NCBI GenBank assembly: GCA_038087875.1
Contig: CM075995.1
Coordinates: 10,480,001 to 10,544,000, forward strand
DNA from: Malacoraja senta
Lineage: Eukaryota
Length of the DNA stretch: 64,000 nucleotides
Direction: 5' to 3'
The position numbers and the translations under genes are program-made. Positions 1 to 64,000 of this stretch are shown here, piece by piece. The notes under the pieces were generated by a model. That model was not told where the DNA came from. It did not search any database and saw only the letters and a program-made list of their open reading frames with translations. Each line of letters begins with the position of its first letter. The stretch's first letter is position 1.

Positions 1-599
1 CCAAGCATGAACCTGTCTACAAATGCATTGCCTGAGAGATACGGTGCACATGTGGACATCCATTCAGCCCGGAGACCTCATGCTGATAGGCACCCACCAC
101 GCACCAACGAAATGCACACCTAATGAAACTCGATTGAAGAGTATCACTCTGCTATCATACTATTGAACTGTGCTATCTTTGAACTGTACTATTGAACTGT
201 GCTACCAATTGGTGTATGTGACAATACATGTCCTTTGTCCTTTGACCTTTTGTCCTTTTGTCCTATGTTGAGTAGTAGCGCAAACTCAATCTTTTAACGC
301 GTCAGTGCGGTGTATAAACGTAAATCCATAACATTGTAACAACATACCATGAAATCTATTGATTCTTCAACTTTACCTGGTGCTCTTGTCTGCGGCTTCA
401 TGGCACTGATGTACAGTATGATTTGATTCGATAGTAGAGACGATGGAATTCACTACATATCGCTTCACTTGATCATCGTATTCAATACGAATATCAATGA
501 GATACCCTGCTATTCCAAACCGGGTTATTACCGAAGGACTACATCCGTCGGTAATAAATCTCACCCTTTCGGCTCAGTGAGGTGTTTCCTACCCTACAG

Positions 600-879
600 A
601 AAACGTGGCGTTGAAATCAAGGCCGACCCAGTCCAGCACGTATCCAGGGGCAGGTGCTGAGAACGCCAACGACGGTAACAGCGACAGCGACTTCAGGCAT
701 GGTTCATGTGCGCGCACAAATAAATCCAAGAACCCTTGGTGGAGAGTCGATCTAAAGGAAAGGTACAACATGTCAGATGTAAGAATCACCAACAGAGCAG
801 ACTGCTGCTCGGACCACCTCGAAGGTGCCGAGATCCGCATCGGGGATTCGCTGGAGAACGATGGCAATTTCAACAGACT
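600..879 (+). CDS. F-type lectin domain 1, exon A (internal exon, phase 1-2)
   Basis: Acceptor ccctacAG at 598-599 and donor GTAAGT at 880. Translates (E)NVALKSRPTQSS..ANDGN..HGSCART..NPWWRVDL..ITNRADCCSDHLEGAEIRIG, the typical FTLD N-terminal two-thirds. Confidence 0.93.
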
Positions 880-1262
880 GTAAGTATTCGGAAACAATCG
901 CCGACTCTACTTACCTGTGGTGTCTTCTTCTGCAAATTCCACTGTCATTGCATTGATAAAATGATCTCACTGCAGAAAAAACTAAAATTGCGCCGCGCTC
1001 ATCCTGATGCGAGGGAAAATTATACAGAGCCGTTGTCCACTTATCCAGTGGCATGACTTGCTGACGTACATCTATAGCAATGGGTTCAACAAAACGATAT
1101 GCATAAGGCAACAATTAATTTATTTCGAATTGAGGGCCTGTCCCACTTGGCCATCATTTACGCGACAGTCCGATAGTAAGTGACGCGCGACAGTCGCACG
1201 ATGGTCGCGCGACGGTCTCGCGCATCATCACGCGCCTTCAAATATTGTATCTGCTCTGCAGA

Positions 1263-2071
1263 ATATAAAGCAGGATAGTAAAAGCTTCTTTAGGTATGTG
1301 AAGAGGAAAAAATTAGTTCAGACCAAAGTTGGACCCTTGAGGGTGAATTTATTATGGGGAAGTAGGAAATGGCAGATGAGTTGAACAGGTACTTTGGATC
1401 TGTCTTCACTAAGGAGGACACAAACAATCTTCCTGATATAGTAGTGGCCAGATGATCTGGAGTGACGAAGGAAATGAATGAAATCCACATTAGGCAGGAA
1501 ATGGTGTTGTATAGACTGATGACCCAGAAGGCTGATCCACAGGAGCTGATGGTCTACATCCCAGGGTACTTAAGAAAGTGGCTCTAGAAATCGTGGATGC
1601 ATTGGTGATAACTTTTCAATGTTCTATAGACTCAGGATCAGTTCCTGTGGATTGGAGGGTAGCTAATGTTATCCCACTTTTCAAGAAAGGCGGGAGAGAG
1701 AAAACAGGGAATTATAGACCAGTTAGCCTGACATCGGTGGTGGGGAAGATGCTGGAGTCAATTATAAAAGTTGAGATAGCCGAACATTTGGATAGCAGTA
1801 ACAGGATCGGTCCGAGCCAACATGGATTTATGAAGGGGAAATCATGCTTGACTAATCTTCTGGAATTGTTTGAAGTTGTAACTAGGAAAAGAGAGAAAGA
1901 AGAGCCAGTGGATGTAGTGTACCTGGCCTTTCAGAAATCATTTGATAAGGTCCCACATAGGAGATTAGTGGGCAAAATTAGGGCACATGGTATTGGGGGT
2001 AGAGTGCTGACATGGAAAGAGAAGTGGTTGGCAGACAGGAAACAAAGAATAGGGATTAACGGTTCCATATT
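1263..2071 (+). mobile_element. CR1-clade LINE ORF2 fragment
   Basis: PVDWRVANVIPLFKKG..GNYRPVSLTSVVGK..QHGF.KGKSCLTNL reverse-transcriptase N-terminal motifs, with stops. Confidence 0.9.
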
Positions 2072-2129
2072 CAGGTAACCAATGCCTATTATTAAGCATC
2101 ATGCAGGCTCGATCCACTCAGGGCTCCCT

Positions 2130-2260
2130 GTGAACGAACTGCAGATGAAGGTTTCAACCGAAGATAGACACAAGAAGGTGGCGTAACTCAGCCGATCGGA
2201 GAGTAACACTATAGAAAAGGAATAGCAGACGTTTCGGGTCGAGACCCTCCTTCAGCGTAT
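2130..2260 (-). mobile_element. Penelope-like pseudo-LTR fragment with degenerate hammerhead motif (2228-2255)
   Basis: Reverse complement reads CTGAAGG-A-GGGTCTCGACCC-GAAAC-GTC; flanks match the other pLTR copies in the window. Confidence 0.6.
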
Positions 2261-2490
2261 CAGTCTCCAGGGACGATGTCTGACCCGCAAGGCTACTTAT
2301 CTATCCGCAACCTCCGCTGTTCTGAACAGGAGCAAGAGGATACGATGCCGTCAATTGCCGCGGGAGCACCACATATCCCTGGAATGTTTCATCGGTGCAC
2401 CACCACAGGCCTACTATAACTTTTGACACGCTTCCTTATACGCACGATCGAGACAATGGCATCTTACCTTTACATACTCATCTTTTTTAG

Positions 2491-2651
2491 CTGTGGAGTC
2501 GTTGATTCTGTTTCTGGGACGACATTGACTTTCAATTGCGGTGGATTTGTCGGTCGATATGTGAACATCATCATCCCAGGCCCGGATCAAATCTTAACCC
2601 TGTGCGAGGTTGAGATATTTGGTTCAGAACTCCCGTACTTCCATGGAAAAG
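2491..2651 (+). CDS. F-type lectin domain 1, exon B (phase 2-1)
   Basis: Acceptor tttttAG and donor GTAGG. Translates CGVVDSVSGTTLTFNCGGFVGRYVNIIIPGPDQILTLCEVEIFG, the FTLD C-terminal GRYV..LCEVEV motif. Confidence 0.93.
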
Positions 2652-2887
2652 GTAGGCTGAACCCGCTGAGGCTCCGCCGCACAGCTTAGTTGAGCGAGTC
2701 TCCCGCTGATAATGTTTGAGATTAATAACATCACTGAAGACAAGTACCGGAATTCCCAACGCTCTGCTCTTTGCTATTCTCAATGTAATCGCCAGTCTTT
2801 CACCCTACATTTGTCCAAGCACGAGCCTGTCTACGAGTGCAATACATGAGAGAATCGCTGCACATGCCCACAGCCATTCAGTCCGAG

Positions 2888-3410
2888 ACATAGAAACATA
2901 GAAAATAGGTAGCTTATCCAGTCCTTTTATAATTGTATATGTTTCTATGAGATCCCCCTCATTTTTCTAAACTCCAGTGAATAGAAGCCTAGTCATTTCA
3001 ATCTTTCCTCATATGACAGTCCCGCCATCCCAGGGATCAATCTCGTGAACCTACAATGCACTGCCTCAGTCACAGGGATGTCCTTCCTCAAATTAGGAGA
3101 CCAAAACTGTACGCAATACTCCAGATGTAGTCTTACCAGAGCCCTATACAAGTGCAGAAGAACCTCTCCACTCCTATACTGAAATCATCTTGTTATGCAG
3201 GCCAACATTCCATTAGCTTTCTTCACTGCCTGCTGTACCTGCACGCCAACTTTCAGTGACCGGTGTACAAGGACACCCAGGTCTCGCTGTACCTCCCCCT
3301 TACCTAACTTAACCCCATTGAGTTAATAATCTGCCCCCTTGTTTTTGCCACCAAAGTGGATACCCTCACATTTATCTATATTTTACTGCAATTGCCACGC
3401 ATCTGCCACA
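2888..3410 (-). mobile_element. CR1 LINE 3' fragment with internal deletion
   Basis: (CATAGAAA)n tail plus sequence near-identical to the CR1 at 13240-13740. Confidence 0.85.
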
Positions 3411-4380
3411 CGACCTAATACGAATACGCGCCAGCCTCGCACCAACGAAATGCACACCTCATGAAACACACTTGAAGATTATCACCCTGCTATCAGATTA
3501 TTGAACGGTCCTCACTTGAAAAGTCGTGCAATCCCATTATTTTAACGCCTCTGTTCTGTGTTGGGTTATATTTTCCATAACCGTAAACCCATTACAATGT
3601 AACACCATACCATGAAATCTATTGATTTTTCAACTTGACCTGTTGCTTGATTTGATTAGATTTGATAGTAGAGACGAGGGCATTCACTACATCGCACTTC
3701 ACTTGAGCATAGTAAAGCAAAGCACGGTATCACATCCTAGTTGAGCGAGTCTCCAGCTGATAGTCTTCCTGGAGTCCAGAACCGACTTTCCCTCCACCCT
3801 ACCCTATTTCCATTCTTAGTTTAATCGTCTTTGACCCTCGCAAACATGATCCTGTATATGAGTGAAACCCCCGAGACACTCGGTGCACGCACCCTCATCC
3901 ATTCAGTCAGGAGACATTTTCCCAACATCCATTCAGTCCGGAGACATAAGCACCAGCCACGCAACAACAAATTGCACACCTACTGAAACACCCTAGTAGA
4001 ATATCTCCCCGCTACAGACCACTGAATGGTCCTCCTTTGAGTTGTTGTGCAATCCCGATCATTTAATCTGCCGCAGCGCGATTCTTGGACTTATTTTTTA
4101 TAACCGTAAACTATAATACTGTAACACCATGTTATGCAACCTATTGTTTTTTTTACTTTTCACTTTACCTGTTGCTCTTGTGCGAGGCTTCATAGAAATG
4201 ATGTGTGATATGATTTGAGTGGATAGTACAAACAAGGGTTTCCACTGCACCTCACTTCACGGCCATACTAAAGCAATACGATATCAATGAAATACATTGA
4301 TCCAAACCGTGATAGAAAGCCTAATCCGTCGGCATTAAATATCTCCCTTGCGGCTCAGTGAGGTTTTTCCCAACGAACAG

Positions 4381-4660
4381 AAAATGTGGCATTCGGAAAA
4401 CCGTCGACCCAGTCCAGCACGTATCGATGGGCAGGTGCTGCGCGAGCCAATGACGGTAACAGCGATACCGACTTCACGCATGGCTCATGCACACGCACAA
4501 GGAAATCCAAGAACCCTTGGTGGAGAGTCGATCTAATAGAGATCTTCAACGTGTCAGATGTACGAATCACCAACAGAGCAGACTGCTGCTCCGACCGGCT
4601 CCGTGGAGCGGAGATCCGTATCGGGAACTCACTGGCGAATGATGGCAATTCCAACGGGCT
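4381..4660 (+). CDS. F-type lectin domain 2, exon A
   Basis: Acceptor aacAG and donor GTGAGT; 280 bp. NVAFGKPSTQSS..ANDGN..SCTRT..PWWRVDL..NRADCCSDRLRGAEIRIG. Confidence 0.93.
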
Positions 4661-4933
4661 GTGAGTATTCAGAAGCAAACGCCGACTCTATTCAGCTGCG
4701 GTGTCTTATTTTGTAAGTTCCACTGTTGCTGGAGCAGGGACGACATAAGTGGGAAATAGAGTGAAGCTGCAGGTTATGACCGATCTAAATGCAGAAAGCT
4801 GAATCTGAGAACACGATCCAGATGCGAGTGAAAATTACATGGAGCCGCAGACCACTTATTCAGTGTCACGAGCTGCTGATGTACTTGCAGATGAATGGAG
4901 TACCTTCAAAACAACGAGATCAATACATTTGTA

Positions 4934-5060
4934 GACAAAAGTGCTGGAGAAACTCAGCGGGTGCAGCAGCATCTATGGAGCGAAGGAAATAGGTAACGTT
5001 TCGCGCCGAAACCCTTCTTCAAGTCCGCTGCAGTTATCTGCAGTTCTTTCTTAAACTCTT
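4934..5060. mobile_element. Short Penelope-pLTR-derived insertion with target-site duplication
   Basis: Flanked by caatacatttgta at 4921-4933 and 5061-5073. Contains a hammerhead-like motif on the minus strand (4995-5022, C3 to U). Confidence 0.7.
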
Positions 5061-5370
5061 CAATACATTTGTAATTGAAATTCATTCAAATTATGTAGTA
5101 TTGAGCAATCTGATTGCAGTAGCAATGTTCAACGATCAAGCAGTCCCTACCCAGACAAAGTTTCCTATGTATCCGGACCCTCTCCGTTCTTAGTTATTTT
5201 TTCAGGACAGAAGCAACTGGGCAGGATGCCTGAGGTAGCCGCAGGAGCCCCCTGCACCCAAGGAATATGTCTTCAGTTCACCAACGCAGGCCTATGATAA
5301 CTTTTGACACGCTTCCTCATCGGCATGACCGAAACAGTGGCGTCTCACCTTTAAACCTCATCTCTTTCAG

Positions 5371-5531
5371 CTGTGGAATCGTTGATTCCGTTTCTGTGAC
5401 GAAATTGATCTTCCATTGTGGTGGACTTGTCGGTCGATATGTGAACATCATCATCCCGGGCCAGAATAAAATATTTCACCTGTGCGAGGTTGAGATCTTC
5501 GGTACGGAACACTCGTCTTTATCTGGAACAG
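5371..5531 (+). CDS. F-type lectin domain 2, exon B
   Basis: Acceptor tttcAG and donor GTACG; 161 bp. CGIVDSVSVTKLIFHCGGLVGRYVNIIIPGQNKIFHLCEVEIFGTEHSSLSGT. Confidence 0.92.
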
Positions 5532-5574
5532 GTACGCTGAACTTCTTGCTGACGCTCTGGCTCTACACCGCATC

Positions 5575-8500
5575 AAATCTTATTTGGACAAAGATGGCGC
5601 CTGCCTGCGGCGACTTTTGCAAAGCACAAGAACATAAAAGGATCCCCTACAACTCCCAACAATTCACCCGCATCAGGGAAACAGCAGAAATCGGTGCCCA
5701 TCCGGATAAGCTGCTTGGGCACCTGAAGGCTCTTGCAATTTCGCGATCTCCCGCAGCTGCGGGAGCCCCAGACTTTAAACTTTCCTACGCTCGCTGGCAA
5801 TCACCCGACCCGACGGAGGAACGCAGGTACTGTACCTGGAAACTCCGGGATGACCTCCAGAGCCGACGAGCTGGATCTTCCAGGAACAACGGAACTGGAG
5901 CTGCCCACTTTGAGGGTACCCAAGTTAGTTACGGAGCTGGAGCTGCCGTCTGTGAAGGAATCCCCTTTCCAGCGCAGTTTCGCAGAAGCAGCAGATACAG
6001 TAAACACAGTACCTGGAAATAAAGGGGAGGCCTCCATTGTGTCCGGAAACGTGGCCGACGGGCAGGACTTCGTCAGACTGTAGCGCAGGGGACTTCGGCT
6101 ACCTCTCCCTACTATCCTACTGGCCAATGTACAGTACCTTGAAAATAAAGTGGAGGACTTAAGGGCAAGGCTGCTTTATAAAAGGGAGCTGAGGGAATGC
6201 TCTGTGTTCTGTTTCACAGAGTCATGGCTCACCCCCAGATCCCCAGACTCAACGGTCCTGTCCAGCCTGGAGGGTTCTCCATCCACCGTATAGACCGTAC
6301 ACTGGCATCTGGAAACGGGAGAGGATGGGGCGTCTGCCTTAAGGGTCAACTCTGCGTGGTGCTCAGACGTGGTAGTCCTGTCCAACTCCTGCTTTCCGCA
6401 CCTCGAACATCTGGCGGTGAAGTGCCGTCCCTTCTACCTCCCAAGGGAATTCACCTCCATCATCCTGACCGCGGTCGACATCCCACCCCAAGGCAGACGT
6501 CCGTCTGGCACTGGAGGAGCTGCACGCCGTGGTCAACAAGCACCAGACGTCTTACCCAGAGGCGTTCACCACCATAGCTGGGGACTTCAATAAAGCCAAC
6601 CTGAAGATATCGCTCCCAAACTTCCAGCAACATGTCCCCTGCTGCACCAGAGGACCAAACACCCTCGACCACTGCTACATCACCATTAAGAATGCCTACC
6701 GCTCTATCCCTCGCCCTCACTTCGGTAAATCCGACCATACCGCGGTGCTGCTTCTTCCTGCCTACAGGCAGCAACTGAGGAGCGCACCCCCCGAGGTGAG
6801 GACTGCACAGATCTGGCCGGGGTGGGGGGGGTGGGGGCAGAGGAACAACTGCAGGACTGTTTGGAATGCGTAGACTGGGCAATGTTCAGGGAATCGGCAA
6901 CGGCCCTGAACGAATACGCCACAGTCGTTACAGACGTCATAGAGAAATGTGTGGAGGACTGCATTCCAACAAAAACCTTCCGAGTGTTTCCCAATCAGAA
7001 ACCTTGGATAAACTATGAGATCTGCACTCTTCTGAAGATCAGACACCGGGCATTCATGTCTGATGATACAGTGGTATACAAGAAGTCCAGTTACGACCTT
7101 GGTAAGGCCATCATAAAGGCCAAAAGTTACTTCAAATTGGAGGATGAGACAGATGTTTGGTAGATGGGACTAGGGGGAAGTATTTATTTTTAATTTTTTT
7201 AAAAATTTAAAAAAAATGTTCGGCACGGACTTGAAGGGCCGAGATGGCCTGTTTCCGTGCTGTTATGGTTATATGGTTATATGGTTATATAGCTGTGGCG
7301 GGGCTTGAATGCAATCACCTCCTACTAGGCGAGATCAGGAGGCAGCTCGAATGTCGGAAAAACATCACTCCCTGACGAGCTCAATGCGTTTTACGCACGC
7401 TTTGATCGGGAGAACACTGATGTGCCTTCTCGAGCCCCCATTCGCTGTGATGGTATTTCAGTCACAGGCACAGAGGCCGACGTCCGAAAATCCTTCAGAG
7501 GGGTGAACCCTCGAAAAGGTCGTGTTCTAAAAACCTGTGCGGACCAACTGGCTGGAGCTTTTACGGACATTTTCAACTATCACTTCTGAGGTCTGAGGTT
7601 CCCACCTGCTTTAAAAGGGCATCAGTTATACCGGTGCCCAAAAAGAGCAAGGTGACGTGCCTCAATGACTATCGACAAGTGGCACTAACGTCTGTGGTGA
7701 TTAAGTGCTTTGAGAGGTTGATCATGGCGCAAATCAACTCCAACCTCGACAAAACCCTGGACGCACTGTAGTTCGCTTACCGTCACAACAGATCAACGGT
7801 GGATGTGATCTCGCTGGCTCTACATTCCGCTCTGGACCACTTGGACAACAAAAACTCATATGTCAGGCTGTTATTCATTGATTACAGCTCGGCATTTAAT
7901 ACAATCATCCTCTCCAAGCTGGTTACCAAACTCGCATAACTGGGTCTCTGCGCATCCCTATGCAATTGGATCCTCGACTTCCTCATTTACAGACCACAGT
8001 CAGTTCGTATTGGTGGAAATGTGTCAGCCTCAATAACAATCAGCACGGGAGCACCTCAAGGCTGCGTGCTTAGCCCCCAGCTGTACTCACTCTATATTCA
8101 TGTCTGCGTAGCCGGTCGTAGTGCGAATTCCATCATCCAGTTCGCTGCCGATACTACTGTTGTAGGACGTATCACTGATGGGGACGAGACAGAGTACAGA
8201 AGTGAGATCGACCGACTGACCAAATGGTGCCAGCACAATAACCTGGCCCACAACACCAGCAAAACCAAGGAACATATTGTGGACGTTGGAAGTGGGAGGA
8301 TGGGGACCCACAGTCCCGTTTATATCAACGGGTTGATGGTGGAAAGGGGCAAGAGGGTCAAATTCCTGGGCGTGCACATCTGAAGATCTCTCCTGGTCCG
8401 AGAATACTGATGCAATCATAAAGTAAGCACATCAGCGCCTCTACTTCCTGAGAAGATTACGGAGAGTCGGTTTGTCAAGGAGGACTCTCTTTAACTTCTA

Positions 8501-9033
8501 CAGGTGCACAGTGGAGAGCATGCTGACTGGTTGCATCGTGGCTTGGTTCGGAAACTTGAGCGCCCTTGAGCGGAAAAGACTACAAAACGTGGTAAACACT
8601 ACCCAGTCCATCATCGGCTCTGACCTGCCGTCCATCGAGGGGATCTAACACAGTCGCTGCCTCATAAAGGCTGGCAGCTTCATCAAGGACCCACACCATC
8701 CGGGCCATACAGTCATCTCCCCACTACCTTCAGTAAGTAGGTACAGGAGCCTGAAGACTGCAACGACCAGGTTCAGGAACAGCTACTTCCCCACAGCCAT
8801 CAGGCTATTAAACTCGGCTCGGACAAAACTTTGAACATTAATAGCCAATAATCTGTTTATTTGCACTTTATCAGTTTAATTATTCATGTGTGTATATATT
8901 TATGCAATGATATATGGACACACTGATCTGTTCAGTATTCGTGCCTACTGTGTTCTGTTGTGCTAAAGCAAAGCAAGAATTTCCTTGTCCCATCAGGGAC
9001 ACATGACAATAAAACTCTCTTGAACTCTTGAAC
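5575..9033 (+). mobile_element. Near full-length Rex1/Babar-like LINE (APE + RT), degenerate
   Basis: FTESWL, CRPFYLPREFTSIILTAV, AGDFN, SDH endonuclease motifs and [17 protein letters not shown] motifs. 3' AATAAA plus (CTCTTGAA)n tail. The host intron resumes at 9034 (tcccgctgataa, matching 2701). Confidence 0.85.
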
Positions 9034-9324
9034 TCCCGCTGATAAAGTCTGAGGATAACTACCTTCCTGAAGCACAGTGCCGTCTTTCTCAACAACCATG
9101 CACTTTATCATTCTTATTTAAATTCCCTGTCTTGGACCCTCATGTTGTCTAAACATAATCCGGTCTATGAATGAAATCCCCGAGACACTCGGTGCACGCA
9201 CCGTCATCCATTCAGTCCGCAGACCTGAAGCAAATAAACACCAGCCACACAGCGACGAATTGCGCACCTATTGAAACACTTTTAAATCGTATCTGTCCGC
9301 CATCAGACTACCGAGCTCTTGAGT

Positions 9325-10800
9325 TACAGGATCAAATAATCATAGTTTTACAGCTTGGAAACAGGCCCTCGGACCCAACCGGCCATCGAGTCCCACCTTT
9401 CGTCCCATATCCCTCTGAACCTGTCATATCCATGTACCTCACTAAACATTTCTGAAATGTCGCGATAGTACCTGCCTCAACCTATAGGAACTCGTTCCAT
9501 ACCTCTGCCATCTTTTGCGTGGAAATGTTACCTCTATGGTTCTTATCAAATCCCACTCACCTTAAAGCCACGATTCTCGATTCCCCGACTGTCGGCAGGA
9601 GGCTCCGAGCGTCTAACCGATAAATGCCTCATGATTTTATACACCTATATATGATATCATATATATCATCCTCCTGCGCTCCAAGGGATAGTCATATCTT
9701 GCTAAACCTCTCCACATAGCTCAGACCCTCGAGTTCTGTCAAAACACTCGTAGATCTTCTCTGCACCCTTTCCAGTTGACAACATCTTTCCTATAACATG
9801 GTGGCCAAAACTGAACACAATGTTCTAAATGCGGCCTCATCAACGTCTTACACAACTGCAACATGACCTCTCAGCTTCCATATTCAATGCTGTGACTGAT
9901 GAAGGCCAATGTGCCACGCACCTTTGTGACCACCCTATCTACCTGTGGTGCCATTTTCACCGAATTGTGTACCTGTATTCCTCGATCCCTCTGCTCCACA
10001 ATCTTACTCAGAATACCACCGTTGTGGATGTTCTGCCCATGTGATTCCTCCCAAAATGCAACACCTCATATTTCTCTTTATTAAATTCCACCAATCATTC
10101 CTCAAGTCCCCTGCCCAATCGATCAAGATCCTACTGCAAATGTTGACAAAAATCTTCACTGGCTACATATGCAAACTTGCTAATCTTACCGTGTATGTTC
10201 TCATGACAAACAGCAAAGGGCCCAGTACCGAAACCCGAGGCAAACCACCAATCACAATCTTCCAGTCCGAAAAGCAGCCTTCCACCACCAACCTCTGCTT
10301 CCTTCCATGAAGCCAATTTTCTATCCATTCAGTTCTCTCTCTTTGAGTGGCATTTCCCCTCTAAACCTCCACAGCAGCCAACCATTCGGAACGTTGTTAA
10401 ATGCCTCAGTAAAATCCATGTATACAACGACTGTAGTTCTGACATCATCTACTAATTTTGGTCACATCTTGAAAGAAAATTTAATTTGGTGAGACACGAC
10501 CTCCAACACACAGAACCATGTTGACTATCCCTGATCTGCACGTCCATCTAAGTGCATGTATATCCTATCCGCCAGAATAATCTCTTGTAACTTGCCGAGC
10601 ACAGATGTCAATCTCGCTGGCCTGTATTTCCCAGCCCTACCCTACAGCCCGTCTTGAATAGAGGCACAGCATTTGCCTCCCTCCAGTCTTCCGACACCTC
10701 ACCTGCATGTAACGACGACATAAATCTCAGCGAGGGCTCGTGCAATTTCCTCTCTAGCTCCCCACAATGCCCGTGGACAAATCTGATCAGTTGTAGTGCA
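9325..10800 (-). mobile_element. Old CR1 LINE fragment
   Basis: Degenerate ORF2 (EDWREANAVPLFK) and a CR1-type 3' region. Confidence 0.75.
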
Positions 10801-11133
10801 ATCCCCACCTTTTACCGTGCGTCAGTGCGCTTCTTGAACTTATTTTCTAAAGCCATAAAGATATAACGCTGTTACACTAAACGATCCTGTTACACTAAAC
10901 TCTATTCTACTTTACCTGTTGCCCTTATGTGCGGATTCACTGCACCGATGTATAGTATGATTTAATCGGTTAGTGCAAACAAGGGTTTCCACTGCGTCGC
11001 GGTTCAATTGAACGTAGCAATTCGAATATCAATTAAATGCACTTCAGATTCAAACCTTGATAGAAGGTTTAGATCCGTCGGCATCAAATATCATGGAATA
11101 ATGTGCGTCAGTCATATATTTCCCACCCAACAG

Positions 11134-11413
11134 CAATCGTTGCATTCGGACGACCGCCGACCCAGTCAAGCACGGATAAAGACAGAACTCCTGAACAAGC
11201 CATTGACGGGAACAGCGACAGCGACTTTAGGCATGGCTCATGCGCGCGCACCAGGAAATCCATGAACCCTTGGTGGAGAGTGGAACTAAAGGAAAGCTAC
11301 AGCGTGTCAGATGTAAAAATCACCAACAGAGCAGACTGCTGCTCGGAACAGCTCCAAGGAGCCGAAATCCGCATCGGGGACTCGCTGGAGAACGATGGCA
11401 ATTCCAACAGACT
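11134..11413 (+). CDS. F-type lectin domain 3, exon A
   Basis: Acceptor caacAG and donor GTAAGT; 280 bp. IVAFGRPPTQSS..AIDGN..SCART..PWWRVEL..NRADCCSEQLQGAEIRIG. Confidence 0.93.
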
Positions 11414-11990
11414 GTAAGTATTTAGAAACAAACGCCGACGTAATTCAGCTGCGGTATATTTTTCTGCAAGTTCCATTATTACTGTTGCGGTGTTAACCTG
11501 AATGGGAAACAGAGAGAAGCTGCAGGATAAGACTGATCTCACTGCAGAAAAAAATGAACCTGTGCACCGCCGATGCAGATGCGAGAGAACATGATATAGT
11601 ACCGTAGGCCAGTGGAAAAGGCTGCCGACGTATCTCTACAGCGGTGGGTTCAATGAAAGGATATTATTATATCAGCATTTAAAATTAACTCAAATTATGT
11701 AATATCGAACAAACGGATTGCAGTGGAAATGTTCTGGTTACCAGTCCCTAATGGTGACGGATCATGCACTCCCTGTCCAGACAAGGCCACCTATGTAACC
11801 GGGTCCTCTCCTGTTCCGAGCTATTTGTTTGTGACAGAAGCCAGTGGGGAGGATGCCGGAGTAGCCACGGGAGCCCCCATACATCGCATACGCCTCTCAT
11901 CAGTTCACCAGCACAGGCCTACGATAACAAACGCTTTCTCATCCGTGGTAATCGAGATTGCGGAGTCTCACTTTCAATCATCTTTTTCAG

Positions 11991-12376
11991 CTGTGGAACC
12001 GTTGATTCAGTTGCTTTGACAACACTTACCTTCAATTGTGATGGAATTGTTGGTCGATATGTGAACATCTTCTTGCCGGGACAGGATAAAATCTTGACCC
12101 TGTGCGAGGTTGAGATATTTGGTTCAAAACTTCCTGCTACTCATATCCCGTTAGAACAGGACACGACACCCCCGTCCGCACCTGAAACGGAAGAACAAAC
12201 TCCCGTCCATATCCCGTCCGTAAAGGGAACGGAACACCCGCCAATATCTGGAAACAAACTCCCGTTCACACCCGGAACGAAAATCCCGCCAACAACCGGA
12301 AAGAAGGTTTCGTCTGTATCTGGAGCTATTCTCCGGCCCGTACCTGGAACGAATCTACCATCTGCAACTGAAACAG
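11991..12376 (+). CDS. F-type lectin domain 3, exon B with ~75 aa Pro/Thr-rich linker extension
   Basis: Acceptor tttcAG. Donor G|GTAGG at 12377, followed by sequence homologous to the domain-1 donor context (gtaggct..aacgccccgctaaggct). GRYVNIFLPG..LCEVEIFG then a P/T-rich tail. Confidence 0.88.
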
Positions 12377-12434
12377 GTAGGCTCAACGCCCCGCTAAGGC
12401 TGTGATTGTAGACACTGAGGCATTCTCAGACATG

Positions 12435-15400
12435 CAATCTCTCACTGATACTATTTCTGATGGAGGGAATCACGTTAGCCCGAGATTCACTACCCTCTGG
12501 CTAAAACAAATCCTCCTCATCTCCTTCCTAATGGTATGTCCTTTTATTCTAAATCTGTGCCCTTTGGTCCTAGACTCTCCCACTACTGCCAATTTGCTCC
12601 CTACATTCACACTATCCAGGTATTTCACTGTCCAATAAATTTTAATGAGATCCCCAATGATCCATTACTACTCCAGCGAATACAGGGCCCGAAGCAGTCA
12701 AAGGATCTCCACATGTTAATCCATCATCCCTGGGATCAGTCTCGTGTCCCTTGGACGCTCTAAAATGCCAATAAATCGATCCTCACATATGAGGCCCAAA
12801 ACAGTTCACAATATTCCAAATGCGCTCTGCCCATTGCTTTATAAAACCACAGCAATAGACCGCTGCTTTTTATTTTCTAGCTATGGAAATAGTAACATAG
12901 AAACAGAGAAACATAGAAAATAAGTGCAGGAGGATGTTATTCGGCCCTTCGAGCCAGCACCGCCATTCATAGTGATCATGGCTGATCGTCCCCTATCAAT
13001 AACCCGTGCCTGCCTTCTCCCCATATCCCTTGACTCCACTAGCCCCTCGAGCTCTATCTAACTCTCTCTTAAATCCATCCAGTGATTTGACCTCCACTGC
13101 CGAACTGGCAGAGAATTCCACAAATTCACAACTCTCTGGGTGAAAAAGTATTTTCTCACCTCAGTCTTAAATGACCTCCCCTTTATTCTAAGTCTGTGGT
13201 TCTGGACTCGCCCAACATTGGGAACATTTTTCCTGCATGTAGTTTGTCCAGTCCTTTTATAATTGTATATGTTTCTATAAGATCCCCCCTCATCCTTCTA
13301 AACTCCAGTGAATACAAGCCTAGTCTTTTCAATCTTTCCTCATATGACAGTCCCGCCATCCAAGGGATCAATCTCGTGAACCTACGCTGCACTGCCTCAA
13401 TCACAAGGAGGTCCTTCCTCCAATTAGGAGACCAAAACTGTACACAATACTCCAGATGTGGTCTCACCAGAGCCCTATACAACTACAGAAGAACCTCTTT
13501 ACTCCTATACTGAAATCCTCTTGTTATGAAGGCCAACATTCCATTAGCTTTCCTCACTGCCTGCTGTACCTGCACGCCAACTTTCAGTGACTGGTGTACA
13601 AGGACACCCAGGTCTCGCTGTACCTCCCCCTTACCTAACCTAACCCCATTGAGATAATAATCTGCCCCCTTGTTTTTGCCGCCAATGTGGATAACCTCAC
13701 ATTTATCTATATTATACTGCATCTGCCACGCATCTGCCCACTCACTCAACCTGTCCAGCTCACCTTGCAACCTCCTAACATCCTCCTCGCAGTTCACACT
13801 GCCACCCAGCTTTGTGTCATCCGCAAACTTTCTAGTGTTGCTCCTAATTCCCTCTTCCAAATCATTAATATATATGGTAAACAGTTGCGGCCCCAACACC
13901 GAGCCTTGCGGCACTCCACTCGCCACTGACTGCCATTCTGAAAAGGACCCGTTCACTCCTGCTCTTTGTTTCCGGTCTGCCAACCAATTTTCTATCCATG
14001 TCAACACCCTACCCCCAATACCATGTGCTCTAATTTTAGTCACCAGTCTCCCGTGCGGGACCTTATCAAAGGCTTTCTGAAAGTCTAGATACACTACATC
14101 CACTGGCACCCCTTCATCCATTTTACTTGTCACATCCGCAAAGAATTCCAGAAGATTAGTCAAGCATGATTTCCCTTTCATAACTCCATGTAGACTTGGA
14201 CTAATCATTTTACTGCTATCCAAATACCCCATTATTACCTATTTAATAATTAACTCCAGCAGCTTTCCCACCACCGAAGTCAGGCTAACTGATCTGTAAT
14301 TCCCCGTTTTCTCTCTCGCTCCTTTCTTGAAAAGTGAGATAACATTAGCTATCCTCCAATCCACAGGAACTGATCCTGAATCTATTGAACATTGGAAAAT
14401 GATCACCAATGCGTCCACTATATCTAGAGCCACCACCCTGAGGATATATGCTAACATCTAATTTCCCGTCCTTACTGCCGGTTCAACTTGCAAATAAACA
14501 TTTTGGGAATCCTGCACCAGGATTCCCAAGTCCATTTGCACCTCCGATGTCTGAATCCTTTCCCCTATCAAAAAACAGTCTGCACTTTTATTTATTTTTC
14601 TACATGGCATGATCACTCACTTTGTTATACTGTTATCTCCAATATATTTACATCTCTCCTAACCCGTCCAAATCATTCTACAGAATCGCTGCTGCCTCTA
14701 CATGACCTGGCCCTGTATTGTACGCAACATTGCCCATTAATTCCATCATTGAATTCATTGATATACAACGTGACGGACCCGACACTAAACCCTGCGAACA
14801 CCGCTAGTCACTGACAACAACCAGCGAAAGCCCCTTTATTCACACACTTTGCCTTCTGCCATACTGGTATCTTCCCTCTAATACCACGGGATCTCCTCTT
14901 CGGCAGCCGCAAATCCTGCACTTTATCAAACGCCTGAAAAGCCAAGTAAACAACACCCAATGACTCTCCTTTGTGTATCCTATTATTTATGTCCTTCGGC
15001 CTATGTTATCGTGTGCTTCTAACTACTCAGAAACCTAATCTTTAATAATGGACTATACATTCCTATCACTCAATGATGTCAGGATAACCACCCTATATTT
15101 TTTTCTGTTTTGCCTTGCTTCCTTCGTAAACAGTGAATTTAGACTGACAAATCGAGTCCTCTGGGGCTACTCCTGACCCTAGTGAGTCTTGAAAAATCAC
15201 TACCAACTACACCACAATCCCTAAAGCCACCTCTTTCAGAACCGTTGAATGTAGCCCACCTGGTCCAGGTTCAGACCTTTCATCATCACAAGCACCTTCT
15301 CCTTGGTAATAGCACGTCCAACAACTGCTGCCATACAGTCATAGTGATACAGTGTTGAAACAAGCCATTTGCCCAAACTTGCCAACACCGTCCAACATGT

Positions 15401-16650
15401 CCCAGCCACACTAGTCCTCTGGCGCTCTTCAATTTCAGGCACATTGCTTGTGTCTGCTATGAAGGCTGACGCAAACAACGTATTCAATTTGTCTGTCATT
15501 TCTCTATTCCCCATTACTACTTTTCCAGCGTCATTTTCCAACTGTCCACTGTCCACTCTTGCCTCCATTTTACTCTTTATATATCTGAAGTAACTTTAGG
15601 TATCTCTATTATATTATTCGCTTGCTTGCTTTAATATTTAATATCTTCTCTCATTATTGTATTTTCAGTTACACACTGTTGGTTTATAAAAGCTCCCAAA
15701 GCTGCCCGCTCATATTTGCTATATTATACGCCTGCACTTGTGCTTTTAACATGGCTTTGATTTCATTTGTCAGCCACGGTCATCTTATTAATTCATAGCA
15801 CCTTTCTTCTTCTTTGTGATTATAATATCCTGCATCTTCCCAATTACCCCCAGAAACTCCTGCCATTGCTGCTCCACCATCATTCCTGCTCGGGTCCTTT
15901 TCCAATCAACTCTAGCCAGCTCCTTCCTCGTGCCTCAGTTATTATCTTTACTCTGCAGTAATACCGGCACATCTGATTTCTTCTTCTCCCTCAGACTGCA
16001 GATTGAGTTTTATCATTTTATGGTCACTGCCTCTTCGGGGTTCCTTTATCTTAAACTCCATAATTGGTCCTGTTCGTTCCGCAATACCAAATCCAGAATT
16101 GCCTTTTCTCTCGGAGGATCAACTGCACGCTGCTCAATTAAGACGCCATCCCAGAGACACTCTACAAATTAATTCTCTTGTGATCCAATAGCAAGTGATT
16201 TTCCAAGTATTTCTGCATTTTGAAATTCATCATGATAACTGTAACATTGCCGTTCTTCAATATCGATTGTATCTCCTGAAGTCATTTGCACCCTCCGCCC
16301 TGGCTACCTTCAAAGGCCTGTGTATAACCCATCAGCGTATTTTTACCCTGGCAGTTTCTTAACTATACCCACAAAAATGATATACCTTCTGATCCTATGT
16401 CATCCCTTGCTAAGGATTGAATTTCATTATTTACCACTAGAGCCACGCTGCCACTCTGCTCACCTGCATGTCGATAGGATGTGTATCCTTGGATATTGAG
16501 CTCCCAGCTCCAATCCTCTTTCAGCAATGTTTCCGTAATGCCTAGAACGTTCCACCTATCATTTTCTAATTGTGCTGGAAGCTTATGAAACTTGTTCCGC
16601 CTTCTATGCGCATTCAAATATAACACCTTTAGGTCTGTATTCACCGCCCC
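12435..16650 (-). mobile_element. Old CR1 LINE interrupted by a younger CR1 (~12895-14445)
   Basis: The younger copy has a long RT ORF (13483-14232; GVPQGSVLGP, FADD) and a (CATAGAAA)n tail. The older copy continues to the APE N-terminus (LKVLYLNA..GITET, 16363-16644). Confidence 0.88.
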
Positions 16651-17529
16651 CCATTTTACCTAACCTCAGCCTCTTATCCCTTTTAAAACTTTTATCCCTT
16701 ACATTCCTACATTGTACGCCAACGCCCCCTCCCTCTTTAGTATAAAGCCCTATCTACGGCCCGAGTTATATTTTTCACCAGGACTCTGCTCCCAGCGACC
16801 AGGCGATGTCAACGAGGTTTCCCTTTACAGAAGATGGTCACCGCGTTTACATCATTGCGGTTCAGTGAATTCATTCCTACCCAAGAGCAACGGACGTGGC
16901 ATTACGACCATCGGCGCCCCACACCATTACTAACTCATTGCCTGCCACATTGAACCCACGCCTTGCCAATAATTCTAAATCTAATAAAAGCGACCGTTAC
17001 ACGGACTGGTTGCAGGGAGCCGCGATACGCGTGTAAAACGAGCTGAACTTCGGGAAATGGTGTTCGCATCGATCACAAGGACAGGACCGCGTCAGATTTA
17101 GAGCCTGTTTGGTGGGGATCAAACATTTCACATCTTCAAGCAATAAATCTGCACAAACTAAGGCCATTCGTCCCATTTTACCAATGCCGGTTAATATGGA
17201 AAAAATCACAACGATCCCAGTTCCGAGAGCTCGCTCGGGCTTGCTCTTGGTATTGTTTTCTATTTGTCACATGTAGCCAGTTACAGGGGAATACGTTGCT
17301 TACTTACCATGTATATCTGCCATTCATGAATGTAATGGATGGCGCTAAATAGGCAACATAATGCAAAATAACCTACTTCAGCATGTTGATCACAGTTTGC
17401 GCGTGTTTCTTTCAGATGCATGACTAGTGGGTATTGTATTTCGCCCTGAGCTTTCCTACTCACCTCATATCACTCTGTCAATCTTAACTTAGAACCAGAA
17501 TCAAGCTTAATACACTGTTTCTTCTTTTA

Positions 17530-17830
17530 AGTCGCATAGTGGCGCAGCTGGTAGAACCAATGCCTCACAGTACCATCCTCAGCACGATCCTGACCTCAGT
17601 GTCTGAGTGGAGTTCTACATGTAAATGCATGGGAGTCCTCCGAGTGCTCCGGTTTCCTAACACGGCCCGAAGACATGCACGTTTGCAAGTTAATTTCCTC
17701 TGTAAAATCCCCCCAGTGTGTATGGAGTATCTGCGGAAGTAGGATAATATGGAACTAGTTTGAACAGGTGGCCGAGGAGGCGCAGTGTCGGTTGTCTGAA
17801 GGAGTGTTTGTATCACTAATCTAAAGATAA
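17530..17830 (+). mobile_element. tRNA-derived SINE (HE1/V-SINE-like)
   Basis: A-box-like GTGGCGCAGCTGG and the central gtgctccggtttcct core shared with the SINE at 38350. Confidence 0.7.
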
Positions 17831-18035
17831 ACATCAGCACGGTGCGCATTTGCGCAACCGCACATTGCTGGCAAGTTTGCTATCACCCATCCACATGCTA
17901 TCTCTCGATCCCCTCCAACTATAGGGTGGGAAACAGCCACTCAAGTACATACAGGGGAATACGAAGCCGGTATTTGGCGCCCAGACAAGTATATTTACTC
18001 CTTGACGCTAAGTGACATTACTCTCTACCCATCAG

Positions 18036-18315
18036 CAGCAGCCGTGGTATCTGGAGAAAAGAAACTGCAGGAAGCTGGTTTTCAGGGAGCGGTCATTCAG
18101 CAAACTGCTCAAAGCACCGCTAACACCTGGCATCAGGGATCGTGCATGCGCACCAAGAAAACCAACGACCCGTGGTGGAGGCTTGACCTAAAGGGAACCT
18201 TCGCCGTATCACGAATTACAATCACCAACAGAATAGACTGCTGCTGGGAGGAGCTAATGGGTGCGGAGATCCACATTGGGAACTCTCTGCAGAAGAACGG
18301 CAATTCCAACACACT
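18036..18315 (+). CDS. F-type lectin domain 4, exon A (divergent N-terminal half)
   Basis: CAGCAGCAG acceptor; the first AG gives the canonical 280 bp. Donor GTGAGT. GSCMRT..DPWWRLDL..NRIDCCWEELMGAEIHIG. Confidence 0.87.
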
Positions 18316-19102
18316 GTGAGTATACAAAGGAAAAAGAACGAACGTAACCAGTTGCAATATAATTGATCGTGTGCAAACTTCACCGGCCAGACTGCGCATA
18401 AAATACAGATTAGTACAGTACAGGAACATGCCCTTCTGTCCACAATATCCGTGCCAAACATGACGGCAAGTTAATCTAATCTATGCTGCACGTTACCCAC
18501 ATCCCTGCATATCCATGTGTTTTATCTAAAAACATTTTAAACATTACTGTCGTACCTGCTTCCACCACCAGCCCTGGCAGCACGTTCCAAGCAACCACCA
18601 CGGTTGTGTAAACAAAGACGCTGCGCAATTTTTCTTTAAACCTTTAAACTTCTTCCTCTCAACTCTCAAGCTATGCCTCTCGTCTTTGCCATTTTCCATG
18701 CAGGGAAATAATTTCTTTATGCACTTTTATGCGTTCCATGGAACAATGTATTAGCCTGCCCAACGTCTTCTTATAATACACTTCCTCGAATCCTGCCAAC
18801 ATCCTTGTAAATCTGCTCCGAATTCTTTCTGTTTTTAGTTTTAACATTGTAAGAAAGTGTATGGAGCGAGGAGAGTGCAGCTCCTACAGCGGTGTGTCCA
18901 CGGGGTCCCAATGTTCACCTGGGATTTGGAACCAGGAAGATGTTCCTTCTCCAGGTGTGTGCCCACCGGGGGCTGTCCAACATTGGTCTGGAACTAGGAG
19001 CGCACCTTCTCCAAACGCTGAGCAGAAGAATAGCGTCTGGCATGAGAGTTAGCTGATTTCCCGACGCTCCCCTCTCACCATGCGATCTTGATCTTTTTTC
19101 AG

Positions 19103-19263
19103 CTGTGCCACCGTCCAGTCCATTTCTACATTAAACCTAACCTTCAGCTGTCATGGGCTATTAGGTCGATATGTAAACATCGTTATGCCAGGGCGCGAGA
19201 AGGTACTGACCCTGTGCGCGGTGGAGGTGTTTGGCGTAAACCTTCCGACGCTGGCTGGTGAAG
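19103..19263 (+). CDS. F-type lectin domain 4, exon B
   Basis: Not in the ORF track; read manually. Acceptor ttttcAG, donor GTAAG, 161 bp. CATVQSISTLNLTFSCHGLLGRYVNIVMPGREKVLTLCAVEVFG. Confidence 0.9.
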
Positions 19264-19724
19264 GTAAGCTGAAATCGGAGCCCTGTCTGTTACTGTTTAG
19301 ATTTATAGAATTATGGAGTCATAGTCATTGAGTCATATAGAGCCATGGGGATAGACAGCACGGAAGCAGGCCCTTCTAGCCGCCCGTTCCGACCAAGATG
19401 TCACATCTAGGCTACTCCTATTTGTCCGCATTTGTCCGATATCCTATTAAACCCTTCGTATCCATGTGCCTTCCAAGTACCCTTCAAATGATATTGCGTT
19501 TGGCTCGCCTACAACATATGGCAGCTCGTTTAATATGCCAACCACCCTCTGAGTGAAAGACCCTCACATCCCGAGAACGAGGATATGGAAGGATACAATT
19601 ATTGCTGTCAGATGAATGGCCATTCAGGTCGACATCTAACCTGGTTTTGCGAAGGGTTAACGGTCGAGTAATTCAGGCTTATTTTGTCCATTGCGTCTCA
19701 GTATAAATTTTTCCCACCCACTAG

Positions 19725-19962
19725 AAAACGCCAGACGCCAAAGATCTACTAATCTAGCCGTTACTAGCTTCGCCTTGCAGCATAATGTCTGCAGGCACAC
19801 GGAGATAATGGATGACCCTTGGTGGAGACTCGACTTAAGAGGAACATACACAGTGTCCGCGGTAAGAATCACCAACAGTGGAGACTGCTGCTGGCATTTG
19901 CTGAAAGGAGCTGAGATCCGCATTGGGAACTCACTGAAGAACGATGGCAATTCCAACAGACT
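19725..19962 (+). CDS. F-type lectin domain 5, exon A (14 aa shorter)
   Basis: Acceptor cactAG and donor GTAAGT; 238 bp. VCRHT..DPWWRLDL..ITNSGDCCWHLLKGAEIRIG. Confidence 0.87.
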
Positions 19963-21072
19963 GTAAGTAACGATCGAGACATGTTTCCTTTCTTAAATTC
20001 CTTTCATCAAAATGTCTCATCGATTATTCTGTACTTGATCTGTTGAGGTCATGAGTAGAAACTGCGAAGACGAGAGAGTGCAGTGATTGTGTGTTACACT
20101 GGAAGCAAGAGCGGTGTACAAATGATCAAGGAGTGAGGAATATCGAGTCCGATGTGCAGATCACTGATCCGGTCTCAGGAGTTACAAGCAGACGTCAGTA
20201 GCAGGAATATAACTTTCAATCAGCAAAATAAATTTGTAATTTGAAAATTAGTTTCTCCCAGTAACAAATATGCGCAGCCAACGCATAGTGGTAACAAATA
20301 TAGACAATATTAACTGCAGATCGATAACAAAAAAATGACTCAAAGTGCTGAAGTTACTCAGCGCAGCATCTTTGGAGTACGTGCCTAAAGTAATATCTCG
20401 ACGCTGCCTATCCATGTGCTTCAGACATGGAGGCTGACCCCTTCAGTTACTCCAGCATTTTACGTCATTTTTCGCGGTAACAACATTTTTGTATCGGCTA
20501 CATCTTGCAGAAATAGTCATGCCTTCGGACCAGGCGGAATGTAGCTGTGAATTCAGACGTCTGCTGTGGGTGGCTGCAGCCACAGTCCAGAGGCAACAAA
20601 GTATGGAGCAGAAAGTGAATAGATTACGTAACCATAACTTATCAAACGCCGTTAACAGTTTAGCGGCGTACGGACGTATGGAGTATAGATCAGTAAAGGA
20701 GAGGGACATGTGCTGTGCGCCGAACATGATCCAAATGCCTCTTGAACTTTACTACCGTATCTGCCTCTGCTACCACACCTGGTAGCTTGTTCCAGGCACC
20801 CACCACCACCTAAAAAAACGCGTACCCCGCACGTCTCCGTTAATCTTTGCTCCCAGAAAGATTCTGGCTCTCCACCGATCTATAGACCTCACCATTTTAC
20901 AAAATTATGTCAGGTCTCCCCTCAGCTTCCCTCGTTCCAGAGAAATCAGTGCAAGTCCTTCTAAGCACTCCAAGCATGGTCGGCCTCCTACACCAGAGTC
21001 ACAACAATTACGTTTGACATATTGTAGATGTTCATACATGATTTTCTCGCTGAAAAGTTTTATCTCTTACAG

Positions 21073-21233
21073 GTGTGGAATCATCCACTCCATTTCGAGA
21101 ACAAATGTAACTTTCACTTGTGACGGTCTGTCGGGTCGTTATGTGAATATCTTCCTGCCAGGAACAGAGAAAATCCTGACTCTGTGTGAGGTTAAGGTCT
21201 TTGGTTCAAAGGTGAATACAGAAGAAGAACCAG
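21073..21233 (+). CDS. F-type lectin domain 5, exon B
   Basis: Acceptor ttacAG and donor GTAGG; 161 bp. CGIIHSISRTNVTFTCDGLSGRYVNIFLPGTEKILTLCEVKVFG. Confidence 0.9.
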
Positions 21234-21419
21234 GTAGGATCCAGCCTCATCTCACACTGTCACATGTTCTGCTGATAAAGCCTCCAGAAGCCACAACGCA
21301 TTTCACAGGCAGCGAAAAGCTTTTGGGAAGTAATGAGGGAAAATCATACTCAATCTGCGCGCATCCGTTTCCCGGAATTAGTCTGCATGACCTGGTGCTT
21401 GAGGGCAGCGCAGGGGATG

Positions 21420-22900
21420 TCATCGTACTCATACAGCGTGGAAACAGGTTTTCCCGCCCAAGTTGCCCACGCCGGTCAATGTGCCTCTTCTACATTCATC
21501 CCATCTGCTTGCGCTTGGCCCATATCCTTCTGAACTATTCCTATCCATCTACCTATTCAAATGTCTTTTACATATTGTTATCGTTCTAGCCGCCACTACC
21601 TCCTCTGTTAGCAGGTACCCGTCATCCTTCGTAGTGAAAGGATTGCCCCTCAGATTCGTATTAAATCATTTCCCTCCTACGTCCACTGTTTTTTTTAAAA
21701 AGGCCCTGTGGTAAAGGCTCTGGTAAAAAAAAACTTTCCATCCCCCTCATAATCTTGTACACCTCTAGTGGACCACCCCCATATTCCTCCAATCAACGGA
21801 ATAAAGTCCTTGCCAGCTCAACCTCTCCCTCGAGCTGAGGTCCCCGAGTCCTGGCAACATCCTCGTAAATCTAAGCACCGTTTCCAACTTAACTTTCGTT
21901 CCTATAACAGGGTGGTCAGAAGTGAGCACAGTACTCCATATGTGGCCTCGCCAATGTCTTCAACGATTTTAGTTTAGTTTAGTTCTGTAACATTAATTGT
22001 AATATAACATTCCAACATTTGTACCCATTCCTCTGGCTGATGAAGGCCAATGTGCTAACAGCCTTCTTGACCACCCTGTCTACCCGTGACTCCACTTTCA
22101 AAGAACAATGCGCCCGTAGACCCTCTTGTTCTACAACAGTCCCCAGAGTCCTGCCATTTACCGTGAAGACCCTGCCCCGGTTTGACTTCCCAAGATGGAA
22201 CACCTGTATTAACCATCCCACAGCCAATCTGTCCAACTGATGCAGATCCCACTGCAACTTGTGATAACCATCTTCGCTATCGACGATGCCACACACTTTC
22301 TTGTCATCTGCAAACTTACTTATCATGCTCCGATAACAGGCCTCCGGTTTGAAAAACAACCTTCCACCACCACCCTCTACTCCCTTACATTAATCCAGTT
22401 CCCTGTCAAGTCGGCTGGCTTCCTTGGATCCCATGCGACCTAACCTTCCCGAGCAGGCTACCATATGAACATTAGCAAATACCCTGCTGAATTCCACAGG
22501 ACAACGCCAATGGCTTTCCATTCAATGACTTTTTAGTTACTACTTTAACAAACTGAATCAGATTCTCGAAATACGAACCCCCACGTACAAACCCGCGTTG
22601 GTCTATCCAAATGAATTACTCTCTTGTTCCTCATATTCCTCTCCGGTAACTTGTCTCCCACAGACGTTAGGCTCAGTGGTCTATATTTCCTAGGCATTTC
22701 ATTGGAGCCCTTCTTAAATAGCGGAACAACATTAGCTACCCTCTAGTCCTCTGGCTCCTCATCAGTTTCTAATTCTGATTCGTACATCTCAGCCATGGGG
22801 CCAGCAATTTATTTCCGAGCTTCCCACAATGTCCCTGGGTCTATTTGATTAGGTGCGGGAGATTTGTGCACCTTTATACGCCTCAGGAAGTTAAGCACCT
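21420..22900 (-). mobile_element. Old CR1 LINE fragment
   Basis: SKFADD..LQWDL..FHLGKSN RT C-terminal motifs. Confidence 0.75.
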
Positions 22901-24035
22901 CTTCCACATGCAGCATAGATAGGAGAAAATTGGGTGTTGGGAAAACTTTTGCGGAAGCGCAGATATAATTCGGTGGAGGAATGTATTATACCCCTTGCCA
23001 ATAAGCAACATCAGAAGACAGTAGTCCTCCAGGGGCGTCAGAGACGCACGGGACTATAGACAACAGGAGCGGGACAATTCTGTCCTAGTGTCATTTTAAT
23101 GTTGTTCTAGTATCTGCCTCAACTACCTCCTCTGCCAGCTCAATCTCGCGCCTAAAAAATACTCAATGACTTGGCCTTCATAGGCATCTGTGGCAATGTA
23201 TTCCATAAAGTCACCACCATCTGACTGAAGAAATTCCTCCTCGTCGTCTTTCTAGAAGCTCGTCCTTTTATTCCGAGTCTATGGCATCTGTCCTAGAATC
23301 TCCCACTAGTGGAAACATGTTATCTCCACATTGATTATATCCAGGCCTTTGACTATTCATTAAGTTTTAATAAGGTCCCCCTCATCATTCTAAACTCAAG
23401 CGAGTACAGGCCCAATGTCGTATGTTAACCGAATTATCCTCTGGTTCATTCTCGTGTATCCAGATACGGCGAAAAGCTTTATTTGCAGCTATCCAGTAAA
23501 ATAATTCTACACGTGAACACAATGAAGCCACACACAAGTACCATAGGTACTACAAAAAGAAAAATATCTAAATACAGGAGTTTAGTGTCATAACGATACT
23601 GTTGCAGAGGAAATGCAGATAACAATAACTGCAAATGCTGCAATGAGGCAGGTTGGAATATCGGGACTACAGCCTAGGATATGGGAGGTCCGGTCAGTAG
23701 GCCGCCAATAGCGGGGAGCTAATCAAGAATCTGATGTACATGCGTCCAAGCTTTTGTATCTGCTGCCCCACGGAGAGAGCAGAAGAGGGAATGACCGGGT
23801 GTCGGTGGTCCGTGCTTATGTTGGCCATTTTCCCGAGCAGTGCAAAGTGTAGATGGAGTCGATGGAGGGGAGGCTGGTCTGTGTGACAGACTGGACTGCA
23901 TCCACCACGCTCTGCAAATGTTCGTGGTCTTGGGCAGAGATGTTCCCAAACCAAGCCGTGATGCATCACGATTGATAGACAAATTGCTGGAGTAATATAG
24001 CTGGCCAGGCAGCATCTCTGGAGAAAAGGAACAGG

Positions 24036-24400
24036 TCAAATCAAAATCAAATCAAAAACTTTATTTGCCATTTGTGCTTACACACATAGGAACTCTTGTG
24101 CGGTTGTTCAGAGAGTCAAGTCAAGTCAAGTTAAAAAGACACACAGAAAGACACATAATCTATAAACTATAAACACATATACTATGATATGTTATGAGGT
24201 GGGTCAGGACATCAGTTCATTTTGTTTTGGCCAAGAGTCTCACTGTGGCAGGGAAGAAGCTCTTGAAAAAGCGTGTTCTGTTTGTGGCGATGCTGTCCGC
24301 TCGTCTGTGCCTGAGGTTGTATGTGCAGTTATTGTGTTTGAGCAGGGAGTGAGCTGGATGTAGTGTGTCTTGTAGGTGATGTTTTGGGTAGGAACCATTC
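24036..24400 (-). mobile_element. Rex1-like LINE 3' end inserted into a Penelope pLTR remnant (23975-24545)
   Basis: HPAHSLL..RFFKSFFPATVRLL with a (TTTGA)n-type tail; pLTR halves lie on both sides. Confidence 0.6.
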
Positions 24401-26786
24401 TTCAACCCCCTGTCATAGAGTGTCTGAAGAACGTTTCCGCGCCAACCCGTCACTTATTCCTATTCTCCATAACTTCTCCCTGACCTGGTAATTGACTCCA
24501 GAATTTTGTGTCTATTCTTCGGTATAAACCAGCATCTGCAGTGCCTGCCTGCACACGCATCCCGATAGGATGCTTCCCACGGTGCGTCCGTCGGGGGTGT
24601 GGTAAGTTGATGAGATATGCCAAATTTCCTGTCTACGGATAAAATAGATGGTGGGTGTGGATCTGAGAAAATAAATCTCAGTCGCAGGAGGCATGTCGCT
24701 AGATCTGCAGCCACGAGGAAATGCAAAACGCAGCGCATAATAATTCCTCCCTTTGTATGAAACCGAGAAAGCGAGGAAATGTTCAGGACGATGCTCATTC
24801 CAAGGCAGTCGCTCCATAACCCAGCAGGTATCGGCTTTTCAAGCTTGCAGATGTTTCTGTAGCATCACAAAACCAACATCGTCGCCAGCAGTTATCATGT
24901 GTGACTTTAACCTACATTTCGATTGGGCCAACCGAACTGGTAGCAGAGCTGAGGAGGAGGATTTCCTGGAATGTTTATGCGACGGCTTTTTATACCAATG
25001 TGTAGAAGAACCGACTAGTGGGCAGGCCACCCTAGACTGGTTATTGTGTAATGAGGAATGATTAGTTAGCAATCTTGTTGTGCAAACCCCCTTGGTCAAC
25101 AGTGACCATAATATGGTGGAATTCTGCATTAGGATGGAAAATGACATGGTTAATTCAGAGACTACGGTCCTGAACTTAAAGAAAGGAAACTGTGAAGGAA
25201 TGAGACGTGAATTGGCTCGGATAGACTGACAAATTATACTTAAGGGGATTACGGGAGAGATGCAATGACAAAGTTTTAAATACCGAATGGATGAACTCCT
25301 AAGATTCATCATCCCTGTGTGGCGAACAAAATAGAACGGGGAGGGCGGCACAACCGTGGCTAATGAAGGAAATCAGGGCTAGTGTTAAATCCAAGCAAAA
25401 TACATGTAAATTGGCCAGAGGAAGCAGCAAATGGAGGTGGAAAAAGAGTACGAAAGAAAGCTTGCGGGGAATAAAAAAACTGAATAACAAAGCTTCTTAA
25501 GATATGTACAGTGGAAAAGATTAGCGAAGACAAATGTAGGACCCTTACAATGAGACATGTGAATTTATAATGGGAAACAAGGAAATGGCAGGACAGTTAA
25601 TCGAGTACTTTGCTTCTGTCTTCACTAAGGAAGACATAAACAATCTCCAAGAAACATTAGGGGACCGAGGATCCAGTGGGAGGGAGGAACTGAAGGGAAT
25701 CCACATCAGTCTGGAAATTGTGTTAGATAAAATGTTGGGACTGAAAGCAGATAAATCCCCGGGGCCTGGTGGTCTGCATCCCAGAGTACTTAAGGTGGTG
25801 GCCCTAGAAATCGTGGATGCAAGGTGATCATTGTCCAATGTTCTCTCGACCGTGGATCAGTTCATGTGGACTGGAGGGTAGGCAATGTAACTCCCTCTTT
25901 CAGAAAGGAGTGAGAGAGATAACGGGAAATTATAGACCAGTTAGCCTTACATTAGTAGTCGGGAAGATGCTTGAGTCGATTGTTCAAGATGTGTTGGCAG
26001 CGCATTTGAAAAGCAGTGGCAGGATCGGTCAAAGTGAGCATGGATTTATGAAGGGGAAATCATGTTTGACAAATCTTCTGGATTTTTTTGAGGGTGTAAC
26101 AAGTAGAATGGATAAGGGAGAACCAGAGAATGTGGTGTATCTAGACTTTCAAAAAGCCTTTGCCAAGGTCCCACACAAGGGATTAGTGTGCAAAATTAGA
26201 GCACATGGTATTGGGGGTAGGGTATTGACATGGATAGATAACCGGTTGGCAGGCAAGAAGCAAAGAGACGGAATTAACGGGTCTTTTTCAGAATGGCAGT
26301 CAGTGACTAGTGGGGTACCGCAAGGCTCGGTGCCGGGACCCCAGTTATTTACAATATATATATATTAACGATTTAGATTTAACATTTAAGGGAATCTCAA
26401 AGTTTGCAGATGACACAAAGCGGATGGTAGTGCGAGCTGCGATGAGGATGCTATGAGGCTGCAGGATGACTTGGATGGGTTGGGTGAGTGGGCAGATGCA
26501 TGACAGTTGCAGTATAATGTGGATAAATGTGAGGATATCCACTTTGGTGGCAAGAACAGGAAGGCACATTATTATCTGAATGACAGCACAAAATGCTGGA
26601 GTAACTCAGCGGGACAGGTAGTATCTCTGGAGAGAAATAATGTGTGACATTTCGGGCCGAATCCTTCTTGAGATCTGAATGGTGTCAGATTAGGAATAGG
26701 GTGGTGCAACGAGACCTGGATGTGCTTGTACATGAGTCACTGAAAGTAAGCATGCATGTACAGCAGGCAGTGAAGAAAGCTAATGG

Positions 26787-27446
26787 TCAAATCATCCCTT
26801 CCCACCCAAACCACCCCCTCCACAGGTACTGTCCCCTGCAACCGCAGGAGACGCATCACCTGTGCCATAACCTCCCCGCTCGACTCCATCCCATGACCCC
26901 GACAATCTTTCCAGGTGAGGTAGAGGTTCACGTGCACCTCCTCCAACCTCACCTACTTATCCGCTGTTCCAGGTGTCAACTTTTGAACGAGACCAAGCGC
27001 AGGCTCGGCGATCGTTTAGCTGAACACTTCCGCTCAGTCCGCCTTAACCTACATGATCTCCCAATTGCTCAGCTCTTTAACTCCCCCTCCCATTCCCAAT
27101 CTGACCGTTCCGTCCTGGACCTCTCCCATTGTCAGAGTGAGGCCCAGCGCAAATTGGAGGAACACCACCTGATATTTCTCTTGCGTAACTTACACACCGG
27201 CGGTATGAACATTGACTTCTCTAACTTCAATTAGCCCTCGCATTCCCTCTCTCTCCATCCCCCTTCTTCCCAGTTCTCCCACCAGTCTTACTGTCTCCGA
27301 CTATATTCTTTTCCTGTAGCGCTCACACCCCTGAAATCAGTCTGAAGAAGGGCCTCGACCCGAAATGTCACCCATTAATTTTCTCCAGAGATGCTGCCCG
27401 TCCCGCTGAGTTACTCCAACATTTTGTTTCTACCTTCGATATAAAC
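26787..27446 (+). mobile_element. Penelope-like element 3' part: GIY-YIG endonuclease plus pseudo-LTR
   Basis: IRCSRCQLL..ETKRRLGDRLAEH..PIAQLFNSPSHS..RKLEEHHLIF..GMNIDF is the PLE GIY-YIG C-terminus, followed by a pLTR with a hammerhead motif. Confidence 0.85.
27342..27369 (+). ncRNA. Minimal hammerhead ribozyme motif (PLE-associated)
   Basis: CTGAAGA-A-GGGCCTCGACCC-GAAAT-GTC. Confidence 0.6.
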
Positions 27447-28219
27447 TGACGTTGAGGAGCAGAGAGGTCCTATTGGAGTTACACAGGGCCCTGGTGAGAC
27501 CGCACCTGGAGTTTTGTGTGCAATTTTGGTCCCCTAATTTGTGGAAGGGCGTTATTACTATTGAGAGAGTGCAGCGTAGGTTCACCAGTTAATTCCCGGG
27601 AAGGCTTGACTGACATATGAAAGAATGAAAGAATGAAAGAATGAATGAATGAATGAATGAATGAATGAATGAATGAATGAATGAATGAGTTTATTGGCGA
27701 AGTATTCACATACAAGGAATTTGCCTGTTGATTCTATGATGAAAGAATGGTTCGACTGGGCGTGTATTCAGTGGAATTTAGGAGGCTGAGAGATGGTCAT
27801 ATAGAAACATATAAAGTTCATAAAGGATTGGCCGGGCTAGATGCAGGGAAAACGTTTCCGAGTTTGCGGGAGTCCAGAACCAGGGGTCAAAGGTTAAAAA
27901 TAAGGGGTAGGCCATTTAGGACTGAGATGAGGAAAAACTTCTTCATCCAGAGAGTTGTGAATCTGTGGAATTCTCTGCCACAGACGGTAGTGGAGGCCAA
28001 TTCACTGGATGTTTTCAAGAGAGAGTTAGATTTAGCTCGTAGGGCTAAATGAATCAAGGGATTTGGGGGAAAAGCAGGAACGAGGTACTGATATTAGATT
28101 ATCAGCTTTGATCAAATTGATGGCGGTGCTAACTCGAAGGGCCGAATGGCCTACTGTATTTTGTTCCTATGTTTCTATATTTCTATCATCTATCTGCTTT
28201 TGACTAGCTGACCAGTGGC

Positions 28220-29905
28220 GTGGGGAAGGAAAGCAATCAGGATTGGGCCAAAGAGCTAAACCTGTTCTTTTTAACAGATTTGATGGAGCGGCCACTGCCC
28301 CCCCCGCCCCCCCTCCCCCCTGCCCCACGACAGACTCCCAACCCCCACACCCACCATCCACCTGGTCCACAACCTCTGCCTTACCTTTGTCGTACCTGAC
28401 TATCAAGGCTGAGCAGTTGAGGGAAGAGCTGAGCAGACTTCGCCCAGGTTAAGCCACGTGTCCCGATGGTGTCAGCACCAGGGTACCCAAGGCGTGTGCC
28501 AGCCAGTTGTGCGGAGTACTCCAGCATATCTTCAACCTGAGCCTGAGCCTGGAGAGGTTTCCTGTGATGTGGAAGACATCCTGCCTGGTTCCTGCACAAA
28601 AGAGAACACGTCCTAGCTCCTCCAATGACTACCGACCGGGAGGGCTAACATCACACATCATTAAGTCCCTGGAGAGGCTGGTGCTTACTCACCTGCGACC
28701 CCCGGTTAAAACCTACCCGGATTCCCTGCAATTCACTTACCAAACGAAGGTGGGAGTGAACTACCCCATCATCCACCTGCTCCATCGTTCCTTCGCACAC
28801 CTGGATAAGCCGGGAAGCACTGCGAGAGTCATATGTTTTTACTTCTCCAGTGCTTTCAACACCATCCGGCCTGCACCGCTTGGGAGCAAACTGACGATGG
28901 TGCGTCTGGATGCTCCATTGGTGTCCTGGATCACCAACTACCTGACTGGACGAGGTCAGGCTACAGAACTGAGTCTCGGCCATGATTGTGAGCACACAGG
29001 GGCCCCCCAATGGTCCTCTCTCCCTTCCTGTTCACCATCTACACTTAGAACTTCAGATACAACTCGGATTCCTGCCCCCTGCAGAAGTTTTCGGATGACT
29101 CTGCAATTGTGGGCTGCATCTGTGAGGGGTGGAAAGCTGAATACAAGGTGCAGTCAACGACTTAGTTGAATGGTGTCGGCTGAATGGCCCGCAACTCAGC
29201 ACCGATAAGACTAAGGAGTTAGTGGTGGAATTTAGGAGAGAAACACCCCGTCCCCTGTATCAATCTAGGGTGTGGATGTGCAGTTTACCAAGTAGTACAA
29301 GTACCTTGAAGTTTAACTGGACAGCATACTGGACTGGTCCAGGAACGCCGGGGCACTGTTTAAGAAGGGACAGAGCAACCTTATTTTCCGAGTAAGATGC
29401 TGCAGGTTTTCTGCCAGTCGGTCGTGGCCCGTGCCTTCTTCTATTCTGTCGTGTGCTGGGGTAGCAGGACGAAGGCCGCGTCGACAACAGAACCAACAAG
29501 CTCATCAGGAAGGCTGGCGCCGTCCTAGAGGCGGAGGTGGATTCAGATGGTCTTGGATGGGAGGATGCTCCTCAAACCGCAGAGAATCCTGGACAATACA
29601 GCTCACCCCCTCTGTGACACACTGGTCAACCCGAGGAGTGGCAACAGATTCCACAAAGATGCAACACAGAACGCCACAGGAGATATTTTTTCCCTGTGGC
29701 TATCAAACTGTACAACGCCTTTCACCTGCCGTGGGGTAGACTGACTCCCCTCGCCCCCATCCCCCCCCCCCCACCCAAATCTTTCCACATCCCTAATCCT
29801 GGACCTTCCACTCATCACTTTAATTTCACGTGTCATATATGTTGTTGTGTTATATGACTGTTGGCGAACCAATTTCATTCCTGGGATAAATAAAGTCCTA
29901 TCATA
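28220..29905 (+). mobile_element. 5'-truncated Rex1/Babar-like LINE
   Basis: WKTSCLVP..NDYRP..LTSHIIKSLERLV..DSLQF.Y..FSSAFNTI; AATAAA near the 3' end. Confidence 0.8.
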
Positions 29906-30394
29906 TCGTATTTTTTATCTTGCATCGCGCTCATATCTCTATCGTCGCAATCATCACCATAAATAGCAGTGGCCCCTCACTGCAATTCTTTCACTGATGG
30001 TTCCTAGCTACCCCAGTTAATCTCGTAGGCTGTTCACGGGCAATCCCAGAAAATTAAGGATAACCTGAATAAGATACCAGTGTTGGTCAAAAGTTTAGTT
30101 TAGTTTACGTAATGTGACGTGTACCGAGGTGCAGTGAAAACCTTTTTTTGGCGTGCTATCCAACTAGAGAAAAGACTAGACATGATTACAATCAAGCCGT
30201 CCACAGCGTATTAAATGATAAAGGCAACAACGTTCAATGCAAGATACATTCCAGTAAAGTCCGATTAAATGGAGTCCGACGGTTTCCAATGAGGTAGATG
30301 GCAGCACAGGACTACCATAGTGTGTGGTCGGGTGACTATATTTGGCGTGTTTTCCCTTTTTAACCCTCAATGTACTTTTTTTTGCACCCGTTAG

Positions 30395-30674
30395 CAAACA
30401 TAGCTTTGTTTGGATCAGCGAAACAACCCAACATCGACCTCAATGCAAGTGCAGAACGAGCCATTGACGGGGACACCAACAGCAGCTTCGACCACGGCTC
30501 CTGTACGCAGACGAAGAGAATGGATGATCCTTGGTGGAGAGTCGACTTGAAAGGGGTGTACGCAGTGTCTGTGGTAAGAATCACCAACAGAGCAGACTGC
30601 TGCTCGAAACGACTCAGAGGGGCCGAGATCCGCGTCGGGAACTCGCTGAAGAACAATGGCAATTCCAACAGACT
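30395..30674 (+). CDS. F-type lectin domain 6, exon A
   Basis: Acceptor gttAG and donor GTAAGT; 280 bp. NIALFGSAKQ..AIDGD..SCTQT..DPWWRVDL..NRADCCSKRLRGAEIRVG. Confidence 0.92.
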
Positions 30675-31769
30675 GTAAGTAGTAATCGGGCAATGCATGC
30701 CTTCTGAAACTGTATTCATTAATACGTTGCATTATCTTTAATCTATGGAGAACATGAGTAAAAACTGCAGTTGCGAGAGATTGCAGCGGTTGCGTTTTAC
30801 AGTGGAATTTGGAGTGATGTACAACTGATCCAGTGGCGAGGAATATTGAGTCACATGTGCCGATCACTGATCCGGAGTTCCAAGCCGACCTCCGAGCTGG
30901 AATGTAACCTTGAAACAGCGAAACAAATTTGTAATTTAAGAATTACTATTACCCAGCAATATGTCGGCCCAGCTGTCGTTTAGCGATAACAAATCGGAGA
31001 CACAAGGGACTGCAGATTCTGGGTAACAAAAAAAGACAAAAAGTGCTGGATAACTCAACAGGCCCGACAGTACCTATGCAGAACTCCGGAAAATGTGTTT
31101 GAAGAGAGGTCTCGATCCAAAACGTTGCCGATCTGTGTTCTCCAGACGTGCTTGTTGAGATGCTCCAGCACTTTGCCTTTTTTTCACGGTAACATTTTGT
31201 ATCGCCAGAATCTTGCAAAATATTGAGTCCTGCCTTTGCAACAGGCGGAATGTACATGTGGATCCAGAACTCTGCTGTGATTGGCTACAGCTATAAACCA
31301 GAGGCAACGAAGGATAGACTTGGAAGTGAACAGATTACGTCGCCTCAACTTATCAAACGCCGCCAGCAGCTGAAAGCATGGAATATAAAACAGGACAGCA
31401 GAGTACAGACTCGGTGTGCCGAATATGGTGCCAAGTTAAACTAGTCTCCTCTGCCTGCACATGATGTATACCCTCATACACCCAATATCCATGTGTCGAT
31501 GAAAAAAACTGTTAAACTCCACTATCCTATCTGCTTCCACCACCAACCGCGGCAGCGTGTTCCAGACTCCCACCATCCTCTCGAATAAACTCGCACCGCA
31601 CATCTCCTTTCAACTTTACCCATCTGACCGTAAAGCTATCCCATCTAGTCTTTGGCATTTCTACCCTTGAAAAAAAAGGTTCAGGCTCTCTATCCTGTCT
31701 ATGGCTTTCATAATAGCATGCAGTTCTCTCAGATCTCCTCTCAGCCCCGACGCTCAGAGAAAACAAACC

Positions 31770-32650
31770 ATGTCATAGAGTCATAGAGTGATACAGTGTG
31801 GAAATAGGCCCTTCACACTGTCCCAGCAATGTCCTAGCTACACCAGTCCCACGCACTCGATCCATATCACTCCAAACCTGTCCTATCCATGTATCTGTCT
31901 AACTGTTTCTTAAACGATGGGATAGTCCCAGCCTCAACTACCTCCTCTAGCAGCTTGTTCCATACACCCACCACCCTTTGTGTGAAAAGTTACCCCTCGG
32001 ATTCCTATGAAATATTTCCCCCCTCACTTTGAACCTATGTCCGCTGGTACTCGAGTCCCCTATTCTGGGCAAGAGACTGTGCATCTACCCGATGTATTCC
32101 TCTCATGATTTTGTACACCTCCATAAGATCACCACTCATCCTTCTGCGCTCCATGGAATAGAGACCAAGCCTACTCAACCTCTCCCTATAGCTCACACCC
32201 TCTAGTCCTGGCAACATCGTCGTACTTCTTTTCTCAACCCATTCAAGCTTGACAATATCTTTCCTATAATATGGTACCCAGAACTGAACACAATATTCTA
32301 GATGCGGTCTCAGCAACATCTTATACAACTGCAACGTGACCTCCCAACTTCCATACTCAATACTCTGAATGATGAAGGCCAATGTGCGAAAAGCGCTTCT
32401 GACTGCGACTCGACCTCACATAACGACCCGATAGACCGTCCATGCACCTGTACTCCTGGATCCATCAGCTCTGCAACACGACGCAGAGGCCTGCCAATGC
32501 TGTGTAGGTCCTGCCCTTATTCGACGTCCCAAAATGCAACACGTCTCTGTTTCAAATTACATCAACCATTCCTCCGCCCACCTGGCCAATCGATCCAGAA
32601 TCAGCTGCACCTTTCACAACTATCTTCATTATCTGCAAACCTACTAATTT
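31770..32650 (-). mobile_element. CR1 LINE 3' fragment
   Basis: [28 protein letters not shown]; (tcatagag)n tail. Confidence 0.8.
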
Positions 32651-32768
32651 ATGTCTAAACATTCTGAGTTAGGTCGGGCTCTCATACCGAGTTCCAACAA
32701 TTAGATTCGGTAGATCGTAGATGTTCAGAAATTATGTTCTCAAAGTGAAAATTATTTATCTCTTTCAG

Positions 32769-32929
32769 GTGTGGATCCGTCCACACGATATCTACGACAA
32801 ATTTAACGTTCTCGTGTGACGGTCTATCGGGTCGTTTTGTGAATATCTTATTGCCAGGAGTTGACAACATCCTGACTCTATGCGAGGTTGAAGTCTTTGG
32901 TTCAAAGATCGACTCCGAAGAACAAGCAG
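32769..32929 (+). CDS. F-type lectin domain 6, exon B
   Basis: Not in the ORF track; read manually. Acceptor tttcAG, donor GTAGG, 161 bp. CGSVHTISTTNLTFSCDGLSGRFVNILLPGVDNILTLCEVEVFG. Confidence 0.9.
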
Positions 32930-33539
32930 GTAGGGTCCCATCTCTGTCTACAGAGGGCCATGCTAAGTGACGAGGGATTAATTTGTCTAAGTAGCTTGAA
33001 ATGTAGATGGAATCGATGGTGGGAGTCTTGTCTCGCTGATGGACACATGCGGAACTCTTTGCAATATTTTGCTGTCTTGGCTAGAAGTGCTGCCAAACCG
33101 AACCCTGAGGCATCTCGATAGTACGCTTTCTATTGATACATTTAAAAGTGGCAGAGATATGGTAAATGTACTTGACCTTTTCCCTAGAGTGGGAGAATCA
33201 AGAACTAGTGGCCAGAGATTTAAGATGAGAGATGAAAGGTTTAACAGAAATGTGTGGGACAATATTTTCAGAGACGATGGTGGGTATATAGAGCTGGATG
33301 ACAGAATACATAGTTGGGGCAGGTACACTAATATTCAACGGGCATTTGGACAGGTACATGGATAGGAAGGTTCAGAGGAATGTGTTAAATGCGGTAAAAT
33401 GAGACCAGCTTACTGATACGACTATGACAATAGGATGGGCGTGGGGGTGAGGGGAGGGATATAACAACTGGAGGGACTCTGGGCGGTTGCGCGAGTAGCA
33501 CGGGAGCAGAGTTAAGTGGGCTGCGTGAAAAATGATCGT

Positions 33540-33900
33540 TTTACGCTTATACCACCGGAGTCGAGACTGCCTAAGCGGAAGATGAAGTGTAGTTCCTCTG
33601 GTGTCCGTCTGGTCTCAGACAGGCAGTGACGAAGGCATAGAGAGAGGGACGCTCTGGGAATAAGAAGGGAAATTCAAACGACAGGCAACAGGATCTTCAA
33701 AGTGGTCTTTGCAGCAGTATCTCCCAGCCTACAATTGGCTCGTCAATGTGTGGTTGGCCACCGAATGCAACGAGCTGGATTCTACACGCTTGGCGTTATT
33801 CTCCTCATCACCTGGAAGAGCTGTTTAGATCCCTGGGTGGGTGTGAGAGAGCAGCTGGAGGGACACGTCTTGCAAGCGCAGTCAGAGTTGGAGAGGATGT
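33540..33900 (-). mobile_element. Old degenerate Penelope GIY-YIG remnant
   Basis: The reverse complement of 33566-33599 encodes EELHFIFRLGSL, homologous to EEHHLIF in the 26.8 kb copy. Confidence 0.55.
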
Positions 33901-33994
33901 TCATGAAGAGATTAACATTCCAGATACTCTTCCAGTTTTGGTCCTGTAGAATGCACCGGAAACCACCAGTTATCCGGATCCCCCCCCCCCTCCC

Positions 33995-36860
33995 CCTGGT
34001 TCTGGACTCGCACAACATTGGGAACATTTTTCCTGCATCTAGCTTGTCCGTCCTTATATAATTGTATATGTTTCCATAAGATTCACCCTCATCCTTCTAA
34101 ACTTCAGTGGATACAAGCCTAATCTTTTCAATATATCCTCATATGACAGTCCCGCCATCCCAGGGATAAATCTCGTGAACCTACACTGCACTGCCTCTAT
34201 CACAAGGATGTCCTTCCTCACATTAGGAGACCAAAACTGTACACAATACTCCAGATGTGGTTTCACCAGAGCCCTATACAACTGCAGAAGAACCTCTTTA
34301 CTCCTATCCTGAAATCCTCTTGTTATGAAGGCCAACAATCCATTAGCTTTCTTCACTGCCTGCTGTACCTGCATGCCAACTTTCAGTGTCCGGTGTACAA
34401 AGACACCCAGGTCTCGCTGTACCTCCCCATTACCTAACCTAACCCCATTGAGATAATAATCTGCCCACTTGTTTTTGCCACCAAAGTGGATAACCTCACA
34501 TTTATTTATATTATACTGCATCTGCCACGCATCTGCCCACTCACTCAACCTGTCCAGGTCACCCTGAAACCTCGTAACATCCTCTTCACAGTTCACACTG
34601 CCACCCAGCTTTGTGTCATCCGCAAAAATGCTAGTCCATCTTCCAAATCATTAATATATATGGTAAACAGTTGCGGCCCCAACACCGAGCCTTGCGGCAC
34701 ACCACTCGCCACTGCCTGCCATTCTGAAAAGGACCCGTTCACTCCTACTATTTGCTTCCGGTTTGCCAACCAATTCTCTATCCATGTCAACACCCTACCC
34801 CCAATACCATGTCCTCTAATTTTAGTCACCAGTCTCCCGTGTGGGACCTTATCAAAGGTTTTCTGAAAGTCTAGTTACACTACATCCACTGGCACCCCTT
34901 CATCCATTTTACTTGTCACATCCTCAAAATATTTCAGAAGATTAGTCAAACATGATTTCCCTTTCATAAATCCATGTTACCTTGGACTAATACTTTTACT
35001 GCTATCCAAATGGCTCATTATTACCTCTTTAATAATTGACTCCAGCATCTTTCCCACCACCGAAGTCATCCTTTCTTGAAAGTGGGATAACATTAGCTAT
35101 CCTCCAATCCACAGGAACTGATCCTGAATCTAATGAACATTGGAAAATGATCACCAATGCGTCCACTATTTCTAGAGCCACCTCCATGAGGACCCTGGGA
35201 TGCAGACCATCAGGCCCAGGGGATTTATCATCCTTCAGTCCCATTAGCCTACCCAATACTATTTCTCGCCTTATGAACATGTCTTTCAGTTCCTCTACCC
35301 CCAGTACATCTGGGAAATTGTCTGTGTCTTCCTTAGTGAAGACAGATCCGAAGTACCTATTCAACTCTTCTGCCATTTCCTTGTTGCCCATAATAATTGC
35401 ACCCGTGCCTGCTTTCAAGGGACCCACATTTGACTTTGCTACTCTTTTTCCCTTAACATATATAAAGAAGCTTTTACTGTTTGCCCGTTTTGTTTCCTTC
35501 TGTTGTCCTATGAAAGTTTCCCAGTCCTCTTGCTTCCGGCTACTCTTTGCTGTGTTATACATCTTTTCTTTTAGTTTTATTCTATCCCTAACTTCTCTTG
35601 TCAGCCACGGTTGCCTCCTACTCCCCTTAGAATCTTTCTTCCTTTTTGGAATGAAATGATCCTGCGTCTTCCGGATTATGCCCAGAAATTCCTGCCATTG
35701 CTGTTCCACCGTCATTCCTGCTAGGATCCCTTTCCAGTCTACTATGGCTAGCTCCCCTCTCATGCCTTCATAGTCTCCTTTGTTCAACTGCATCACTGCC
35801 TCTTCCGATTTAATGTTCTCCTTCTCCTAAAATAACGTCCTTTAATTCTGAGACTATAGCATCCAGTCCTAGACTCTCCCACTGCTGGAAACATCCTCTC
35901 CACATCCACTCTACCCAACCCCTTCACTATTCCGTATGTTTCAATGAGATCCTCGCTCATTCTTCTAATCTCCAGCGAGTACAGGCCCAGTGCCGACAAA
36001 CGAACACTACGGGTTATGCTACTGATTCCTGGGATCATTCTTGTACACCTCATCTGGACCTTCTCCAGGGTCAGCACGTCCTTTCTTAGCTGTGGTGCCC
36101 AAAATTGCTCACAATATTCCGAATGCGTCCTGACCAGTGCCTTATGGAGCCTCAGCATTCCATCCCTGTTTTTGTATACAAGCCCTCTTGAAATAATGCT
36201 AGCATTTAGTTTACTTTCTTCACTACCGATTCGATGTGCAGATGACATTTGGGGAATCCTGCACCTTTGTCCCTTTGCACATCCGATTTCTGGATTAACT
36301 CCCCATTTAGAAAATAATCTATGCCTTTATTCCTACTACCAAAATGCACGACTCCACACTTTGCTATACTGTCTTCCAACTGCCAATTCTCTGCCCACTC
36401 TCCCAACCAGTGCAAGTCTTTCAGCAGAGTCCCTGCTTTATCTACACTACCTGCCTCTCCACCTATTTTCGTATCACCGCAAACGTGGCCCCAAAGCTTT
36501 CAATTCCCTCCTCCAAATCATTAATATACCACGTGAAGAGAAGCGGCCCAAAGACCGACCCTTGCAGAACTCCGCCAGTCACTGGCAGCCAATTAGAAAA
36601 AGCCCCCTTTATTGCCACACTTTGTCTTCTGCCATCCGGCCAACCTGCAATCCATGCTTGTATCTGCCCTTTGACGCAGTGGGCTTCCAACTTCCTTACC
36701 AGCCTGACGAGTGACACCTTATCAAAGGCTTTCTGAAAATCTGAAATTTCTGAAGTAAACAATATCTACCGACACTCCTTTGTCTGTCCTGCTATATAAT
36801 TCTTCAAATAATTCCAGAAAAATTGTCAAGCAAGATCTCCCCTTAACGAAGCAATGATGA
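33995..36860 (-). mobile_element. Two adjoining CR1 LINE fragments (junction ~35815)
   Basis: RT ORFs at 34054-34829, 35029-35796 and 35793-36762. Confidence 0.85.
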
Positions 36861-37273
36861 CGAAGGCCTATTTATCATGAATTCCCTCCAAAATACCACA
36901 TCACGTAGTTGACATGATTATATGGCGTGCCGTGTCCGCATCAATCAAACTTGGAGATTGATTTTCGTTTAGACATACTGCGCGGAAACAGGCCCTTCGG
37001 CCCAAAGGGTCCGCACCGACCAGCGATCCCCGCACATGAACACTATCCTACACACAAGAGGGACAATTTTACATGTTTTACCCAGCCAATTAACCGACAA
37101 CCCAGTCTGTCTTGTAGGTGTTGGAGGCAAGTGCAATGTGCACAATGAGATAGAGTTAGGGTTAGGGTACATGACGCGAATTGACTTCAAATTCTATTGG
37201 TCAAGGACGAGGGGCCAGCTGATTGATTACATTTATCGTTGCGGTTATGACAATATTTTTTCCTACCCAACAG

Positions 37274-37529
37274 CAAACAGTGCGCTTCTAACGATAGAAA
37301 CAAACACCGCATATCGGACAACAGATGCCGAACGAGCCACTTGGCTGCTGGCTTCCTGTACGCAGATGAAGAGAACCACGAACAGTTCGTGGAGTATGGA
37401 CCCAAAATTAATTTGTGACGTATCCGACGTAAGAATCACACAGAGAAAGGATTGCTGCGCCGATTGGCTCCGTGCAGTCGAACTCCACATTGCATATTCC
37501 TTGGAGGACGAAGGGAATTCGAATATCGT
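37274..37529 (+). CDS. F-type lectin domain 7, exon A (highly divergent, 8 aa shorter)
   Basis: Acceptor caacAG and donor GTAAGT; 256 bp. ASCTQM..SWSMDP..VRITQRKDCCADWLRAVELHI. Confidence 0.82.
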
Positions 37530-37691
37530 GTAAGTATTCGCGGAAAATGCCAGATCTCCTGCAGTTGACGGGCATAGTGATACAGTGGAAATATGCCATC
37601 TTCCCAACTCGTCCATGCCGATCAAGTTGCCCGAACTACGCTAGTTGCATTTGCTTCCATTTGGCTCATCTATCTATCAACCTATCTTCTA

Positions 37692-38340
37692 TCTATACAT
37701 AACTAAATCTCTGATCTTGTTATATTCCGGTTTGTCCGTTTTTTTCTATTTGCGCAAAATGGTACGCGATAGCGCTACGATTTTCCGCCAGCTCACTCAC
37801 CGTTCTCCTGTGCTGCTAGATCGGTGGCATATTGTAAAAGTTAGCGAGCTTTAAACATCTTAAAAACTGCGCGTGCGCAGATCGATCTCCTCTCCTGGCA
37901 GTCAGCGCCGTGCGGATTAGTCTCTTCTCCTGTCAGTACCCTGGACGACCCGCCCCTTCCTGCGCCGTCGCGTCTTTACTGGAGCTGAGAGACGCACTGG
38001 ATGGCCGGCGGAGGTCTCCAACCGGACACAATTTTCGGTGGGACCGGAAGCGGCCCGGCCCGGCGTCGGAGATGTCGTCAATATCGTCAAACGGAAAGTG
38101 AGACTCTGATCGCGGCGGAGGGGAACGACCAGCGACCAGCGCCCGCTGTGAGTCCCTATCGTACCGCCAGCTCCAGCCTCATTCCCTCTGCCCCCCCTCG
38201 CTGGCCCCTGACCCCCTCCCCCGTGATACCCCCTCTCCCCCATGGCTCTTCTCCCGTCTTTTCTCGGAGCTCTCATCTCCCTCCCCCCACCACCACCCCC
38301 CCCCCCCCGCCCACACACCTCCCTCCCCCCACGTTTACGA
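37692..38340 (+). mobile_element. Probable Helitron 5' fragment
   Basis: Begins A|TCTATACATAACTAAATCTCTGATCTTG, resembling the 5' end TCTATATTACTAAAAGTCTGATCTTG of the Helitron at 62948. No 3' CTAG end was found. Confidence 0.5.
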
Positions 38341-38349
38341 TAAGATTTG

Positions 38350-38686
38350 GGTGGCACAATGGCGATGCGGTAGAGTTGTTGCCTTACATCTTCTGAGACC
38401 CGGGTTCGACTCTGATTACGGGTGCTTGTCTGGCCTGCGCGGGGTTTCGCCGGGTGCTCCGGTTTCCTTCCACACTCCAACGACGTACCGGTTTGTAGGT
38501 TAATTGGCTTGGTATCATTGTAAATTGCCCCTAGTGTGTGTGTAGATAGTGTAAGTGTGCGGGTACCGCTGCTCTGCGTGGACTCGGTGAGCCGAATGGT
38601 CCTGTTTCCGCGCTGTGTCTAAACTAAATTCCGCGCTGTGTCTGAACTAAACTAAATTCCGCGCTGTGTCTGAACTAAACTAAATT
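38350..38686 (+). mobile_element. tRNA-derived SINE (HE1/V-SINE-like) with triplicated tail
   Basis: A-box-like TGGCGATGCGG, B-box GGTTCGACTC, core gtgctccggtttcc, and a repeated ttccgcgctgtgtct..aactaaa tail. A minus-strand 3' fragment lies at ~36968-37115. Confidence 0.78.
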
Positions 38687-38789
38687 CCTCCCGGCCACCC
38701 AACCGCTGTTGCGTGACTATCATTTATTGTGGTTACCAAAGCGAGTAGGGAAGGAAATCGTCTCCAGATAATCAGCCCATATTAGAGTT

Positions 38790-38961
38790 TAAGGAGGAAC
38801 TTTAGATGCTGGAAAATCGAAGGTAGACAAAAATGCTGGAGTGACTCAGCGGGTGCAGAAGCATCTATGGAGTGAAGGAAGTAGGCAACACTATTGCCTA
38901 TTTCATTCGCTCCATAGATGCTGCTGCTCCCTCTGAGTTTCTCCAGCACTTTTGTCTACCT
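38790..38961. mobile_element. Hairpin-shaped Penelope-pLTR insertion with 15-bp target duplication
   Basis: Inverted arms of ~70 bp; gcccat(a/g)ttagagtt at 38775-38789 and 38962-38976. Confidence 0.75.
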
Positions 38962-39266
38962 GCCCATGTTAGAGTTCACTGCAGACTATCTCCTGTCTGG
39001 AACGGGTCGTCAGGCCAGAGGTAACTGGGGATGAAACGGGCAATGAAAGCCACAGACGTCCCTTCAACCACCGACAGTGACGCACCACCACGTTCGTCAG
39101 ACACTTGGTCTGTATCTGTGCTGTGTATTTGTAGATACTGTAGAAATCCCCGTGGTGACCAGCGAAGGGCAGTAAAGTCCGAAATTCTATGCTCCACGGC
39201 GATACAATCGGGATCAGAATCCCCTCAGGTGCTGGCTTTTCATTGATCGATGTTCCTCTCTTTAAG

Positions 39267-39441
39267 CTGTGGATCTGTCCAGGCGGTGCCCGGAACGATA
39301 TCTGACTACGTCTGCGACGGGTTGTCGGGCCGATATGTGAACATCATCATGCCGGGACACAGTAAAACCATCACCATATGCAAGACTGAAGTCTACGGCT
39401 GGAAGGTAGAAATGCGCAGAGAGAAGTTGCCCATACCCTGA
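39267..39441 (+). CDS. F-type lectin domain 7, exon B; probable terminal coding exon
   Basis: Acceptor ctctctttaAG. CGSVQAVPGTISDYVCDGLSGRYVNIIMPGHSKTITICKTEVYG..PIP then TGA. No phase-1 donor where the other B exons have one. Confidence 0.82.
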
Positions 39442-39588
39442 TGGCCCCACCACTCCCACTGTCAACAATCTGACACAGGCACCGTGGGGAAAGAATGTTT
39501 AGATCGCTTCATCTGTTAATCGTAGGATGCATCCGTGTGGACGTGGAATGGATGTAAACGCATGGATTGTATTGATTTGAATTGAAAT

Positions 39589-39594
39589 AATAAA
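39589..39594 (+). promoter_or_regulatory. Candidate polyadenylation signal AATAAA of the lectin gene
   Basis: AATAAA lies ~150 bp downstream of the stop codon. Confidence 0.5.
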
Positions 39595-39869
39595 TATCAG
39601 ATACACAAAAGAATGAGCCTTCGTGTGGTCTATAGACGCCGAAAGCATTACTGCCTGCTGTTAAAGCGAATATCGGAATCTACATGAGAATGGAATCTGC
39701 AAATACCACGGGCAATTCTCATAGAGAAACATAGAAAATAGGTGCAGGAGGAGGCCATTCGGCCCTTCGCGCGAGCACCGCCATATCTTGCATGTGCGTA
39801 TTTTGGAAGTGGACAAAAAGAACTTCAGTTGCCATTTTATCAAGACATACACAAAATGCGGGCATAACG

Positions 39870-40275
39870 AGGGAGCGAGAATGAAATGAGGAGGGAGAGT
39901 GTGTGGTGGAGACGGGGGAGCGGGAGCGGAAAAAAGGAGGGCGTGTGAGGGAAGAGGGAGGGAGAGAGCGAGCGAAAGAATGTGAGGGGAGGGCGAGAAA
40001 AGGATGGATTGGGGATGCGTGGTGGGAAATAGAGAGGAAGGAAGGGAATGAGGGAGGGGGGAATGTGAGGGAAGAGAGAGGGAATGGGGGAGGGGATAAA
40101 TGGGGAGATAAGGAGCCATGATGCAGGGGACATGGAGTGGCGAGAGAAGGGTGAGGGAGGGGTAAAGGATGTAAGGGAATGGGAGGAGGCAGGGGAAGGA
40201 CAAGGAAGGAGGGAGAGATTAGGAGGGAATCGGGGGAGTGGGTGAGCGGAAGGAATGAGGAAGTGGGGAGGGAAT
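39870..40275 (+). repeat. Purine-rich (GA) low-complexity tract
   Basis: About 400 bp consisting almost entirely of G and A. Confidence 0.8.
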
Positions 40276-40604
40276 GAGAACCTTATTACCTTATGCTGAG
40301 TTAGCAGGTCAGGCGGCATCCACGGAGAACATGCAGGCGACGTTTTGAAATCATGCCGAAGAAATGCTGCAATCTACATTTTCCCATTGTAGTAACCTCC
40401 ACACATGTCTAAACAATATCTCACTCATAACTATTTAAAAACGTATGGAGTTTAGATCTCTGTTCCCAGCCACCTGGATAAGGCTTCCAGTACAAAATTC
40501 AATATAGTCTCCCATCGAATTAATAGAAACATAGAAAATAGGTGCAAGGAGACCATTCGGCCCTTCGAGCCAACACCGCCATTCATTGTAATCATCATCC
40601 TTGT

Positions 40605-41110
40605 GATTGTGGCAGTGCAGCGTAGGTTCACGAGATTGATCTCTGGGATGGCGGGACTGTCATATGAGGAAAGATTGAAAAGACTAGACTTGTATTCACT
40701 TTAGTTTCTAAGGATGAGGGGGATTCTTATAGAAACATATACGATTATAAAAGGACTGGACAAGCTAGATGCAGGGCTTTTTTTGCCAATGTTGGGCGAG
40801 TCCAGAACCAGGGGCCACATTCTTAGAATAAAGGGGAGGCAATTTAAGACTGGGTGAGAAAAAAATCTTCTCACCCAGAGAGTTGTGAATTTGTGGAATT
40901 CCCTGCCACAGAGGGCAGTGGAGGCCAAATCGCTGGATGCATTTAAGAGAGAGTTAGTTAGAGCTTTAGGGGCTAGTGGAATCATGGATATGGGGAGAAG
41001 GCTGGCACGGGTAATTGATTGGGGGCGATCAGTCATGATCACATTGAATGGCGGTGCTGGCTCAAAGGGCCGAATGGCCACCTCCTGCACCTATTTTCTA
41101 TGTTTCTATG
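40605..41110 (+). mobile_element. CR1 LINE 3' fragment
   Basis: RT C-terminus plus tttctatgtttctatg tail. Confidence 0.85.
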
Positions 41111-41484
41111 TTTAATACGCTGTATTCATTCTTCACGACCTCACCCCTTTTCGTACTTACGTCCTTTGCGAGAATGTTCTGCAGTAACTCGGAGACACCC
41201 TGGACGTAGCCTGGACATCGCTGGATTCTCGCTTGCCCTTCCTGACCCCATATGTCAACCATCCACTCTTCCCTTTACTCAGCCTATGTCCCCTCTCCCC
41301 TCTCAGCCCTAATGCAGAGTTTCGAGCCAATGGATCGACCATTACTTCCAACATACCTCGCTCCCCACCCCCAACCCTTCCGTTACGGATACTAGGTTGG
41401 GAAACGGACACGACTGGCAGGCAGCTTCCGGTCGAGTCGTGGAGTTCATGCTCAAGAATCCAACGTTTATTGTTTATTTCCATG

Positions 41485-42890
41485 ACAATGTTCAGCTCCC
41501 AGCCTTGGTCACCCTGGAGCCATGTCTCCGTGATCCCAACTATATCATAATCATTAATAGCTATCTGCACATTCAACTCATCCACCTTATTACGAATGCT
41601 CCTTGCATTGAGACACTAAGCCTTCAGGCTTGTTTTTACAATGCTCTTACCCCTTATACAATTATGTTGAAAAGTGGCCCTTTTTGATTTTTGCCCTGGA
41701 TTTGTCTGCCTGCCACTTTTACTTTTCACCTTGCTGCCTATTGCTTCTACCCTCATTTTACACCCGTCTGTCTCTCTGCTCACACATTTAAGAAACCCAC
41801 CACCACCACCTATTCTCTGTTCATTTTTTTTTCTTCTTTCCCCCTACATGTTGGGTCTGAGTGCTTCCCTTCTCTGCCTCCTGCCTCACACACTGTCTAC
41901 TAGCTTTCTCTATTTGAGTACCTCCCCCCAACCGTTCTAGTTTAAAGTCTCCGCTATAGCCTTTGCAAATCTCCCCGCCAGGATATTGGTCCCCCTCGGG
42001 TTCAAGAGCAACCCGTCATTTTTGTACAAGTCACACCTTCCACAAAAGAGGTCCCAATGATCCAGAAACCTGAATCCCTGCCCTCTGCACCAGTCCTTCA
42101 ACCACACATTTATCCTCCACCTCGCTCCATTCCTACTCTCACTGTCGCGTGGCACAGGCAGTAATCCCGAGATTGTTACCTTTGCGGTCCTTCTCCTTAA
42201 CTCTCCTCCTAACTCCCTAAATTCTGCTTTCAGGACCTCGTCTCTTTTTCTACCTATGTCATTGGTACCTATATGCACCACGACCTCGGGCTCCTCTTCC
42301 TCCCGTTTCAGAATATCTTGGACACGTTCAGACACATCCCAGACCCTGACACCAGGGAGGAAAACTACCATCCGGGTTTACTGACTGCGTCCACAGAATC
42401 ACCTATCTGACCCCCTAACTTTAGAGTCCGCTATTACTACTGCCTTCCTCTTCTTTTCCTTACCCTTCTGAGCAACAGGGCCGGTCTCTGTACCGGAGGC
42501 CCGGCCGCTGTTGCTATCCCCAGGTTGGCTGTCCCCCCCCCCCCCCCCCCCCCGACAGTACTCAAACAGGGATACTTATTGTCAACGTGTACAGCCACCG
42601 GGATACTCTCTAGTCCCTGCCTGTGCCCCTTGCCCCTCCTAACCGTGACACACTTGCCTGCCTCCTGTGGTCTTGGAGTGACCACCTTTCTGTAACTCCT
42701 CTCTATGACTTCCTCGCTCTCCCTGACCAGACAGAGGTCATCGAGCTGCTGCTCCAGGTTCCAAATTCTGTCCCTTAGGAGCCTTATCTCAATGCACCTG
42801 GCAGAGATGAGGACGTCTGGAAGGCTATCAGACTCCTTGACCTCCCACATCTGACATCCAGAACAGTAAACTGCCCTGGCCCTCATACTC
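41485..42890 (-). mobile_element. CR1 LINE 5' part: ORF1 (Cys/leucine-zipper plus SGNH esterase) and start of APE
   Basis: CSGCQMW..IRLLRDRIWNLEQQL; VVVHIGTND..ISGLLP..DGL.LN..G esterase; YDIVGITETWL. Confidence 0.85.
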
Positions 42891-43149
42891 CCCCCCCCTT
42901 ACCCAGGATACAATACAAAGTACAATACAATACATGTACAATACAATACAATACATGTATCAATACATTGTACAATACAAACTGCTGGAAGAAATCAGCA
43001 GGGATCTGACTCCCAATCAGCTGCTCCCTCTTGTCCCCTTCCACCAATCAGCGGCTTCCTCAAGCCCACTTTATTTGAAATGCGAATGGGACGTTGGAAC
43101 GTTACAGATTTGGGCTCCTCCTCCAGCAACCGCTCCAACGGCTCCTGGG

Positions 43150-46100
43150 CCTCTGTTCACCAGACTGATTCCTGGGATGTCAGGAGCAGGTTCACCAGAC
43201 TGATTCCTCGGATGTCAGGACTTTCATATGAAGAAGGACTGGATAGACTCGGCTTGTACTCGCTAGAATTTAGAAGATTGAGGAGGGATCTTATAGAAAC
43301 TTACACATTTCTTAAGGGGTTGGACAGGCTAGATGCAGGAAGATTGTTCCCGATGCTTGGGAAGTCCAGGACAAGGGGTCACAGTTTAAGGATAAAGGGG
43401 AAATCTATTAGGACCAACATGAGAAAAACATGTTTTACACAGAGAGTGGTGAATCTCTGGAATTCTCTGCCACAGAAGGTAGTTGAGGCCAGTTCATTGG
43501 CTATATTTAAGAGGGAGTTAGATGTGGCCCTTGTGACTAAAGGGATCAGGGTGTATGGAGAGAAGGCAGGTACAGGATACCGAGTTGGATGATCAGCCAT
43601 GATCATATTGAATGGCGGTGCAGGCTCGAAGGGCCGAATGGCCTACTCCTGCACCTATTTTCTATGTTTCTATGTTTCTAAGTCAGCATGGATTTATGAA
43701 AGGAAAATCATGCTTGACTAATCTTCTGGAACTTTTTGAGAATGTGACAAGTAAAATGGATGAAGGGGAGCCAGTGGATGTAGTGTATCTGGACCTTCAG
43801 AAAGCCTTTGATGAGGTCCAGCACGGGAGACTGGTGACTAAAATTAGAGCACATGGTATTGGGTGTAGGGTGTTGACGTGGATAGAAAATTGGTTGGCAA
43901 ACAGGAAGCAAAGCGAAGGAGTGAATGGGTCCTTTTCAGAATGACAGGCGGTGGCGAGTGGAGTGCCGCAAGGCTTGATGTTGGGGCCGCAATGGATTAC
44001 CATATATATTAATGATTTGGAAGAGGGAATTAGGAGCAACACTAGCAAGTTTGCGGATGACACAAAGCTGGGTGGCAGGGTGAACTGTGAAGAGGATGTT
44101 AGGAGGTTGCAGGGTGATGTTGGGCGAGTCCAGAACCAGGGGCCACAGTATTAGAATAAAGGGGATGCCATTTAAGAGGTGAGAAAAAACAGTTTCACCC
44201 AGAGAGTTGTGAATTTGTGGAATTCCCTGCCACAGAGGGCAGTGGAGGCCAAATCACTGGATGGATTTAAGAGAGAGTTAGTTAGATCTCTAGGGGCTAG
44301 TGGAATCAAGGGATATGGTGAGAAGGCAGGCACAGGTTATTAATTGGGGACCATCAGCCATGATCGCAATGAAAGGCGGTGCTGGCTCGAAGGGCCGAAT
44401 GGCCTCCTCCTGCACCTATTATCTATGTTTCTATGGGCAAGAGACTCTATGCGGATTTATTCCTCTCATGATTTTATTTCACCCCTCATCCTTAAGCGCT
44501 AAAAGGAGTATATCCCTAGCTTGCTCAACCTCTCCCCATAGCAGAAGCCATCGATTTCTGCCAATATCATCGTAAATTTTCTCTGCACCCTTTCCAGCTT
44601 GAAAACAGCTTTCCTGTGACATGGTGCCGAAAACTGAACACCAAACTCTAAATGCAGCGTCACCAATGTCTCATACAACAGCAAATGACCTCCCAACTTC
44701 TATACTCAATACTCTGACTGATGAAGGCCAAAGAGCCAAAAGTCTTTTTGACCACCCTATTAACATGTGATGCCAATTTCAACGAACTGTGTACCTGTAC
44801 TCCTAGATCCATCTGTTCTACAACACTTCCCATCAATAGATTAAAAACTAATTGGTCCAGCGTCGACCACATAGTACACCTCTAGTCACCGACTTCAGAT
44901 CCGAAACACAAACCTCCATCACCACCTTCTGCTTCCTACACCTAACCAATCCTGTATCAGTTAGGATCTAACCTTCCAAAGCAGCCAGCCGGGTGGAACG
45001 TTAATAAACTCAATGTAGACTGCATCTATCACCCTGCTTCGTCCACCCTCTTGATTACTTCTGCAGAAATCTCCACCAAATTTGACAGACGTGATCTCCC
45101 GTGCACAAAGCCATGCTGACATAGAAACATAGAAAATAGGTGCAGGAGTAGGCCATTCGGCCCTTCGAGCCTGCACCGCCATTCAATATGATCATGACTG
45201 ATCATCCAACTCAGTATCCTGTACCTGCCTTCTCTCCATACCCCCTGATCCCTTTAGCCACAAGGGCCACATCTAACTCCCTCTTAAATATAGCCAATGA
45301 ACTAGCCTCAACTACCTTCTGTGGCAGAGAATTCCACAGATTCACCACTCTCTGTGTGAAAAATGATTTTCTCATCTTGATCCTAAAAGACTTCCCCCTT
45401 ATCCGTAAACTGTGACACCTTGTTCTGGACTTCCCCAACATCGGGAACAATCTTCCTGCATCTAGCTTGTCCAACCCCTTAAGAATCTTGTAAGTTTCTA
45501 TAAGATCCCCCCTCAATCTTCTAAATTCAAGCGAGTACAAGCCGAGTCTATACACTCTTTCTTCATATGAAAGTCCTGCCATCCCAGGAATCTGGTGAAC
45601 CTTCTCTGTACTCCCTCTATGGCAAGAATGTCTGTCCTCAGATTTGGTGACCAAAACTGTACGCAATACTCCAGGTGTGGCCTCACCAAGACCCTGTACA
45701 ACTGCAGTAGAACTTCCCTGGTCTTATACTCAAATCCTTTTGCTATGAATGATATCATACCATTCGCTTTCTTCACTGCCTGCTGCACCTGCATGCCTAC
45801 TTTCAATGACTGATGTACCATGACACCCAGATCTCGTTGCATCTCCCCTTTTCCTAATCGGCCACCATCTATCATCAACTGGTCTATGCAATTACATGTA
45901 CATTTTATCCTTCATATTTGCCTCCAGTATCTTAACTAAAGTATATTAACAAACATAGATGTCAGGCTTACTGGTCTATAGATCTTGGCCACCTTCCATT
46001 CTTCTGCAATCTCACCTGTAGCTAACAATGAAGACTTCATCTCAGCCAGGGCTCCCATTGTTGCTTCTCTTTTTCCCGCAGTGTTCTTGGATATACGTCA

Positions 46101-48290
46101 TCAGGTCCCAGATATTTATTTACCGTCATGCGTTTTAGGACGTCTGGCACCACCTGTGTTATAAACCGGACAATAACTATTGGATCGCATTACCTTTCCC
46201 GACCTTCCAAGTCTTTATGTAGAAACAAAGAACTGCAGATGCTAGTTTATAGTAAAGAAAGACACAAATTGCTGGCACACCTCAGCGGGTTAGGCAGCAT
46301 CTCTGAAATCTCTGGAGTCAAAGGAAGGGTCCCAACCTGAAATGCAGAGTTACTCCGGCCTTTATGTCAATCTATGGCATAACCCAGAAACTGCAGATCC
46401 AACTTATTTGATAGCACTCAAAAATCTCCGTCACTCTCCGAAACATCCTGCTCGCTTCTCATGGAATCCGAGAGTCGTAGAGAGGTACAGGCTGAAAACA
46501 GGCCCAAGGGCCCTCCTTTTCCATGCCGACCATGCCGATTTCATGGCTGTGATCAGAGGTGACATTACGGACGGTTTGTTTAGTGAGTTTAGGCTATATG
46601 GGTGGGGCTGGGGAACAAGAAAGGGATGATTACCTTGATCGGGGTATACTACAGACCCCCGAATAGTTAACGGGAATTAGAAGAACAAATGTGCCAGGTG
46701 AATGCAGCCATCTGCTGGTCAAATAAGGTTGTTGTCGCTGTAGTGGGGGATTATAACTTTCCCAATACAGACTGGAAAAATCATAGTGTGGTGGGTTTAA
46801 ATGGGGTGCAATTCCTCAAAAGTGTTCAAGAGAGTTTTCTTATGCAGTATGTAGAGGCCCCCACATGTGAGAGGGCAACGCTGGATCTAGTATTGGGGAA
46901 ATTGGGTAGGGCAAGTTAATGAAGTGTATGTGGAGGAGCTTTTCGGGATCAGTGATAACATTTCGATTAGGTTTAAGATGGTTACAGATTGGGACGGAGA
47001 GGGTCCACGTGTTAAAGCGCTCAACTGGGGTAACGCCAACTTTGAGGGTATGAAGTTATCGCTCAAGTTGACTGGAGCAGTTCATTTGAGGGTAAAAGAA
47101 CATCGGCCAAGTGGGATGTTTTTACAAGTGTGCTGAGGAAAGGTCAGGATATGTACGTCCCCGTTAGAGTGACGGGCAAAGCAGGCAACTGTAAGGAAGC
47201 TTGGCTGACGAGGGAAATTGAGGCTTTGGTCAAAATCAAGAAGGATGCATGGGACAGGTATAGGCAGCTGGGATCATTTGCATCCTTGGAGGAGCTTGGA
47301 GAACTAAGGAGTAAACTGAAAAAGGAGATAAGAAGGGCAAAAAGGGACCAGGAGATAGCTCTGGCGAGCAGATTTAAGGACAATCCCAAATTATTTTATA
47401 AATACTTATGAGGGGGAAAGGGTAACTAGAGATAGAGTGGGACCTCTCAGGAATCAAAGCCGTCACCTATGTGTGGACAGGTGTGTGGAGGAATTGTTGA
47501 TGGAATTTAATACAGAAAATTGCGAGGTGTTGCATTTTGGGATGTCGAATAAGGGCAGGACCAACAAAGTAAATGGCAGGCCTTTGAGTAGCATTGTAAA
47601 ACAGAAGGATCTAGGAGTACAGGTTCATGGTTCCTTGCAGGTCGAGTCGCAGGTAGATAAGGTGGTCAAAAAGGCTTTTGGCACTTCGGTCTTCATCAGT
47701 CAGTGGATGAGGGGAGATCTTATAAAGGTATACAAAATCATGAGAAGAACAGGTTGAGTAGATGCACAGAGTCTTTTGCTCAGAGTAGGGGAAACGAGGA
47801 CCAGAGGACATAGGTTCAAGGTGAAGGGGAAAAGATTTAATAGGAATCCGAAGGGTAACTTTTGCACACAAACTATGGTGGGTGTATGGAACAAGCTACC
47901 AGAAGAGGTAGTTGAGGCTAACTGTTTTTCCATTGTTTAAGAAACAGTTAGACAGGTGCATGGATAGTACTGGTTTGGAGGGATTTGGACCAAGCGCAGG
48001 CAAGTGGGAATAGGGTAGCTGGGACATTGTTGACCGGTGTGGGCAAGAGGGACTGAAGGACCTGTTTCCACACTGTATCACTTTATGATTCTATGACTCT
48101 ATTGAGTATTGAAGTTTGGAGGGCATGTTGCAGTTGTGTAAGACGTTGGTGAGACCGCAACTATAATATTTTGATCGGTTCTCAGAACCATGTTATAGGA
48201 GAGATATTGTCAAGCTTGAAAGGGTTCAGAAAAGAATTACGAGGATGTTGCCAGGCCTAGAGTGTGTGAGCTATAGGGAGAGGTTGAGTA
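43150..48290. mobile_element. Cluster of CR1 fragments in both orientations
   Basis: Multiple RT C-terminal ORFs and (CATAGAAA)n tails: 43150-44435 (+), 44440-46140 (-), 46530-48290 (+). Confidence 0.8.
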
Positions 48291-48927
48291 GGTAGACACC
48301 AAACTCTGGGGTAACAGGCAGCATCTTTGGAGAGTGACGTTTCCGATCTAGACCCTTCTTCAGACTGATGTCAGGGGACCGGCGGGACTGAGATAGAATG
48401 TAGTCGTGGACAGTAAGACTGGTGGGAGAACTGGGGGATGGGATGGAGAGAGACGGAATGCAAGGGCTGTTTGAAGCTGGAGGTCAATGTTCATATCACT
48501 GGAATGTAAACTGCCCAAGAGAAATATGAAGTGCTGTTCCTTGAATTTGCGCTGGGCCACAATCTGACAATGGAGGATGCCCAGAACAGAAAGATCAGAT
48601 TGGGAATGGGGGAATGGGAGGGGTAGTTAAACTGCTGAGCAACCGGGGGATCAGGTAGGTTAAGGCGGAGTGAGCGGAGGTGTTCGGCGAGCCAATCGAT
48701 GAGCCTGCACTTGGTTTCGTTGATGTACAGAAGTTGACACCTGGAAGAGCGGATACAGTTGATGTGGTTGCAGGAGGTGCAAGTGAACCTCTGGCTCACC
48801 TGAAAAGATTGTCGTGGTCCTTGGATGGAGTCGAGGGGGGAGGTAAAGGGACAGGTCTTGTTTCTCCTGCAGTTGCAGGGGGAAGAACCTGGGGAGGGCG
48901 TGGTTTGGGTGGGAAGGGACGAGTTGA
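48291..48927 (-). mobile_element. Penelope-like element 3' part: GIY-YIG plus pseudo-LTR (second copy)
   Basis: QRFTCTS..CIRSSRCQLLYINETKCRL..AEHLRS..RKFKEQHFIFLLGSL; hammerhead motif at 48336-48363. Confidence 0.85.
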
Positions 48928-49042
48928 CCTTCAGCTTTCTTCACTGCCTCCTGTACCCGCATGCCTACTTTCAGTGACTGATGTACAAGCACACCCAGTT
49001 CTCGTTGCACCTACCCTTTTCCTAATCTGACACCATTCAGAT

Positions 49043-49070
49043 CTGAAGAAGGGTCTTGACCCGAAACGTC
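49043..49070 (+). ncRNA. Minimal hammerhead ribozyme motif with intact core
   Basis: CTGAAGA-A-GGGT(CTTG)ACCC-GAAAC-GTC: complete catalytic core, perfect stem II, palindromic ACGT helix III and GUC cleavage triplet. Confidence 0.7.
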
Positions 49071-49655
49071 ACCCATTCCTTCCCTCCATAGATGCTACAT
49101 GTCCTGCTGAGTGGCTATTCAGATAATAATCTGCCTTCCTGTTGTTGCCACAAAAGAGGATAACCTCATATTTATTCACATTATACTGCAACTGCCATGC
49201 ACCTAACCTAACACATCCAAGACACCCTGCATCCTCACAGCATCTTCATCGCATCTCACACTGCCACCCAGCTTTGTATCATCCGCAAACTTGGAGATGT
49301 CACATGATATAAATTTGTTAATATATATTGTCAATAACTGAGGTGCCAGCACCGAGCCTTGCGGCACCTCCCTAGTCACTGCTTGTCATTCTGCCAACCA
49401 GCTCTCTATCCCTGTCAAAACCCTACCCCCTATATCATGTGCTCCAATTTTACACAATAATCTCTTGAGTGTGAGCTTGTCAAAGGCTTTTTGAAAGTCC
49501 AGAAACACCACATCCACTGGCTCTCCCTTATCCATTCTGATTGTTACATCCTCAAAAGAATCCAGAAGATTAATCAAGCATGATTTCCTTTTCATAAATC
49601 CATGCTGACTTTGGCCGATCCAGTCACTGCTTTCCAAATGCACTGCCATAACATC

Positions 49656-50668
49656 GGATTTGAATTTTAACAGCCATATAAAGACCATTACCAGATCTGC
49701 CTATTACCATCTAAAAAATATTGCAGGAATCAAGGGATTTCTGTCCAAAGAAGACACTGAAAAACTTGTTCATGCATATATTTTTAGTAGGTTAGATTAT
49801 TGTAATGGCATCTTTACAGGTCTCAATAAAAAATCAATTAAACATCTGCAGCTTATCCAAAATGTCGCTGCCAGAGTCTTGACCAACACCAAGAAAATGG
49901 ACCACATTACACCTGTCCTTAAATCTTTGCACTGGCTCCCTGTGTGTAAGAGGATAGATTTTAAAATTCTGTTACTGACCTACAAGGCACTGAATGGTCT
50001 AGGTCCAAAATACATATCTGACCTACTTGTTGTATATGAGGCGCCTAGACTCCTCAGGTCTTCAGGGACAGGTTTACTCTGTGTTCCTAGGGTCAGAACT
50101 AAAAAGGCTGAAGCAGCATTGGGTTTTTATGCTCCACACCTGTGGAACAAGCTCCCTGAACACCTGAGGTGTACACAGACTGTAAGCGCATTTAAATCAG
50201 GCCTTAAAACACTGTTGTGTTAAAGAAGGAACTGCAGATGCTGGAAAATCGAAGGTACACAAAAATGCTGGAGAAACTCAGCGGGTGCAGCAGCATCTAT
50301 GGAGCGAAGGAAATAGGTAACGTTTCGGGCCGAAACATTACCTATTTCCTTCGCTCCATAGATGCTGCTGCACCTGCTGAGTTTCTCCAGCATTTTTGTG
50401 TACCTTAAAACACTGTTGTTTACTATAGCTTTTCCATAACCTGACATGCAGGTAACCTTAACTGTCTCATTTAACCCTTTTATGTGCTTTTTAAAATTGT
50501 TTTATTGCTTCATTGACGTTGTTTTATTATTCATACATTTGTCGTATTGCTTATTTTGCAATTTTTAATTATTGACTATTTTATTTTTTCTTTCCTGTAA
50601 AGCACCTTGAATTGCTGTTTGCACGAATGGTGCTATACAAATAAATTTGCCTTGCCTTGCCTTGCCTT
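49656..50668 (+). mobile_element. L2-clade LINE 3' end
   Basis: Intact 187-aa ORF (AYYHLKNI..LVHAYIFSRLDYCN..LQLIQNVAAR..HITPVLKSLHWLPV..LWNKLP); 3' AATAAA plus (TTGCC)n tail. Confidence 0.88.
50219..50402. mobile_element. Hairpin-shaped Penelope-pLTR insertion in the L2
   Basis: Near-perfect inverted arms of ~75 bp; ccttaaaacactgttgt duplicated at 50202-50218 and 50403-50419. Confidence 0.8.
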
Positions 50669-52656
50669 AACAATCAACACAAGCATTTTCCTAACTTGCG
50701 ATATAAGGCTAACTGGTCTATAATTCCCCATTTTCTCTCTTCCTCCTTTCCTAAAAATTGAGTTCCATTGGCTACCCTCCCATCCACAGGAACTGATCCA
50801 GGGTCGAGAGAACATTGAAAAATGATCACCAATGCATCCACGATTTCTAGGGCCACCTCCTTGAGTACTCTGGGATGCAGACCATCATCGAAACATAGAA
50901 ACATAGAAAATAGGTGCAGGAGTAGGCCATTCGGCCCTTCGAGCCTGCACCGCCATTCAGTATGATCATGGCTGATAATCCAACTCAGTATACTGTACCT
51001 GCCTTCTCTCCATACCCCCTGATCCCTTTAGCCACAAGAGCCACATCTAACTCCCTCTTAAATATAGCCAATGAACTGGCCTCAACTACCTTCTGTGGCA
51101 GAGAGTTCCAGAGATTCACCACTCTCTGTGTGAAAAATGTTTTTCTCATCTCGGTCCTAAGGATTTCCCCTTTATCCATAAACTGTGACCCCTTGTCCTG
51201 GACTTCCACCAACATCGGGAACAATCTTCCTGCATCTAGCCTGTCCAACCCCTTAAGAATTTTGTAAGTTTCTATAAGATCCCCCCTCAATCTTCTAAAT
51301 TCTAGCGAGTACAAGCCAAGTCTACCCAGTCTTTCTTCATATGAAAGTCCTGACATCCCAGGAATCAGTCTGGCGAACCTTCTCTGTACTCCCTCTATGG
51401 CAAGAATGTCTTTCCTCAGATTCAGAGACCAAAGCTGTATGCAATACTCCAGGTGTGGTCTCACCAAGACCTTGTACAACTGCAGTAGAACTTCCCTGCT
51501 CCTATACTCAAATTCTTTTGCTATGAATGCTAACATACCATTCACTTTCTTCACTGCCTCCTGCACCTGCATGCCTACTTTCAATGACTGGTGTACCATG
51601 ACACCCAGGTCTCCTTGCATCTCCCATTTTCATAATCGGCTACCATTCAGATAATAGTCTGCTTTCCTGTTTTTGCCCCCAAAGTGGATAACCTCACATT
51701 TATCCACATTATACTGCATCTGCCATGCATTTGCCCACTCACCCAGCCTATCCAAGTCACCTTGCAGCCTCCTAGCGTCCTCCTCACAGCTAATACTGCC
51801 CCCCAGCTTCGTGTCATCCACAAACTTGGAGATGTTGCATTCAATTCCCTCGTCCAAATCATTAATATTTATTGTAAATAGCTGGAGTCCCAGCACTGAG
51901 CCTTGCGGTACCCCACTCGTCACTGCCTGCCATTCTGAAAAGGATCCGTTTACTCCTACTCTTTGCTTCCTGTTTGCCAGCCAGGTCTCTATCCACATCA
52001 ATACTGAACCCCCAATACAGTGTGCTTTAAGTTTGCATACTAATCCCTTATGTGGGACCTTGTCGAAAGCCTTCCGAAAATCCAGATATAACACATCCAC
52101 TGGTGCTCCCTTATCCACTCTACTAGTTACATCCTCGAAAAATTCTATAAGATTCGTCAGACATGATTTACCTTTCGTAAATCCATGCTGACTTTGTCCA
52201 ATGATTTCACCACTTTCCAAATGTGCTGCTCTCCCATCTTTAATAACAGACTCTAGCAGTTTCCCCACTACCGATGTTAGACTAACGTCTGTAAATCCCC
52301 GTTTTCTCTCTCCCTCCTTTTTTTAAAAGTGGGGTTACAATAGCTACCCTCCAATCCTCAGGAACTACTCCAGAATCTAAGGAGTTTTTAAAAATTATCA
52401 CTAATGCATCCACTATTTCTGGGGCTATTTTCTTAAGTACTCTGGGATGCAGCCTATCTGGCCCTGAGAATTTATCGGCCTTCAGGCCCTGGGGATTTAT
52501 TTGCCTTCAGTCCCAACAGTTTACCAACTGTTGATTGACAAATGTGGATTCCCTTCAGTTCCTCCCTCCCACTAGATCATCGGTCCCCTATTATTTCTGG
52601 GAGATTGTTTGTGTCTTCATTAGTGAAAACAGAAGCAAAGTACTTGTTTAACTGGT

Positions 52657-52885
52657 AGGTACACAAAAATGCTGGAGAAATTCAGCGGGTGCAGCAGCAT
52701 CTATGGAGCGAAGGAAACGGGTAACGTTTCGGGCCGAAACCCTTCTTCAGACTGATAGGGGGTGGGGAGAAGAAAGGAAAAAAGGAAAAAGGCGGAGGAG
52801 GAGCCCGAGGGCTGGGGGAGGGGAGGAGACAACCAGATGGCTGATGAAGGGGAGGGGACAGCAAGGGCTAGCAGAATCCTTACCC
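52657..52885 (-). mobile_element. Penelope pLTR insertion with 16-bp target duplication and intact hammerhead core (52723-52750)
   Basis: tacttgtttaactggt at 52641-52656 and 52886-52901. Reverse complement CTGAAGA-A-GGGT(TTCG)GCCC-GAAAC-GTT. Confidence 0.78.
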
Positions 52886-54644
52886 TACTTGTTTAACTGG
52901 TTTGCCATTTTCTTGTTTCCCACTATAAATTCAATTGTCTCAAGGGACCTACATTTGTTTCCATTAATCTTTTCCTTTATACATATTTAAATAAGCTTTT
53001 AAGGTCAGTTTTTGTAGTCCCCGCAAGCTTTCTTTCGTGCTCTTTTTCCCCACTCTTAATTAACCCATTTGTCCTCCTCTGTTGAGTTCAAAATTTCTCC
53101 CAGTCCTCCGGTTTGCTTCTTCCTCTGGCCACTTTACATGCAATGCCCAAGAATAACACTATCCCTGATTTCTTCCGTTAGCCAAGGTTGCGCCGCCCTC
53201 CCCGTTCTATTTTTTATTTTTTTGCCGGACAGGGATGATCAATCTTTGGAGTTCATCCATGCGGTCTTTAAATCGTTCCCATTGTATCTCCACCGCCAAG
53301 TATAATTTGCCAGTCTACCCTAGCCAATTCCCAACTCATTCCTCCAAAGTCTGCTTTCTTTAAGTTTAGGATCCCAGTCTCTGAATTAACCATGTCACTT
53401 TCCATCCTAATGCAGAATTCCACCATATTATGACCAGTGATGCCCAAGGGGCTTTGCACAACAAGACCGCTAACTAATCCTTCCTCATTACACAATAACC
53501 AGTCTATGATGGCCTGTCCTCCAGTCGGTTCTTCTACTTATTGGTTTAAAAAAACGTCGCATATACACAGAAGCATAGAAACATAGAAACTAGCAGGAGT
53601 AGGTCATTTGGCCCTTCGAGCCAGCACCATATGATAATGGCTGATCGTCCAAAATCAGTACCCTGTTGCTGTTTTCTCCACATAACACTTGATTCCGTTA
53701 GCCCCAAGGGCTATATCTAACTCTTAAATATACCCAGTTAATTAGCCTCCATTGCGTTCTATGGCAGAGAATTCCACAGATTCGAAACTCTCTGGGTGAA
53801 AACGTTTTTCCTCATCTCAGTCCTAAATGGCCTACCCCTTATTCTTTAACTGGGAACCCTGGTTCTGGACTCCCTCAACACCGGTGACATTTTTCGTGCA
53901 TCTATCCTGCCTAACCCCTTAAGAATGTTACATGTTTCTCTACTTTCACACTTTTTTGCACTTTCAGATGGTGTAATGGAAGTTCCTCATTGAAACTTTG
54001 CTACAGAAACTTCCAGAATTGCCAGAATCTCACAGAGTTGCTGAAATCCGCCAGTGATATGTTTTTGTTTTGCTCCAGACTCCCGTAACTTCAGTTTCTT
54101 TTGTCTTCAGGGAACAAGTATAACTGAGTTTTTTTAACTGGAGACTCTACCAATTATGGTCTAGGGTTAAGGAGGGAGATAAGCCAACTTTGTGGTATTT
54201 GAAGATTATTCTGTATTTTTAGTGGAAACTGAAATGATGATCCTCTTAATCTTGAATGAGCAGATAAAATCATTAATCTGTCTGTTTAATATTGCAATCG
54301 TCATGGAACAACATCCTGTTGTCCCCAACGTTTAAACATTTATATGTTTACTAGACTAAGTGGGACCCGTTGGGTCCCATGTTCACACGGGAGGGCTGGT
54401 ACCCCGACGCAATATTCCACCTCTCCACCAATTCCAATATTGGTGGCCAGTGGGGGGGGGGCTTTCTGGAGCGCTGGTATGGGTGTTGTTGGCTGCAGGG
54501 ACTACTGGTCTCCAGAGGGCTAGTATGGACATTGTGGGCCAAATGAATTCTTGGGGCGGCAGTTCAGTCCCTCAAGCCTGATGTGCTGGCAGCTCACTCA
54601 CGGCTGGTGGGCTGGTAGTTGACTCATGGCTATTCCTTGAAATT

Positions 54645-55185
54645 CCATTTCAAGCAGGGTGCAAGGCCACCAAATTCAAATCCATTTTCCTACCATTTCA
54701 AGCAGGGTGCAAGACCACCAAATTCAAGTGCAGTTTCTTACCACTTCGAGCAGGGTGCAAGGCCATCAAATTCACGTGCAGTTTCCTACCACTTCAAGCA
54801 GGGTGCAAGGCCACCGAATTCAAGTGCAGTTTCCTACCACTTCAAGCAGGGTGCAAGGCCACCAAATTCAAGTGCAGTTTCCAACCACTTCAAGCAGGGT
54901 GCAAGGCCACCGAATTCAAGTGCAATTTCATACCACTTCAAGCAGGGTGCAAGGCCACCAAATTCAAGTGCAGTTTCATACCACTTCAAGCTGGATCCAA
55001 GGCCACCAAATTCAAGTGCAGTTTCATACCACTTCAAGCAGGGTGCAAGGCCGCCAAATTCAAGTGCAATTAATTCCACTTCAAGCAGGGGTCAAGGCCA
55101 CCAAATTCAAGTGCAGTTTCATACCATTTCAAGCAGGGTGCAAGGCCGCCACATTCAAATGCATTCATACCTTCAAGCAGGGTGA
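54645..55185 (+). repeat. 48-bp minisatellite, ~11 copies
   Basis: Unit ttcaagcagggtgcaaggccaccaaattcaagtgcagtttc(a/c)taccac. Confidence 0.93.
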
Positions 55186-55557
55186 AACCACCATAAAAGC
55201 ACCATAAAAGCACACAAAACAACAAACTCGCAGTTCAGTAGACATTCAGTTGATTCACAGCTCAGACAGAGTCGTGACCTCCCCCACTCCCATCATGCAG
55301 AGACAGAGCCACACCCACACTTCCGGGTTTTATAACCCCTCCCCTTCCCACCGGAAAAGGTGTGGCCTTCATAGCGTGATTGACAGGAGAGAGATTCTCA
55401 ACATTTTTTAAACACTAACAACACATTTATTTTTAATTAATGGAAATAATCCTCTCCACCTGCTGAACGGAGGGGGAGTGAGTAAGATGGCCAAAAACCA
55501 TAGCCGTAAATGGTAGCGTTTTATCTAAAACAAATATACAGTGCAAACAGGAAGTTA

Positions 55558-58500
55558 CCCAAAGCACCCAAACCACCATTTCATTAGGGCCTTTTAACTT
55601 CAAGCCAAAGCACCCAAACCACTATTTGCAGTAGTGCCTTTTAATTTCAAGCCAAAGCACCCAAACCACCATTTGCAGCAGTGCCTTTTAACTTCAAGCC
55701 AAAGTACCCAACCCACCATTTGCAGTAGTGCCTTTTAACTTCAAGCCAAAGCACCCAACGCACCATTTGCAGTAGTGCCGTTTAACTTCTAACCAAAGCA
55801 CCCAAACCACCATTTGCAGTAGTGCCTTTTAACTTCAAGCCAAAGCACCCAAACCACCATTTGGAGTAGTGCCTATTAACTTCAAGCCAAAGTACCCAAC
55901 CCACCATTTGCAGTAGTGCCGTTTAACTTCAAGCCAAAGCACCCAAACCACCATTTGCCGCAGTGCCTTTTAACCAAGCCAAAGCACCCAAACCACTATT
56001 TCCAGTAGTGCCTTTTAACTTCAAGCCAAAGCAACCAAACCACCATTTGCAGTAGTGCCTTTTAACCAAGCCAAAGCACCCAAAGCACCATTTGCAATAG
56101 TGCCTTTTAACTTCAAGCCAAAGCACCCAAACCACCATTTGAAGTAGTGCCTTTTAACTTCAAGCCAAAGCACACAAACAACCATTTGCATTAGTGCCTT
56201 TTAACTTCAAGTCAAAGCACCCAAACCACCATTTGCAGTAGTCCCTTTTAACGTCAAGCCAAAGCACCCAAACCACCATTTGCAGTAGTGCCTTTTAACT
56301 TCAAGCCAAAGCACCCAAACCACCATTTGCACTAGTGCTTATTAACTTCAAGCCAAAGCACCCAAACCAACATATGCAGTAATGCCTTTTAGATTCAAGC
56401 CAAAGCAACCAAACCACCATTTGCAGTGGTGCCTTTTAACTCCAGGCCAAAGCACCCAAACCACCTTTTGCAGTGGTGCCTTTTAACTTCAAGCCAAAGC
56501 ACCCAAACCACCATTTGCAGTGGTGCCTTTTAACTTCAAGCCAAAGCACCCAAACCACCATTTGAAGTAGTGCCTTTTAATTACAAGCCAAAGCACCCAA
56601 ACCACCAATTGTAGTAGTGCCTTTTAACTTCAAGCCAAAGCACCCAAACCACCATTTGCAGTAGTGCCTTTTAACTTCAAGCCAAGGCACTCAAACCACC
56701 ATTTACAGTAGTGCCTTTTAACTTCAAGCCAAAGCACCCAAACCACCATTTGTAGTTATGCCTTTAAACTTCAAGCCAATGCACCCAAACCACAATTTGT
56801 AGTAGTGCCTTTTAACCAAGCCAAAGCACACAAACCACTATTTGCAGTAGTGCCTTTTAATTTCAAGCCAAAGCACCCAAACCACCATTTGTAGTAGTGC
56901 CTTTTAACTTCAAGCCAAAGCACCCAAACCACCATTTGAAGTAGTGCCTTTTAACTTCAAGCCAAAGCACCCAAACCACCGTTTGCAGTAGTGCCTTTTA
57001 ACCTCAACCCAAAGCACCGAAACCACCATTTGCAGTAGTGCCTTTTCACTTCAAGCCAAAGCAACCAAACCACCATTTGCAGTAGTGCCTTTTAACTTCA
57101 AGCCAAAGCACTCAAACCACCATTTGCAGTAGTACCTTTTAACCAAGCCAAAGCACCCAAACCACCATTTGCAGTAGTGCCTTTTAACTTCAAGCCAAAG
57201 CACCCAGACCACCATTTGCAGTAGTGCCTTTTAACTTCAAGCCAAAGCACCCAAACCATCATTTGCAGTAGTGCCTATTAATTTCAAGCCACAGCAACCA
57301 AACCACCCATTACAGTAGTGCCTTTTAACTTCAAGCCAAAGCACCCAAACCACCATTTGCAGTAGTGCCTTTTAACTTCAAGCCAAAGCACCCAAACCAC
57401 CATTTGCAGTAGTGCCTTTTAACTTCAAGCCAAAGCACCCAAACCACCATTTGCAGTAGTGCCTTTTAACCTCAACCCAAAGCACCGAAACCACCATTTG
57501 CAGTAGTGCCTTTTAACTTCAAGCCAAAGCACCCAAAACACCATTTGCAGTAGTGCCTTTTAACTTCAAGCCAAAGCACTCAAACCACCATTTGCAGTAG
57601 TGCCTTTTAACTTCAAGCCAAAGCACCCAGACCACCATTTGCAGTAGTGCGTTTTAACTTCAACCCAAAGCACCCAAACCACCATTAGCAGTAGCACCTT
57701 TTAACCATGCCAAAGCACCCAAACCACCATTTGCAGTAGTGCCTTTTTACTTCAAGCCAAAGCACCTAACCCACCATTTGCAGTAGTGCCTTTTAATTTC
57801 AAGCCAAAGCACCCAAACCACCGTTTGCAGTAGTGCCTTTTAACTTCAACCCATAGCACCCAAACCACCATTTGCAGTAGTGGCTTTTAACTTCAACCCA
57901 AAGCACCCAAACCACCATTAGCAGTAGTGCCTTTTAACTTCAAGCCAAAGCACCCAAACCACCATTTGAAGCAGTGCCTTTTAATTTCAAGCCAAAGCAC
58001 CCAAACCACCGTTTGCAGTAGTGCCTTTTAACCTCAACCCAAAGCACCGAAACCACCATTTGCAGTAGTGCCTTTTCACTTCAAGCCAAAGCACCCAAAC
58101 CACCATTTGCAGTAGTGCCTTTTAACTTCAAGCCAAAGCACTCAAACCACCATTTGCAGTAGTACCTTTTAACCAAGCCAAAGCACCCAAACCACCATTT
58201 GCAGTAGTGCCTTTTAACTTCAAGCCAAAGCACCCAGACCACCATTTGCAGTAGTGCCTTTTAACTTCAAGCCAAAGCACCCAAACCATCATTTGCAGTA
58301 GTGCCTATTAATTTCAAGCCACAGCAACCAAACCACCCATTACAGTAGTGCCTTTTAACTTCAAGCCAAAGCACCCAAACCACCATTTGCAGTAGTGCCT
58401 TTTAACTTCAAGCCAAAGCACCCAAACCACCATTTGCAGTAGTGCCTTTTAACTTCAAGCCAAAGCACCCAAACCACCATTTGCAGTAGTGCCTTTTAAC

Positions 58501-61500
58501 CTCAACCCAAAGCACCGAAACCACCATTTGCAGTAGTGCCTTTTAACTTCAAGCCAAAGCACCCAAAACACCATTTGCAGTAGTGCCTTTTAACTTCAAG
58601 CCAAAGCACTCAAACCACCATTTGCAGTAGTGCCTTTTAACTTCAAGCCAAAGCACCCAGACCACCATTTGCAGTAGTGCGTTTTAACTTCAACCCAAAG
58701 CACCCAAACCACCATTAGCAGTAGCACCTTTTAACCATGCCAAAGCACCCAAACCAGCATTTGCAGTAGTGCCTTTTTACTTCAAGCCAAAGCACCTAAC
58801 CCACCATTTGCAGCAGTGCCTTTTAATTTCAAGCCAAAGCACCCAAACCACCGTTAACAGTAGTGCCTTTTAACTTCAACCCATAGCACCCAAACCACCA
58901 TTTGCAGTAGTGGCTTTTAACTTCAACCCAAAGCACCCAAACCACCATTAGCAGTAGTGCCTTTTAACTTCAGGCCAAATCACCCAAACCACCATTTGCA
59001 GTAGTGCCTTTTAACTTCAAGCCAAAGCACCCAAACCACCATTTGTAATAGTGCCTTTTAACTTCAAGCCAAAGCACCCGAAGCACCATTTGCAGTAGTG
59101 CCTTTTAACATCAAGCTAAAGCACCCAAACCACCATTTGCAGTGTTGCCTTTTAACTTCAAGCCAAAGCACCCGAAGCACCATTTGCAGTAGTGCCTTTT
59201 AACTTCAAGCCAAAGCACCCAAACCACCATTTGCAGTGTTGCCTTTTAACTTCAAGCCAAAGCACCCAAACCACCATTTACAGTAGTTCCTTTTAACTTC
59301 AAGCCAAAGCACCCAAAACACCATTTGCAGTAGTGCCTTTTAACTTCAAGCCAAAGCACTCAAACCACCATTTGCAGTAGTGCCTTTTAACTTCAAGCCA
59401 AAGCACCCAGACCACCATTTGCAGTAGTGCGTTTTAACTTCAACCCAAAGCACCCAAACCACCATTAGCAGTAGCACCTTTTAACCATGCCAAAGCACCC
59501 AAACCACCATTTGCAGTAGTGCCTTTTTACTTCAAGCCAAAGCACCTAACCCACCATTTGCAGTAGTGCCTTTTAATTTCAAGCCAAAGCACCCAAACCA
59601 CCGTTTGCAGTAGTGCCTTTTAACTTCAACCCATAGCACCCAAACCACCATTTGCAGTAGTGGCTTTTAACTTCAACCCAAAGCACCCAAACCACCATTA
59701 GCAGTAGTGCCTTTTAACTTCAAGCCAAAGCACCCAAACCACCATTTGAAGCAGTGCCTTTTAATTTCAAGCCAAAGCACCCAAACCACCGTTTGCAGTA
59801 GTGCCTTTTAACCTCAACCCAAAGCACCGAAACCACCATTTGCAGTAGTGCCTTTTCACTTCAAGCCAAAGCACCCAAACCACCATTTGCAGTAGTGCCT
59901 TTTAACTTCAAGCCAAAGCACTCAAACCACCATTTGCAGTAGTACCTTTTAACCAAGCCAAAGCACCCAAACCACCATTTGCAGTAGTGCCTTTTAACTT
60001 CAAGCCAAAGCACCCAGACCACCATTTGCAGTAGTGCCTTTTAACTTCAAGCCAAAGCACCCAAACCATCATTTGCAGTAGTGCCTATTAATTTCAAGCC
60101 ACAGCAACCAAACCACCCATTACAGTAGTGCCTTTTAACTTCAAGCCAAAGCACCCAAACCACCATTTGCAGTAGTGCCTTTTAACTTCAAGCCAAAGCA
60201 CCCAAACCACCATTTGCAGTAGTGCCTTTTAACTTCAAGCCAAAGCACCCAAACCACCATTTGCAGTAGTGCCTTTTAACCTCAACCCAAAGCACCGAAA
60301 CCACCATTTGCAGTAGTGCCTTTTAACTTCAAGCCAAAGCACCCAAAACACCATTTGCAGTAGTGCCTTTTAACTTCAAGCCAAAGCACTCAAACCACCA
60401 TTTGCAGTAGTGCCTTTTAACTTCAAGCCAAAGCACCCAGACCACCATTTGCAGTAGTGCGTTTTAACTTCAACCCAAAGCACCCAAACCACCATTAGCA
60501 GTAGCACCTTTTAACCATGCCAAAGCACCCAAACCAGCATTTGCAGTAGTGCCTTTTTACTTCAAGCCAAAGCACCTAACCCACCATTTGCAGCAGTGCC
60601 TTTTAATTTCAAGCCAAAGCACCCAAACCACCGTTAACAGTAGTGCCTTTTAACTTCAACCCATAGCACCCAAACCACCATTTGCAGTAGTGGCTTTTAA
60701 CTTCAACCCAAAGCACCCAAACCACCATTAGCAGTAGTGCCTTTTAACTTCAGGCCAAATCACCCAAACCACCATTTGCAGTAGTGCCTTTTAACTTCAA
60801 GCCAAAGCACCCAAACCACCATTTGTAATAGTGCCTTTTAACTTCAAGCCAAAGCACCCGAAGCACCATTTGCAGTAGTGCCTTTTAACATCAAGCTAAA
60901 GCACCCAAACCACCATTTGCAGTGTTGCCTTTTAACTTCAAGCCAAAGCACCCGAAGCACCATTTGCAGTAGTGCCTTTTAACTTCAAGCCAAAGCACCC
61001 AAACCACCATTTGCAGTGTTGCCTTTTAACTTCAAGCCAAAGCACCCAAACCACCATTTACAGTAGTTCCTTTTAACTTCAACCCAAAGCACCCAAACCA
61101 CCATTTGCAGTAGTGCGTTTTAACTTCAAGCCAAAGCACCCAAACCACCATTAGCAGTAGTACCTTTTAACCATGCCAAAGCACCCAAACCACCATTTGC
61201 AGTAGTGCCTTTTTACTTCAAGCCAAAGCACCCAAACCACCATTTGCAGTAGTACCTTTTAACCAAGCCAAAGCACCCAAACAACCATTTGCAGTAGTGC
61301 CTTTTTACTTCAAGCCAAAGCACCTAACCCACCATTTGCAGTAGTGCTTTTTAATTTCAAGCCAAAGCACCCAAACCATCGTTTGCAGTAGTGCCTTTTA
61401 ACTTCAACCCATAGCACCCAAACCACCATTTGCAGTAGTGGCTTTTAACTCCAACCCAAAGCACCCAAACCACCATTAGCAGTAGTTCCTTTTAACTTCA

Positions 61501-62570
61501 GGCCAAATCACCCAAACCACCATTTGCAGTAGTGCCTTTTAACTTCAAGCCAAAGCACCCAAACCACCATTTGTAATAGTGCCTTTTAACTTCAAGCCAA
61601 AGCACCCGAAGCACCATTTGCAGTAGTGCCTTTTAACATCAAGCCAAAGCACCCAAACCACCATTTGCAGTGTTGCCTTTTAACTTCAAGCCAAAGCACC
61701 CGAAGCACCATTTGCAGTAGTGCCTTTTAACTTCAAGCCAAAGCACCCAAACCACCATTTGCAGTGTTGCCTTTTAACTTCAAGCCAAAGCACCCAAACC
61801 ACCATTTACAGTAGTTCCTTTTTACTTCAACCCAAAGCACCCAAACCACCATTTGCAGTAGTACCTTTTAACCAAGCCAAAGCACCCAAACAACCATTTG
61901 CAGTAGTGCCTTTTTACTTCAAGCCAAAGCACCCAAACCACCATTTGCAGTAGTACCTTTTAACCAAGCCAAAGCACCCAAACAACCATTTGCAGTAGTG
62001 CCTTTTTACTTCAAGCCAAAGCACCTAACCCACCATTTGCAGTAGTGCTTTTTTAATTTCAAGCCAAAGCACCCAAACCATCGTTTGCAGTAGTGCATTT
62101 TAACTTCAACCCATAGCACCCAAACCACCATTTGCAGTAGTGGCTTTTAACTCCAACCCAAAGCACCCAAACCACCATTAGCAGTAGTTCCTTTTAACTT
62201 CAGGCCAAATCACCCAAACCACCATTTGCAGTAGTGCCTTTTAACTTCAAGCCAAAGCACCCAAACCACCATTTGTATTAGTGCCTTTTAACTTCAAGCC
62301 AAAGCACCCAAAGCACAATTTGCAGTAGTGCCTTTTAACTTCAAGCCAAAGCACCCAAACCACCATTTGCAGTGTTGCCTTTTAACTTCAAGCCAAAGCA
62401 CCCAAACCACCATTTACAGTAGTTCCTTTTAACTTCAACCCAAAGCACCCAAACCACCATTTGCAGTAGTGCCTTTTAACTTCAACCCAAAGCACCCAAA
62501 CCATTTGCAGCAGTGCCTTTTAACTTCAACCCAAACAACCATTAGCAGACAGTGCGTTTTTACTTCAAAC
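55558..62570 (+). repeat. 47-bp satellite array, ~7 kb (~150 copies)
   Basis: Unit ttcaagccaaagcacccaaaccaccatttgcagtagtgccttttaac, with 45-bp variants. Confidence 0.96.
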
Positions 62571-63109
62571 CAATCATATTTTCATTTTCAAACCACATTA
62601 AGGGGACTCACATTTGAGTAGACATGTGTTCAGTGTTATTCATAGCTCAGAGAGACGTGAGCCTCTGACTTCCTCCATCTTGCAGAGACTGAGTGAGGCA
62701 CACCACTTCCTGGTTTTATAGTCCCTCCCCCTCCCTCCAGCAGGGGCAGCAGATAGAATGGTGAATTTTTAAAAAACATGAATATATCTCTCATTTTTCA
62801 TCGATGGGAAAAATCCTCTGGTCCAGGAAGACGGACGTGGGCTCTCAGCGAGGTGGCCAAAAATGACGGCCGTAGGTGGTGGCGTTCTCTTGGAAATCGC
62901 ACCACAGTGGGCCAAAAGTGGTCAAGATCAGACTTTTAGTAATATAGATATTGTTATATTAAAATGTTATATTAAACATTTATAAATTTATATTGCTCCC
63001 GTATTTCCTTCTTCTTTATAATTTTGAACAAATTATTTGGAAAAGTGCTTGTAATCTTCTACAAAGTTTGGTGTTATTTAAACATGAAAACCCATAATGT
63101 TTATGGTAC

Positions 63110-64000
63110 GCTATTATAAAATAGTAAGATTAAACGAGAACTTACCAGTTTGAAGTTTGATCTTTATTTTATGAGGACTTACAATGAGCGATTATGTGAA
63201 GAAGAGCCCGCCAGTCTTCCTGGACCAAAGCAACGGTGTGAAATCACAGATAACAGTAATTGAAGTGACAGTAAGATTAGAAAACTAGAACGACCAGATG
63301 ACCTTCATGATATGAGGGTTGGGAGCGGTGGGCATCGTAACTCCTCATAAAATAAAGATCAAACTTCAAACTGGTAAGTTCTCGTTTAATCTTACTATTT
63401 TACTTCGGAGTCACGTGAGTGATTCCGTGAAGATTTCAAAGCTCTGTGATTTCATGCCGTGGAAAAGTTCACACAAACACAACTGCATCAGTTGACCACA
63501 GATAAGGGAAACATTGATAATGCATACAGACATGACATGGATTTAAAACATGCTGATGCTATTTAATGAACAAATAATAATAATAGTAACCCCTCTCATC
63601 CGGGAGGAACTATAAAATAGAATGTATAATAGAGTTGGCAAATACTCCCGGCCTGGCTATGGGTTATTATAAAATGTTTGGAAAGCTCGTTCGTTAGACC
63701 ATCCTGCAGTTGCTAGGATGTAGTCCAGCGGAACGTACATAACCCTTGCTGCTGATGTTGTAGCAGCCCTGGTGGAATGAGATGAGAACATATTAGTATC
63801 TACTCCTGCATAAGCCAAAACCCCGTTTTAACCACCTGAAGATGGTCTGAACTGATACCTTCTCATGAGGTTTTTCGTAACTAACAAACATGGCTACTAT
63901 CAGAGCCTCTAAGGCACTAGGTGACCTTGACGTAAATGTGTGACCACACATAACCGAAGGTCCATGGGGTATGCCATGAGAACTAGTTTGAGACCTGACG
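63110..64000 (-). mobile_element. DIRS-like tyrosine-recombinase retrotransposon, 3' end (runs off the window)
   Basis: Minus-strand YR C-terminus KPHEKVSVQTIFRWL/AGVDTNMFSSHSTRAATTSAA..ILATAGWSNERAFQTFY, frameshifted near 63822. A 66-bp inverted repeat at 63117-63182 and 63337-63402 fits an ITR/ICR layout. Confidence 0.82.

What the first reader, a model, noticed from the sequence alone, without database searches (positions are those of the whole stretch)
2228..52750. At least seven minimal hammerhead-ribozyme motifs carried by Penelope-like pseudo-LTRs
Seen: the motif CTGAAGA-A-GGGt-nnnn-rCCC-GAAAC-GT(C/T) occurs at 49043-49070 (+) and 52723-52750 (-) with intact cores. Near-intact or decayed copies are at 48336-48363 (-), 27342-27369 (+), 2228-2255 (-), 4995-5022 (-) and 26646-26672 (-). 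Two sit directly downstream of GIY-YIG coding remnants. Known: PLE pLTRs encode minimal hammerheads with a palindromic helix III thought to act as dimers, and an extra A after A9 is tolerated in some natural hammerheads. Two variants exist (loop CTCG/CTTG with GUC, and loop TTCG with GUU). Caveat: only ~2 bp of helix I (GU/AC) is visible. The 27342 copy is sense to the lectin pre-mRNA.
Basis: partly seen in the sequence, partly recalled or inferred. Interest (0 to 1): 0.7.

Follow-up and report, generated by a model that had tools for sequence, protein, structure and literature searches.

The report
Decayed hammerheads of skate Penelope retroelement
The seven motifs are real minimal hammerhead-ribozyme sequences left at the ends of broken copies of a Penelope-like jumping gene, an arrangement known since 2014, and most copies here are too mutated or wrongly arranged to cut RNA.

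Summary
All seven motifs are at the stated places and are not chance (7 matches against 0 in each of 30 shuffles). They lie in the pseudo-LTR ends of a Neptune-type Penelope-like element (PLE) family in a probably skate or ray genome. Two follow a CX4CX2C-linker and GIY-YIG remnant by 106-110 nt. Two others are the inverted 5' arms of those same two insertions. Four of 12 loci have 14-17 bp target duplications. Look-alike motifs in 121 metagenome loci show helix I covarying over 3 bp. Core, extra base, helix II, ACGU palindrome and a 2-bp helix I all fit the 2014 min-HHR consensus. Only 52723 keeps core, helix II and a native helix I. It has U17, is solo and has no tandem partner. The intronic 27342 copy is mutated and predicted to pair with its own antisense arm. 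Across tens of thousands of contigs the catalytic G12 decays as fast as non-core CpGs, so inserted copies look neutral, while subfamily-level changes stay ribozyme-compatible. No sign of cleavage-defined ends was found. Verdict: correct catch, known kind, low interest.

The parts
52723..52750 (-). min-HHR motif, the only copy with intact core, 4-bp helix II, ACGU palindrome and native 2-bp helix I; U at position 17
52657..52885 (-). solo pLTR insertion in a CR1: last codons and stop (52870) of the PLE ORF, pyrimidine-rich spacer, HHR, short 3' end; 16-bp target duplication at 52641-52656 and 52886-52901
   Evidence: a loose end runs on into a GIY-YIG C-terminus (translated by eye)
26583..26672 (-). 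element A, inverted arm with decayed HHR (26646-26672, G5>C); 9-bp duplication at 26574-26582 and 26673-26681
26677..26786 (+). element A, about 110 bp of CR1 reverse-transcriptase DNA between the two arms
   Evidence: 81-84% identity to other CR1 copies in the window
26787..27234 (+). element A, broken PLE ORF end: CX4CX2C linker and GIY-YIG endonuclease remnant, stop at 27232
27235..27440 (+). element A, sense pLTR with HHR 27342-27369 (C15.2>U, 3-bp helix II, 2-bp helix I); in an intron of the F-type-lectin-like gene, sense strand
49036..49116 (+). element B, inverted arm with HHR 49043-49070 (core and helix II intact; helix I 1 bp because the upstream strand is CR1)
48929..49038 (-). element B, the same CR1 segment as in A (90.8% identity over 109 aligned nt)
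48470..48928 (-). element B, broken PLE linker and GIY-YIG remnant; best hit 69% to a Leucoraja erinacea protein
48286..48469 (-). element B, sense pLTR with HHR 48336-48363 (G10.1-C11.1 pair lost, 3-bp helix I)
4934..5059 (-). HHR 4995-5022 (C3>U, helix II broken) preceded by an inverted stub of the tail; 14-bp target duplication at 4920-4933 and 5060-5073
   Evidence: stub seen by eye
2124..2256 (-). older pLTR end with HHR 2228-2255 (A9>G) and the long tail; no target duplication found
50221..50402 (.). fold-back of two pLTR ends joined in the helix II loop; one arm carries the roughly 35-nt tail; 17-bp target duplication
38789..38961 (.). fold-back of two pLTR ends without the core; 15-bp target duplication with 1 mismatch
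31001..31183 (.). decayed fold-back with a core remnant at 31099(+)
24373..24547 (.). head-to-head decayed cores at about 24378(-) and 24423(+)
46218..46401 (.). decayed fold-back
20312..20476 (.). decayed fold-back
23968..24036 (-). pLTR 3' part whose homology starts at about the predicted cleavage site (a single case)

Best explanation
The motifs are minimal type I hammerheads belonging to the pseudo-LTR of a high-copy Neptune-type PLE family. In the active source element the RNA runs ORF end, stop, about 110 nt, hammerhead, about 65 nt, optional 35-nt tail (shown from the remnants). Helix III cannot close within one motif, so the ACGU palindromes of two motifs pair, and each core cuts the partner after GUC or GUU (inferred from published min-HHRs). 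With a 2-bp helix I this is probably slow and needs the element's protein (inferred from Anolis Poseidon). The copies in the window are 5'-truncated insertions. Reverse transcription started at the two tail-end sites and ran through the uncut hammerhead, often from both DNA ends, leaving solo or head-to-head arms between 14-17 bp target duplications (structure shown, mechanism inferred). After insertion they decay neutrally. At most one copy (52723) could still cut, and only in trans.
For: Linker and GIY-YIG remnants lie 106-110 nt upstream of two motifs, and a third motif has the matching stop and spacer. Full-length relatives carry RVT_1 and GIY-YIG matches, mostly below the Pfam cut-offs, and the CX2-5CxxC linker (6 of 6 checked), which marks Neptune and Nematis. 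L001 holds a 595-aa RT and GIY-YIG frame between inverted motifs, the layout of A and B. In 23 of 121 loci a GIY-YIG hit was found, and in 13 of these 23 (two are one contig) a sense motif follows 82-139 nt later. Helix I, which the search pattern left free, pairs in 25, 23 and 20 of 25 clusters at positions 1-3 (shuffle means 12.7, 11.2, 11.6) and at chance level beyond. Covariation score 0.403 against 0.131, 0 of 500 shuffles. In 48,821 and 29,362 contigs, the only changes at 5% or more inside the motif are CpG transitions, U17>C and A1.1>G, the last two compatible with a hammerhead; G12>A runs at 8.5% and 6.0% against 6-7% at non-core CpGs. The published consensus, 2-bp helix I cases, inverted partner motifs, tails and protein dependence match.
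Against: No cleavage was measured. None of the 24 listed loose ends (545 more hidden) marks a junction at the cut site, and none of 48 extra alignments in the metagenome loci starts there. The hammerhead dimer of 52723 scores -6.5 kcal/mol against -32.1 for the best dimer. Most related copies close helix I with U.G (73-96% of depth). No RT remnant or full-length copy is in the window, so the clade rests on the linker and endonuclease. The covariation comes from other animals' families, crudely clustered with some families split, and found with a pattern that fixed core and outer helix II.
Confidence: 0.85

Rival explanations
1. In this lineage the hammerhead is vestigial even in the source elements. 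It no longer cuts and persists as a structural signal for protein binding or for joining the two cDNA arms.
For: Helix I is 2 bp, mostly closed by U.G, with U17 dominant. Competing folds win in all four monomer folds, z -0.9 to +1.3. Junctions of several inverted copies fall in or beside the motif. Anolis hammerhead mutants still insert in vitro.
Against: No change outside CpG sites reaches 5% in the core, while flanks show 27-43% subfamily variants in X17 (alignment favours core-matching contigs). Published min-HHRs include 2-bp helix I forms. Relatives have dimer energy gaps as large (4.0-26.8 kcal/mol).
Confidence: 0.1
2. One or more copies are co-opted by the host, for example the sense copy at 27342 cutting the lectin pre-mRNA.
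For: 27342 lies sense in an intron between exons at 21062-21214 and 30379-30675.
Against: It has C15.2>U and a weakened helix II. 24 of its 28 nt pair with its own antisense arm in the predicted fold, duplex -136.8 kcal/mol. Genome-wide decay of the family looks neutral. Orthologous loci could not be examined.
Confidence: 0.02
3. The short copies are a tandem non-LTR retrozyme family that makes circular RNAs.
For: Retrozymes derive from pLTRs and were reported in one chondrichthyan genome.
Against: No tandem array contains the motif (23 arrays listed). Copies are solo or inverted with target duplications. Two 'goes back about 100' joints have only 1-3 contigs each.
Confidence: 0.03

Closest known systems
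Minimal hammerheads (min-HHR) of metazoan PLE pseudo-LTRs (Cervera and De la Pena 2014, PMC4209133), especially the Acropora digitifera Neptune motif
   Same: CUGANGA core with one extra base, G10.1-C11.1, 4-bp helix II, GAAA-CG-U-H with no loop 3, short helix I, position after the GIY-YIG ORF end, mostly solo copies, and opposite-strand partners 100-700 bp apart.
   Different: No cartilaginous fish is named in the Fig. S3 list or Table S1 that I read. Helix I here is 2 bp with U-A or U.G closing, against 3 bp in the Acropora motif; the published 2-bp cases close with Watson-Crick pairs.
Neptune clade of endonuclease-bearing PLEs (Craig et al. 2021, PMC8557442)
   Same: C-terminal GIY-YIG preceded by a CX2-5CxxC linker; inverted 5'-truncated arm; 30-40 bp tail on one end.
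   Different: Only broken ORF ends are present; no RT to place on a tree; Nematis is not formally excluded.
Poseidon PAc of Anolis carolinensis (Frangieh et al. 2024, PMC11167929)
   Same: Two 3' end points separated by the tail; hammerhead retained uncut in inserted copies; no sign of ends at the cut site.
   Different: Different clade without the linker; protein-assisted cleavage was shown there and is untested here.
Adineta vaga Penelope structures (Arkhipova et al. 2013, PMC3846280)
   Same: Inverted pLTRs with palindromic junctions, target duplications, insertion into non-LTR elements, unrelated DNA captured between pLTRs.
   Different: Target duplications here are longer (14-17 bp against 8-10), and the captured DNA is a CR1 piece seen twice.
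Non-LTR retrozymes (bioRxiv 10.64898/2026.07.22.740005)
   Same: pLTR-derived type I hammerhead repeats, reported in one chondrichthyan.
   Different: Defined by tandem units, which are absent here.

Membership tests
min-HHR (PLE type) | Core CUGANGA + extra base ... GAAA ... UH | tested here: met
   Intact at 49043, 52723, 48336 and 27342; single changes at 2228, 4995 and 26646; non-CpG core sites stay under 5% change.
min-HHR (PLE type) | Helix II closed by G10.1-C11.1 | tested here: met
   4 bp at 49043, 52723 and 2228; 3 bp at 27342; broken at 48336, 4995 and 26646. The fourth pair varies U-A and U.G within the window.
min-HHR (PLE type) | Palindromic positions 15-16 with no loop 3 | tested here: met
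   ACGU in 5 of 7, AUGU in 2 of 7.
min-HHR (PLE type) | Short helix I joining the 5' flank to the strand after the cut site | tested here: met
   2-3 bp where the native flank survives (52723, 27342, 48336); covariation at positions 1-3 in relatives. It sits at the low end of the published range.
min-HHR (PLE type) | Self-cleavage as a dimer | not testable with these tools
   No assay possible; only contigs, no raw RNA reads, were offered.
Rfam hammerhead families | Covariance-model match | tested here: not met
   No hammerhead among the 10 hits at E up to 10; not filed under an Rfam family.
EN+ Penelope-like element | C-terminal GIY-YIG endonuclease just upstream of the pLTR | tested here: met
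   Remnants match relatives with GIY-YIG hits at 37-68% identity; the remnants themselves gave no GIY-YIG Pfam hit.
EN+ Penelope-like element | Reverse transcriptase in the same ORF | tested here: inconclusive
   No RT remnant in the window; present in relatives L001, P0004, P0057, P0058, P0077.
EN+ Penelope-like element | Inverted pLTR, 30-40 bp tail, target duplication | tested here: met
   8 of 12 loci have two opposed arms; arms differ by about 35 nt; duplications of 14-17 bp at 4 of 12 loci.
Neptune clade | CX2-5CxxC linker before the endonuclease | tested here: met
   Decayed in both remnants; intact in the 6 relatives checked.
Neptune clade | RT phylogeny | not testable with these tools
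   No RT in the window and no genome held.
Non-LTR retrozyme | Two or more tandem units, each with a complete hammerhead | tested here: not met
   window only.

The most novel reading that the evidence does not exclude
This family marks the lower structural limit of a natural hammerhead: a 2-bp helix I closed mostly by U.G, U17, and an intermolecular 4-bp helix III, yet with a core conserved across subfamilies of a very high-copy element. It would then either cut only when clamped by the PLE protein, or have turned into a non-cutting signal that joins the two cDNA arms. The twice-seen CR1-PLE composite would be a mobile CR1 subfamily carrying a hammerhead silenced by its own antisense arm.
Probability: 0.12. 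Interest if true: 0.45.

Novelty: new member of a known kind. Interest (0 to 1): 0.17.

Why it matters
It matters little as a discovery: min-HHRs in PLE pseudo-LTRs, including Neptune elements and fishes, are in print. It adds a very abundant skate or ray family whose helix I is at the short extreme. That makes it a usable substrate for the open question of what these hammerheads do in the PLE cycle. The neutral decay of G12 argues against a host role for the dispersed copies.

Tried and rejected
Rfam scan: no hammerhead; the miRNA hits are the fold-backs at 50326 and 38890. Word-based protein search of longer relatives: none of 34 candidates passed. Viral contigs: 0 matches. Cleavage-defined 5' junctions: one window copy (23968-24036) fits, but 0 of 48 extra alignments in metagenome loci and none of the 24 listed loose ends support it. 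A junction hot spot 5-6 nt upstream of C3: the loose ends at 52755 and 52756 have consensus letters resembling the native upstream sequence of sister subfamilies, so they were not counted as junctions. Splicing completing helix I: a pyrimidine tract and AG lie just before the core, but the donor-like sites I inspected by eye give no better helix I, and one search lists no such joint; untested, not excluded. Lower depth over the core than downstream in the RNA-guess runs: contig depth cannot rank parts, so it was not used. Monomer folds are no more stable than shuffles. A and B as independent insertions: rejected as unlikely because both internal junctions coincide; duplication versus mobilisation as a unit remains open (78% identity over 1432 nt). 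Searches of earlier findings by place, sequence and words gave one other-genome note.
Full report
Observation. The seven motifs are at the stated coordinates and strands. A pattern taken from the finding gives 7 matches at up to 2 substitutions and none in any of 30 shuffles. The window is repeat-rich animal DNA with CR1 fragments, a 47-bp satellite and a gene with seven pairs of F5/8-type C (F-type-lectin-like) exons on the + strand from 581 to 39408. The best protein hit of the endonuclease remnant is a Leucoraja erinacea protein at 69% identity, followed by Hypanus and Heptranchias. The host is therefore probably a skate or ray; this is inference, and no genome was held.

Anatomy. The motif is part of a pLTR end of about 100-135 nt. 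A profile from 13 stretches found 21 hits, forming 12 loci after one weak hit was dropped. Eight loci have two opposed arms. In the best-kept fold-backs one arm carries an extra 35 nt or so, the PLE tail. Four loci have 14-17 bp target duplications. Elements A (26583-27440) and B (48286-49116) each consist of an inverted arm, about 110 bp of CR1, a broken linker and GIY-YIG frame, and 106-110 nt later the sense motif. So four of the seven motifs belong to two insertions. A and B share both internal junctions and a collinear CR1 flank at 78% identity over 1432 nt, which points to one event later copied. The 52723 copy starts at the last codons of the ORF. In run X17 a loose end there continues into a frame that reads, by eye, like the GIY-YIG C-terminus.

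State of each motif. 52723 has core, 4-bp helix II and a 2-bp helix I, with U17. 49043 has core and helix II, but its upstream strand is CR1, leaving 1 bp. The other five each carry a damaging change. In predicted folds of + strand RNA, 24 of 28 nt of 27342 and 25 of 28 nt of 49043 pair with their own antisense arms. Same-strand motifs are at least 2.3 kb apart, so no cis dimer of the tandem type is available in the window.

Relatives. The 77 distinct motifs fell into 25 crude clusters, some of them split families. Helix I pairs in 25, 23, 20, 9 and 9 of 25 clusters at positions 1-5, against shuffle means of 12.7, 11.2, 11.6, 9.0 and 7.7. On 20 rows (6 window copies, 14 loci that I picked as representatives) the covariation score was 0.403 against 0.131, with no shuffle of 500 and no slid register reaching it. 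Twenty-three loci have a GIY-YIG hit, and 13 of these a sense motif 82-139 nt downstream. L001 has an RT and GIY-YIG frame between inverted motifs.

The family itself. Contigs of four public runs were laid on 52630-52900 at 80% likeness: 48,821 and 29,362 from two large runs of unrecorded kind, probably DNA, and 271 and 821 from two runs guessed to be RNA. Within the motif and helix I the only changes at 5% or more were CpG transitions, U17>C (9-25%) and A1.1>G (73-96%). G12>A was 8.5% and 6.0% in the large runs, against 6.2-6.9% at a downstream CpG. Inserted copies thus appear to decay neutrally, while lineage-level changes stay hammerhead-compatible. These shares are summed contig depths, not copy counts; the alignment favours core-matching contigs; and the runs may come from other species than the window. 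No listed loose end marks the cut site (24 shown, 545 hidden).

Mechanism. Shown: position in the pLTR, inverted and tailed insertions, decay. Inferred from published work: dimer cleavage through the ACGU palindrome, low intrinsic activity, help from the element's protein, and reverse transcription of uncut RNA from two start sites. The dimer fold of 52723 scores -6.5 kcal/mol, at the weak end of 16 relatives (-6.1 to -23.3), and 25.6 above the best competing dimer. A vestigial role in this lineage therefore stays open.

Literature seen. PMC4209133: main text parts 1-2 of 4, supplement PDF parts 1-2 of 3 and a term search. It describes min-HHRs in Xena, Poseidon and Neptune PLEs of fishes, the extra base, opposite-strand pairs and 2-bp helix I cases; its list names no cartilaginous fish. 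PMC11167929: parts 1-2 of 4. bioRxiv 10.64898/2026.07.22.740005: part 1 of 5 and passages; its supplements were not seen and may name this family. PMC8557442, PMC3846280 and PMC6765202: passages. Lunse, Weinberg and Breaker (RNA Biol 14:1499) was seen only as a title in a reference list and may cover sharks or skates. Five paper searches showed no paper on this skate family; Repbase and Dfam were not available, so absence from print is not established. Hammerhead numbering and the tolerance of position 17 are from general knowledge.

Verdict. A correct observation and a correct identification of a known kind. It is a new member of the min-HHR and Neptune-type PLE class, with mostly dead copies here. 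Interest 0.17.

Noticed in passing
26300-27450 and 48286-49655: The same CR1-PLE composite occurs twice in opposite orientation with identical internal junctions but different right flanks; it may be a mobile composite or an old duplication.
   Followed up: partly
33524-33889 (-): A third, older linker and GIY-YIG remnant with no pLTR or hammerhead found downstream.
   Followed up: partly
P0001, P0003: Skate and shark gene models fuse a host domain (DUF4518; RTP-like zinc ribbon) to this PLE's GIY-YIG end; either exonisation or annotation artefacts.
   Followed up: no
581-39408 (+): A gene with seven tandem F-type-lectin-like domains, each split over two exons.
   Followed up: partly
54645-62573: A 48-bp repeat of 11 copies and a 47-bp satellite of 149 copies.
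   Followed up: no
52751-52800 (-), 27300-27341 (+): A pyrimidine tract and AG end one base before the core, and the same bases read as an initiator-like TCAGT (consensus recalled); either could set the RNA's 5' context.
   Followed up: partly
50221-50402: A near-perfect 180-nt hairpin centred in the helix II loop scores as plant miRNA families below gathering score; a likely source of double-stranded RNA.
   Followed up: no
49609-50669: A fragment that looks like the end of an L2-type LINE interrupts the CR1 flank of element B (family label recalled, not tested).
   Followed up: no
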